DNA of 64,000 nt, taken from contig NC_057718.1 of assembly GCF_004010195.1 (NCBI RefSeq), forward strand, positions 48,481,859 through 48,545,858, given 5' to 3'. Below, piece by piece: positions 1-64,000 of the stretch (within the stretch, counting starts at the first letter, position 1; every line of letters begins with the position of its first letter). The notes beneath the pieces were generated by a model. That model ran no database searches and had not been told where the DNA came from. It worked only from the letters and a program-made list of their open reading frames with translations. The DNA is from Chiloscyllium plagiosum (lineage: Eukaryota). The translations under genes were made by a program, and so were the position numbers.

Positions 1-215
1 CCACTCACCTATTGTACTCTATGCTACTTTCTCCCCACCCCCACCCTCCTCTCACTTATTTCTCCACCCTTCAGGCTCTCTGCCTGTATTCCTGATGAAG
101 GGCTTTTGCCCGAAACATCGATTTTACTGCTACTCGGATGCTGCCTGAACTGCTGTGCTCTTCCAGCACCACGAATCCAGAATCTGGTTACCAGCATCTG
201 CAGTCATTGTTTTGA
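1..215 (+). mobile_element. Penelope-like element 3' terminal repeat with hammerhead-like motif
   Basis: C-rich tract followed by CTGATGA-AGGGCTTTTGCCC-GAAACATC and the GATGCTGCCTGA..CCAGCATCTGCAG tail. The same tail terminates GIY-YIG-bearing copies elsewhere in the window. Confidence 0.8.
88..123 (+). ncRNA. Minimal type I hammerhead ribozyme-like motif
   Basis: CUGAUGA (92-98), extra A, stem II GGGC/GCCC, GAAA (112-115), then C-AUC and GAUU. Confidence 0.6.
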
Positions 216-679
216 CCACAATATTTATATGACTAATCTGGTTCAGGTTCTGGTCAATGGTAACCATCTCATTGATAGTATGGTATTTAGTGATGTTATT
301 AACCACTTTGTGTCAAGGGGGAATGTTCAAGTTCTTTTTTGTTGGCGATGTTTATTGCCTGGTAATTGTATGGTATGGATATTATTTGCCAGTTATCAGC
401 CCAAACCTGAATGTAATCCAGGTCATGCTACATACGGACATGGACTGCGTCAGTATCTGAGACACTGTGAATGGAGCTGAGTATTGCTAAAATCAATACC
501 TTTGACCTTTTGATGGAGGTTATTGATGAGCTAAATCTCCTTGCTGCCACACTCAGACAAATTTTGACTTGATGTCAATGTTAGTCACTCATGTCTCACT
601 TCTTTACTCCAGTTCTTTTATCAATGTTTGGAACAAAGTTGTCATAAAGTCAGGAGCTGCATAGCCCCAGCGGATCATC

Positions 680-1790
680 TCCTGAGACAGTGCTTTGACT
701 ACGGCAGCCAGCAACACCTAGTATAGCTCAGGAGCCCCAATCGACCAGAGCAAGACAGTGGGCTGTGAAGATACCTGGTTCTGTTTTCATTGGGCCTCCT
801 TTTGGCCAGCTGAGCTGTCTTATTTCTGGTTGCCTCTTCCTATTCCCTCTCAAACAGTCAGTTTTCAGAGGTCACAGCTGTTCAAAAATGTCTCCATAGT
901 ATCAGGACTTTCCACCTTCATATTTGGGTTCATTGGCAGCTTCACCATACAGAAATCTTTGCGTATCTGGCCATCATCCAGCTGATGAACATGAAGGGCT
1001 TATCAATGAGGTTAAGCAAATGCAATTAGCTTGCTCCAGGTCTTCAGACTTTGTCCTGCCAAGGGATGCTGAGGATATGTCTGAGACAGTGAAGATGGAA
1101 ACTGTTCAATCTTTTCTTCTGCTGAGCATAAATCATCCAGATCTCAGGGGATGCATTGATGATACAGGCTTGGCAGCCTCAGAGCTTGATGCTGTCAGTC
1201 AGGTTACTGTTCCATACGTTCTTACACAGCTTGGACATGCCAATTGTGACTGATGTGTGTGTTGATTTCATCATCAAATGACAAGTTATTATGGAGTGTA
1301 TATATTTGAAATTATTAACAACCTCTATCATTGCATTGTTAATGCTGATAGATGGCAGTATTTCAAAATTCTAGACTATGAGATTTCTCTTCTTGATGCT
1401 GATAGTCAAACCAGACTCCTTGCAGGTTCACTTTTTAGTCCTCAGAGGTTCTATCCATTTGGACTGCACTGTTTTTCAGTTTGGAATGTTAATGCAGCAT
1501 CATCAGTGTAAAGCAGTTCTCTGAGACTTGGCACACATTTGTCACAGATCTCAGATGAATAACACTGGACAATTTTCTGTCAGTTTTAGTGTATAAGTTA
1601 GACACCTGCTTAAATGACCTGAAAACACATGACAGCACGAAAGAGAAGAACATGCCAGAATGTGTTGGTGCCAGAACACAGTCAACTTTGAGCAGTTATA
1701 TATTGCACTAAGAAAAAGGATTCTCCATGTGCTCTCACTGCAAGCAGCAATTATTGAACTAGCTTTATTCACACTTCCTCAACATTAACA
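680..1790 (-). mobile_element. Decayed RTE-clade LINE
   Basis: Minus-strand translation near 1047-1145 gives EIWMIYAQQKKRLNSFHLHCLRHILSIPWQDKV, typical of the RTE ORF C-terminal region. Confidence 0.75.
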
Positions 1791-1815
1791 GGATGGAACC
1801 AGAGAGGGCAACTTT

Positions 1816-1816
1816 A

Positions 1817-1847
<31 letters not shown>
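1816..1847. repeat. (CT)n(AT)n compound microsatellite
   Basis: Visible directly in the sequence. Confidence 0.9.
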
Positions 1848-1848
<1 letters not shown>

Positions 1849-1996
1849 TATTTTCCATGCCACAGAAAATAAACATCCTGTATATTAAAATATAAAATTG
1901 TGCAAGCACCCAATTTTCCAGAATAAATGTGATTAAACTAACATTAAAAATGCTTGAAATTTAACAGATGAAATTAGCTAATTGAGATGTATGAAG

Positions 1997-3093
1997 TTAA
2001 AAATCACACAACGCCAGGTTATAGTCCAACAGGTTTAATTGGAAGCACACTAGTTTTCGGAGCGATGCTCCTTCATCAGGTGGTAGTGGAAGGCTCAATC
2101 CTAACACACAGAATTTATGGCAAAAATTTACAGTGTGATGTAACTGAAATTATACATTGAAAAATTGATTGTCAGTTAAGCCTTTCATCTGTTAGAATAC
2201 AGTGATAGTTTCACTTCTTTCACGTGTAAATCACAAAACCTTTTTTTAAAAAAGTTGCATTCTTGGGTTAGCTGTTAACAATGGTGATAGCTAGACAATA
2301 TGTTGAAGGTGTTGGCCCCCTGTGTTCTCTGTCTATGCCATGATGTTTAGATTGATTCTAATCTAAAAAGTGAGATAACAGAGTTTTACATGAATTCATG
2401 CAGTTTTTGAGCTCAGAAGTCTACATGAAGGCATGCAGTTTTTGAGCAAAATACAATGTAACCCTGAAAGTACAAAATCACCCCACAAAATAAATGTGTG
2501 CATGTGGGTCTTTGTGTGTGTGTGTGTCTGTCTGGGTTGGGGGTTGTGAGTGTGAGAAAGTGTATGTGTGTGTGTAGTGAGTGCAGAGTGTCTTAAGTCT
2601 GTGAGGGGGTGCATGTGTGAGTGTGGGAGTGTCTGCGTCTGTAAGAGTGTGTGTGAGTGTCTGTGTGCGCATCTGTGTGTATGTGCGTCCGTGTGTATGT
2701 GTGTATAGGAGTACCTGTGTGTGTGTGAAAGTGTGTGTGTGTAGGAGTATTTGTGTGTGTGTATAGTGCAATGGTGGTCACCTGTAATGTGACATGAACC
2801 CAAGGTCCCGGTTGAGGCCCTGCCTATGGGACCCTATGGTATCTATCACGGTATTCTAACAGATGAAAGGCTTAACAGACAATCAATTTTTCAATGTATA
2901 ATTTCAGTTCCATCACACTGTAAATTTTTGCTATAAATTCTGTGTGTTAGGATTGAGCCCTCCACTACCACCTGATGAAGGAGCGTCGCTCCAAAAGCTA
3001 CTATGCTTCCAATTAAACCTGTTGGACTGTAACCCGGTGTTGTGTGATTTTTAACTTTGTACACCCCAGTCCAACACCAGCATCTCCAAATCA
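1997..3093. mobile_element. Fold-back PLE-derived insertion (second family) with ~200 bp inverted arms and internal GT-rich tract
   Basis: ~1997-2205 is the reverse complement of ~2850-3057. Each arm has a hammerhead-like core. Flanked by TGAG(A/G)TGTATGAAG at 1983-1996 and 3094-3107. Confidence 0.8.
2495..2765. repeat. Degenerate (GT)n-rich tract inside the PLE-derived element
   Basis: Visible directly; it produces the spurious His/Thr-rich ORFs. Confidence 0.9.
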
Positions 3094-3094
3094 T

Positions 3095-3425
3095 GAGGTG
3101 TATGAAGCTGTGAGGGACATTGGCAGGGCAGATAAAGTGAAATGCTTTGCCTTAGTAAAGGGGTCAATAATCAACAGGAACAGTTTTAAGGTAAGGAAAA
3201 GAAGGTTTGGAGTGCAAGTCATTCTGAACTCATTGCCTGAGTGGGGGATAGAGGCAGGAATCTTCGAGACATTTAAGAACTATTTGGATGAGGACTTGAA
3301 ATGCCATTATATCCAAGGCTACGGGCCAAATTCTGGAAAAATAAATTAGAACAGATGGATATTTGATAACTAGGGTAGTCATGATGGGTCAAAAGACCTC
3401 TTTTTGTGCTGTAAAACTCAATGAC
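3095..3425 (+). mobile_element. Old CR1 LINE 3' fragment
   Basis: Degenerate EVYEAVRDIGRADKVKCF...NSLPE..EAG..ETFKNYLD, followed by a CR1-type tail. Confidence 0.7.
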
Positions 3426-3458
3426 TTTAGTGGGTTGCTTATTTGTTCTTTATAATTT

Positions 3459-4395
3459 GGGGTGGCACAGTGGCTCAGTGGTCAGCACTGCTGCCTCTTA
3501 GCACCAGGAACCTGGGTTCAATTCCAGCCTAGGGTAACTGGCTGTGTGGAGTTTGTAACATTTTTCCTGTGGCTGGGTGCTCTGGCTTCCTCCCATAGTC
3601 CAAGGATGTGTAAGTTAGGTGAATTAGCCATGCTAAATTGCCCGTAGTGTTCAGGGATGTGTAGGATAGGTGCATTAGTCAGGGGAAATGTGGGGGAATA
3701 GGTCTGTCACAAAGCTATCCCTTTTCTCAAGGATACTGTGTCCTTGATTTTTTTTCTGAGGGGTCATAAAGCACTTCAGGCTCCGAAATGGCTGGGTTTG
3801 GTACAGAAATAAAAGGGTATTGGACACCTTTTTGTTTATACATTAACAGATGTGACTCTAGGCCAAAATGTTTATGTCTTCAGCAGTAACCTGAATAAGT
3901 CAAGGGAAGTAGCCGGCTCTCTAGCTGAGCAATTCAGTGCAGGACTTTAGTGAGGAGTTCAGCTGGCGAGCTGTGTGGAAACAGGCTGCTAGACTCTCTT
4001 TCCTTCTGCCCATTTAACTTTGACCTATAAGCCTTTCTTTCATTTTTGTTCTGCGTTTAAGGGGTTTGTTTATTGGGACTGTATATTCGGAACAGCATAA
4101 TTATGTCTAGTTTGGTTAGACTGAGTTCTGGAGGTATTCTTCATTCTGTTCTTTGTGTTTCATTACATAATTTTGTGAATAAAGTTTTGTCTGTTTTAAA
4201 CCCTGGTAGTCAACCTACCTATCTTACTCCGGGTAATTTTCAGTGTACACTTACCGAAACAAATTGCAAAGTTATGGTCTGGGCTGCCTGCTTAAGAATG
4301 TTTTGAGTGGTTTGGCCTAGTCCCTAATAGATCTGGGTGGGATACTCAAATGGCCTGTTTCCACACTGTAGGGATTCTATGATTCCATTCTATGA
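3459..4395 (+). mobile_element. tRNA-derived SINE (HE1-like) split by an LTR insertion
   Basis: Head GGTGGCACAGTGGCTCAGTGG..GGTTCAATTCC (A and B boxes). Body resumes at 4330 and ends CCACACTGTAGGGATTCTATGA. Confidence 0.8.
3705..4329 (+). mobile_element. Solo LTR (~625 bp)
   Basis: Starts TGTCAC and ends TAATA (likely decayed TAACA). AATAAA near 4178. Flanked by GGTC/GATC (4 bp TSD, 1 mismatch) and interrupts a SINE cleanly. Confidence 0.6.
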
Positions 4396-5319
4396 AATTA
4401 CAACCAAAACATATATGACCAATATTACCAGAGTACTTTACATTGTTATGATCCAAACCAAACTGTCTATTTTATGTAATGATCTATGCACGATCACAAA
4501 ATTATATCATGATCTGGTTAGGGACTGCCTAGTTTATGTAATGAACCCAGACACAGTCACAAATTTATATTATTATCTGGTTGGGGATCAATAGTCTTCA
4601 TCTTGAAAAAAGACAAAAGGTGAATTCCAGGGGGATTTAATATGAGAAAAAGCCACAAGACCCCATAGTTTTCAGCAAACAAAAATACTTTACCATGCAA
4701 TCTGGACAACAATACAAACTAGAATACATTTACAATTTATTTCTAATATCCAAAATTAATACATGATCCACGGATGATATACCGTGATCAAATACCCCAC
4801 AGCACACATGCAAAGGCAAATGCAATCAGGACAGATCTCAGTAATTTCCTTTCGATGGCAATGAACTACACAGAGGATGACAATTCTTCTTACATCAGGG
4901 AAGAAGGTGTGGAGAAGAATGGAAAATTTACTTCATTGTCTCAACTTGAGTAATTTTGCTTTGACTTTGTTAAAGTAAATGAAGTGAATGCTCCTGTCTT
5001 CTCTATACCTTCTTGCCGTGATGTAAGATAGCTTTACATCTAATCCCTGTGGTGAGGCAACTCAAGCCAAAACTAATTCTTTTCTTGCGATCCTAAAAGG
5101 CCAAAACAGCGTTACTTGCCAGGACTTTTCTCACTTCTTCAAATCCTTTCTGACACTCTGCAGACCACTCCCAAACTATTCCACCTTTAAGAATTGATAG
5201 AAAGGAATGAATATATTAGCTAAATCGGGAATGAACTTAAAATAATATACACAATTCCTATGAATTTTTTTAAGTTCTTTGTTTTCTCATATTTTCCCTC
5301 AAGCAAAGGGCATAAAGTC

Positions 5320-5475
5320 CCCACAACCTTTTCCATCCTTACTCGGTCTGGCCTATACTCCAGACAGAGTAATGTGGTTGATGCTTGATTGCCCTGTAAT
5401 GTGGCCGACAAGCCACTCATTTCAAAGGTGATTAAGGATGGCCAGTAAGTGCTGACCTTGCTGTGATGCTCACAA
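5320..5475 (+). mobile_element. SINE/LINE 3' tail fragment
   Basis: GGTCTGGCCTA..AATGTGGTTGA..GGATGGCCAGTAAGTGCTG resembles the LINE tail at ~39150-39255. Confidence 0.55.
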
Positions 5476-6113
5476 TACACAAAAGAAGAAAGTTGATTTT
5501 GTGCATTAATGTGACCTGGAAACATTGCTATGTTCTCTATACTTAATTGTTATCTGAATATGATGTTTTCAGAGGCTTCGCACTTTAACGGGAAATGGGG
5601 TTATTTTGATAGTTGACAGCAGTGTGAACTTTTTTTTTGTTGGGGGCTCTTCTTCAGACTTCCTTGGGGGTTACGTTTTGATTTTCAAAGGCTACATTTT
5701 GGTTTTAAGGGCAACTTTTTCACTGCCACTTATGGTGAAGATTGCTTCTGTATTTCTGTTGGTATATAAAGGGTTTTGATTCATATGGAAGCAGAACTAG
5801 AAATTTTATCAATATCCTTAATAGTTATCAACAGTCCACTAATCTGAAAGCAATCAGACAGAAGGAAAACATTCATTTCTTAGGCATAACAGTATTTAAA
5901 TTAGCACAAGTGTACAGGCATAAATTAGCAATAAAAACAATTGCTACAAGTGACTGCACAAAAAGCCTTCATCTGAAATACACATTCAACAGACTGGTAA
6001 CATCATGGCGAATGCATTTCCTTTGAATATGCATAAAGCTGAAAGTTTTAACCAAACAGTTACTGCTCTTTTTACTGTATCTCAAATTTCAATCTCAGAT
6101 TTAAATTTAACAG

Positions 6114-6990
6114 TTATAGAGTCATAGAGACGTACAGCACGGAAACAAACCTTTCGGTCCAACTCGTCCATGCCGACCAGATATCCCAACCCAATCTATT
6201 CCTACCTGCCAGCACCCAGCCCATATCCCTCCAAACCCTTCCTATTCGTACACCCACCCAGATGCCTTTTAAATGTTGCAATTGTACTAGCCTCCACCAC
6301 TTCCTCTGGCAGCTCATTCCATACACATACCACCCTCTGCGTGAAAAAGTTGCCCCTTAGGTCCCTTTTATAACTTTCCCCTCTCACTCTAAACCTATGC
6401 CCTCTAGTTCTGGACTCCCCCACCCCAGGGGAGATACTTTGTCTATTTATACTATCCATGCCCCTCAAGATTTTATAAACCTCTATAAGGTCATCCCTCA
6501 GTCTCCGACGCTCCAGGGAAAACAGCCCCAGCCTGTTCAACCTCTCCCAATAGCTCAAATCCTTCAACCCTGGCAACCCCTTGTAAGTCTTTTCTGAATC
6601 TTTTCAAGTTTCACAACATCCCTCCGATAGGAAGGAGACCAGAATTGCACGCAATATTCCAAAAGTGGCCTAATCAATGTCCTGTACAGCTGCAATATGA
6701 CCTCCCAATTCCTGTACTCAATACTCTGACCAATAAAGGAAAGCATCCCAAACGCCTTCTTCACTATCCTATCTACGTGTGACTCTACCTTCAAGGAGCT
6801 ATGAACCTGCACTCCAAAGTCTCTTTGTTCAGCAACATTTCCTAGGACCTTACAATGAAGTGTCTATGTCCTGCTATGATTTGCTTTCCCAAAATGTAGC
6901 ACCTCGCATTTATCTAAATTAAACTCCATCTGCCACTTCTCAGCCCATTGGCCCATCTGTTCAGGATCCCATTGTAATCTGAGGTAACAT
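6114..6990 (-). mobile_element. CR1 LINE, 5'-truncated
   Basis: ORF2 C-terminal peptides (RPLLEYCVQFWSPSYR; RLGLFSLERRRLRDDLIEVYKI; WNELPEEVVEA) plus a CTATGACT-type tail. Confidence 0.95.
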
Positions 6991-7518
6991 TCTGCCAACC
7001 CTCTCACATTATGAAAGCTACCGAAATCAATCAATGTGAGCATCTAGAGTTCAGAGAGTTAGAACAAGAGGATGTGCCACAAGGCTGAGAAAGGAGCTGG
7101 AGAGGGAAAAGTACAGGTTCTACCTTTTGCAGACAGTGTACAGACCGAGGATGCCTTACCTTAATTTGACTAAACATTGTTGCCAGAGGAGACTCCAGTT
7201 GAGCCAGAAGGCTGTGGGACAGGGATCTGTCACCTGTTTCAGCGTTTAGGAGCCACAATCTCCTGATCCACATCACCTGCCAGTAGCTATGATGGTGATG
7301 GTTGCAATGAATTTCTGAACCGTAGGTACTTTCTAAGATGACCTGGCTGGTATTTCCCAGTCAGCAGCACATAGCTGCATCATGGATTTAACAAATATTC
7401 TGTTCACTCATATGGAAGAGCACATTCATTTCCCTTTGGGTGTGGTATCTCAAGCACAGAGAGCTATATCCCAAAATTCTGACATCCCACAGCACACAGT
7501 GTTATAGATTGTACCCAT

Positions 7519-7736
7519 TGTGGTGATTATAATGTGGTCAGCCAGTTGGACCTCATTGAATGAATTCCCTGATTGGAGCTGTTAATCTGGTCCAAATAGT
7601 GAGCCCTGGCTGACAGATATAAACAGGAGTGTCGGATAGACTGACACTCTGGTACCTGACTCTGAATGAGTTAATGTTCATGATTAAATAAAGGGTGATG
7701 TGGTGATGGATTACCAGCCTCTGTGGAGTTATTTCA
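7519..7736 (+). mobile_element. Short solo LTR
   Basis: TG...CA termini, TATA-like GATATAAA (~7617) and AATAAA (~7687), CCCAT/CCCCT flanks. A related copy lies in reverse at ~32920-33300. Confidence 0.6.
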
Positions 7737-8429
7737 CCCCTGCTGCATTAAAGGTCTCATCGCAGAATACAGACAGCTTTTGAACAGAGAAATCGTTTCA
7801 CTCAACCAGAATAATGTGTTTCTTCATGTATATACAAGGCTCCCATGACTTGCTTATTCTAAGACATGCCTCAAGAACCATACATATTTCAATCGCCAGA
7901 CAGCATCTGTAGAGAGAGAAAAACAGCATTAATGTTTCGAGTCTGATGGCGACACTTGTTCAGAACTTTAATTCACTCCCCTACAGGAGCCCCTGAACAT
8001 ATGCAGACTGAACCAAGAGATTCCATTTTCATTTGCAAGGAATTATTTTCCTTAAATAATTCAAGTTTAGTTAGCAGAGTATACTTTGTTGATAGATTTA
8101 CAAAAGTTGTCTCCGTTTTTCGGCTTCCCATCATCCCCTCACATCTTCCAGCCTGCCTTCCTCAGCATAGTTTGCAGCCTCCCTCTCCCCCCCAAAAAGT
8201 CTCCCATTCACACCCCTTGCAGCTTCCCCATCTCCCACCTTGCACCGTCTTTCTTCTCCATAACCACTTGCAGCCTCTTTCTCCCCCACATCTCCTAAAA
8301 GGTGGAATTCCTGACAGACAGCATCCCCATCTCCCACTACCCCGATGGTGAAAGTTTGCTTCTCCTCACATCCCTTGCTTACGGACTTTCCTTTCATTCT
8401 CATCCTGCTCCCCCAATCTTAGGTTGTTC

Positions 8430-9500
8430 CCCTCCAGATTTGCTGCTGATCGGCTTAAAATAAGCTGATCAGTAGCATATTCAGAACTCTGTTACTGCAT
8501 TCCCCAAATATCCTTTGATATCTTAACTGCTAAGAACTATATCTATCCCCTTGAAAATATTCAATATGTTGGTCTCGGCTACTTTCTGCTGAGTGGAGGC
8601 TCAGGTTAAGCACTCACTAGGTGAAGAAATTTCCCTTCAACTTCGTTCTAAATGACTTATCCTTTATCCTTAGACTGTGACCCTTAGTTCTGAACTCCCC
8701 AGTCATCGAAAGATCCTTCCTGTGTTTACACTATCTAGCCCTGTTAGAATTTTATAAGTTTGATAATATACCCCCTCGTTCTCCTAAACGTCAGTGAATA
8801 TAATTTTAACTGGTCCTGTCTTGCTTCGTATCGCAGTCCTGGCATCACAGAAATCCTGAAGAAGGATTACATCCAAAATGTCGACTGTCCACCTCCTGAT
8901 GCTGCCTGGCTTTCTGTGTTCTTTCTGCCTCCTGCATGTCTACTTTGGATTCCAGCATCTGTAGTTTCTTTGTCTCCATCCTAGGAATCAACCTGGTAAA
9001 CCTTTGTTGCACTCTCTCCATCGCCAGCTAATCGCTCCTCACCAAGGACCTGTACAATTGCAGCAAGGCATCACTGTTTCTGTACTCAATCCTCACACGA
9101 TAAAGACAAGCATACCACTTGCCGTCTTCACTGCCTGCTGCATCTGCATGCTTAATTTCATCAATGGTCGTACAATGATATCCAGGTCACATTTGATCTC
9201 CCCTCTTCCCAGTCTATCACCATTCAGATAATAATCTGCATCCTAGTTTGTTATCAAAATGGATGACCTCACATCTGCCATATATTTACCCACTTACTCA
9301 ACTTGTCCAAGTCACACTGAAGCATCTCCAAATCCTGCTCACAACTCACTCTCCCAACCATCTTTGTGTCATCTGCAAATCTGAAGATAGTACATTTTGT
9401 TCCCTCATCTAAGTCATTAATATATGGTGTGAATAGCTGGGGTCCAAATGATACCCCATTATTCACTGGCTACCACTCAGAAAATGACCTATTCATTCTA
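8430..9500 (-). mobile_element. Old CR1 LINE, interrupted by a short PLE tail at 8856-8976
   Basis: GPQLFTPYINDLDEG..FADDTK RT motif in ORF 9269-9466. Confidence 0.85.
8856..8976 (+). mobile_element. Short PLE terminal-repeat insertion starting at the hammerhead core
   Basis: CTGAAGA-AGGATTACATCC-AAAA-TGTC..GATGCTGCCTGGC..CCAGCATCTG. Flanks CATCACAGAAATC / CATCCTAGGAATC look like a decayed TSD. Confidence 0.65.
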
Positions 9501-12500
9501 TTGGCTTGTGGTAGAGTTTTTGTAGAAGCTCACTGATAGATATGCACTCTTGAGACAGCATGTTCTAGTATCAGAAAGCAAAGTGCATGTTGATGAATTA
9601 ATCGCCTTTATAGAATTAATTTTAGTATCAGTTGAACTGTTGGACCTGTAAGTATCTCCTTATAAATCGTGTGATAATTCCTTATTATTTAAAAAACGAT
9701 ATCCGACCAACAATTTTCCATCATTTAAAATTGTTTGGCAGAAAACTATCATAAAGCAAGGGTAAAACTGGAAAACTCCAACTTTATTCATTATCTATTA
9801 ATGATTTTTCCTCATCTATAAACAAGGAATGAGAGATTATTTTGAGATGACCCAATCTACTGTTAACTATCTCTGTAAAGCTGTAACTTGTTTCAAAAAG
9901 ACTTCATGAAATTTTAATCAAATTTCATAAATAACTTCCATCAATAAACATTGGGTCCCAAGTTAAAATATTAATGCTCAGGTCTATTCACGTGTTTCAC
10001 TGTGCAGATCTATTCCTCACTGATAATGTTATTTTTTCAGTATTTAAATATTATAAATGTAGTAAAGTTAGAGGTGTGTGTCATGTGTATTTTTGATATT
10101 ACATAGAGGAAGAAAGCACTTCAGTGTACTTAAATATGTATTGTGGGGGTCACAAAATCATGAAAATGTATACTGTATACCTATTTGTTCTTGAACTAAG
10201 ATAGTGAAAGCCAGAATTATTTAAAAATTAAGATATTAGGCATAGAAAGAGGTCACATCAGCTCAATCTCACCAATGTAATTATGTTTTAACATGTCTCT
10301 CAACCATGGGTCCCTCTGTCTGAATGCATTTCCACTTGTCTCGTGAACCCTTCCATATTTTCTTTTGTGGTTCCCATGCTCTTTTGGTAATTTACTCTAT
10401 TCCCATTGATGTAAAATCATTCCACCTGACTCTGCCATTCAGTCCTAACACTTTTATTTTTTAATATTCTGATATTTGAACTCCATTGCAAAGTGAACTG
10501 GCTTGAAAACTCGAAGTCACCTCAAAAGTCTTTCATTTTCATTCAGCCTTTTTTCATAGCACTACATTTGACCTTTAAAGTGCTAGAACTGAATGCTGGA
10601 GAGAAAGAAGGCTGTTTTGACAATTTCTAATAAAAATTTAACGAGATTGTTTTCCTGCACAAAAAGTTATAGGCAGAGTGGGAGTGTTGTTGAACATCCA
10701 AATTTTTGATATGTTCTCCCAATGGTTTTGGGTCCATGTCAGGATTCTGATATTGTAAAATGACCTGTATGTATTGACCAAATTATATAAACATCTGGTT
10801 ACAAAAGGATCACTTGTCCGTTTTGATTCGTGTAACATTCTGATGCCAAGAAAGCTCATTCGACGATGTGTGTAAGAATTTTCCCAGATTGTGCTTAAAA
10901 TAAAAATGTTTACCTACAAGAGTACATTCAGCCGCACAGTGTTACAAATATATTTTAAGAATGTCCTCAAGGAATTATACAGTTGTTCAAATTTTAGAAA
11001 CTGAATCCAAACAACTTAGTGATCCTTTAAACATTCTATTGAATTGATAATTAAAAAGTCTGTGAAACACTCCATGTCTTAACACTGTTACCAGGTTATT
11101 ACCATTAACTTAAGCATAATTACCTGAATTATCTGTTGTAACTCTAGGTAGTGGGAATCTTGGATAATTTTGCAGTGAATCCAGCTGGCAAAAGTATGTG
11201 TGGACATTAGCTACAAATAGAACAGTTTTGGTTGCAATATGTCTCATGGTTAAAATCTCTGCAGACACTCACTGAGCTAGTTCAAAATGGCTGGTGCCAT
11301 GGAATCATATATCGTAATGGAGTGCCTTCATGGAAAATTGGAGAGTGTGAAAATGTCATCTTTATAAAGGTATGAACAGGATTTGGAGCAGTATTTTTCT
11401 CTGTTGTGCTTTGGCATTGTTGATGTGCTCATCTTACAGTTGTACACCTGCTAGGCCTCAGTCACAGTGTGTTAATTGGACCACATTGTTTATGTCAAGG
11501 TAATACCAGATTACTATGTGCCTATTAGAACTTGAGCTTAGAGACTCATGGGACAGTGTGACAGCTGCAGTCCTCCTTTCTGCTCATTTCAAAAGTTCTG
11601 GCTAACATCAATGAGGATATGTTTCAGTAAACAAACCACCAATCGATCACCCTGCAGTCACATGGCTACTGCGTTTCTCATCCACAAGGACTCATTTGTG
11701 AACAACTCCTGTCAGCTCAATGCCATAACACAGGAAAAATGATTATTGGTCTAACAGATTCTGCTGTGGAGATAGCAGGGCTTTAACTGCCAAGACTAAT
11801 GCAGTTATGATTTGTTAATCTTGGGTTCTCTTGTTCTGCTCAACTCGAGCTGAATTTTCCACAGAAACAGTACAAGTGCTGGCTTCAGTCTGTATTGTAA
11901 ATTTGTTCAAAGAATTGTGTGAGATCCTTGTGTACTCAGACATCTTAGTTGGTGGGAGAAGAAAGTTAGCCATTGGGGATAATGTATTTTTTAAATGTTT
12001 TCTTAAAACGAATGCATGTTTTTTTAAGCATGGAAGAGAAGAGCAAGAATGTTCCAATTAAACTGTTCGAGGAGAGAAGTCGACAAAAATTGGAAAAAGA
12101 ATGTTTTACACTATTTAAGTTATGGTAATAGAAATCCTCCAGCTGATTTGAATTGCATGAATTTAGTTTAATTACTATTTAAAGAAAAAAACAGGAGCTG
12201 AGTATTTCTTTTCCAGAGGTCGTTAAAACCCATCATCATTTATAGTAACAGCCTTTTTGTCATATTCCTCAACCCTATGTCTGTCTGGATGCACCTCCAC
12301 TTGTCTCATAAATCCTGCCCAGGTTACTTTGGTACTCTTTAAATGGCCATGCTGTTCATGAAAACGGTCATCTGAAAATACACATCAGGAGAATGTAAAT
12401 TGTGTTGAAATACATTATTCCATTACCTCAGTGACAAAAATGAAACTAAAATAAAGCTGTACTACATCCATAAACATGTAATTTGTCAAACATCTTTACA

Positions 12501-12945
12501 GTTCACTTGGATATGAAGCTGTCTGTTTATTCCAATAGATTTGCCCACAAGTTTTCAATTCCTGTTGAGAGCACTGATGCTTAATAAACAATGTCGAGGT
12601 ACAGTATAACAGTTCTATATTGCATTTAAATTGGCGGATTGCCAACCTTTTCCTCATTACATTGTACTGCATTTCTTTAAAAGGAAATGTTGCAGAAGAA
12701 AGTACTATACTGCCACCAGACGTGATCCTAAGAAGAGGTCACATTGGGTTTGACCATCTGGATAAGTTCATTCACAATCATAGAGGCAGAATGCTATCTG
12801 CAGAGTTTCCGACTAACCTCTTGCACCTTCCTCAAACCAGAGTGAAGTGTTTTTCAGAGTGGCATATTTTGGTCAGTGCATTGAGTAAAGGAGTTGGGAA
12901 GCCATGTTGTGGCTGGTTAGGCTACTTCTGGAATACTCCATTCAA

Positions 12946-13293
12946 TTCATAGAATCCCTATAGTGTGGAAACAGGTCCTTCGGCCCAATAAGTCCACCCC
13001 GAACCTCTGAAGAGTAACCCACCCAGAGCCATCCCCTTACCCTATTACTCTACATTAACCCCTGACTAATGCACTTAACCTACACACCCCTAAACACAAT
13101 GGGCAATTTAGCATGGTCAATTCACCTAATATGCACATCTTTGGATTGTGGGAGGAAACCGGAGCACCCAGAGGAAACCCACGGAGACATGGGAAAATGT
13201 GCAAACTCCACACAGTTGCCTGAGACTGGAATCAAACCCGGGTCTAGGTGCTGTGAGGCAGCAGTGCTAATCACCATGCCACCATGCTGCCCC
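12946..13293 (-). mobile_element. HE1-like tRNA-derived SINE
   Basis: Reverse complement of the SINE at 3459, from head to GGGATTCTATG tail. Confidence 0.85.
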
Positions 13294-13319
13294 AATTCTG
13301 GTCTCCTGCTATAGGAAAG

Positions 13320-13772
13320 ATAGAGTAATAGAGATGTAGAGCACAGAAACAGACCCTTCAGTCAAACTTGTCCATGCTGACCAGATATCTGAAATTGATC
13401 TGCTCCCAGTTGACAGCATTTGGCCCATATCCCTCAAAACCCTTCGTAATCATATACCCATTCAGATGCCTTTTAAATGTTGCAATTGTACCAGCGTCCA
13501 CAACATCTCCTGGCAGTTCATTCCAAATATGCACCACCCTCTGCTGAAAAATGTTAAGTTCCTTTTAAATCTTTCCCCTCTCACCTTAAACCTATGCTTT
13601 CTAGTTTTGGACTGCCCTACCTTGGAGAGAAGACCTTGATTATTCACCCTATCCATGCCCCTCATGATTTCATGAACTTCTAGAAGGTCATGCCTCTGAC
13701 GGTCCAAAGAAAATAGCCCCAACCTATTCAGCCTCTCCCTGTAGCTCAAATCTTTAACCCTGGCAACATCCC
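13320..13772 (-). mobile_element. CR1 LINE 3' end
   Basis: ORF 13462-13794 (RERLNRLGLFSL..) plus tail. Confidence 0.9.
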
Positions 13773-14652
13773 CTTGCTGAGATATTTGTATCATCGATAA
13801 CCACAGGTGAAGTGCCGGAAGACTGGAGATTGGCTAATGTTGTGCCACTCTTTAAGAAAGTTGGTAAGGAAAAACCAGAGAATTATAGACCGGTGTCTGA
13901 CACCAGTGGTGGGCAAGTTGTTGGAGGGAATCCTGAGGGACAGGATTTACATGTATTTGGAAAAGCAAGGACTAATTAGGGATAGTTAACATAGCTTTGT
14001 GTGTGGGAAATCATGTCTCTCTAACTTGATTGAGTTTTTGAAGAAGTAACAAAGAGGATTGATGAGGGCGGAGCAGTGGATGTGATCTGTATGGACTTCA
14101 GTAAGGCATTTGATAAGATTACTCATGGTAGACTGGTTATCAGGGTTAAATCACACAGAATAGAGGGAAAACTAGCTATTTGGATACAGAATTGGCTCAA
14201 AGGTAGAAGATAGAGGCTGCTGGTGGAGGGTTGCATTTCAGACTGGAGGCCTGTGGCTAGCAGTGTGTTGCAAGGATCGGTGCTAGGTCCACTGCTTTTT
14301 GTCATCTATATAAATGATTTTGATGTGAATATAAGAGGTATGGATAGTAAGTTTGCAGATGATACTGAAATTGGATGTGTAATGGACAGTGAAGAAGGTT
14401 ACCTCAAAGTACAACAGGATCCTGATCAGATGGGCCAATGGGCTGAGGAGTGGCTGATAGAGTTTAATTTAGATAAATATGAGGTGCTACATTTTGGAAA
14501 GGCAAATCAGGGCAGGACTTATACACTTAATGATAAGGTCCTAGGCAGTGTTTCTGAACAAAGGGACCTTGGAGTGCAGGGTCATAGTCCCGTGAAAGTG
14601 GAATTGCAGTTAGATAGGATAGTGAAGAAGGCATTTGGTATGCTTTCCTTTA
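13773..14652 (+). mobile_element. CR1 LINE RT region, inverted relative to the adjacent 3' end
   Basis: [22 protein letters not shown] in ORF 14223-14732. Confidence 0.95.
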
Positions 14653-15109
14653 CTGTTTTTTGCAGACTCCATGGGCTGAATGGCCTAATTCTGCTCCAAG
14701 ACCTTATGAGACCTCTGTCTCTCTCCTCATAATATCCAAAGGTCCTTAATATACCCCATGTCCCCTGGTACCAAGCCCACAATTTCCCATCACCACTAGG
14801 CCTCTGATCCATCCCCAGTGGCCAAATTCCAAACCAGGACTGATCTATAATCCACAGGCAGGAGCCTGACCATACCCTTCAGACTTCTATTTCCACCCTC
14901 AAGGCCCTGACTTCCACCAAGGGCTCAAATGTACTCCAATCCTACCCCCAGCCTCCTTGTCATCCTCCTGCTCCCACTCTGCAGACTGTGCATCCTCCAC
15001 CTAGGTCTTTGATTCTCAAACTCAGTGCTGCTCCTCTCTCTGAGGCATCGAACCCACTCCTCAGGTTACTGAATTTCCAACCATTCTGCATATCCTCAGT
15101 TCCTACATA

Positions 15110-15660
15110 TCATCAAGCAGAGTCAGCATAGCTTCATGAGAAGAAATCATGCCTAATAAATTTGCTAGAAATCTTTGAGGAGGTAACAATTAGCTTAAGT
15201 ATAAGGGAAGCAATACATTTGGATTTTCAGAAGGTGCTTGATAAGATATCACATAATAATTTTTACTTAATTAGATCATAGCCATGGAGGTGGCATATTA
15301 GCATGGATAGAGAATTGGCTAATTAATAGAAGACAAAGAGTTGGAATAAAGGAAGCATTTTCATGAAGGCAACCTGTAACTAGTGGAGTATTATAGACAC
15401 CAGTGCTGGTGCCACAATTATTTACAACATATATTAATGTCCTGGACCAGGAAAGTGAATTTACTATAGCTGAATTTGGGGATGACACAAAAATAAGTGG
15501 GAAAGCAAGTGCTGAGGATAATACAGGGAATACAATAACAGGGAAAAGGCAAGGAAATGGAGTTGAGGATTATCAGATCAGCCATGACCTCATTGAAGAT
15601 GGAGACTTGATGGCTGAATGGCCAACTTCTGCTCCCATGTCTTATGGTCTTAGGTTATCA
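15110..15660 (+). mobile_element. Old CR1 LINE, internally deleted
   Basis: PQLFTTYINVLD..EFGDDTK plus a CR1-type tail. Confidence 0.8.
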
Positions 15661-15669
15661 GCATATATT

Positions 15670-16380
15670 GTATCATGCCCCCTCAGAGTTTGATGTGTTT
15701 CCACAAGATCACCTCTCACACTTCTCAACTCCAATGCATACCGACACAATCTGCTCAATTCATCCTCATAAAAAAAACTCATCATCCCAGGAATCAGCCT
15801 GCTGAAAAGTCACTGCACTACTTCCAATGCAGCTACATCCTATATTCAGTAAGAAGACTATAATTGGACATAGTACTCTCGGTGTGGTCTTAGCAATGTA
15901 CCTTGCAGTCGTAACTAGACTTTTCTACTTTTATGCTCAATCTCATTTGCAATGAAGGCCAACAGTCAATTTGCCTTCCTCATTACTTGATGTGCTGTCT
16001 GCTATCTTTTCATAATTCATATACAAGGACTCCTAAATCCCTGTTCATTCTGCAGTCTCTCACCTTTTAATTAATATTGTTTTTCTCTTCTTTCTGCCAA
16101 AGTGGGCAACCTCACATGTTTCCACTTTGTACTCCTTATTTATCCACTGTCCTAAACTATTGTTATTACTTTGCAAACTTTTTGTATCTTCATAACTTGC
16201 TTTCCTATCTATCTTGGTACTGTCAACAAATTTGGCGATAATGCACATAGTTGGTCAATCCTCTATCAATCTTACGTATCACTCCCATGAGTTCTTTTCC
16301 TGTGCTAAGATTTTAGGAGGCACTTTATTGAATGCCCTTTGGAAATCCAAATATACTAGATTTACCATTTCTCTGTTATC
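15670..16380 (-). mobile_element. Old CR1 LINE fragment
   Basis: AKFVDSTK..CEVAHFGRK in ORF 16060-16248. Confidence 0.7.
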
Positions 16381-17496
16381 CACTCTGCTTCCTATATTCC
16401 AAAATACCTCAGCTTGGTTGCATTATGATTTGTTGAATGCCCTGCTGCTACATTCTGAATATTCTAGCATTTTTCCAGTGCTTCCCAAACTGTGGGTTAT
16501 GACCCTGGGTGGGGTCTTCAGCTATCAATCAGACTGAATTTTGGGCAAGGTAGAGATTAGTGTTTTGATGTGCATACTGTGCAACTAAAAGTAAGTTGTG
16601 TTTCATTCAAATTTCTGATCCCCACACTCCCACAATGACATTACCCATGGAATGACATAATAATGCAACAAAGATATATGCACAGTTACATATGTTCATG
16701 TCAATATTTTGTGTGAATGGATATGCCCTTGCAGCTGATGGTGTGTCTGAAAGATTGCTATACTTGACTTCCTTGATGTGAGAAGTCACAGGGGAGAGAA
16801 GAGCTGTCAGTAGGTTGTTGCAATGTATCTTATAGATAGTACAAATATTGTTTTGTGTGACCTGTTTGTTGCACTGTGTGATCCCTTTAAGATCATTGCC
16901 TGGCTCCTCATGAGTTGTCTTAAACACAGCTTGCTTGCCTTACATCCTGGTGTTACACGGCTGCACATTATTTCAGCTGAAAGGGAATGTTGGAAGATAC
17001 ATACGACAGCTGCAGCACACTGGTGGCAGTAGGGCTTGATATTGAACCTGTGACAGTGCTGCCAACTCATCCAGTTGTCTGAACTAGATGGTTTGATCTT
17101 CTCTGGGCCTTGTTGCAAATGCACCCATTTAGTCAAATGATGAATATTTCATAATCTACCTGTCTTGAGATTTGTCAGTGATGGGAGACTTTTTAAAGCT
17201 GTCTGAATAAATTGGATGAATGTAGAGTTGAAACATCAGATAAAGTTATTGTGCTCAGCAGCCTGGAGTATGAACAGTGAGAAATAAAGCATTTTAGGCA
17301 CCTTTATGAAAGTTCTCTGGTCATGGCCACAAAAAGTATACAATTCCCTGTACAGTACTTTCCAAAAAATGAGCCTTAACCTCTGCCTTGGAACAGTTGT
17401 AACATTACCAGTGTGAACTTTTCTATTTCCTAAATCAGTCATCATCATTGTTTCAAAATGCAATTGCCAGTTAATGTTGAGTTATGAGTATTTTTG

Positions 17497-18210
17497 AGGA
17501 GAAAGTGAGGACTGCAGATGCTGGAGATCAGAGCTGAAAATGTGTTGCTGGAAAAGCCCAGCAGGTCAGGCAGCATCCAAGGAACAGGAGAATCGCGTTT
17601 CCGGCATAAGCCCTTCTTCAGGAATGAGGAAAGTGTGTCCAGCAGGCTAAGATAAAAGATAGGGAGGAGGGACTTGGGGGAGGGGCGTTGGAAATGCGAT
17701 AGGTGGAAGGAGGTCAAGGTGAGGGTGATAGGCCGGAGTGGGGTGGGGGCGGAGAGGTCGGGAAGAAGATTGCAGGTTAGGAAGGCGGTGCNNNNNNNNN
17801 NNNNNNNNNNNNNNNNNNNNNNNNNNNNNNNNNNNNNNNNNNNNNNNNNNNNNNNNNNNNNNNNNNNNNNNNNNNNNNNNNNNNNNNNNNNNNNNNNNNN
17901 NNNNNNNNNNNNNNNNNNNNNNNNNNNNNNNNNNNNNNNNNNNNNNNNNNNNNNNNAGGGGGGAGGTGTGGGCGCAAGTTTTGCATTTCTTGCGGTTGCA
18001 GGGGAAGGTGCCGGGAGTGGAGGTTGGGTTGGTGGGGGGTGTGGACCTGACGAGGGAGTCACGGAGGGAGTGGTCTTTTCGGAACGCTGATAGGGGAGGG
18101 GAGGGAAATATATCCCTGGTGGTGGGGTCCGTGTGGAGGTGGCGGAAATGACGGCGAATGATACCGCAATTTCCCCCCAGACGTGGTCAACGATGCCCTC
18201 CACCCCACCC
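17497..18210 (-). mobile_element. Penelope-like element 3' part with short inverted 5' piece, spanning an N gap
   Basis: Minus translation FRHLHTDPTTRDIFPSPPLSAFRKDHSLRDSLVRS..PCNRKKCKTCAH. Terminal repeat with hammerhead-like motif at 17591-17625. Confidence 0.85.
17792..17956. other. Assembly gap
   Basis: Run of N. Confidence 1.
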
Positions 18211-18393
18211 ATCCCACTACCTACCATTCCCAAAAAACTTAGCCAATTCCAGGATTTCTGGTGAGTAATGTCATCCCTAGTGCTGGTACCATATGTAAAA
18301 CGCCACTGGGCAGTGGAACAAGCACTGTCAGTACAGAGCTGCTCTGTATGGTTCCTGATTTTTTCCCAGGTAGTCAGATTGGGGGGGAGATAG

Positions 18394-18603
18394 ATGCCTC
18401 TCTTTGTGGACATTAACCTTGAGCTCTGGCTGGATGGGGTAGTGCACAGGCTGGAATTTCTCATCCCCCAAGTCCAGCCATAAGTCCACAACACCAGACC
18501 AACTTGGTCCAAGGTTGCTGGCAGGGTTAAAGCAGTCTCAGCTATCTGGGGGAGTGTCCAGCACTGTCGGATGAAGGCCAGTTACCTTCTCCACTCTGCT
18601 AGT
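18394..18603 (+). mobile_element. Decayed Myb/SANT-like ORF, probably the Harbinger DNA-binding gene
   Basis: One frame with one stop: MPLFVDINLELWLDGVVHRLEFLIP..*..RPTWSKVAGRVKAVS..VQHCRMKASYLLHSA. Fits the F..DLE.L...W..VA..V...QC..K pattern. Confidence 0.6.
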
Positions 18604-19294
18604 ATGAGTGTCAACATCCTCTTTGCAATTCTCTGCACTCACTGTGTCTTGCTAATGTACCCAACTCTCGCCAAGGTTCATATTCTACCACTCTCACTAA
18701 TGCATCGACATTTTCCTCATTCACCTTCACCTACCCTAGGCCGTGACACCACTACCCCTTCATGCTCTCTGCATCACCAACACATTCACTCTGGAAACCT
18801 CCTTTTCTACACCAATAGTAATACCTGGGTCACCCACTTTTGCCTTTCATAAAACCTGCCTTTCTCTCATTCCTCTCCCGGGAGCAAACCAGCCTACAAA
18901 AGGTATGAAAGAGTTAATACAAGTGATGTGCAGCCTGTCATTCAGCTGCTCACCTCTTAAGAGCAGAGGATCCTGATCCTGACTCTTCTACTATTAGAGG
19001 CTACCTCTGAGAGTGTGCTAGGATCCTCTGAGTGAAGGCTATCCATCTTGATTTAGCCTCAGCCAAATCAAAATGGATAACCTTCACTCAGGTACATGTG
19101 GTTGGAGAACATAGAGTGTGCCCAAGACGTTAGAAACCACTCTGATTTCTATGTCGGGTTTTCCTAATGGCTCGCTTGTACAATGTGTTTGCAACCCGTG
19201 CATAGTTGGGCCATTAACAAGATGTTTAACAAACTGTTTAACAAGCACTAAATAGCATCAGTTTGGAATTCTCCGCTCCCTGGTGAGATATTCA

Positions 19295-19468
19295 TCACAT
19301 TGCTTGATCAAAACGAGAAAGTTGTGTTGAGATAATCTCGACATCGAGATGACCACCTTGCCCACTCATCTCCCTATAGTGCACATTATTCAGAACTTGG
19401 TAAGATTCTACATTTGGGTGTAAACCACCAATATTCTTGGTTCTTTCAGTAGCTCGTTTTTGCCTTTT
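19295..19468 (-). CDS. Candidate terminal coding exon of an unidentified gene
   Basis: Acceptor TTATTTAACACAG, then 57 open codons KRQKRATERTKNIGGLHPNVESYQVL..SRFDQAM*. Non-repetitive and retains CpGs. No nearby polyA signal seen. Confidence 0.3.
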   Translation of the reverse strand, partial: KRQKRATERTKNIGGLHPNVESYQVLNNVHYREMSGQGGHLDVEIISTQLSRFDQAM

Positions 19469-20214
19469 CTGTGTTAAATAACAGATTGGAATTATCTTGT
19501 TACAAATAGTTAATTTCTGGAGATTGATCTTTACTTGTTTAAAAATATAAAGTGTTAACCTTACTGCTGGGTTCAGTTCTAACTGATCAATTTTATGCAT
19601 ATTTGATGCAAGGATAGCGCATGAAAGTCCAACTTTGTGAGGTGTGAAACAGTGTTCTTTGGTTTATTTTGCTTATTTTTATCCCTAGCCTTTAGTGACT
19701 CTGTAAAGGTTTCTGTTAAATAAACGGAAGCTGTGTTTCACAACTTCTCCAGCAAACTCCCCAAAGTGAGTTGGCTTCATTCCAGATTCTTTACATGGAA
19801 CTGGCTGGTAAATGCAAATTCCTAAATGGGTTGCTGCCATGCAGCAAAACAAAAACGACTGTATAACTCCACAGTACTCCTTGCGTGTATTGAACTTCAC
19901 ACTATGTGGAGTACTAGGTGGTGCCAAGTTATTTAAAAAGGGCTCAGTAAATCCATTGAATCTCCCAGACACTTTGTAAATTATAATTGTTTTTAATATT
20001 TAAATGATTGGATACTTAATAATCAGAAACCTTTCTGTGTAAATTTCTGTATGCACTTAGATGGGTACACACATAATTTACACTTTGAGTGAAAGGAATT
20101 TCTATCAGCAAGAGTATTAATATTAACATTATTGTACTTTTGGAATTGTTGTATTTCTGATGAGATGTAAAACTCCACTTTCTCACATGGACATATAATC
20201 AACATTAAAACAAA

Positions 20215-20365
20215 TTATATAGTTATCAGTATGTTGCTGGGAAATTGCTGTAGACAAATTGACTGCTGTGGGTCAAAACAGTGAATACTTTTTCAAAAGG
20301 ACTTCATTGGCTGTAAAGTGCTTTGAATTGAATGTTGTTTATGAAAAGTGTAATATAATTGCAGT
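20215..20365 (+). mobile_element. Deu-domain SINE fragment
   Basis: TTGCTGT..AAATTGACTGC..TTCATTGGCTGTAAAGTGCTTTG core, as in the AmnSINE1/SacSINE1 group. Confidence 0.6.
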
Positions 20366-21639
20366 CTTTATTTTCTTTCAGTCACTACCACACTGCTCAT
20401 TTGCACAAACAAATTGCTACACCTCCGTCTTCATTCTGTTAGACAAAGCTATCAGGATTAATGGGGCAACAACCAATAGAATATTGAATTAGATTGAGGT
20501 CAGCCATGATTGAATTGAATGGAAGAACTGACTCCAGAGGCTAAAATTCCCTATTCTTATGCTGCTCTGAATGGAATAATTTGACAATTCATAAACATAA
20601 GATTGTTTTTTTAGTGCTGAAGAGACTGTTTAAGAGTAACTATGTCCAGGAGTTTTAGGATAGCAGCTTACCTCTTTGTGTTAGTTGAAGAGGTGGTGAT
20701 GATTGTACTCCATAGATATTTAAGACTCCAAAAAGCATTAATTGGATGGAGGTGGGATTTCACTTTTCACTCGGGTGAAAGTCATGTCCATCTGATTGGC
20801 TGGCAGGGTCAAAAGCTGCAGTGGCTGGGAATTAATATCATCTTCAACCTGGAACTCCAGGATCTGGTGCATGGTGGAATCTTAGAGTAGAAATGGGAGC
20901 TGGGTGATAGGCAGAAGAGCTTGTAGATGTTGATGGAGAAACAGGGATGAGGGAACACCCACAGGGGCCAGATCTTATTGTGGGACCAGTGGTGTGTGTG
21001 CCAGTTATTGGAAGGAGACTTGCAAGGGATGGAGGGGTATGGACCAAGGGCAGGCAGAAGGGATTAATTTGACATCATGTTTAGCACAACATCATGGGCC
21101 AACGGGCCCATTACTATGCTGTACAGTTCTATGTTCTTTGTTCTATGAGATCATCATTCCTTCTAATTTCCATCATGATTGCACAGGCTTCTGAGGCCTA
21201 TCTGAGCAGCAACTTCCAGATCTGAAAATCAATGCTGCGATGAGTGTGCCAAAACCAATCATCATATGTAGAACTTTGGTGTGAATATGAGTATGCACAG
21301 CCATACAGCTTACTGGGAACATTAAAGGAGACTGTTGATGGAAGACTCCCTCCCTTTTCACAGGCAGCATGAACCGTGTGATTTTCTAGGCCTCATCACC
21401 CCCCATCGACACCCCAGCCACTGAACTGTGAGACCCGACAAGAAATTATCCTTAAATTAGCCATATAACTCCCATCATTGGGCTAAGAATGGGTGGGCTG
21501 ACATAAGAGTTGCCTGTCACAATGTGAAATTGCTGAGAGGTTAATGCAAGTGTGAAGCCAGATGAGCAATTTTCTGTGCTCCCTTTCCTACCTCCAAACT
21601 TACTGGCAATGGACATATCTTGGTCTATGAATGAGACTT

Positions 21640-22570
21640 ATGGAACTAAATGTAATATTTTCACATTTTCAGATGACACAAAGCCAGGTGGGAGGGTGAG
21701 CTATGAGAAGGATGCTTGAGTGATGCTTCAGAATGACTTGGACAAGTTGACTGAGCGGGCTAATTCATGGCAGATGCTGTATAATGTAGATAAACATATG
21801 TTTATCCACTTTGGTAGCAAAACGGGAAGCAGATTATTATCCAAATGGCAATAGTTTGGGACAGAGGGAGGTGTAATGAGACCAAGATGTTATTGTATAC
21901 CAGTCATTGAAAGTGGGCATGCTGGTGCAGCAGGCAGTAAAGAAGGCAAATGACATATTAGTCTTCATAGTCAGAGGATTTGAGTACAGGAGCAGAGATG
22001 TCTTGCTGCAATTGTACGGGTCTTGGTGACATCACACCTAGAGTATTATGTGCAGTTTTGGTTCCCTTACCTGAGGAAGGATGTTCCTGCAATGGAGGGT
22101 GTGCAACCAAGGTTTATCCAACTGATTCCTGGCATGGCAGCATTGACATATAAAGAAAGATTGGATCAGTTAGGACCATATTCACTGGAGTTTAGAGCAA
22201 TGAGAGGGATCTCATAGAAACTTAATAGGACTGGTAAGGGTGAATGCAGGAAGGATGTTCCTGTTCACTGGAGATTCCAGAATGAGGGATCATGGCTCAG
22301 CAGTCCAGGGTAGGCCATTTAGGGCAGAGATGAGGAGAAATTTCTTCATGATCCTGTGAAATTCTGTATCACAGAAAACAATTAAGGCCAAAACATTGAA
22401 TATTTTCAAGAAGGAGATAGATACAGTTCTTAGGGTTGAAGGGATCAAAGGGTATGGGAGAAAGGAGTCGTTAGTAACATGATCAAATATGATCATATTG
22501 AATGGTGGAACAGAAGAACCTTGAAGGGTGAAAGGTCTGAGTAGCCTAATCCTGCTCCTATTTTCTATGT
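21640..22570 (+). mobile_element. CR1 LINE 3' half
   Basis: FSDDTK; HLEYYVQFWFPYLRKD; tail. Confidence 0.9.
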
Positions 22571-24309
22571 TATTAAGTTTGATGATACCTATTACAACAA
22601 CATATAACTTGTAAAGAGTATTAATATGTGAATAATAATATAAACAGTGGAAGTTCACATCCATTCTGTGATTTCTGTATGAGTGAGCTTTATTAGGGTT
22701 TCCTGGGGAGGAGCAGGAAATGACTGACAGGAAATTCAGGATTTTGACATTCACCTGAGCAAGTGCAGGTGTGGCTGTCAGTTTCACAGAATATTGATGG
22801 CAAATACTGATGGATCTGCTGGCATGACATCGGAAAGTCTGGATCCACGATTCCTGCTGAATAGCAGATCGGAGTGAAGCTATTCAGATTTCACTACCCT
22901 GATCAAAGGGCATTGAAAGTAACTGGATCATCCCTCCTGTTCTTTGAAAGTTAACTCAGCACAAACCTGAGAATGGAATCTGAGTCAATGCAGTTTCATT
23001 ATTTAGTGTATTAACTTGCTTGTTTTTCTAACTTAAAATTATTGCTAATTATTGGGCATGCGACAAAAGCGAGATGACTTTAGGATATTTTCATTAGTTG
23101 GTAAAACCTGGTAAATTTCAATCTTGATAGGGACAGTATTTCAGTAAGGACTCAGATTGAGTCCCTGATGTTATTAAGCACTCCTCCACAGGCTGACTCC
23201 GCTGAGTGTTTACACTGCAGTGACAATCTCCTCATAAATTAAACTAAAAATACACTGTTACTTGACCCTGGTGATGGAAGATTCCTTGCTAATTCACTTA
23301 GTTGCTCAACGTGAGCACTGCTGATTTCTTATTTATTGCAAGATATGGTTTGGAATATCAGAATTCTTTTGTCCCTGACTTTTGTGTTTATTAAAACAAA
23401 CACAGTGCCTGAATAGACACTGATCCGAAAGGAGCCAGAGAATGAGATAAAATATAAAGATATATACAAGATGACACATGTGTGACCTGGAAATGTTAAC
23501 TTCTTTTTGTTGTCTTTTGACTTGGTGCAATGTTTGAAAGGTAGTGAAGGGATGTTTTATGCTTTATAACCCACAAATCCATTATTATTAATGTGTTTTA
23601 AAGAAAGGGGATGCCATGCACAGTCTATGTAGACCAGACCTTATGTCAAAAGTATTTTAAAAAATGTACACACTGGCCCATTAATGGAGTGCAGCTTTCC
23701 GACAAGGTTTCTTTCAGTTAATTATTTTTCAAGAATGTCTGGACCTGTGGAGAAATGATAACTGTCTCTCCTTATTCCTTTCTTCAGATGGTTTTCATTA
23801 AAACCAAACATATTTAGAAAATATCAGTTTCTAACTTGATGTCGTTGAGGTATTTGGGTAAATTTTTCTCCTTTGTTTTGTTGTTATGTCACATTTTCAC
23901 CATCGTTGGCTTGATGCCTGTGGTGAAAGCGTTCCCATGTTCTACTAGGTCACTACCAATATCCCTGCAGCCAACAGGAGGTAGCAGATGCTCCCCAGAT
24001 AATCTCTCATTTCAGACTCAACTCCTTCTCAAGAAAAGTCTATGGCTCTGATTCTGTTTTTTCATTATAACGACAGTAACATATTGTTTAAAAGCTCTAC
24101 CTCTGGAAAGTGCATGTTATACTTCCATCAAGTTTGACTAACTTCACCATCAGAGTGCCAGTGTTCTGCCATAGGATTTCACTCCATCCATTATACCTCT
24201 ATCACAGCTGCTTTCTATCAGTTCAGTCTCCTGTATCAGTGGCCTTTTTAGTAACGGAAACAATATTGAAAAGCACAAACTCAGTTGAAGGCCAGGTTAG
24301 GAGGCTTTT

Positions 24310-25890
24310 GTGTCAAAGGTAAAGTATCTCAACATCAGGTGTCACAGATCTATTCATCTATTCTCACTTTGAATAACTTCTCCTTTAACGCATTTCATTT
24401 TCTTCAGATTAAAGACATGGCCAGGGATACCTGCATGGGTGCCAATTATGTCTGTCTCTTTGTGGCATACATGGAACATCCCTTTCACATGACTTTCTAC
24501 AGTACATTGGTGATATCATTGGTTCCGTTTCCCTCTCTTCTGGAATTGGAGAAGCTTATCAATTTTGATTCCAGTTTCCACCTTGCTGTCACCTACACGT
24601 GGCTCATTTCTGACTCCTTCCTTCCCTTCCACGACATCTCTGTTTCCAATTCCAGGAATAGACTGGCCACCAATATCCATTATAAACTCACGGACTCCCA
24701 CAGTTATATTGACTATACATTTTCACACCCTACTTCCTGTAAAGACTGTATACCATTATCTCAGTTCCTCAGGTTCCTTTGCATCTGTTCTGATGATGCC
24801 AACTTTGAAAGGGGGCCTCCAAAAATTCCACCTTCTTCCTCAACTGAGGAATCCCCAGCACTGGAGTTGACAAGGCCCTCAGCCATGTCCAACACATCTC
24901 CCACACTTCAGCCCTCAGCTCCCTCTCTTCCCTCCCACAACAGCGATATGGTTTCCCTCATTCTCACTTACCATCCTACCAGCATCTACATCCAAAGGAT
25001 CATTAGCCACCATTTCCACCACTTCCAATGAGATACCACCACCAGACGCACATTCCCCTCTCTTCACTTGACAGCCTTCCACCTGGGTTCACTCCTACTC
25101 CACCCTCAATGTCTAACCACACCCCTATGGCACCATCCTATGCAATCACAGAAGGTGCAACGTCTGGCTGTTTATTTTTTCCCTCCTCACTATTCAAAGT
25201 CCCAGATATACCTTCATGTGAACCAGCATTTTATCTGCATTTTACTCAATTTAATCTATTGTATTCACTGCTCACGATGTGGTCTGCTCTACAATGGAGA
25301 ATCAAAGTGTAGACTGGGTGACTGCTTTGCAGAACACCAACATTCTGTCTGAAAAAATGACCCTGAGCTTCCAGTTGCCTTCCAGTTTAACATCACCTTG
25401 TTCCCTGGCCAACATCTCTATCTCAGGCTTGCTGCAGTGTTCCAGTGAAGCTCAGCGCAGATTGGAAGAACAGCACCTCATTTTCACTTGGGAACTCTGC
25501 AGCCTTCTGGACTCAATGTCAAGTTCCACAGTTTAGGGCCTGAGCACCTATGCCCTTACTCCAACCTCCACATACAAGGCCTTATCATCATATGGGTTGC
25601 TACCTCAAACAATCCATTGCCAGTCACTAAAGATCCCCAATAGCGGCTACTGTTTCTCCCAGGCTGACCTTTACGCATTCCTTTGTCTCCCCATCTGTTA
25701 TCTCTCTCTTGGCTCCATCTCCACCTATCATTTATTCCCCATCTGACCCCCTCCATCCTTAGTACATACACCAACCTTTTCCTTGCTTCAATCAGTTCTG
25801 AAAAAGGGTCACTGCATCCAAAATATTAACTCTGATTTCTCTCTGCAAATGCTGCCAGAGCTGCTGAGTTTTTCCAGCAATTTCTGTCTT
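24310..25890 (+). mobile_element. Decayed Penelope-like element: RT, GIY-YIG endonuclease and terminal repeat
   Basis: LNNFSFN..FLQIKDMARDTCMGANYVCLFV; PFHDISV..HYKLTDSHSYIDY..HP; NLIYCIHCSRCGLLYNGE..RLGD.FAEH. Degenerate hammerhead core near 25798. Confidence 0.92.
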
Positions 25891-26992
25891 TGTCACAGAT
25901 ATATTCATGACTTACCTCTAACCATACACAACTGTTGCATCCTCTCATAAAAAAAAAGATCTATTTAGCCTGTCCCACATCTCATGATGGCTTGAACACC
26001 ATGACCTGCTCCTCAGATGCTGTCTGACCTGCAGTGCTTTTCCAGCACCACACTCTCGACCCAGATACTTGCTACCCCTGATCACAATTTCTCCATTTCC
26101 AGCAAGTCACAGCCATGTAATATGTTAAGCAGAGCAAAGATAAAGCAGAAAATATAACACTTCATTAACTCCAGTCCAGGTGATGATAACGATCCAATGT
26201 TATCAACTGCATTTTATGGAGCTGCCCTCAGCCAAATTGACTGGGCAAGGCAACACTGATCCTTCTCTGGCACCAATTGTGCTTCTCTTTCTTGCTCCAT
26301 GTTCAAAACTGGGAAAGAGTGAAAAAGAATCGGGAAATGCACAGAAGAGCAGAACTGGGGTAGTACAGACACCTCAGGGGGTTGTCACATTGGAGGAGTT
26401 TATAAAGGTAGGAATGGCCATGGGTAAGATATAAAAAAGGATGATCATTTTAAAATCAAGGTCTTGCAAGACTAGGAGCCAGTGTCGGTCAGTTGCCAGG
26501 GGATGGATGGATGAATGGGATATGACACAGGTTAGATTTATGTCCAGGGATTTACTCTTTGTGTGCAGTATCAGCAGCAGCTGCTTCAGTCTGAGCAGCC
26601 GTACTTCTGCAGGACTCAGGAAAGCTGTAAAAGGAGGAAATATAGAAACATAAACAGAAATGTGGACAAATGAGCTAAAATAACTATTCTCAGGGCATAT
26701 TGGATAAGTAAATCACTTTAAAACCATTTTTACTTTTACCAGCTGGGTAGTAATCCTGCATTGTTGATTTTATGCCATTTTGCAAGACACTTGATATCAT
26801 CCCGTTGATTTCACCAGATTACTTCCCAGATAATGAAAGTGAAAATTACAACTCCTCCCCTCTCCAATGAATCAAAATTTCATCATTTCAAATTCAGATT
26901 ATCTTTGGAACAGCCAGGGCTGCAGACGCACCCCATCCATTATTAACAGGAGTTGCCCTTTCACTGTTCTACCCTAATGTAATCAAGCTTAC

Positions 26993-27156
26993 TGTTTCGG
27001 CTTTCACATCTCACCATGCCATTAAGATTTTTGTTTTGGACTAGGTATTCCATATTGTGGTAAAGATTTGTAAAATTGCTCAATGATAACTGCAGATCTT
27101 TAAAGGCACTAAAATGCTGAAGCATTCTATTCACTGGAGGTCTTATCAGCACCAGC
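26993..27156 (-). CDS. Candidate internal coding exon of an unidentified gene
   Basis: Strong acceptor TTTTTCTATCATTGTCTTTCTTCTGTTTGTTTAG. Single open frame LVLIRPPVNRMLQHFSAFKDLQLSLSNFTNLYHNMEYLVQNKNLNGM. Donors ATG|GTGAGA (exon end 27015) or A|GTAAG (exon end 26993). Confidence 0.4.
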
Positions 27157-27589
27157 CTAAACAAACAGAAGAAAGACAATGATAGAAAAAGCAGTTTCAA
27201 CAAGTTTGATGCATTAACCTCTTGCCACCCACAAAGGGTCAAGCGCAAGTGGTGGGAACATTTTCTTTAATTTTAATACAGACGCGTAAAAGTATAGATT
27301 TATGAAATCATTGTGAATAGAGATAAGTTAATACAGTATACTGTTAAAAAAAAGAGATCAAGCTGTAATAATTTCATTACCATTCTCATCTGCAATTTCT
27401 AAAGTTATTTTCACCCTTTGAATACAAAACAAATTATAAAACTTCAAATTTTCTATTATATAAAATCTATCAATTCTCTTTTCAAGAAACCTCTAGATTG
27501 TCTGACATCCAAAACTAGAATTTAAATTCAAGTCAAGTTCTTCACTTCAAATGTCTTTGTCATTCATCCCACTGTAGCTACTATTTAGA

Positions 27590-29200
27590 GTCGTTGAGTC
27601 ATAGAGATGTAAAGCACGGAACAAAACCTTCGGTCCAACTCGTCCATGCCAACCAGATATCTCAAACCGATCTAGTCCCACCTGCCAGAATCTGGCCCAT
27701 ATCCCTCCAAACCCTTCCTATTCATATACCCATCCAGATGCCTTTTAAATGTTGCAATTGTACCAGCCTCCACCACTTCCTCTGGCAGCTCAATCCATAC
27801 ATGTACCACCCTCTGTGTGAAAACGTTGCCCCTTAGGTCCCTTTTATATCTTTCCCCTCTCAACCTAAACCTATGCTCTCTAGCTCTGGACTCTCCCACC
27901 CCAGGGAAAGGACTTTGTCTATTTATTCTATCCATGCCCCTCATAATTTTGTAAACCTCTATAAGGTCATGTCTCAGCCTCCGACACTCCAGGGAAAACA
28001 GCCCTAGCCTATTCAACCTCTCTCTAAGCTCAAATCCTCCAACCCTTGCAACACCCTTGTAAATCGTTCTTGAACCCATTTAAGTTTCACAATATCTTTC
28101 CGATAGGAAGGAGACCAGAATTGCACGCAATGTTCCAACAGTGGCCTAACCAATTTCTTGTACAGCCGCAACATGACCTCCCAATTCCTGTACCCAATAC
28201 TCTGACCAATAAAGGAAAGCATACCAACCACCCTCTTCACTATCCTATCTACCTGCAACTCCACTTTCAAGGAGCTATAAACCTGTACTCCAAGATCTCT
28301 TTGTTCAGCAACACTCCCTAGGACCTTACCATTAAGTGTATAAGTTCTGCTAAGATTTCCTTTCCCAAAATGCAGCACCTCACATTTATCTAAATTAAAC
28401 TCCATTTGCCACTTCTCAGCCCATTGGCCCATCTGATCAAGATGCCATTGCAATCTGAGGTAACCTTCTTCGCTGTCCACTATACCTCCAATTTTGGTGT
28501 CATCTGCAAACTTACTAACTATACCACTTAAGCTCACATCCAAATTATTTAGAAAAATAATGAAAAATAGTGGACCCAGCACTGATCCTTGTGGCACTCC
28601 ACTGGTCACAGGCCTTCAGTCTGAAAATCAACCCTCCACCACCACCCTCTGTCTTCTACCTTTGAGCCAGTTCTGTATCCAAATAGCTAATTCTCCTTGC
28701 ATTCCATGAGATCTAACTTTGCTCACCAGTCTCCCATGGGGAACCTTGTCGAACGCCTTACTGAAGTCCATATAGATTACATCATGCCCTCTTTGCTACT
28801 TCTTCAGAAAACTCAATCAAGTTTGTGAGACATGATTTCCCATGCACAAAGCCATGTTAACTATCCCTAATCAGTCCTTGCCTTTCCAAATACATGTACA
28901 TCCTGTCCCTCAGGATTCCCTCCAACAACTTGCCCAACACCGACATCAGACTCACTGGTCTATAGTTCCCTGGCTTGTCCTTACCACCTTTCTTAAACAG
29001 TGGCACCACGTTAGCAAACCTCCAGTCTTCCAGCACCTCACCTGTGACTATCGCTGATTCAAATATCTCAGCAAGGAGTCCAGCAATTGCTTCCCTAGCT
29101 TCCCAAAGAGCTCTAGGGTATACTGATCGGGTCCTAGGGATGTATTCACTTTTATGCATTTCAAGACATCCAGCACTTCCTCCTCTGTAATATGGACATT
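27590..29200 (-). mobile_element. CR1 LINE (RT to 3' tail)
   Basis: [27 protein letters not shown]-terminal peptides. Confidence 0.97.
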
Positions 29201-29693
29201 GTTTTTGTTTGCCTTTAAAGTGTTTGCTGTCTCCCCTGTCAACTGGACTCTCCAGACCATGCACTGATATAGCTGAGATGGTGCACCAATGACTTTCTCT
29301 TAACTCAGTGCTGAGGAAGTTCAAGATGTCATAAAGGATGGATTTTACAGTGGTGGATTCAGTCTCTGGCTTTCCTCTGCAAATATCATCACCTTGGCTA
29401 GATAATCACATCTTAATTTTGATGAGGTGGAAAAAGCTTATGGTTATGTCAAAATTTTCAATGAAGTTAATTCTATTTGTCATTATTGGCAGCTAAGGCT
29501 ATTAAATATAACTCCACAGAGTGGTAGAGTCAAGGATGTGGGTGAAAGTTTTCCAACTGTTCTCTCATTTCTCAAATGAAAGCTAGACAGCAAGCAATGT
29601 GATATTAAATTATTCCATTGCTGTCCAAGGCTGGAATGATCAAGCCTGCCTTTCTTGACTTCATATTTAGGGGGATTTATTTCAAAAACTCAC

Positions 29694-29841
29694 CTTTATT
29701 TTTGGAATTGGTTATGCAGCAGCAAGCACATGGAAGTTTCAATGCTAGCAAATTTTGCTGAGTGGTCCTTAAGCTGGTATTAGGATCTTCATTAATATAT
29801 GCAATAGACCGAACATTTGTTTCAAGCGTTGCTAAGGATGC
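29694..29841 (-). CDS. Candidate internal coding exon
   Basis: CTTTCCATAG acceptor and AAG|GTGAGT donor. Single open frame ASLATLETNVRSIAYINEDPNTSLRTTQQNLLALKLPCACCCITNSKNK. Confidence 0.3.
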
Positions 29842-30124
29842 CTATGGAAAGTTGTTTTTTCAATACATTGACAGCAAATAATGTAAGATGGATTTGGACA
29901 TTTGCTCCTCTTGCTCTGGTTATACATAAGAAACAATTTCCATTTCATTCCTGCAACGTTCAGGGCATGGAAAAATGTATATGTCTGATGAAAAACATGT
30001 CAAGAGTAGTACAGGGATTTGAATAAAATCAAATAAACTGCAAGAGGAAGGGTGAGAGAGTTTATCAACTATTGTAACAAATTAGCAACATCAACTCCCA
30101 TCAAGGAAAAACAGTGGAAAGTTA

Positions 30125-31990
30125 AAATTAAAATGCTACATATGAACACACAAAGCATTTGTAATAAGGTAGATTAATTAATGGCACAAATAGAGATAGT
30201 GTTTGGTCTGAAATGTGGTTGCGTGGTGACTAATGTAGGAAATGAAATATTCAAGGTATTTGACTTTAGAAAAGATAGGCAAAAAGTGAAAGGAGGTGTG
30301 GTAATCCTAATCATACAGAACAGGAAAAAGGCAGTTGCAAGAAAGGATCCTAACCCAGAAAGTCAAGATATAAAATTTATATGGGTGGACCTAAGAAATA
30401 ATGAGTGGCAGAAAACACTGGTCTGAGTAAAGTATAGGTTCCCTACATTGGTCATACTATAGACAGAGTATAGAGTATTGGGAACTGAGAGGAGTATGTT
30501 ACAAGGATAATGCAGTAGTCATAGGGACTTTAGTCTTCAATATGACGTGCCAATTTTGCCAAGATGTTTTGTCTTGGAGGTCTTGCTCATTGTATGCATT
30601 CAAGGCAGCTTTTTTTATAACAATATGTCAGATGCCAACTAAGGACCACATTATTTTAGATCTAGTATTGTAAATAATTGTTTTTTTCACCTAATTAACA
30701 TTGACAGTTTATATTTCATGCCGCATCTCCATGTCAACCTTGTCCAACTGATCAACACTCTTTCATCTATCACCTCCATCGCCAATCCTTCACCACCCGA
30801 TGCCTGGAGGAAGAATGCCTTATCTTCCGCTTTGGAACTCTTCAATCCCAGGGCATCAATATGGACTTCACCAGTTTCCTCATTTCCCCTTCCCCCACCT
30901 TACTCCAGTTCCAACCTTCCAGCTCAGAACCGTCCTCATGACCTGTCCCAACTGTCAGTCTTCCTTCCCACCTATCCGTTCCACCCTCCTCTCCGACCTA
31001 TCACCTTTATCCCCACCTCGATTCACCTATTGCACTCTCAGCTACCTTCTCCCCAGCCTCACTCCCCATCCCCGCCCCCTCCCATTTATCTCTCCACTCC
31101 CTGATGAAGGGCTCCGACCTGAAACGTCGATTTTCCTGCTCCTCGGATGCTGCCTGACCTGCTGTGCTTTTCCAGCAACACATTCTCAACTCTGATCTCC
31201 AGCATCTGCAGACCTTACTGTCTCCTACTCTTGGTTTTGCCTTTCCAGGTTTGGTTTTATGTGTCAGTTTTGATGAGAAAAAGTTTGATTTTACAACTCT
31301 TTTTAGCAATGTTTAGGACCTAGTAAAGCATAATGAGGCAGGATTAATCAGTAATCTGGTAGTAAAGGATTATCTGCTGAAGAGTGATAATATTGATGGA
31401 ATTTCAAATTGGCTTTGAGATTGATCTGATTAAATGTCAAACCTGAAATCTTAATTTTAAGCTGAGCCAAGTACAGTTGTACAGGAGAGTTGGCTAGGCT
31501 AGATTAGGAAGTTAGGTTAAAGGTTTTAGCAGTAGATAAGCAAGTGGCAAATTTTTAAATACTAATTTGTAATTCTCAATGAATATATATTTCTTTTTGG
31601 GAAAACAAAGAGCCTGGTAAAGTGATAGACCATGGTTACCTGGAGATGTTACAGCTAGTATCAAATTAAAAGAAGAGAATCCAGTGTTGTTAAAACACCT
31701 TAGAGGTTTGAAAAATCACCAAATGATGACCAAGAAAATAATAATGAAGGAGAAATTGAGAATAAAAACAGATTGTTAGAACTGCAAATTTGTTAAAGGA
31801 AAAAGTCTATAAAACGTAATCCTCTTTAGAGGCAGACAAAAGGAGAAATTAAAATGGGAATTACCGAAACAGCAAAGAGGTTACATAGATATTTTAGCAA
31901 TAAACGAGTCAAAGAACAAGTTGGAACCAATGGTCTATGAGAATGAAAAACAAAAAGTAGTAAGAAAATGTACTGGAGAAATTAACGAGC
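30125..31990 (+). mobile_element. Old CR1 endonuclease region interrupted by a PLE
   Basis: HMNTQSICNKVD*LMAQIE; FRKDRQKVKGGV; IWVDLRN (APE-type endonuclease motifs). Confidence 0.7.
30720..31228 (+). mobile_element. PLE 3' end and terminal repeat
   Basis: CTGGAGGAAGAA..CTTCCGC endonuclease end, C-rich tract, hammerhead-like motif at 31101-31131, tail. Confidence 0.85.
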
Positions 31991-31999
31991 ATAAAAGTT

Positions 32000-33350
32000 G
32001 CTTTAATAAATTATCTTTCATGAGCGCAGGATGTGCAAAAACCTATTACAGCCAATGAAATATTTTTGAAGTGCTATTATAATGCAGGATGTGTGGAAAC
32101 CAATTTGTCCACAACAAGTCCATATGAACAACAAAGTAATTATGAGTATTGTTGATTGAAGGATAAGTATTAGTATGCCAAGGATAACATGCCTTCTCTT
32201 TTTTGAAATAATGCCTTGGAGGGCCGAGGTAAATATTCTTGAAGCAGGTCTCACTGACAGACAGGAAGTCATTGAGAATGTGGAATCTATTTCAAACAGT
32301 GAATAGAACCGATAACGTAGCAGCTGCAAATTAGTGAAGGTGCTGTGGGCTTGCAGCTGGATCAGGTGACTGAGATCTCTGATGTCAGAAAGCCTACATC
32401 ACCTGATAGTCATGCATTCGCTGGCTCCAAATGATTCTCACTGGATCTAAACACAACAAATGATTCAACTTCAATGTCGGTCAGCTTCCAAATGACACCA
32501 GCTCAGAAAGATCCCTTTATGAGTCGTCAGGTTTAACTGGGCAGGTTTCAACAGCAATGGGAAATCCATGTGGCTTCCATTTTAATTTGGCAGGCAACAC
32601 TGGGTCATGTGAATTCATCTTTAAAAGACTTTAACAGGTTCATGAATGACTGTAATTGCCTATCCACAATGAACAATCAACTTTTGAATGTTGGCATTTT
32701 CCCGACACTGACTTATCATTGTAGGAAGTAACTAAGATCCGATTTCTTGGACAATTTTGTGTCTTCAGCTGCTATCTTTTCTGTCTTGATTGTCTGGATT
32801 AATTTCCATTCATGATGTTTTTATGTTCCCTTGAGAAGGCAGGATGGATCTCAGTTTAATGCCTCATCCAAATATCAGCAACACAAACAATGCAGCATTC
32901 CCTCAATATTGCTATGGTGTGTGAAATAACCGTACAGAGGCTGGTATCCTATCACTAAACCACCCGTTATTCACGTGTGCACAGTACACTGGCAGTGGCC
33001 AGCCAGCTCGGAGTCAGTCGCTTAAGTGAGGAGATTCTAAATACCTTGTTATATATTTTAAAATGAGAATGCAACCTGCAATATTTTTTAATTAACCTGT
33101 TTTTCGAATCAGCCTATTCAGAGATGTCATTACATACCTCTGGAGCAGCTGGAACTTGAACCTGGGCTTCCCTTGTCCAGGGCAAGGACACTACCACTGC
33201 ACTACCCCTTGTTTATTTTGGTCAGCCAGGACTTCATGATTGGTTAATAACCCCAATCAAGGATCTCATTTTCAATGAGATCCACCTGATTCCAATACTA
33301 CTATGTGTTAACTTAGATATCTGAGCTCATATCTTGGAACAAGATATAAC
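32000..33350 (-). mobile_element. Deu-domain SINE fragmented by nested insertions
   Basis: TTACAGCCAATGAA..TTTTGAAGTG at ~32046. Continues at ~32820-32920 and ~33305. Confidence 0.55.
32922..33303 (-). mobile_element. Solo LTR related to 7519-7736, containing a small tRNA-like SINE (~33060-33205)
   Basis: TGAAATAAC..CAGAGGCTGGTA is the reverse complement of the end of the 7519 LTR. GTCAGCCAGG..CCAATCA..CAATGAG also match. Confidence 0.6.
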
Positions 33351-33859
33351 ACATAAGCTGCTGATTCACATATAAGTCTCTGATTCACATACAAGAATCC
33401 TACCATGATGGTGAAATTTGAACTGATTTTTTTAAAATGTGATATTAAAAAGCTACCCTAATGGCAACCATGTTACCATTGTCAGATATTGTTAAAAAAA
33501 ACTTGTTTACTAATGTCCTTTAGGAAAAGTATCTTGCCAACCTTATTTGGTTTGTCATGAACCACAGTAATGTGATTGTCTTAAGGCTGGGTTGTTAAGT
33601 ATCTTCAAGGCTGAGATAGACAGATGTTTAATCAGTAAGGGAATCAAGGGTTAAGGGGAAAGGGCAGGAAAGTGGAGTTGAGGGTAATCAGATAAGCCAT
33701 GATCTCATTGAATGGTGGAACACTCTTGGTGGGCTGAATGGCCTACTATTGATCCTACACATTATGATCTTATGAATTCTTAATTGCCTTCTGAAAAGGC
33801 ATATTACCTACTGGGTGTCAAATAGGTACAAAGCCTAAAGCAAGGACATCAAATGATTC

Positions 33860-34440
33860 TGCCACCATGCACCAACCTAGGCACCAGAAATGACAGCAGC
33901 AAGCACAGCCCAGTCAATCCTGTAAAGTTCTCCTGACTAACAATTGGGGCTTGTGCCAAAATTGAGAGAGTTGTCCCACGTAGTAGTCAAGCAATGGTTT
34001 GACATAGTCATACTTACAGAATCTTACTAACAATGCCCCAGACACCACTATCGCCATTCCCTGGGTATATCCCGTCCTACCAGCAGAACAGACCCACCAG
34101 AGTGGTGGCACCATGATCTATTTTTGGGAAGACATTGTCTTGGGCATCCTCAACATTACCTCTGAATCCTAAGAAAGCTCATAACATCAGACCAAACATA
34201 GATAGGGAAACATCTGGCTAACAATCACTTACCACTCCCCATCCCCACCTTTAGGTCATGAATCAGTACTATTGCCAGAACGTTGCCAAGATCCATAGCC
34301 TTTGCAGTATCCAGTGCCTCCAACCATTTCCCAATGTCATGTGGAATGATTCGAATTAGTTGAATACTGACATTTGGGATGCTGGCGACTCAGGAAAGAA
34401 ACTGAGATTAAGATACTGTGATTATCATCCACTCAGCACT
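33860..34440 (+). mobile_element. CR1/L2-group LINE endonuclease fragment
   Basis: LLTNNWGLVPKLRELSHVVVKQWFDIVILTES; QQNRPTRVVAP. Confidence 0.7.
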
Positions 34441-34479
34441 TCTGGTTGAAAATAGGTGCAAAACAGCTGATTTGTAAAA

Positions 34480-35065
34480 CATCTATGTTCTGTCCTCAAA
34501 AATAACGCTAAACTTCCTGTTGCTTTCTACTTCAACACACCACTGTATTTCCTGACCAACATTTCTGTCCCAGACTTGCTGAAGTGCATCACCAAGACTC
34601 AGGTCAAGCTGGAAGAATAGCATCTCATTTTCCATTTGGGGACCCTGCAGCTTACAGGACTCAATACCAAGTTCAATAGCACCTTCTTCCATGCCGTTTA
34701 CCCACCCTCACACCCCAGGCCCTTTCATGACATTGACTGTTTTCAGCACAGCAAATCCATTTTCATCAAATTCTGGTCCCCATTATCAGCTTCACTGTCT
34801 CCCCAGTTTACTAATATCCATCCCTATGTCAGCCTAGCTTTCTTTCTGTCCCTCTGGGTTCCTTCACCAGCCATCACTTACTCCTTTAAACCCCCATCCC
34901 ATGCCCTCCCTCTAGTATATTTGCCATCTTTTCCTAGCTACTCGCAGTTCTGAAGAATGGTCACTGGGCCTCAAACATTAACTCGGCTTTCTCTCCATGT
35001 ATGCTTCTGGGCCTGCCAAATTTCGCCAGCAATTTCTGTTTTTCTTTCAGATTTCCAGAATCCCT
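34480..35065 (+). mobile_element. Old PLE 3' end and terminal repeat
   Basis: AAGCTGGAAGAATAGCATCTCATTTTC endonuclease end; degenerate core CTGAAGA..AAACATTAACT near 34950-34983. Confidence 0.7.
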
Positions 35066-35089
35066 TTGTTCTATTTATTATTTTCAGGT

Positions 35090-36430
35090 ATATTACCGAG
35101 GAGGAAGTGCTGGATGTCTTGAAATGCATAAAGGTGGATAAATCCCCAGCTGTACCCTAGAACTCTGTGGGAAGCTAGAGAAGTACTTGCTAGGCCTCTT
35201 GCTGAGATACTTGTATCATTGATAGTCACAGGTGAGGTGCTGGAAGACTGGAGGTTGTCTAGCGTGGTGCCACCGTTGAAGAAGGGTGGTAAGGACAAGC
35301 CAGGGAACTATAGACCAGTCATCCTGACATCAGTGGTGGGCAAGTTGTTGGAGGGAATCCTGAGGGACAAGATGTACATGTATTTGGAAAGGCAAGGACT
35401 GATTAGGGATAGTTAACATGGCTTTGTGCGTGGGAAATCAGGTCTCACAAACTTGTTTGAGTTATTTGAAGAAGTGACAAAGAGGATTGATGATGGCAGA
35501 GTGGTAGATGTGATCTATGTGGACTTCAGTAAGGCGTTCGACAAAGTTCCTCATGGGAGACTGGTTAGCAAAGTTAGATCTCATGGAATACAAGGAGAAT
35601 TAGCCATTTGGATACAGAACTGGCTCAAGGGTAGAAGACAGAGGGTGGTGGTGGAGGGTTGTTTTTCAGACTGGAGGCCTGTGACCAGTGGAGTGCCACA
35701 AGGATCGGTGCTGGGCCCTCTACTTTTTGTCATTTACATAAATGATTTGGATGCGAGCATAAGAGGTAGAGTTAGTAAGTTTACAGATGACACCAAAATT
35801 GGAGGTGTAGTGGACAGCNNNNNNNNNNNNNNNNNNNNNNNNNNNNNNNNNNNNNNNNNNNNNNNNNNNNNNNNNNNNNNNNNNNNNNNNNNNNNNNNNN
35901 NNNNNNNNNNNNNNNNNNNNNNNNNNNNNNNNNNNNNNNNNNNNNNNNNNNNNNNNNNNNNNNNNNNNNNNNNNNNNNNNNNNNNNNNNNNNNNNNNNNN
36001 NNNNNNNNNNNNNNNNNNNNNNNNNNNNNNNNNNNNNNNNNNNNNNNNNNNNNNNNNNNNNNNNNNNNNNNNNNNNNNNNNNNNNNNNNNNNNNNCAAAG
36101 CCTTTTCCCTGGAGTGGGGGAGTCCAGAACTAGAGGGCATAGGTTTAGGGTGAGAGGGGAAAGATATAACAGAGACCTAAGGGGCAATTTTTTCATGCAG
36201 AGGGTGGTACGTGTATGGAATGAGTAGCCAGAGGAAGTGGTAGGGGCTGGTACAATTGCAACATTTAAGAGGCATTTGGATGGGTATATGAATAGGAAGG
36301 GTTTGGAGGGATATGAGCCGGGTGCTGGCATGTGGAACTAGATTGGGTTGGGATATCTGGTCAGCATGGACGGGTTAGACCGAAGGGTCTGTTTCCATGC
36401 TGTACATCCCTATGACTCTATGACTCTACA
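35090..36430 (+). mobile_element. CR1 LINE spanning an N gap
   Basis: [35 protein letters not shown] tail. Confidence 0.97.
35819..36095. other. Assembly gap
   Basis: Run of N. Confidence 1.
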
Positions 36431-37604
36431 TGATGCTGCTTCTTTCTTGATGGTAGTGGTTATTTGCTAGGACATACAGATTATGGTTGAATACAATTCT
36501 GCTGATGTTGATGTCCCACAGTGCCTCGTAGATGCCTAATTTAGAGTGACTAGGTCTATTTGAAGTCTGCTCCATTTACCAATGAATGCAGTGCCACACA
36601 ATACGGTGGAGAGTACCTTCAATGTGTAAATGGGACTTCATCTACATAAAGACTGCACAGTGGAAGTCTTCCATCATGTCTAGTAGAAGGTAGGTAAGTA
36701 TGAGATCACATATATTTTTCCCTCCTGTTGGTTTCCTCACAAGCTGCCGCAAACCCAGTCTAGCAGTAATGTCCTTTAGGAATTAGCCTGCTTAGTCAAT
36801 AGTGGTGCTGCCAAGCCGATCTTTGTGATGGGATTTGAAATCGCCCATACAGATTAAATTTGTGCCTTGGCAATTTTCAGTGATTCCTCCAAATGGTGTT
36901 CAATAAAGACTCATGGTCCAAAGCCTGCTGCTCCCCTAGCCAAGCTCTTCCAGTACAGCGACAACACTGGCATCTACCCAACAATGTGAAAAATTGTCCA
37001 GGCATGTCCTGTACACAAAAAGTAGGATTAATCCAACCCAGTGAATTATTGTCATTTTAGTCTACTCTCAGTCATCAGCAATATGATGGAAGAGGCCATC
37101 AATAATGCTATCAAGCCATGCATGCAAAGCGATAACTTGTTCACTGGCACTCATTTTTGGTTTCCCTTCGGTACACTCAGTTCTGATCTCATTACATCTT
37201 TGGTGCAGCAAAGATAAAAGCTGAATTCCAGAGGTGAGGTGAAATTAACAGCCCTTGACATCAAGACAGCATTTGACGGAATGTGACATCAAGGAGCCCA
37301 ATTGCAACTGGCGTCAATGGAATCTGCTGGTTGGGGTCATACCTACAACTCAGTGAGATGGTTGTGGTTGCTGAAAGTTAATCATCTCAGCTCCAGGACA
37401 CGTCTGTAGGAGTTCCTCAGGGTAGTGTCCTTGGCCTAACCATCTTCAGCTGCTTCATCAATAACTTTCCCTCTGTCGTAAGGTTAGGCGTGGGATGTAC
37501 GCTAATGATTGTGAATGCTCAATGGAAGTTCAGCACCATTCATACCTCCTCAGGTGCTGAAGCTGCCTGTGATCTGGATAACATCTAAGCTTGGCCTGTT
37601 AAAT

Positions 37605-38290
37605 AAAATGTCAACTTGTCCCCCCTCACCACCGTCCAAGGCCCCAAAGGATCTTTTCACATCTGACAGAGATCTTTCTGCACATCCACCCATATCATCT
37701 ACTATATTCGTTGCTCTCAATGGGTCTCCTCTACATGTGGGAGACAGAATGCTAACTCATGGACCATTTGAGGGAACTACTCTGGGACACATGCAGCAAA
37801 CAATCCCAACGCCCTGTGACCGACCACTTCAACTACCCCTCCCATGCCCCCAAGGACATGCAAGTCTTGGGCCTTCTCCACTGCCAAATCCAAGCCGCTG
37901 GATGACTGGAGGAAGAACTCCTTACCTCTGCCTTGGTATCCTTTAATCACATGGCATCAACATTGACTTCACCATTTTCCAAATCTCTCCCTCCACCTCA
38001 TCCCAGCTCCAACCTTCCAACTCTGCACTGCCCTCTTGACCTATCCTACCCATCCATCTTGCTTCCCACCTATCTGCTCCACCCTCCCCATTGACCTAGC
38101 ACAATCACTTCCCACCTGCTTCTATCTATTGCCTTCCCAGCTACCTTGCCCCAGCCCCACCCCACCCTCCTATTTATCTCTCAGCATCCTTACCCCCACA
38201 ATCCTGATGAAGGGCTTATACCCAAAACATCGATTCTTATGTTCCTCGGATGCTACCTGACCTGCTGTGCTTTTCCAGTGCCACACTTTT
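37605..38290 (+). mobile_element. PLE endonuclease end and terminal repeat nested in the LINE
   Basis: Decayed IYYIRCSQ..LYM region, CTGGAGGAAGAA, hammerhead-like motif at 38200-38235. Confidence 0.85.
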
Positions 38291-38749
38291 CGGCCTACAC
38301 ATGTGCCAGGCTATGTCCATCTTCAACAAGACAGAGTGAACTATCTCCTGTTGAGGTTCAATAGCATTACCAATGTAGACACCCACATTGTCAACATCCT
38401 GCCGAGTTACCACTGAACCAGAAACTGTAATCACAAGAGCAGGTCAGAGGTTAGTAAATCTGCTGCAAATAAGTCAACTCATGACTCTCCAAAACCTGTG
38501 CACTATCTACAAGACACAAGTCAGGACTGTGATGGAATGCTGTCCACCTGCTTGGATCAGTATAGATTCAACAGCACTAAAGAATTTGACATAATCCAGA
38601 ACAAAGCAATCTGCTTGATTGGCACCTCATCCAAGACTTTTGACATTCAATTCCTTCTTCACTGACATGTGGTGTCATCATTGTGAACCATCTAGAAAAA
38701 CGGCCTTTCCCTCACCACCTTCCAAACTCACAACCTCCACCATCTAAAA

Positions 38750-39000
38750 GAGTTAAATGGAATGACAAGAGTATAACACAAGCAGTGTCAACGAGAGGGA
38801 AAATTAGCTTTGGGGATGCTTCATGGTTGGTTGCAAAAGAATGTTCAGTATTGATTTTCCGTATGTCTGGACAATGTACATTAGCTGGATTGTGCTGTAT
38901 GACATTCCCAGACATGTGTGTCAGCTAAGTGAGTGACTGCAGGGACACTGGCCTCCTCCACCTCCTTGAATTTATCCTCTTCTTCCTCCTCCTCTTCCAT
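38750..39000 (+). repeat. Local duplicate of ~40032-40385 lacking the 91 bp insertion
   Basis: Direct alignment from GAGTTAAATGGAATGACAA to GGCCTCCTCCA.CTCCTTG. Confidence 0.9.
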
Positions 39001-39370
39001 ATACATGGGAATAGAAGTACCATCACACTCCCAGCCAAGTCACACACCACCCTGACTTCAACTATATCATTGTTCCTTCACTGTCACTGGGTCAATGTCC
39101 TGCAACTGGCTTCCTAACAGCACTGTAGGTGTTCTTACACCCCAAGGAGTGTAGCAGTTCAAATAGGCAACTCAGTACTAATTTCTCCAGGGTTAGTAGA
39201 AGTGAGCAATAAATGTCGGCTAAGAAAGCTATGCCTACATCCCATGAATGAATTCAAAATAAAGAAAAGGCATTGTTGTAGTATTTAAATTGCTGCTAAC
39301 TACCTTCCTGCAATCTAATCTTCTGCATTTGGTGGAAGCTAACCCTATCAGCTCTTTTTTTTAATCTCAC

Positions 39371-39430
39371 CTTTTTATAATCGGCAAAGAGAATTTTCTG
39401 CTCCTGCTGTTTATAGTAGGACCTCCAATA
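39371..39430 (-). CDS. Candidate 60-nt coding exon
   Basis: TTTTCTAATTCCAG acceptor and AAG|GTGAGA donor. Open as YWRSYYKQQEQKILFADYKK (phase 0) or IGGPTINSRSRKFSLPIIK (phase 2). Confidence 0.35.
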
Positions 39431-40218
39431 CTGGAATTAGAAAATCAGATGCCTTTGTTAGTATACTTAACTTTCACCCCAAACGAGAATATGAGAGCAA
39501 GAAAAGTGGAGCACATTAGTGAAGATGGAAAATAACACAGGGAAATGGGAGCTCTGCAAAAGATGCTCCAATTCCTCTATCCCTCCCTCTCAGGCATGTG
39601 CATCAGTTCAGTGGGTCATGATTTGGAGGTGCCTATATTAGACTGGCATGGACAAAGTTAAAAACCACACAACCTGTTGGACTATAATTTGGTGTTGTGT
39701 GATTATGCTGAGTTTTGCTTTGATAGCAAAATTGGTCCCTGTGTGGTTGTGGCATGTGATGTCTTATATAATGCCCTCCCAGGCTCTGAAACCCAGAGGA
39801 AACAGCCAACTGTGTCTCAATAATAGTCTGGTCAAAGGAATAAGCAATATATCTCTAGTTCAGCTGTAACCACGGGAGCAGCACCCTGTAATAGGAAAAT
39901 CACTTCAGTGGTTGAAATCTGTTGGATTATCACTTTTATTGTCAATGCTTATGCACCATAAAATTATTTCAAATCTCCTTTACCCAGTAATCTCCATGGA
40001 GCCCCTTGCCTGTTGAGTGACCTTCAGTCTTGAGTTAAATGGAATGACAACAGTAGAACACAAGTGGTGTTAGTGAAAGGGATTATCCTTGATTTCGGGG
40101 ATGCTTTGTGTTGGTTGCAAAAGAATGGTCAGTATTGATTTTTCATATGTCTAGACAACTTACATTAGCTGGATTGTGCTGCACAACTTTCCTAGGCATG
40201 TGTGTCAGCTCAGTGAGT

Positions 40219-40309
40219 CATGATTTGGACGTGCCTGTATTGGACTATCATGGACAAAGTTAAAAACCACACAATCTGTTGGACTATAATTTGGTGTTCT
40301 GTGATTTTT
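40219..40309. mobile_element. 91 bp collapsed fold-back PLE-end insertion
   Basis: Ends match the 1997-3093 family in both orientations. TSD AGCT(C/A)AGTGAGT at 40207-40218 and 40310-40321. Confidence 0.8.
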
Positions 40310-40329
40310 AGCTAAGTGAGTGACTGTAG

Positions 40330-41080
40330 GGATAATGGCCTCCTCCATCTCCTTGTTCTTATCTACCTCTTCCTCCTCCTCTTCCAAAGATCAGAGCTAT
40401 CATAACCTTCCTCACTACAGCTTCAACCCTCTGCTGCAGTACATTATTCCAATTGCAGAGCAGAAGACTATTATCATTCTGCAAACTCTACCTAGTGCAT
40501 ATGGTAGGGCACACTCTGAACAGTCCATTTATCTGAAGTGCATCATCAGCATCCCAAAAGCCTGCTGAATGATCACCTTTCTGCTCACTTGGCTTCAGTT
40601 GTACCTTTCCTGAGCTTCAGTGCAAGGGCCATCAGCTGTGTCCATGTCACAAAGGAACCCACCATTGTCTCTACTTGGAACTTAGAAAATCTGTGGGACA
40701 CTTAATTGCCTCAGAATGAAGACAGCATTGCAGTTTTGCACTTGTCTTTCACAGGTATGGATAGTGATGGTTACATTCAAGCTGAAAATTGACAAATTCT
40801 GCTGGTTGATCTGAGAACTTTTTAAATGCCACATATGTGCAATCTTTGACTCCCTGCATCTGTAGGAATCCAGCCAGAAAAAAGAAATCCAAAAATTCTC
40901 ACTTTCTGTCTGTCCTCATCAGTAGAAAATTGGATGATGTTGACTTGGTATCAGATGCCAGGGAGCTTATGAGCAACAAATGGGACATCCTGCAGATGTA
41001 ATCCTTGGCTCCCTGGAAAGAGCTGGAGATGAAGAGAGTCACAAGAGTGGCTGTTCTCCAAGAGATAACCACAATGCCAT
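40330..41080 (-). mobile_element. PIF/Harbinger (HARBI1-like) DDE transposase remnant
   Basis: Minus translations SSSFQGAKDYICRMS; LAGFLQMQGVKDCTYVAFK; FSLNV; VIIQQAFGMLMMHFR*MDCSECALPY..RVCRMIIVFC; acidic EEEEE tail. Confidence 0.8.
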
Positions 41081-42757
41081 TACTATATATTTATAGAAGG
41101 AGTAGCAATACTGAGAAGATTAGTTCTTTAGAAATTGGAAATAACCTCTATATATCCAAGATTGCTGACCTCAATGAGAAACCAACAGGGGAAGTTCCAT
41201 ACTTTTGGTATTCAGCTACTCGTGGTTTATCACTGCCTATAATCATTTAAATACCACAAAAAGCAAGTAAGTTTTAAAATGTCTCAATACATTTCAGTTA
41301 GTTTTCTATTCTCAGTTATTCATCTTGAAATTTGGCAAGTTGGGAGTAAGCATTTGGACAGTACTGCTTAAGCCAAAGTGAAATGGAAACATGTGAAATA
41401 ACTTACTTAGCAGCACCACTGATGCAGAAACTAGAACTCCAATTTTCCTAAGATGATGAAGAGGGCATTATAGTGTTCTGTAGGACAGAAAGTTAATCTG
41501 GGCTAAACTTTTCTCTAATTTGGATGTTTCAAAAGTACAGGAAAGACTTTTCCAGAAGTTTGACCATAGCTGGTGGAGAGCAGTCAAAGATCAAGTTATT
41601 ATGAATCAAAAAATTAAGTAATTGAGTGTAATGATCAATTTGTAACATGTGGGTACAATAATTCTTTTCTGTTAAGGTGCAAGATGCATTGCACAGGAGA
41701 GGTAGCAAAGAACAGTTGGTCTTATTTGGAACTGGAGGCCATACTTTGGTAAAAGCACAGATACCAGTTGCCAGGAAGCCTGGTGGTTTGAGCATCTTTT
41801 CGATATGGCACTTTTATCAGCACCATCAACAAGAGATATGTGCCATGCAGCTACAATTAGGGAATGATTATTCGCAAATACTTTCTTCTCTCCAAAGTAG
41901 TTGGGGCAGAAGTGATCAATTCCTTCATTAAATAAAATTAACTAAGTAAATATCTATAAAACCAAGTTAGAAATCTGCAAAAAGAACACTACAAATACTT
42001 AACAGGTCAGGTATCATCTGTGGAGAGAAAACATAGTTAACATTTCAGTAATTATATCTTCCTTCAGAACTCGCATCATGGCAAGAAATTTAAATGTGTA
42101 CATTGAGTCATATATTCATAGAGATGTACAGCATGGAAACAGACCCTTCGGTCCAACCCGTCCATGCCGACCAGATATCCCAACCCAATCAAGTCCCACC
42201 TGCCAGCATCCGGCCCATATCCCTCCAAACACTTCCTATTCATATACCCATCCAAATGCCTTTTAAATGGTGCAATTGTACTAACCTCCACCACTTCCTC
42301 TGGCAACACATTCCATACACGTACCACCCTCTGAGTGAAAAAGTTGCATCTTAGTTCTCTTTTATATCTTTCCCCTCTCACCCTAAACCTTATGCCCTCT
42401 AGTTCTGGACTCCCCAACCCCAAGAAAAATACTTTATCTATTTATCCTATCCATGCCCCTCATGATTTTGTAAACCTCTATAAGGTCACACCTCAGCCTC
42501 CAAATCTCCAGAGAAAACAGCCCTAGCCTGTTCAGCCTCTCCCTATAGCTGAAATCTACCAACCCTGGCAACATCCTTGGAAATCTTTTCTGAACCCTTT
42601 CAAGTTTCACAACATCTTTCCGATAGGAAGGAGACCAGAATTGCACAGAATAGTCTAAAAGTGGCCTAACCAATGTCCTGCACAGCTGCAACATGACCTC
42701 CCAACTGCTGTACTCAATACTCTGACCAATAAAGGAAAGCATATCAAATGCCTTCTT

Positions 42758-45062
42758 AAGAGAAGAGTACTAAACTGGGCCAAGGCCAATTATATCAAAA
42801 TTAGGTAGGAGCTGGGAAATGTGGTTTGGACAGAGCTATTTGAAGGGAAGTCTACATTTGAGATGTGGGAGGCTTTCAAAGACAGGTTAACGGTAGTGCA
42901 GGATAGGCATGTCCCATTGAAGGCAAAGGATAGGAAAGGCAAGATTCGTGAACCGTGGATGACAGGAGAAATTGTACGACTAGCCAAGAGGAAAAGGGAA
43001 GCGTACATAAGTTGAAACTTTATTGCTGGAACAGCACAGCAGGTCAGGCAGCATCCAGGGAACAGGAGATCTGCAGACCTCACTTTCTCCTCGAAGCATA
43101 CATAAGGTCTAGGCAGCTAAGAACAGAATGGGCCCTGGAGGAATATTGGAAGAGTAGGACAAGTCTTAAGCAAGGAATCAAGTGGGCTAAGAGGGGTCAT
43201 GAAATAGCTTTAGCAAGCAGAATTAAGGAAAATCACAAAGCATTTTATTCTTATATAAGAAGCAAGCGGGTAACTAGAGAAAGGATTGGTCCACTAAAAG
43301 ATAATGAAGGAAGGCTGTGTGCCGAACCTGGGAGAATGGGTGAGATACTGAATGATTACTTTGTATCAGTGTTCACTGAGGTGAGGCACATGATAAATGT
43401 TGAGATTAGACTTAGATGTTTGTTTAGTCTGGATCACATTGACATAGGTAGGGAAGATGTGTTGGGTTAGAGGTTATTAAGGTGGACAAATCCCCAGACA
43501 AATCCCCAGGACTGGATGGGATTTATCCCAGGTTGCTGAGGGAGGCAAGAGAGAAAATAGCTGGGGCCCTGACAGATTTCTTTGTGGCATCCTTAAATAC
43601 AGGTGAGGTGTCGGAGGACTGGAAGGTTGCTCATATTGTCCCCCTGTACAAGAAGCGTAGTAGGGATATTCCGGGTAACTACAGACCAGTGAGCCTGACG
43701 TCGGTGGTGGGGAAGTTGCTGGAGAGGGTACTGAGAGATATGATCTATTTATATTTAGAAAAGAATGAGCTTATCAGTGATAGGCAACTTGGTTTTGTAC
43801 AGGGGAGATCGTACTTTACCAACTTAATAGAGTTCTTTGAGGAAGTGACCAAGTTGTGAGATGAAGAAAGGGCTGTTGATGTCATATACATGGACTTTAG
43901 TAAGGCATTTGATAAGGTTCCCCATTGTAGATTAATGGAGAAATTGAAGTCACATGGTGTGCAGGGTGCTCTAGCTAGGTGGATAAAGAACTGATTGAGC
44001 AATAGGAGACAGAGAGTAGCAGTTGAAGGGGATTTCTCGAAATGGAGAAAGGTGGCCAGTGGTGTTCCACAGGGGTCAGTGTTGGGGCCACTGCTGTTTG
44101 TAATATACATAAATGATCTAGAAGAGGGCACTGTTGATATGATCAGCAAGTTTGCAGATGACACAAAGATTGGTGGAGTAGCAGAAAGCACAAAGGACTG
44201 TCAGAGAATACAGGAGGATATAGATAGACTCGAGAGTTGGGCAGAAAAGTGGCAGATGGCTTTCAATCCAGACAAATGTAAGGTGATGCATTTTGGCAAG
44301 ACTAATTCTAGAGCAACTTATACAATGAACGGAAGAGCTTTGGAAAAAGTTGATGGGCAGTGAGATCTGGGAGTGCAGGTCCATTGTACCCTGAAGGTTG
44401 CTGCACAGGTGGATAGAGTGGTCAAATATAGTATTCTTGCCTTCATTGGATGGGGCATTGAGTATAAGAGCTGGCAAGTCATGTTAAGATTATACAAGAC
44501 ATTGGTTCGGCTGCATTTAGAATACTGTGTACAGTTCTGGTCACCACATTACCAAAAGGATGAGGACACTTTGGAGAGAGTGCAGAGAAGGTTTATGAGG
44601 ATGTTCCCTCGTATGGAAGGTACTAGCAAATGAAGAGAGGTTGAGTAGGTTAGGTTTATTTTCATTAGAAAAAAGGAGATTGAGAGGGGAACTGAGAGGT
44701 TTACAAAATCATGAAGGGTATAGACAGGGTGGATAGAGACAAGCTTTTTCCCAGGGTGAAGGATTCAATAACGAGAGGTCATGCTTTCAAGGAGAGAGGT
44801 GGAAAGTTTAAGGGGAATACAAGTGGCAAGTACTTCACACAGAGGGTGGTGGGCATTTGGAACGCGTTGCCAGCAGAGGTGCTAGAGGCAGGCATGGTAG
44901 ATTCATTTAAGATGTGTCTGGACAGATGCAAGAGTAGATGGGGAGCAGAGGGATACAAATGCTTAGGAATTGACCGACAGGTTTAGACAGTACATTTGGA
45001 TCTGCTCAGGCTTTAAGGGCCGAAGGGCCTGTTCCTGGGCTGTAAATTTTCTTTGTTCTTTG
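42758..45062 (+). mobile_element. CR1 LINE of a different subfamily (2.3 kb, nested)
   Basis: [40 protein letters not shown]; (TTCTTTG)n tail. Confidence 0.97.
43012..43092. mobile_element. 81 bp collapsed PLE fold-back insertion
   Basis: TSD GAAGC(G/A)TACATAAG at 42998-43011 and 43093-43106. Confidence 0.85.
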
Positions 45063-45289
45063 TTCATCACAATTCTATCTACCTGTGACTCCACTTTCAA
45101 GGAGCTGTGAACCTGTACTCCAAGGTCTCTTTGTTCAGCAACACTCCCTAGGACCTTACCATTAAGTGTATAGGTCCTGCTAAGATTTGCTTTCCCAAAA
45201 TGCAGCATCTCGCATTTATCTAAATTAAACTCCATCTGCCACTTCTCAGCCCCTTGGCCCATCTGATCAAACTCCCGTTGTAATCTAAG

Positions 45290-45960
45290 GACAGAAAATT
45301 GTTGGAAATGACAGAGGAAAGGTCAGTTATAGAATGGATTTTGTTAGAGATTAAATGCCAAAAGAGATGATGGCATTGAGCAGCAAATGAAGAGGCAAAA
45401 GTTAGGCATGGAGGAGTGTAAGTGGGAATTAAAGGATTAATATCAACTGAAAATAATAAAAGGCCAGTGGTTAAGATCTGCTTTGTTAAATGCAATATTA
45501 AGTTTGGAAGACTTTAAAGGGTGAATCAAAAGTTGAGGTGCTTTCCTTTTAGTGCTAATCTCATTGGAACAGAGTAGGAAGTTGAGGACAGAGAGATGTA
45601 TAGGGAAATAAAATGACAAGGGATGAGAAGCTCAGAGCTGTGCAGACTGAATGTTCGTGTTCCACAATACAGTGAGTTAGGTCCTTCCCAGTGTAGAAGG
45701 CACCACACCAAGAGCAGTGAATACATGCCATTTTGAAAGAAGTACCAATAAGTAGCTTTCTCACCTGGAAGACACTGGCTGAAGAAAAGGGAGGAGGTAA
45801 GAAGGATAAATGTGTCTTGTCCTTTTATATAGGCAGATTTTGCAGTAAGGGTTGGACTGTGATTTTGAAGAGGGAATGATCCCATCTGAATGCTGAAAGA
45901 TAGGAGGAGTGTGTTTTCTGTGTTACATGTGATCCACATATAGAAAGAGTGAAATCTCAA
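45290..45960 (-). mobile_element. Old PLE remnant
   Basis: ACIHCSWCGAFYTGK..EHEHSV (GIY-YIG-like) in ORF 45561-45764. Confidence 0.65.
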
Positions 45961-46249
45961 TGTAGTTCTAGGGGATTACAAACTTACACTTGGAATTAGA
46001 ATTATTGGGGGGATAAGCATAGATGGAGATAACTAAATATTACTCAGATCACAATTGTTCCTACAGAAGGCCAGAATGCTGAAGGCAGCTTGGATAATAA
46101 AAACCCTGGATTGCCTCATAATTACATTTGGAGATTGGATTTTTAAAATTTAATACTTGTCTGAGGTGGTTATGGTCTGAGAGTATCCGCGATCATGTTC
46201 TTGGAAAACGTGGATACAGTAGAGTAAATAACTTGCAAATTTTTTTTCT

Positions 46250-49200
46250 TTTCTGCTGCCTTTGACAGAGTAAAAATAGTTTATATACCACATGTGACTT
46301 TGGACAGAAGGAGCTTCAATATACAAAGCTAGATGCTGAAGGTACTATCATCATGAGATATGGGGGTGTCCAGAATGGAAAGGTTAATGAAAGAGCAGTC
46401 AAGATACATTTTATGGCCCAAAGGAACATATTGTGGAAAAAATTCAAAACATCTGATCTTTCTAGTCATTCAATTGGCAAAGCTCTCTACTCTGTCCTGG
46501 AAAATTTAGATGCGCCAAATTTCCGACAATAGATGACTGTATTTATGGAGCTGCTCACCTGGAAAGAATTACAAGGCCACACTAGGGAGAATGAAGATTT
46601 ATAATAGGATACTGGCTGAAATGTGGAAGGCAGTAAAGAAGGATGCCTTGATTGCAGAAAGACCCAATGTAAAGAATAAAAATGTAAAAACTTTGGAACA
46701 CAAACTTGGGGTCTTGTTGGATAATTTTCTTTGTTTTAAATAAGAAATAAAGTTGGAGGGAGAAGTACATAACATGACTAGAGGTGCTTTGATGAACTGT
46801 TGAATGTATTTAAATGGGAAATGTGTGTTACCAAAAGACATTAGACAATATCTTGTTTTGCTAATACTCTTGAAATTCTACAGTCGGGTCTCAAATGTGA
46901 GAATATTTGAAATGCTAACAGCCAACTGACCTCTTAGATTTGTCCCTCCAGTCCTATAATTTTCCAATAACATCATCCAGCTGAACTTTGTATGCTTGTA
47001 CTTTTTTTGTCTTTCCTACCTGTCTGGAGAATATTCCAAAACATTGATTATCCTTTTTACTAAAGAATTTCTTTCTCAAGTTATTTAAAATTTACATTAA
47101 GTTTCTGTCTTCTGGCTAATATTTAGACTTTACAGCATTTAATACTTTATACATCTCACTGAAGTTCCGATTAACTGTCTTCTTTGTAGATGATGCAACT
47201 TGGCTGCCATGTTTTCTGATAGCTCATTGATTTGCACTAAGAATCATTCTTGTTTCTCTTTGTTTCTCTTTGCATCATTTCCAATGAGCTTTCATATATT
47301 CTTAACATCTTAAGAGCCTTTGTGACATGGGGATGAATTTAATTGCCAAACGTAGAATTGAATTTGAGACTTAAATTTGGTTCTAATGGAGATAGAATAA
47401 AGTATTGGGCGTAAACCCACGAACAGACAAAGATTGGCAGTTAAGTTTTGTAATGAGGCTGAAAACCTCAATTTTGGCTTATTTTATCAGTCTTTAAGTG
47501 GCTGGCCAATTTCCAATTGGGAAAACTAACAGCTCAAGAGACAGGAGGACAATTTCAAAGAGAATGTCAGTGCCTTTGCAATATTGCTTGTGGACCAGGA
47601 AGTGCAGAAATGTATCCCAATTGATCCTCAAGTTCTCCTGCCAAACAACATGTTATTTTGTTCCTCACCAAGCAAAGAATATGGGGCAGGACTAGAAAAT
47701 TCCAATACTTGGACTAATGGTCTATAAACATAGTTCCAATCCCACCCTGACAACTGAGAAATACAAATTCGGTTAATTAAATAAATCTGGAAAAAATTGA
47801 TATCCATAATGGTGAACATGAAACTCCTGGATTATCGTAAAGAAATCTATTTTGCTCATTAATGAACTTGAAGGAAGGAAATCTGCTGACCTTGTAATGT
47901 CTGGTTCGAAGAATCACAGATATGTGATTGATATTAAATGATCTCAGAAATAACCTAACAAGTATCCAGGATCCAAAGATCAGTTCTTCCCTGGACCCAC
48001 ATGCAACCTTTCCCTTCCTGGGAAAATCCCACCTAGGTTGTGGGTCAGATTGCTCTCCCACGCAGGTTGTAGATTTGATCAATGTATGACTGCTCTGGAC
48101 CTCCCTGTTCAACTGGAAGCCAAACCTATCAATCAGGATGCCTTCTGGACAGGTTCCTGTCACTGATAGGAGATACTTACAGGGAAACCCAAACGTCCCA
48201 TCTGACAGCATGTTCAACTTGCCTTTGTAATCAGCCCAGTTAATGTTCAGTCCATAGTTCATAAGAAGCATCAATGACACTTATATCAGCTACGATTTTA
48301 AATTAAATGATTTGGATAGTCTTAATTGCAAGTTGATATAAGGAAATGTCATGTTTATGGAAAAATAGAAACCATTCCATACTGATGTTCCTTTTGTTTT
48401 TGTCTGTAATTGTATAATTCATGATTACAGTGTTTCAGATGACATTTCATTTCTGTAGGGATGGATAATATTGTGGCATTGTGGATGTGCTAAACCATTT
48501 TCTGTATTATTCACTATGCAAAGGGCATGGATGCACAGTGGATATAAATAAATACTGAACTGCTGTCTGAAAGGGCCTGGAAGCTGTTCTTTGAATCAAA
48601 CTGCTACAAAACTATTTATGATTAAAATGGGATTTTTATAAAGTAATGGTTCTGAAGGAATTGGATAATGTCATAAGGACTTAGATGGGGAAAAATTAGA
48701 ACATCTTATGATTTCAAAATGGACAGACCTGTTATCCAAAGTCTCCTCATAACCTTTGTAGCAACGTCTGACCTCCTAATGTGGCTTGTAATTTATAGCT
48801 ATCATGCAGTTTTGTTTTAGACCATCTTCTTGCTAAGACTGACTGGAAAGGGTTGGTGGCAGAAAACTACTCCAAATCCAAGCTGATGGTTGTTGGGATC
48901 ACCACAGATGCAACATAGTATGTGGTGGTGCAGAATAAAATTTGATTATGCTATGTAGCTGAATTCCAGCATACCCAGAAGAAAATTCCAGTTACGGCTT
49001 TAAGAGCAACTCTGGCAGATAGTCAGCAGTACAAGGAACTGAACAATCATATAACCTGCATTCAAATTCTTGGAAAAGATCAACAAGGGACGAAAAAGTA
49101 TTCTTAATAGAATTATTTTTACTTCAGATCTGATTAAAAATGTGCAGAAACAAATGTGATCCAGCAGATAGTTGCATGTGGCAGTTAGCGATTTCACTGG

Positions 49201-49950
49201 AAAATGTGAATCTGTAAATGTAGTCCCAATTCGAGGTCCACCTCAGAAGCAAACAGACATTGAATCTCCACAGTACTTGCTTAGCAAAGGAAAGCTTTGA
49301 ATTAATTGTTAAGGATGGACTAAAAAGCCTTGAAGTAAAAAAAAACCACTTTATTGACAGTATATAAGCATTACCACCATAGCGTGTTACCATGATAATA
49401 TATTAGGGAATACAAGAACCATAAAAGTAAATTAAACCAAGATCACAGTACTAGTGACATAGTGAATCCTGAATTAAGGTGTCAAATGGATATTTTTAAA
49501 GCATGAACAGACAGATTCTGATTGAGGAATGCAGTAAAAAGATTATTGAGCCCATAGTAAAAGTGGGAGTCCATAATTTAAACTGTGGTTTTGGCAGAAA
49601 GAATTTATTAAAGCCACAGTCAACTGCTTTATTTGAGAAAAGCCCAAATAAGGACAAGCATTGTATTTTTAGGCTGTGCAAATTCATTGATTTTATCCCC
49701 AAAAAAGCAGGAAAACTTCATTTTGCCCGCAAAAGGTGGCAAACCTCTACTTTGGCTGCAGAAGGTGGAAAATGTCCATTCGACCACAAAAATCCAGGAA
49801 AACCACCAGTAAGCCACACAGAGGCGCTGATATATTACGGAGTTCTAAAACTTTTAAAACAGGGAAAATAAAACAGCCTTGCTGTATTGAAGAAGTAAGA
49901 ATCTATCTGGGAAAGAATTTAAGCAGTTTTGACATGTTACAAGATTAAAA
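46250..49950 (+). mobile_element. Possible highly decayed LTR retroelement or ERV internal region
   Basis: MGVSR..YILWPKGTY (matrix-like WPxxGT) near 46359-46430. FLG / LCKFIDFIP / GKPL / KLLKQ..LAVL..KEF (RT thumb/connection-like) near 49665-49920. A-rich plus strand. Confidence 0.35.
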
Positions 49951-50007
49951 GCTTTTAAAGTTAATAAATAAAATCAACATTGAGGTACTAGAGAATTAAG
50001 AATTTTA

Positions 50008-50435
50008 AAATAGGAAGGGAAACGCTGAATAGGCTTGGGCCTATTTTCCTTGGAGCTGAGAGGTGATCTTATAGACGTTTATAAAATCATGAGGGGCATA
50101 GATAGGGTAAATAGCCAAGGCCTTTTTCCCAGGGTAGGGGAGTCCAAAACTAGAGGGCATAGGTATACAGTGAGAGGGGAAAGATTTAAAAGGGACCTAA
50201 GGAGCAACTTTTTCACGCAGAGGGTGGTGCGTGTATGGAATGAGCTGCCAGAGGAAGTGATGGAGGCACGGCTAAAAGACATCTGGTTAGATACATCAAT
50301 AGGAAGAGTTTGGAGGGATATACATCAAATGCTGGCAAATGGGACTAGATTAATTTAGGATTTCTGGTCAGCATGGACAAATTGAATCCAAGTGTTTGTT
50401 TCTGTGCTGTATGTCTCTATGACACTGTGACTGTA
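50008..50435 (+). mobile_element. CR1 LINE 3' end
   Basis: ORF 50035-50358. Confidence 0.92.
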
Positions 50436-50620
50436 TAAGAGTAAGTAACCATGTTAAGAAGAAATGATGGAAGAAATAATATTGTTTGGCAGCAGTGCTA
50501 ACCACTGTGCCACCGTGCCGCCCACGGTGCTTCTGTGCTGTATGTCTCTATGACACTGTGACTGTATAAGAGTAAGTAACCATGTTAAGAAGAAATGATG
50601 GAAGAAATAATATTGTTTGG
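50400..50620 (+). repeat. Perfect 90 bp direct repeat flanking a 41 bp inverted SINE head
   Basis: 50400-50489 is identical to 50531-50620. Confidence 0.95.
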
Positions 50621-51214
50621 AAAATTTAATATCAGGGGTAGGTCAAATAGAAAACAGGATTGCATTATTTTGGAGAAATAGTTTGTAAGATATAGAATAG
50701 TTTCCAAACTAGAAACTAAATCCCAAATTGAACGAGTAAAAACATGAGTGTTTACCAGCTGATGATGTTCACCTAATGTCTGCCACATTAACATCTTTAT
50801 ATGAATAGTCACTTATGTCATGTATCTTTAGAGCTTTTAGTACTTTATAGAATGGCTGTGGTAATGCTATCTTCCTCCCCATAGGAAGTCTTTGTGATTC
50901 TTATTGCTTTCTGCTTTCAATACAACTTGAATTGCTTTCACAAAAGCTCACTCTTCTTTAGATTGTAATAAATCTGAAAAAGATTCAAAAACAATTCTGT
51001 CTCTTATAATCCAGGAATAAACATTTGTTGAATGACCAGTCAAATAGGATGGGAAATGCACGGTTACAGCGATAGGGAAAGGGAGGCGTGTCTGAATGTG
51101 ATGCTCTTCAGAAGGTTGATGTGGACTCAATGGACCAAATGGCCTGCTTCCACACTTTAGGGATTCTATGATAAGCAGTAACTGGTGGAATATTTCACTG
51201 GACTTCCTAGACTC

Positions 51215-52735
51215 TCATATTACTGAGGAGGAAATGCTAGACATCTTAAAAGTGGATAAATCCCTGGGACCTGATCAGGTGTACCCTAGAACTCTGTGGG
51301 AAGCTATGGAAGAGATTGCTGAGCCTCTTGTTGAGATGTTTGTATCATTGTTAGCTACAGGCAAGGTGCTGGAAGACTGGAGGTTGGCTAATGTGGTGCC
51401 ATAATTTAAGAAAGATGGTAAGGAAAAACTAGGAAACATAGGACCGGTGAGCCTGACATTGGTGGTGGGCAGGTTTTTGGAGGCAATCCTGAGGGACAGG
51501 AGTTACATATATTTGGAAAGGAAAGGACTGGTTAGGGATAGTCAACATGGCTTTGTGCGTGGGAAGTCATGCCTCACTAATTTGATTGAATTTTTTGAAG
51601 AAATAACAATGAGGATTGATGAGGGCAACATGGTGGATGTGATCTACATCGACTTCATTAAGGCATTCGATAACATTCCTCATAGTAGACTGGTTAGAAA
51701 GGTTAGATCACATGGAATAGAGGGGGAGCTAGCTATTTGGATACAGTACTGGCTCCTAGGTGGTGGAGCATTGTTTTTCATGACTAGTGGTGTGCCACAA
51801 GGATCAGTGCTGAGTCCACTGCTTTTTGACATTTAAGTAAGTGATTTGGATGTGAACTTTGGAGGTATGCAGATGACACCAAAATTGAAGATATAGCGGA
51901 CAGTGAAGAAGGTTACCTCAGAGTACAATGGGATCTTGATCAGATGGGTCAATGGGCTGAGGAGTGGCAGATGGAGTTAATTTAAATAAATGTGAAGTGC
52001 TATATTTTGGAAAGGTAAATCAGGCTAGGACTTATACACTTAATAGTAAAGTCCTGGGAAGTGCTGCTGAGCAAAGAGACCTTGGAGTGCAGGTTCATTG
52101 TTCCTTGAACGTGAAGTCACACGTCGATAGGATAGTAAAGAAGGCATTCGGTGCGCTTGCCTTTATTGGTCAGTGCATTGAGTATATGAGTTGGGAGGTC
52201 ATGCTGAGGCTGTGTAGGACATTGGTTTGGCCATTATTGGAAGACTGTGTGCAATTCTAGTTTCTCTGCTACAAGAGGAGGTTGGAGGGTCTGAGCTATA
52301 GGAAGAGTTGAGTAGGCTGGGGGCATTTTCTCTTTAGAGTTAAAGGCTGAGGAATGACGTTTTGGAGGTTTATAAAATCATGAGGGGTATGGATTGGGTA
52401 AATAGACAAAATTTCTCCCTGGGCTGGGCGAGTCCCAAACTAGTGGACATAGGTTAAGGTGAGAAGGAAAAGATTTAAAAGGGATCTAAGGGGCAACTTT
52501 TTCATGCAGAGGGTGGTGCATGTATTGAATGAGCTGCCAGAGAAGTTGAAGAGACTGGTACAATTACAGCATTTAAATGACATCTGGATGGGTATATGAA
52601 TAGCAACGGTTTAGAGGGATATGAGCCAAATGTTGCAAATGGGACTAGGTTAATTTAGGATATCTGGTCAGTATGGATGAGTTGGGCTGAAGAGTCTGTT
52701 TCGATGCTGTACATCTCTGTGTCTCTATGACTCAT
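51215..52735 (+). mobile_element. CR1 LINE
   Basis: [29 protein letters not shown]; tail. Confidence 0.95.
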
Positions 52736-52759
52736 TGCAGAACTCAAGAAAGAAGGAAT

Positions 52760-53520
52760 CTCTTGCGATTTAGGTATTGCAGCATAAGAAGCACCGTTCA
52801 TATGGACAAGATGGTCAATATGTCAGAATAGTGTCAAGCTACTGAAAGTCAAGGGGAAATGGTTAGCTTCCCTTTTGTTGGAGGTACTTATTTCCAGGCA
52901 TTTGTATTATCCAACGGTTACTTGCCACTTTTCAATATAAGCTTCAATGTTTTGCTACACATTGACACAGACTGCTTCATTATCTGTGGAGTTTCGTATG
53001 GAACTGGACAGTGCTATCTATCAGTGAATATTTCAACTTCTTACTTTATGATGAAAGGAAGATCATTGATGAATCAACTGATTTCCCTTTCTCTTTTTTT
53101 CTTAAGAGACAACGTTACATTAGCCATCTTCAAATCCATTGTGACTGTCTTAGAATCTGATGAATTTTTGATGATCACGACAAATGTCTTCACTATTTCT
53201 ATAGCTACGTCTTTTTGAATCCAAGGATGTAGTTTTTCAGATAGAGGGAATTTGTCACCTTTAGTCCCATTCATTTCTCTGGTACTTGTCACCTAGTGAT
53301 ATAACTTTCATTTTCTCACTCCCATTTACTGCTTGGTTCCCCACTAGTTTTGGAATGCTGGTAGTGTCTTCTGTGAAAACCTTGCAAAATAATTGTTTAA
53401 TGGCTCTCTCACTTCTTCATTCTCCTTATAATTATTTTCCTGTCTCAACCTCTAAGGAGCCATCGCTTACTTTTGCTTCTACCTTTTTTATGTCTGTTTT
53501 AATATTTTATGTTAATTTAC
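52760..53520 (-). mobile_element. Old CR1-group fragments
   Basis: KMANVTLSLKK; decayed LINE RT sequence. Confidence 0.6.
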
Positions 53521-53639
53521 TTTGATTTTTAAGTATGCATTGTGATTATTTTTGGCAGATGAACAAAATGAATGTAGTGCAATGAGCAGTGTATGAGGCT
53601 AATGGTTTATATTGTGGGATAAACATTTGAACATGCATT

Positions 53640-54050
53640 TATAGACCCTGACCATTGAACATTTTGTGTCACTGCCTCCAGATCTTCAGGTCTATGCTGT
53701 TGACATTGACCACCATAATTATCTGATCTCACAACTTTTTCAATGTTTGTCTGGAAGGTCTTTGAGCCCCTGTAAATAGTAGACATTTCCCTTATTCTCT
53801 TTGTCCTGCACCGAGGCATTCAGGGCAGCATCTGAGAGACTTGCAGTGCATCATGTTGCACTGCCATTGATCTTCTTTCAAAACAACCTTCAAAACCTTT
53901 AAGAAGTACAGACTGGCTTTTATCAGTGTAAAACGTGGATCCCCTACTGAAGAATGCATCCACTTAACAGCACATCTAGCACTGGGCTGCACACTATTAT
54001 TTACGTATGCAAAACGTTTGCATACTGCCTCCCTCAGAAACAATGGTTGT
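53640..54050 (-). mobile_element. Possible decayed L1/Tx1 LINE 3' region
   Basis: PSARC..SGC zinc-finger-like start, followed by ..KIWRQ*HKMF (W..RN..F-like). Confidence 0.35.
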
Positions 54051-54239
54051 GGATTATTTGCACATCATATTCTTTGCATCTATGTTTAGGATTTATCCAA
54101 TTTTGTCCCTGATATCTGTGAAAATATATTGGTAATTAATGTGAATGTTGTTTTTGAGGGTGCGTGTGTATCAATGTTGTTTTAATTGTATATCAGCATG
54201 TCTTATTTTATAGCTGTTGTGAGCCTTATTTTATCAATG

Positions 54240-54429
54240 GAGCAGGAGAATCGACGTTTCGGGCATGAGCCCTTCTTCAGGAAGGGCTTCAACCCTCTTC
54301 CTGAAGAAGGGTTCATGCCCGAAACTTCGATTCTCCTGCTTCTTGGATGCTGCCTGACCTGCTGCGCTTTTCCAGCAACACATTTTTAGCTCTGATCTCC
54401 AGCATCTGCAGTCCTCACTTTCTCCTCGA
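54240..54429. mobile_element. Fold-back PLE mini-element with two divergent hammerhead-like motifs
   Basis: Perfect 14 bp TSD TTATTTTATCAATG at 54226-54239 and 54430-54443. Cores at 54249-54283 (-) and 54298-54333 (+). Confidence 0.9.
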
Positions 54430-54689
54430 TTATTTTATCAATGCACAGATTTGGTGGGAGTGAGTCAATGCTCCATTTGACAATTATAACTGAATGTTAT
54501 TTTTGATGTTACCATCCATTGTTTAGTAAATGGGGAATAGTTATATGTTCTTTGGGGTATCACTGAATGTGATGTTATATGCTACAGGTGTATGTTAACT
54601 TGTGGGGTATGGGCGTATGTTATTTTGTCATGTATTGATAACTCTTATTTTGCTAGTATCTCTGTGTGCTGTTTTATTGAGTCAAGGTA

Positions 54690-54930
54690 TATCTATATTT
54701 TCTTACTAGCGTTTGGAATTCCGTTTCCCAGTGAATAGTGCAAGCTGGGTGATTGAACGAATGCAAGGCTGAGTAAAACATATTTTTGATTGATGAAGAA
54801 GGGACTATGGGGAGCACCCAGGAAAGTGGAGTTAAGACCACAATCAGATCAACCAATATTTTAGTGAATGGCAGAGCAGGCACAAGTTGGCCAATGGCCA
54901 ACTCTTGCTCCTAAATATTGCATTCTTATT
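54690..54930 (+). mobile_element. Old CR1 3' tail
   Basis: GTTTGGAATTC..GGAAAGTGGAGTT..GAATGGCAGAGCAGGC..CTTGCTCCTA. Confidence 0.7.
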
Positions 54931-56113
54931 TATTATGTATTAGTGTGTTCTATTTTCTCAGGCCTCATTATAGCCTATCACTGTGTGTTAGTTAATGAGA
55001 ATCATTAGAATGACCTATGTTTTGATTCATTTTAAATTAATTATCTGTAAATTTGTCTGTTTATTAGTTCAATCAAATTCATAGCCGCTCCTTATGAATC
55101 ATCCTTTGATATGTTACTGTGATTTTTCTGCATTCTTGTATAAAAATATACCTGGAAAACGCTTTCAAAGTGTTTTTTTGGAGGTTAGTAACTGAACGTA
55201 TTATTAGCTATCAGCATGGAGGTGCTTAGTGTGAGCATACCATTACCAGCATGGATCTTAGGTTAGACTTTTTTTTCTCATAGAGCAGTGAAATGAAAGG
55301 AAATCAATGTAACCTTTGTTTTATGTCTTCTAAAAGTACCTTTTGCCAAACAGCAAAATTGAAGGTTGTCAGGAAAAAGATATTATTAAATCCAAAGTAT
55401 AGCCAAGTGGCAATATTTGATTACAATGGAATTTAAAATTAAATGTCATGTCAGCAACTTTGCAGTCAGTTGGCATTAGGAAAAGGTTTTTATGAAATAT
55501 CATGATACCTTCCATTGAGCTATAAGATATAATGCATGTTATAATAGTTCTCACTTTTGACTCATTCTTTTCCCTTCACATTCCTCCTGCTCAACATTCT
55601 TCTTCAAAATTTAATTTCCTTCTGAACCTCTCTTAAAATTAAATGAATAAAATCCTTGGCTCTGTGGCTTTCTCTGCCATGACCACAACCGTATCCGGAC
55701 AGTCATAATAAGTACTTTAAGTAGGAATTTATTTGTTTCATTTATAATTTGTAATAAATTGTATTTCATTTGATTCAGTCACTTTGGGGTTTCGAAAGTT
55801 AATTCTGACATGAACAGCCTAATCATACCCAGATCAGTTTCTTATAAATCATATTATTCATCTAGCAAAGTCAAGTCATATGTAATTAGAGATTTAGGGA
55901 GTGTCCACCGTATGAATTTCTCCTAGCATTGAGAGGATGTGGTTTTTGTAAAGGACGAAATGTTATCCAATATTTATTGAAATAAGAATTACATCAAAAA
56001 TGAAATTATGTGTTTGGATTTTGGCCAAAAATATTTTAAATGATCTGACAAAGGTAATAAAAATGGAAAAAATGCTAGTTCACCAAAGTCAGAAAGGAAA
56101 TTTGTTTTTTTAC

Positions 56114-56167
56114 CTGTAGAGTGGGCAAGAGTTGTAACTGTGACTGAGGCAAGGATATAGAGTTTGA
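56114..56167 (-). CDS. Candidate 54-nt exon
   Basis: GTTTTTCCCAG acceptor and CAG|GTAAAA donor; all three frames open. Confidence 0.2.
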
Positions 56168-57014
56168 CTGGGAAAAACCTAAATGCTGTAGTGGGACCTA
56201 ACATTGGTATACTGCAGTGGTTAGATAATACTGAGGTCTTCAGGGTCTGTTTTCAGCCAAGTATGTGATTTCCACCAGGTTTCATTTAAATTTAGTATGC
56301 GATGATATGATTTATTTCATTTAGGCCTGACATCATATTGTGACAATATGTCTTTTATGATTGCAGAGTGTAAGCATTTTACAGGCATATTTATTCATTC
56401 GCTTTACTGCAAATTTCTGTTTTAAAGGAATGGGGTGGTTGTTGTGTGGCGTTTACAGAATGAAACCCAAACCTTCTCTGTGCCCAGTTTCCCAAGAGTT
56501 CTTAGTTTGGTTCTAGTATTCTGGTTGTATGAGATCAAATATGCCTCTGGTATATTTTGTTTTAGAAGCTATAACATGGTTACTATGTAAAGGGAGATAA
56601 CAGTTAAATGTTACCATGTGGCAAAAGGTGTCATGAGTAGTAACATTGAGATTAAGCTCATGGTTATCACCATAATACAAACTGAATCAGTTAGAGTTAG
56701 TTTTCAAATATATATGGCTTTCAAATATATCTAGGTCGCTTCAATTTGTATTCTACTGAAAGCTCTTCATTGATTATGAGATGCTAAGCATTCATTTCAC
56801 AGTAAGCGTCTGTCCGAATGACCAGGTATATAAAAATGTTTGCCTTGACCTGGGTCAGTTGACCTGGTTTTTCTCCCAGCTGGTTAATTGGAACTTAGTT
56901 ACAAAAAATAGGAAGTTTTAACATCTCACAGTTTTAGTGTTCATTTTAAGATTTTTTTGCTGAAATTTAAAATTGCAATCAAGCTCTGATAAACCTGTAT
57001 ATAAACTGCATTAC

Positions 57015-57056
57015 CATGACCCTCAACCCCAATGAAAAACTCTTCTCCCCATCAGT
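57015..57056 (-). CDS. Candidate 42-nt exon
   Basis: Strong acceptor TTTTTTTTCTTTCCCTAATCAG and ATG|GTAATG donor; TDGEKSFSLGLRVM, phase 0-0. Confidence 0.25.
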
Positions 57057-58454
57057 CTGATTAGGGAAAGAAAAAAAAGTGAATGCCTGTTTCTTTGGAT
57101 GTTTGGTGTCTTGTGTTACTTGGGATAAAATCAAATGAACATAATTTATACAGAAGTAGGGACAGAATAAAATAAAGCAAATTGGGTGATAATTTTAATC
57201 TTACTCTGGGGCCAGGACACTACTGGAATTGGGTCAAGAGCCCATTTTGTACCTCACCTCATTTTATTTTGCATTGATTTCAATAGGCAACTGATCTGAT
57301 CCCGTCATATGAGCTGAGTATCATGTGTTAAAATTCCCTCCAAAATGACTGAAAACTTTCCATTTGGAGTTTTTCTTCAACTGTCTATCAAACTATATGG
57401 AGTCTTCTGTGTATTATGCAGAAAGCTAGCACATAAATCTTTAACTCATCTGTATGAGATTAAAGGGAGAACATAGTTGGAACTCTTTATATATTATAAA
57501 AAATAAAAGCAGATTGGGATTGTACTCAGTGTCAACGAATATAAGATATTCTTGATGTAATGCAGGCTGTATATTTTTATTAAATGAGGCTTCACGAGAG
57601 ACTTTGATACAAGCCATCTGTTCATTTGATTGATATATTTTCTGAGGTAGGTTGAATTTTATGTGTTATCTCTTGACGTTAACATTATTACCCCTTTTAT
57701 ATTTGATTGCAGATGTGTCTTTTTTTCCTAGGTTAGTGATGAAGTTGAAAACACTTGCTTCTGCAGATCATATTACTGCTGAGTAGCTCAGTTTCTGATT
57801 ATTAGCATCAAGTTGTGACAATGGTTCAAAATAAAATTAGAAAAAAGACTTTCTATTTACTCAGTTTTGTGGGGGAAATATTAACTTAGAGAGGAAACTC
57901 TTTTGTCTTGTAATAGAATTTCAACATCTTCCCTATAATAGGCATTTCACAATCACCAGGAGTGAAGCACAATGTCTACAATTGCATTGGAACTTTTGAG
58001 AAGTTTTATTGTAAATATTTTGTTCTAACAGAGTCCATTAAATAAAGAATAGTAGATGATCTGGAGAGTGTAATGTACAAACTTCCACTTTGATACTCAT
58101 GAGCTTTGTCAACACATGTTGGAATTGGGGATGTGGGGATGAATGAGGCAGGGAAGAAGCAGAGTGAGGTTTAAAACATTTCATTAACGGATACATAAAC
58201 CCAAGAAATGCTATTTTTGAAGTGTATTTTAGGTTCAGAAGTGGTCCTTAAAGTGAATTGAGAAACCTAATGCTGAGTTTACAAGATTCAGAAAAGTATA
58301 TCTACTATTAGATGTGATACTGCTGTTGGAAATTATTTATTAAATAATCTAGACTATGCTATGATTTACATTGGAAACTAATTTAAGATCTTCAGTTGGT
58401 CTTGCAGCGTGATGCATCTGGATATTCCAGAAGCTACATATACAAATATTTATT

Positions 58455-58790
58455 ATAAAATCCCAACAGTGCTAAAAGGGACCATTTGGTGCATTGATTC
58501 TGCACTGACTCTCTGAGAGCATCCTGCCCAGGCCCACCCTATCCCTGCAACCCTACATTTCCCATGGCTAATCCACCCAGCCAGCATATCTCTGGACAAT
58601 ATGGGCAATTTAGAATGGCCAATCCACCTAACCTGCACATCTTTGAACCATAGATGAAAACTGGACCACTTGGTGGAAACCCACATGGACATTGTACAAA
58701 TGCCACAAAGTCACCCAAGGCTAGAACTGAACCCAGATCCCTGGCACTATGAGGTAGCAGTGGTAATCACTGTGCCACAATGCAGCCCCC
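58455..58790 (-). mobile_element. HE1-like SINE
   Basis: Same family as 12946-13293. Confidence 0.8.
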
Positions 58791-59035
58791 TTATGGCTTA
58801 GGACACTTTTATGTAGGAAAAGGAATTTGTATATACATTGCACCTCTTTTTCTAAAGAAAAAGGCTAATGAAGACATTGAAGTTCTTCTGCATCCCCAAG
58901 GCAATGTCCTCACATATCAAAACCTACCTGTCTGCGCTGAGAATTAAGATTGACAATTAACTGCTCTTGCTGTGTCTCTGCCCAATGATGGCCTAACCAA
59001 TCAATATCCTCTTTTCATTTTGTATAAAATTATAT

Positions 59036-59134
59036 CCCGACTGCCTGCCCCTCTTCCGTGGTTACGTTAGAGCCTGGGTGTCCTTGGAGAAGGAGCACGC
59101 GGTGTCCACCAACACCCTGGAGTTGTTCAGGGAC
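59036..59134 (+). mobile_element. Short internal fragment resembling a Tx1-type LINE ORF2 C-terminus
   Basis: GC-rich open frame PDCLPLFRGYVRAWVSLEKEHAVSTNTLELFRD in AT-rich context. Confidence 0.55.
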
Positions 59135-60041
59135 TATCTGATATTGCCCATTTAAAAGTGCTCTCTATCACTCCTTCACCCATATTGAAGGAGACATTTT
59201 GCAAGGAAGGTTTTTTGGAAGATAATGAGATCCCAACAAACAAAGCCAGACATGATTCTTTTAGGGTGGTTTTCACACCACTTAAGAACATGGATCAGGA
59301 TTGCATAAATCTCTGATACCATAGCATTTCAACATAGTCAAAAATAGGCATACTGATATTAAAAACGAATTTTAAATATTTTGTGTTATATGGTGTTGAC
59401 TTTACTATTTGGACTCTGATATACTTTTATCTTGTGAAACCCATGTTGCATGGGTCACACAAACTGGCAAAAATATAACACTGTCTGTATAAATTTATTG
59501 ATGAAACCATATTGTTCTCCAGTTTGAAGTGAACTTGTCTTCTATGTAAATTATACAGCAGTTGAACTATCAAGACCTATATTATAAGCAATCAATTATT
59601 TATACTGTTGTACTATCATTTAATTATTATCAGTATTGACCAATACCAAATGCTATAAAACTAAACATTGAATGGCACAGGGTTCAAGCTGACACCCTTG
59701 TGGAGATGAACTATGGAACTGGAAGCTTCATAATCCACAGTGTGATAAATAACATAATGGAGGCAATTCTGAACAGACAGCTGCTCACTCCACAGCAGAA
59801 AAATAAGGATCCAATGGATCAATAGCATATGTGTTTATTAATTACAAAGTGCAATAAGTACTAGTAATGCAATACACATATTCACAGATTAAAAATATGA
59901 TGTGAGTCCAAAAGGCTAACAGTTAATAAAATCAAATATACAATCAATCCATGAATTGTTTGCAAGGAGCAAATAGATAATTGAATGTTGCAGCCATTAC
60001 ATTGGAGGTTACAAGTTGCATTGATGTTGATAGTTGAACAG

Positions 60042-60185
60042 GGTAAAAACAAGGACTGCAGATGCTCGAAACCAGATTCTAGATTAGAGTGGTACTGGAA
60101 AAGCACAGCAGTTCAGACAGCAACCGAGGAGCAGGAAAATCAATGTTTCGGGCAAAAGCCCTTCATCAGGAAGAGAGGCAAATAG
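60042..60185 (-). mobile_element. PLE terminal-repeat fragment
   Basis: Reverse complement of the 1-215 type repeat; hammerhead-like core at 60138-60172. Confidence 0.8.
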
Positions 60186-60769
60186 TTGAACAGTCCATTT
60201 TATTATCCTTAATTTTTCCAGATTGCTTGAGATTCTGTAGTTCTGATTTCTTTTGCCCATAACTAAGCATTCAGGTAAGGGGAGAGACCTTTTGTTGTCC
60301 CATTTCCTTTTGTCTCATTTGTTAAAAACTAAGACAGAGGCAAGAGTAGACATTAGACCACTGGAAAATGAGGCTGGAAACATAGTAATGATGAACAAAG
60401 AAATGGCGGAGGAACTGAAGGCTTTGCATCAGTTTTCAGAGTGAAAGACAGCAGCAGTATACCAGAACTTCAAGAAAGCCAAAGGGGCAGATCTGAGTGT
60501 TGTGACCATCACCAACTAGAAGGTGTTGGAGAAGCTGAAGGATCTGAAGGTGGATAAATCACCTGGATCAGATTGATGACACCCCAGAGTTCTGTAGGAG
60601 ACAGTTGAGGAGATTGGAGGCAATCTTTCAGTAATCACTGGAGTCAGGAAGAGGCCCAGACGACTAGAAAATGGCCGATGTAGCATCTCTGTTTAAGAAG
60701 AAGGGAGACAGAGGACAGAAAATTACAGGCCAGTTAGCTTGACCTCAGTTGTTGATAAGATTTTAGAGT

Positions 60770-61002
60770 TGAGAGTGTAATGCTGGAAAAGCACAGCAGG
60801 TCAGGCAGCATCCGAGGAGCAGGAGAATCGACATTTCGGGCATAAGCCTTTCATCAGGCCTTCATCAGCCCTTCCTGATGAAGGGCTTATGCCCGAAATG
60901 TCAATTCTCCTGCTCCTCGGATGCTGCCTGACCTGTTGTGCTTTTCCAGCACTACACTCTCGACTCTGATCTCCAGCATCTGCAGTTCTCATTTTCTCCT
61001 AG
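60770..61002. mobile_element. Fold-back PLE mini-element with two hammerhead-like motifs
   Basis: TSD TAAGATTTTAGAGT at 60756-60769 and 61003-61016; inverted arms. Confidence 0.9.
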
Positions 61003-61258
61003 TAAGATTTTAGAGTACATTATTAAGGATGATATTGCAGAGTGCTTGGAAGTGCACGCTAAAATACAGCTAAGTCAGCACAGCTTCATCAAGGGGAGGT
61101 CATGCCTGATAAATCCATTACAATTCTTTCAGGAAGTAATGAGCAACTTATTAAGACTGAGAGCCAGTGGATATGGTCGATACGGATTTCCAGAAGGCCT
61201 TTGACAAAGTAACATACAGGAGGCTGCTAAATAAGATAAGACCCCATGGTGTTAGGGG

Positions 61259-61465
61259 AGAAAGTGAGGTCTGCAGATGCTGGAGATCAGAGCTGGAAAT
61301 GTGTTGCTGGAAAAGCGCAGCAGGTCAGGCAGCATCCAGGGAACAGGAGAATCGACGTTTCGGGCATAAGCCCTTCCTGAAGAAGGGCTTATGCCCGAAA
61401 CGTTGATTCTCCTGTTCCCTGGATGCTGCCTGACCTGCTGCGCTTTTCCAGCAACACATTTCCAG
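61259..61465. mobile_element. Fold-back PLE mini-element
   Basis: Perfect 16 bp TSD CCCATGGTGTTAGGGG at 61243-61258 and 61466-61481. Near-perfect hairpin; plus-strand core CTGAAGA at 61377. Confidence 0.92.
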
Positions 61466-64000
61466 CCCATGGTGTTAGGGGCAAGGTACTGGCATGGATA
61501 GAGAATTGCCTGACTGGCAGAAGGCAAGAGTAGGGATAAAGGGAATTTTTCAGTATGGCAGCCGGTGTCTACTGGTGTTTTACAAGACTCTGTGTTGGAA
61601 CCGCAACTATTCACGTTATACATTTACAACCTGAATGAAGGAACTGAGGGCATTGTTGCTAAGTTTGCAGATGACACAAGGACAATTGGAAGGGCGGGTA
61701 GTGCTGAGAAATTGGAGAGGCTGAAAAAGGACTTGGGCAGGTTAGGAGAGTGTGCAAAGAAATGGCAGATGGGATACAATGTGGCACTTTGGTAGGAAGA
61801 AGTGTAGACTGTTTTCTAAATGAGAAAAGAATTTGAAAACTGAAGCACAAAGGGACTTGGGACTCTGAGTTCAGGGTTCTCTTAAGGTTAACATGCAGGT
61901 TAAGTTGCCAGTTAGAAAGGCAAATGTAACATTAACATTCATTTCAAGAGGGCTAGAATTTCAATGCTGAAATGTACTGCTGATGTTGTATAAAGCTCTG
62001 GTCAGTCTGCATTTGGAATATTGTGATCAGTTTTGGGCCCTGTATCTAAGGAAGGATGTGCTGGCATTGGAGGGGATCTTTAGGAGATTTATAAGAATGA
62101 TCCTGGGGTTGAAGAACTTGTCGTAAAAGGAATGGTTGCGGACTCTGGGTCTGTACTCAGTGGACTATGGAAGGATGGGGGGGGTGGGGATCTGATTGAA
62201 ACTTATAGAATACTTGAGATGTCTGGATAGAGTGGATGTGGGGGAGATCTTTCCACTAGTAAGAGAGCCTTGGACCTAAGGGCACAGCCTCAGAGTGAAG
62301 AAATTACCCTTTAGAATTTCTTCAGCCAGGGGTGGTTGATCTGTGGAACTCATTGCTTCAAAGGGCTATGGAGCCCAAGTCATTAAGTGTATTTAAGACA
62401 GCGATATTTAAATACTTGGTTTGCAGGAGGATCAAGGGTTAAAGGGAGAAAACAGGAGCATGGGGTTGAGATTGAATCATGAAGCAGACTCAATGGGGTG
62501 AATGGTCTACTTCTGCTCCTGTATCTTATGGTTTTATGGAGGAATAGCCCTTACCTGCAACCAGAGGAAACTAGGGGATATTTCTTAGATTGTTACCTTC
62601 ATAGCACACTAAAGCAAGACCCTAAGCAAGTGCACTCCAGTCGAGTTGGAATTGGTTTTTTAACTCCTATCCTTGTATATTCCAGAAGGGCAAATGCACA
62701 AAATGTAACTGCAGGAGGTGACTTGCTTTGAAAAAGGTGCTGTTGGCCCCTCTTTGCAGTCACCAAAGATCTCAGTCCGCTCTGAGGAGATTTTCCTTTT
62801 CTACCTTTGAGGGACTGTTGTTTGAAAATACAGCCTGTTGTTAGGCTAAAATTCACGGGAAAACATGAAAGAGGTAATTTGACATATATAATGCTGCTCA
62901 TTCATTGTCCTGCTGGGACAAAATTGTAAATGCTCCCTGATACATATGTATTTCTGTTTACACTGGACTAATTTGTCTGAAAAATATGCTTCCCGACAGC
63001 TGCAACATGCCACATCATGCTGAAATAAATCTATCAGAATTAAAAATAATAGAGAAAAAATTAATATGTGGGAATGTTTTAAATAATCAGAAAACCACTA
63101 TTAATTTTAACTGCTCCTTAAGGCAGATGTGGATATCAGCCAGCAAGGAATATTCATTTCCAGTTTTATATATTTTAAGAGCAACTCAAGTTGAGTTCTA
63201 TAATAAACCACAGTCATAATTGCCATTGTAAACAATCAGCAAATTTGGCAAGATGTCAAACAAAAAGCAATTAACAATAGTACCAAATCTTATAGATGTC
63301 ATAATGTGCTTTCCTGTGGTAGGCCAAACAGAAATAGTCGTCTTGGTATCAATTTTATTCAGGGGCTATTATCAACCATGCAAAAGTCTGATTATTCCCA
63401 ACTGTTCCAGTGAGATATGAAATGACGCATTGGTGCACCTTCCTTAAAACATGGAAACAATAGAGTTAGGTGTGACCAACCCAAGAAATATGTTAAACAC
63501 ACATGCTGCAGAAAGAAAGTACAAGTTCCTTGTAGCAAGTATGACACAGCAGCTTTAGAAGCGTTACATTGTTAATAATGTATCCTATTATTATACAGGA
63601 TACCATGCCTGACTTGATTAAATCTTTATGTGCAGTTGCACTGTATGTACTAGTTTGACACTGCTACATGTTTTAAAATAGTGCAAGTTTGCAGACATGA
63701 TTTATTCTACTGCTTTATAATGTGTTCTGGCCAAAGCAAATGGAACACTTTAAAAATGTATACTAGCACATTTTTAAAATTTACTTTGCACTGATTTCAG
63801 TTATAACACAGCAACAATTGAATGCAGCAATTTTAAAATCAAGACTGACAAATTCTGAACTTATTCAACATGATTTCCAGATCGGATTGATGCAACTCCT
63901 ACATTAGGAATAATTCATTGTAATATGTACAATGCGTGAACAGACTTTTGTCATCAGTTTAGAAATGCCACAATGTTTGGCCCTTTAAAAATATGAAGAA

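Follow-up and report, generated by a model that had tools for sequence, protein, structure and literature searches.

Minimal hammerhead motifs of Penelope-like elements in Chiloscyllium plagiosum and short insertions likely copied from uncut RNA

A 64,000-nucleotide stretch of the Chiloscyllium plagiosum genome (NC_057718.1, positions 48,481,859 to 48,545,858; hereafter the window) carries minimal type I hammerheads with covarying stems from several Penelope-like element (PLE) families, as the preliminary description had proposed, with reverse transcriptase (RT) and GIY-YIG coding sequence upstream. Most copies are stubs flanked by target-site duplications, often placed head-to-head, whose 5' ends lie at the front edge of the hammerhead and not at its predicted cut. 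Because they begin at this edge, many of the window copies, stubs of 90-130 nt, were likely reverse-transcribed from uncut RNA. We put the probability of the whole account, in which hammerheads end at least four Neptune-type PLE families, the window copies are mutated, the stubs come from uncut RNA and the mechanism set out below operates, at about 0.7.

All thirteen motifs of the preliminary description were recovered from the window sequence at the same coordinates and strands, ten belonging to family A, two to family B and one to family C, with degenerate copies of family D in addition; the four degenerate sites (near 7930 and 42035 on the minus strand, 25798 and 34950 on the plus strand) were also recognisable. 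When both boxes, a stem II of at least 4 bp, U16.1-H17 and at least three of four stem I pairs were required together, the window gave two matches against 0.025 per dinucleotide shuffle (one match in 40 shuffles), and 1.136 Mb from elsewhere in the genome gave 72. The boxes (CUGANGA, GAAA) and stem II alone gave 110 matches in 1.199 Mb and none in either reversed or complemented controls. U16.1, although outside this descriptor, was present in 104 of the 110, and an unpaired extra nucleotide separating position 9 from 10.1 in 103, being A in 95; the 10.1-11.1 pair was G-C in 77 and G-U in 22. The palindrome at 15.1-16.1, which has no loop 3 and was likewise not required, read ACGU in 49/110, AGCU in 17/110 and the CpG-decay forms ACAU or AUGU in 30/110, so that the earlier claims on the extra nucleotide and the palindrome hold across these matches. 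Covariation between families was also borne out, stem I keeping 2.14 of 3 Watson-Crick pairs within its own family versus 0.82 of 3 across families, a comparison resting on few, related families; pair 1 is C-G, U-A or A-U and pair 2 is U-A, A-U or C-G in families A, B, D and E. The AAUC/GAUU form of stem I previously cited does occur in the window, only in the copy at 38200, but is not the usual family A form, which is AUUC/GAUU with U-U at pair 3 (47/66), while subfamily A2, to which the motif of locus L041 belongs, has a perfect AUUC/GAAU (8/10). An Rfam scan returned no hammerhead match up to E=10, only chance hairpin matches.

As described, these motifs are of an already known kind, the PLE minimal hammerheads (min-HHRs; Cervera and De la Pena 2014, PMC4209133). 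They share with them the type I arrangement with no helix III beyond the palindromic 15.2-16.2, the extra nucleotide between 9 and 10.1, the G10.1-C11.1 pair, the presence of several consensus families per genome, mostly as single dispersed copies, and some opposite-strand pairs 100-700 bp apart. They differ in the U-U of the family A stem I, and in number, a rough genome-wide estimate of 3x10^5 motifs standing against about 4,000 in coelacanth and 9,000 in Xenopus, with different descriptors in the two studies. Cartilaginous fish are not among the species named in the sections of that paper on which we draw, nor do these sections report how 5' ends are distributed.

The parent elements could be traced through family A ORFs of 749-893 aa, of which 3/3 scanned carried RVT_1 with GIY-YIG at the C terminus; in these three long ORFs RVT_1 scored above cut-off and GIY-YIG just under it (E 2.5-3.5e-4). 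A DKG motif and a C-X4-CxxC linker precede the GIY-YIG, and the hammerhead motif lies 160-190 nt past the ORF stop. Loci L038 and L041 have a CNRRRCNTC-type linker (CX2-5CxxC, between RT and endonuclease), which is common to Neptune and Nematis (PMC8557442), and from vertebrate distribution (bioRxiv 10.64898/2026.07.22.740005) we infer Neptune rather than Nematis. The motifs of families B and D have remnants of a PLE endonuclease or RT upstream of them. Pfam, applied to 21 ORFs and 8 read-through frames of the window, detected no PLE domain because the remnants are too broken; a long natural ORF used as tblastn query did reveal PLE remnants there. No partial-tandem repeat-ORF-repeat copy was found in 12 long loci or 30 N-terminal loci, many of them gapped in the assembly, and the position of the repeat before the ORF is therefore assumed from other PLEs; one candidate for this arrangement, L042, was rejected as its upstream motif belongs to a separate duplication-flanked stub. 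Like the endonuclease-bearing PLEs of Neptune/Nematis type (PMC8557442, PMC3846280), the elements combine RT, a Cys linker and GIY-YIG at the C terminus with 5' truncation, a head-to-head inverted arm, an optional 30-40-nt tail on one end and target-site duplications of 9-16 nt. That whole insertions often consist of just two short arms, with ends clustered at the front edge, is a point on which the parts of these two papers used here are silent.

The thirteen motifs of the window represent fewer insertion events, since 2048/2968, 54249/54298 and 60826/60871 are the arms of single inverted insertions. The first is a family B head-to-head insertion (1979..3095) with a 13-nt target-site duplication containing one mismatch, a minus-arm motif at 2048-2083 (AACU) and a tailed plus arm (2841-3095) with its motif at 2968-3003. 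Family A accounts for the others, at 54233..54428 (motifs 54249 minus and 54298 plus, with a target-site duplication; the arms meet at the hammerhead front edge and only the plus arm has a tail) and 60765..61003 (motifs 60826 minus and 60871 plus, tail on one arm, 14-nt target-site duplication by eye). A further family A head-to-head insertion at 61257..61468 has a 16-nt target-site duplication, a tail on one arm and a plus-strand motif at 61374 with an intact core and a predicted cut after 61404; its partial minus arm was absent from the earlier list. A simple family A stub on the minus strand (60046..60173) starts at -32 and has a 12-nt target-site duplication, and a plus-strand family C stub (8852..8978) has its 5' end at the hammerhead front edge. 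Family A 3' fragments lie on the plus strand at 2..219 (core 92-119, with the cut predicted after 119 and a palindrome that has decayed to ACAU), 30747..31227 (endonuclease remnant; core 31101-31128 with the palindrome intact and stems I and II damaged) and 37619..38289 (GIY-YIG remnant, hammerhead 38200-38235), and on the minus strand at 17494..18162, where an endonuclease-region remnant (17956-18162) and an assembly gap (17792-17956) accompany a dead hammerhead (17591-17625) with U16.1 missing and C11.1 changed. Family D is represented by a plus-strand fragment (24270..25900) with a broken RT-thumb and GIY-YIG coding remnant at 24360-25535 and a degenerate hammerhead near 25798 at its end, a plus-strand 3' fragment (34471..35062) with an endonuclease remnant and a degenerate hammerhead near 34950, a degenerate minus-strand stub (41993..42071) and a family D-like degenerate hammerhead stub, also on the minus strand (7899..7967). 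Two insertions are without a hammerhead: a plus-strand family A stub (26005..26068) starting about 6 nt past the predicted cut, and an inverted family A2 mini-insertion (43008..43095) with a 13-nt target-site duplication, whose long arm starts at most 2 nt from the predicted cut.

None of the thirteen copies combines core, palindrome and both stems intact. G12A is found in the 2968, 8852 and 38200 copies, and perfect cores only at 54249 (minus) and 61374 (plus), where inversion junctions cost each half of stem I. The copy at 54249-54283, singled out earlier as intact, indeed retains core and palindrome but only 2/4 pairs of stem I: its 5' strand has been lost to the inversion junction, and the strand now there pairs with the core GAAGGG in the predicted fold. 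The window copies are mutated and likely inactive.

To locate where copies begin, 214 family A matches in 1.2 Mb were reduced to 196 arms by dropping 18 at locus edges or N. Of these, 83 begin at -36 to -25 relative to the predicted cut, that is at the ribozyme front edge, and 11 at -3 to +3; as front-edge starts far outnumber cut starts, most inserted RNA would have been uncut. That stubs start at the cut, an idea prompted by the insertions at 43008 and 26005, was rejected on the same count. Among 26 simple family A insertions with a duplication, 16 begin at -36 to -25 and one at the cut, while 26 of 45 head-to-head units have a duplication (chance 5%) and 36 of the 45 a tail on one arm only. 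In family B 29/65 begin at -50 to -13, a broad peak, and two at the cut; in family D the figures are 32/63 at -36 to -25 and one at the cut, with the proviso that alignment ends may pile up at the conserved block beside a variable pyrimidine tract, an effect controlled by duplications and inversions in family A and not in family D. A BLAST-based version gave spurious peaks at -7, -8 and -11, which were due to differences in loop II and disappeared with a profile. Neither the stub structure nor the front-edge 5' ends had been noticed in the preliminary description. An extra G, as expected from a cap, was seen in 5/13 short versus 2/30 long copies (p=0.02), a weak difference, some of these G's stemming from re-copied motif letters. 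No RNA 5' end was seen: single-cell poly(A) reads showed no pile-up of starts or ends at a family A2 end in a sample of 2,097 reads, about 2% of one run, the library being of a type that captures 5' ends badly.

The same elements could give this pile of 5' ends if RT stopped there on a longer RNA, owing to structure or a bound protein at the upstream pyrimidine-tract border, helped by local self-complementarity through which cDNA ends fold back or anneal, with no RNA 5' end at that place. Junctions often contain short re-copied or inverted motif pieces with overlaps of up to 23 nt, the peak has a width of some 12 nt, and palindromes at inverted junctions have been interpreted as self-priming (PMC3846280). 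However, the peak has the same position among simple, non-inverted stubs that carry duplications, the stop would fall at the 5' side of the structure, the one that RT reaches last, and family B shows an excess around the motif although its upstream sequence is AT-rich and not pyrimidine-rich. We regard an RT stop as a rather unlikely competitor.

Under the preferred reading, copying from uncut RNA, the element's protein would nick both DNA strands 9-16 nt apart, and reverse transcription would begin internally at one or other of two points, some 60 and 97 nt past the predicted cut, pass the cut site and halt 25-36 nt beyond it, most likely because the template has its 5' end there, at a transcription start or processing site. 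Priming of one strand would yield a simple stub, and priming of both would yield two head-to-head arms, one of them tailed; most insertions would need no cleavage. This resembles Poseidon PAc of Anolis (Frangieh et al. 2024, PMC11167929), for which the portions of the report used here describe a tail delimited by two internal RT start sites, nicks in both strands, unprocessed RNA as main substrate and hammerhead mutants without effect on insertion. That element, the sole vertebrate PLE tested, required its protein for hammerhead cleavage, which we count as a further likeness. It belongs to another clade, and no reads starting or ending at the cut were reported, in contrast to the U6 chimeras joined at the cut here.

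These chimeras came from 46 U6 loci (48 matches), of which 43 were readable at the U6 3' end and six were joined to family A. Four of the six joints fall exactly at the first base past the predicted cut (L240, L257, L267, L274) and two inside the ORF (L252, L256). Against the 11/196 background this gives a binomial 1.4e-4, for a small count from one family with 48 candidates scored, three further places with a match across the U6 joint being left out because the query that gave them favours exact joints. The position of the joints suggests, indirectly, that the ribozyme sometimes cuts in cells. RtcB links the U6 cyclic phosphate to 5'-OH RNA (PMC6789731), and the 5'-OH product may occasionally be ligated to U6 and then retrotransposed. 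As in the chimeric U6/LINE-1 pseudogenes described by Moldovan et al. (2019, PMC6789731), a full U6 3' U-tract is followed by a 5'-truncated retroelement and the whole is retrotransposed, whereas here the partner is Penelope-like and the joint is fixed at the predicted cut in 4/6 and not variable. No earlier description of U6-Penelope chimeras, or of the 5'-end clustering, was found in searches of the literature, supplements, subscription papers and Repbase notes apart.

The ribozyme probably cleaves only the smaller part of the transcripts, as a dimer, with help from the element's protein, or both. The view of the preliminary description in its strong form, that the dispersed motifs are working ribozymes whose cleavage, as dimers joined by the palindrome, shapes the copies, takes up the published idea of dimer-only cleavage (PMC4209133; dimer cleavage is also attributed to Lunse et al. 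2017, as cited in PMC6765202 and PMC7761336). Conservation of palindrome and stems across families, the low activity of a schistosome motif as a dimer (PMC4209133) and the U6 joints speak for it. The damage to all thirteen window copies and the scarcity of starts near the cut do not, and same-strand neighbours are mostly kilobases apart in separate insertions (1/22 distances below 500 nt), while head-to-head pairs would form long hairpins; we consider it improbable. Two-strand folding of six natural copies, with a minimum other than the palindrome-joined dimer, was uninformative on dimer cleavage. It is equally doubtful that the stubs form a short non-autonomous element in its own right, of SINE or retrozyme kind, copied from stub loci and not from full Penelope elements, as might be read from their very high copy number, their uniform 90-130-nt size and the proposed origin of animal retrozymes from PLE repeats (bioRxiv 10.64898/2026.07.22.740005), since the stubs share subfamily sequences with long ORF-bearing copies, grade without a break into longer copies with 5' truncation, vary in 5' junction from copy to copy, and in the window are single or head-to-head, with none of the tandem hammerhead units typical of non-LTR retrozymes.

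A tentative extension, less likely than not, is that transcription starts at the hammerhead front edge, and that the ribozyme would therefore work as a self-decapping switch, removing a capped germ-line leader of about 32 nt. Run-off stubs, in their hundreds of thousands, would then stem from uncut RNA, whereas RNA that had been cut would have left its trace in U6 chimeras joined exactly at the cut, and these chimeras would, if this is true, constitute in vivo evidence of cleavage by a metazoan minimal hammerhead.

All 13 hammerhead motifs listed in the preliminary description were present at their positions in the window, and by flanking sequence they fell into three families of Penelope-like elements, namely A (ten copies), B (the 2048/2968 pair, whose arms are 93% alike across 221 nt) and C (8852), while the degenerate sites formed a fourth, D. 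A strict descriptor was passed by two of the 13 (92+ and 2051-), had a single match across 40 shuffled versions of the window, and gave 72 matches in a sample of 1.136 Mb drawn from 21 other blocks of the same genome (one 200-kb block adjoining the window, and 20 blocks of 50 kb placed at round coordinates, each on a different large contig). A loose descriptor, consisting of the two boxes and stem II only, gave 110 matches in 1.199 Mb (sample and window combined), compared with zero in reversed and in complemented control sequence. Scaled to 3.56 Gb, this count corresponds to roughly 3x10^5 motifs, the sampling being not strictly random. Features that were not part of the loose descriptor recurred nonetheless: U16.1 (104/110), the extra nucleotide (103/110), G10.1 paired to C or U (99/110) and the palindrome, whether intact or CpG-decayed (96/110). 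The proposed covariation of stem I was borne out, its pairs changing jointly between families A, B, D and E. In family E, a fifth family seen outside the window only, stem II is long and bulged and stem I is CA/UG (loci L079:7972-8004, L093:352-385, L126:7370-7403 and L139:8778-8811); a GIY-YIG-like ORF near the L139 hammerhead may be of Poseidon type.

None of the 13 window copies is a complete ribozyme. Three carry G12A (2968, 8852 and 38200), the 17591 copy lacks U16.1, and in six (88, 2048, 54298, 60138, 60826 and 60871) the palindrome is broken but G12 is kept. ACGU is kept at 31097, 54249 and 61374, but the stems of 31097 are damaged despite it. The 54249 copy, thought to look intact, keeps just two of four stem I pairs, as does 61374, because the inversion junction replaced the 5' strand in both.

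The parents of family A carry an RT (RVT_1) and GIY-YIG ORF, remnants of which tblastn detected (six matches) on the upstream side of four window copies plus two of family D. Family B runs on into a different GIY-YIG domain (L174), and the upstream part of family C is related and pyrimidine-rich. No complete repeat-ORF-repeat copy was found among 12 long loci and 30 ORF N-terminal loci, many with assembly gaps. Short tandem re-copied segments near the 5' ends of long family-A copies (L038:4700-5560, L041 and L222) suggest repeated template jumps. Elsewhere in the window, many fragments of another RT-bearing repeat (6100-7000, 13300-14700, 27600-29200, 35150-36430, 42100-45300 and 50000-52700; RVT_1 at 28016-28615 and 35417-36130) are probably CR1-type LINEs, and an isolated short hairpin at 19021-19097, outside the hammerhead families, scored weakly against miRNA models. 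PMC4209133 contains every feature of the original finding, and PMC3846280 and PMC8557442 describe inverted arms, tails and duplications. In the freely available papers that were searched, no prior description of 5'-end clustering or U6 joints was found.

Five short family-A insertions in the window are flanked by 12-16-nt duplications, and four of the five are head-to-head. Insertion ends were mapped on the sample with a profile from 15 long natural copies; 273 matches extended beyond the predicted cut, 214 of them family A, and 196 were analysed after excluding 18 at edges or gaps. Relative to the cut, 27 began beyond the model, 13 at -130 to -61, 18 at -60 to -37, 83 at the front edge (-36 to -25), 23 at -24 to -4, 11 at -3 to +3 and 21 further downstream, and on these bins the stopping rate per base is ~4.9% for the front edge, ~0.9% for the cut and ~0.5% for the upstream stretch. 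Among duplication-flanked insertions (chance duplication rate 2-5%), the front edge was the start of 16/26 simple ones, two of the 26 being long copies with an internal 'duplication', and of 25/52 inverted arms. In family D, 32/63 ends, counted without a duplication check, lay at the same place, and the family-B peak was broader than those of A and D. Exactly one arm bore the 35-nt tail in 36/45 head-to-head units, which would arise from twin priming. Two near-identical inverted family-A stubs with common flanks (L162:5099 and 5658) are a local duplication that contributed two arms to the count, and two similar tail-only inverted family-B stubs ~600 nt apart in the window (39618-39705 and 40220-40321) probably also lie within one. 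In another clade, the RT starts internally at two sites and both strands are nicked (PMC11167929).

The front-edge pile would reflect an RNA 5' end at that position. The Drosophila Penelope repeat has an internal promoter, at a different position (PMC2377424), and an extra cap-like G in 5/13 short versus 2/30 long copies lends weak support for a cap. The main rival reading is an RT stop helped by self-complementarity. No pile of read starts or ends was seen at a family-A2 end in 2,097 single-cell poly(A) reads (~2% of one run). Front-edge copies contain the cut site and were therefore copied from a template that was not cut at this point. A minority of transcripts may be cleaved; in the clade studied in PMC11167929, cleavage is dispensable and protein-assisted.

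A U6 search gave 48 matches at 46 loci, 43 of them readable. For many U6 copies (L245, L246, L250, L255, L258-L262 and others) the partner at the joint is the same short, abundant repeat, which is likely a SINE. At six loci U6 is joined to family A, twice inside the ORF and four times exactly at the first base past the predicted GUC cut (L240, L257, L267 and L274; G000 C10, C7, C31 and C10), with no letters in common that would explain the joint in the common GUC form; two of these four, L257 and L267, are also inverted insertions. At least four of six joints at the cut, against a background of 11/196 ends near it, gives p ~1.4e-4. U6 cyclic phosphate is joined to 5'-OH RNA by RtcB (PMC6789731). 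As the hammerhead product end is a 5'-OH, these joints, at four loci of one family, are indirect evidence that the hammerhead cuts in the germ line.
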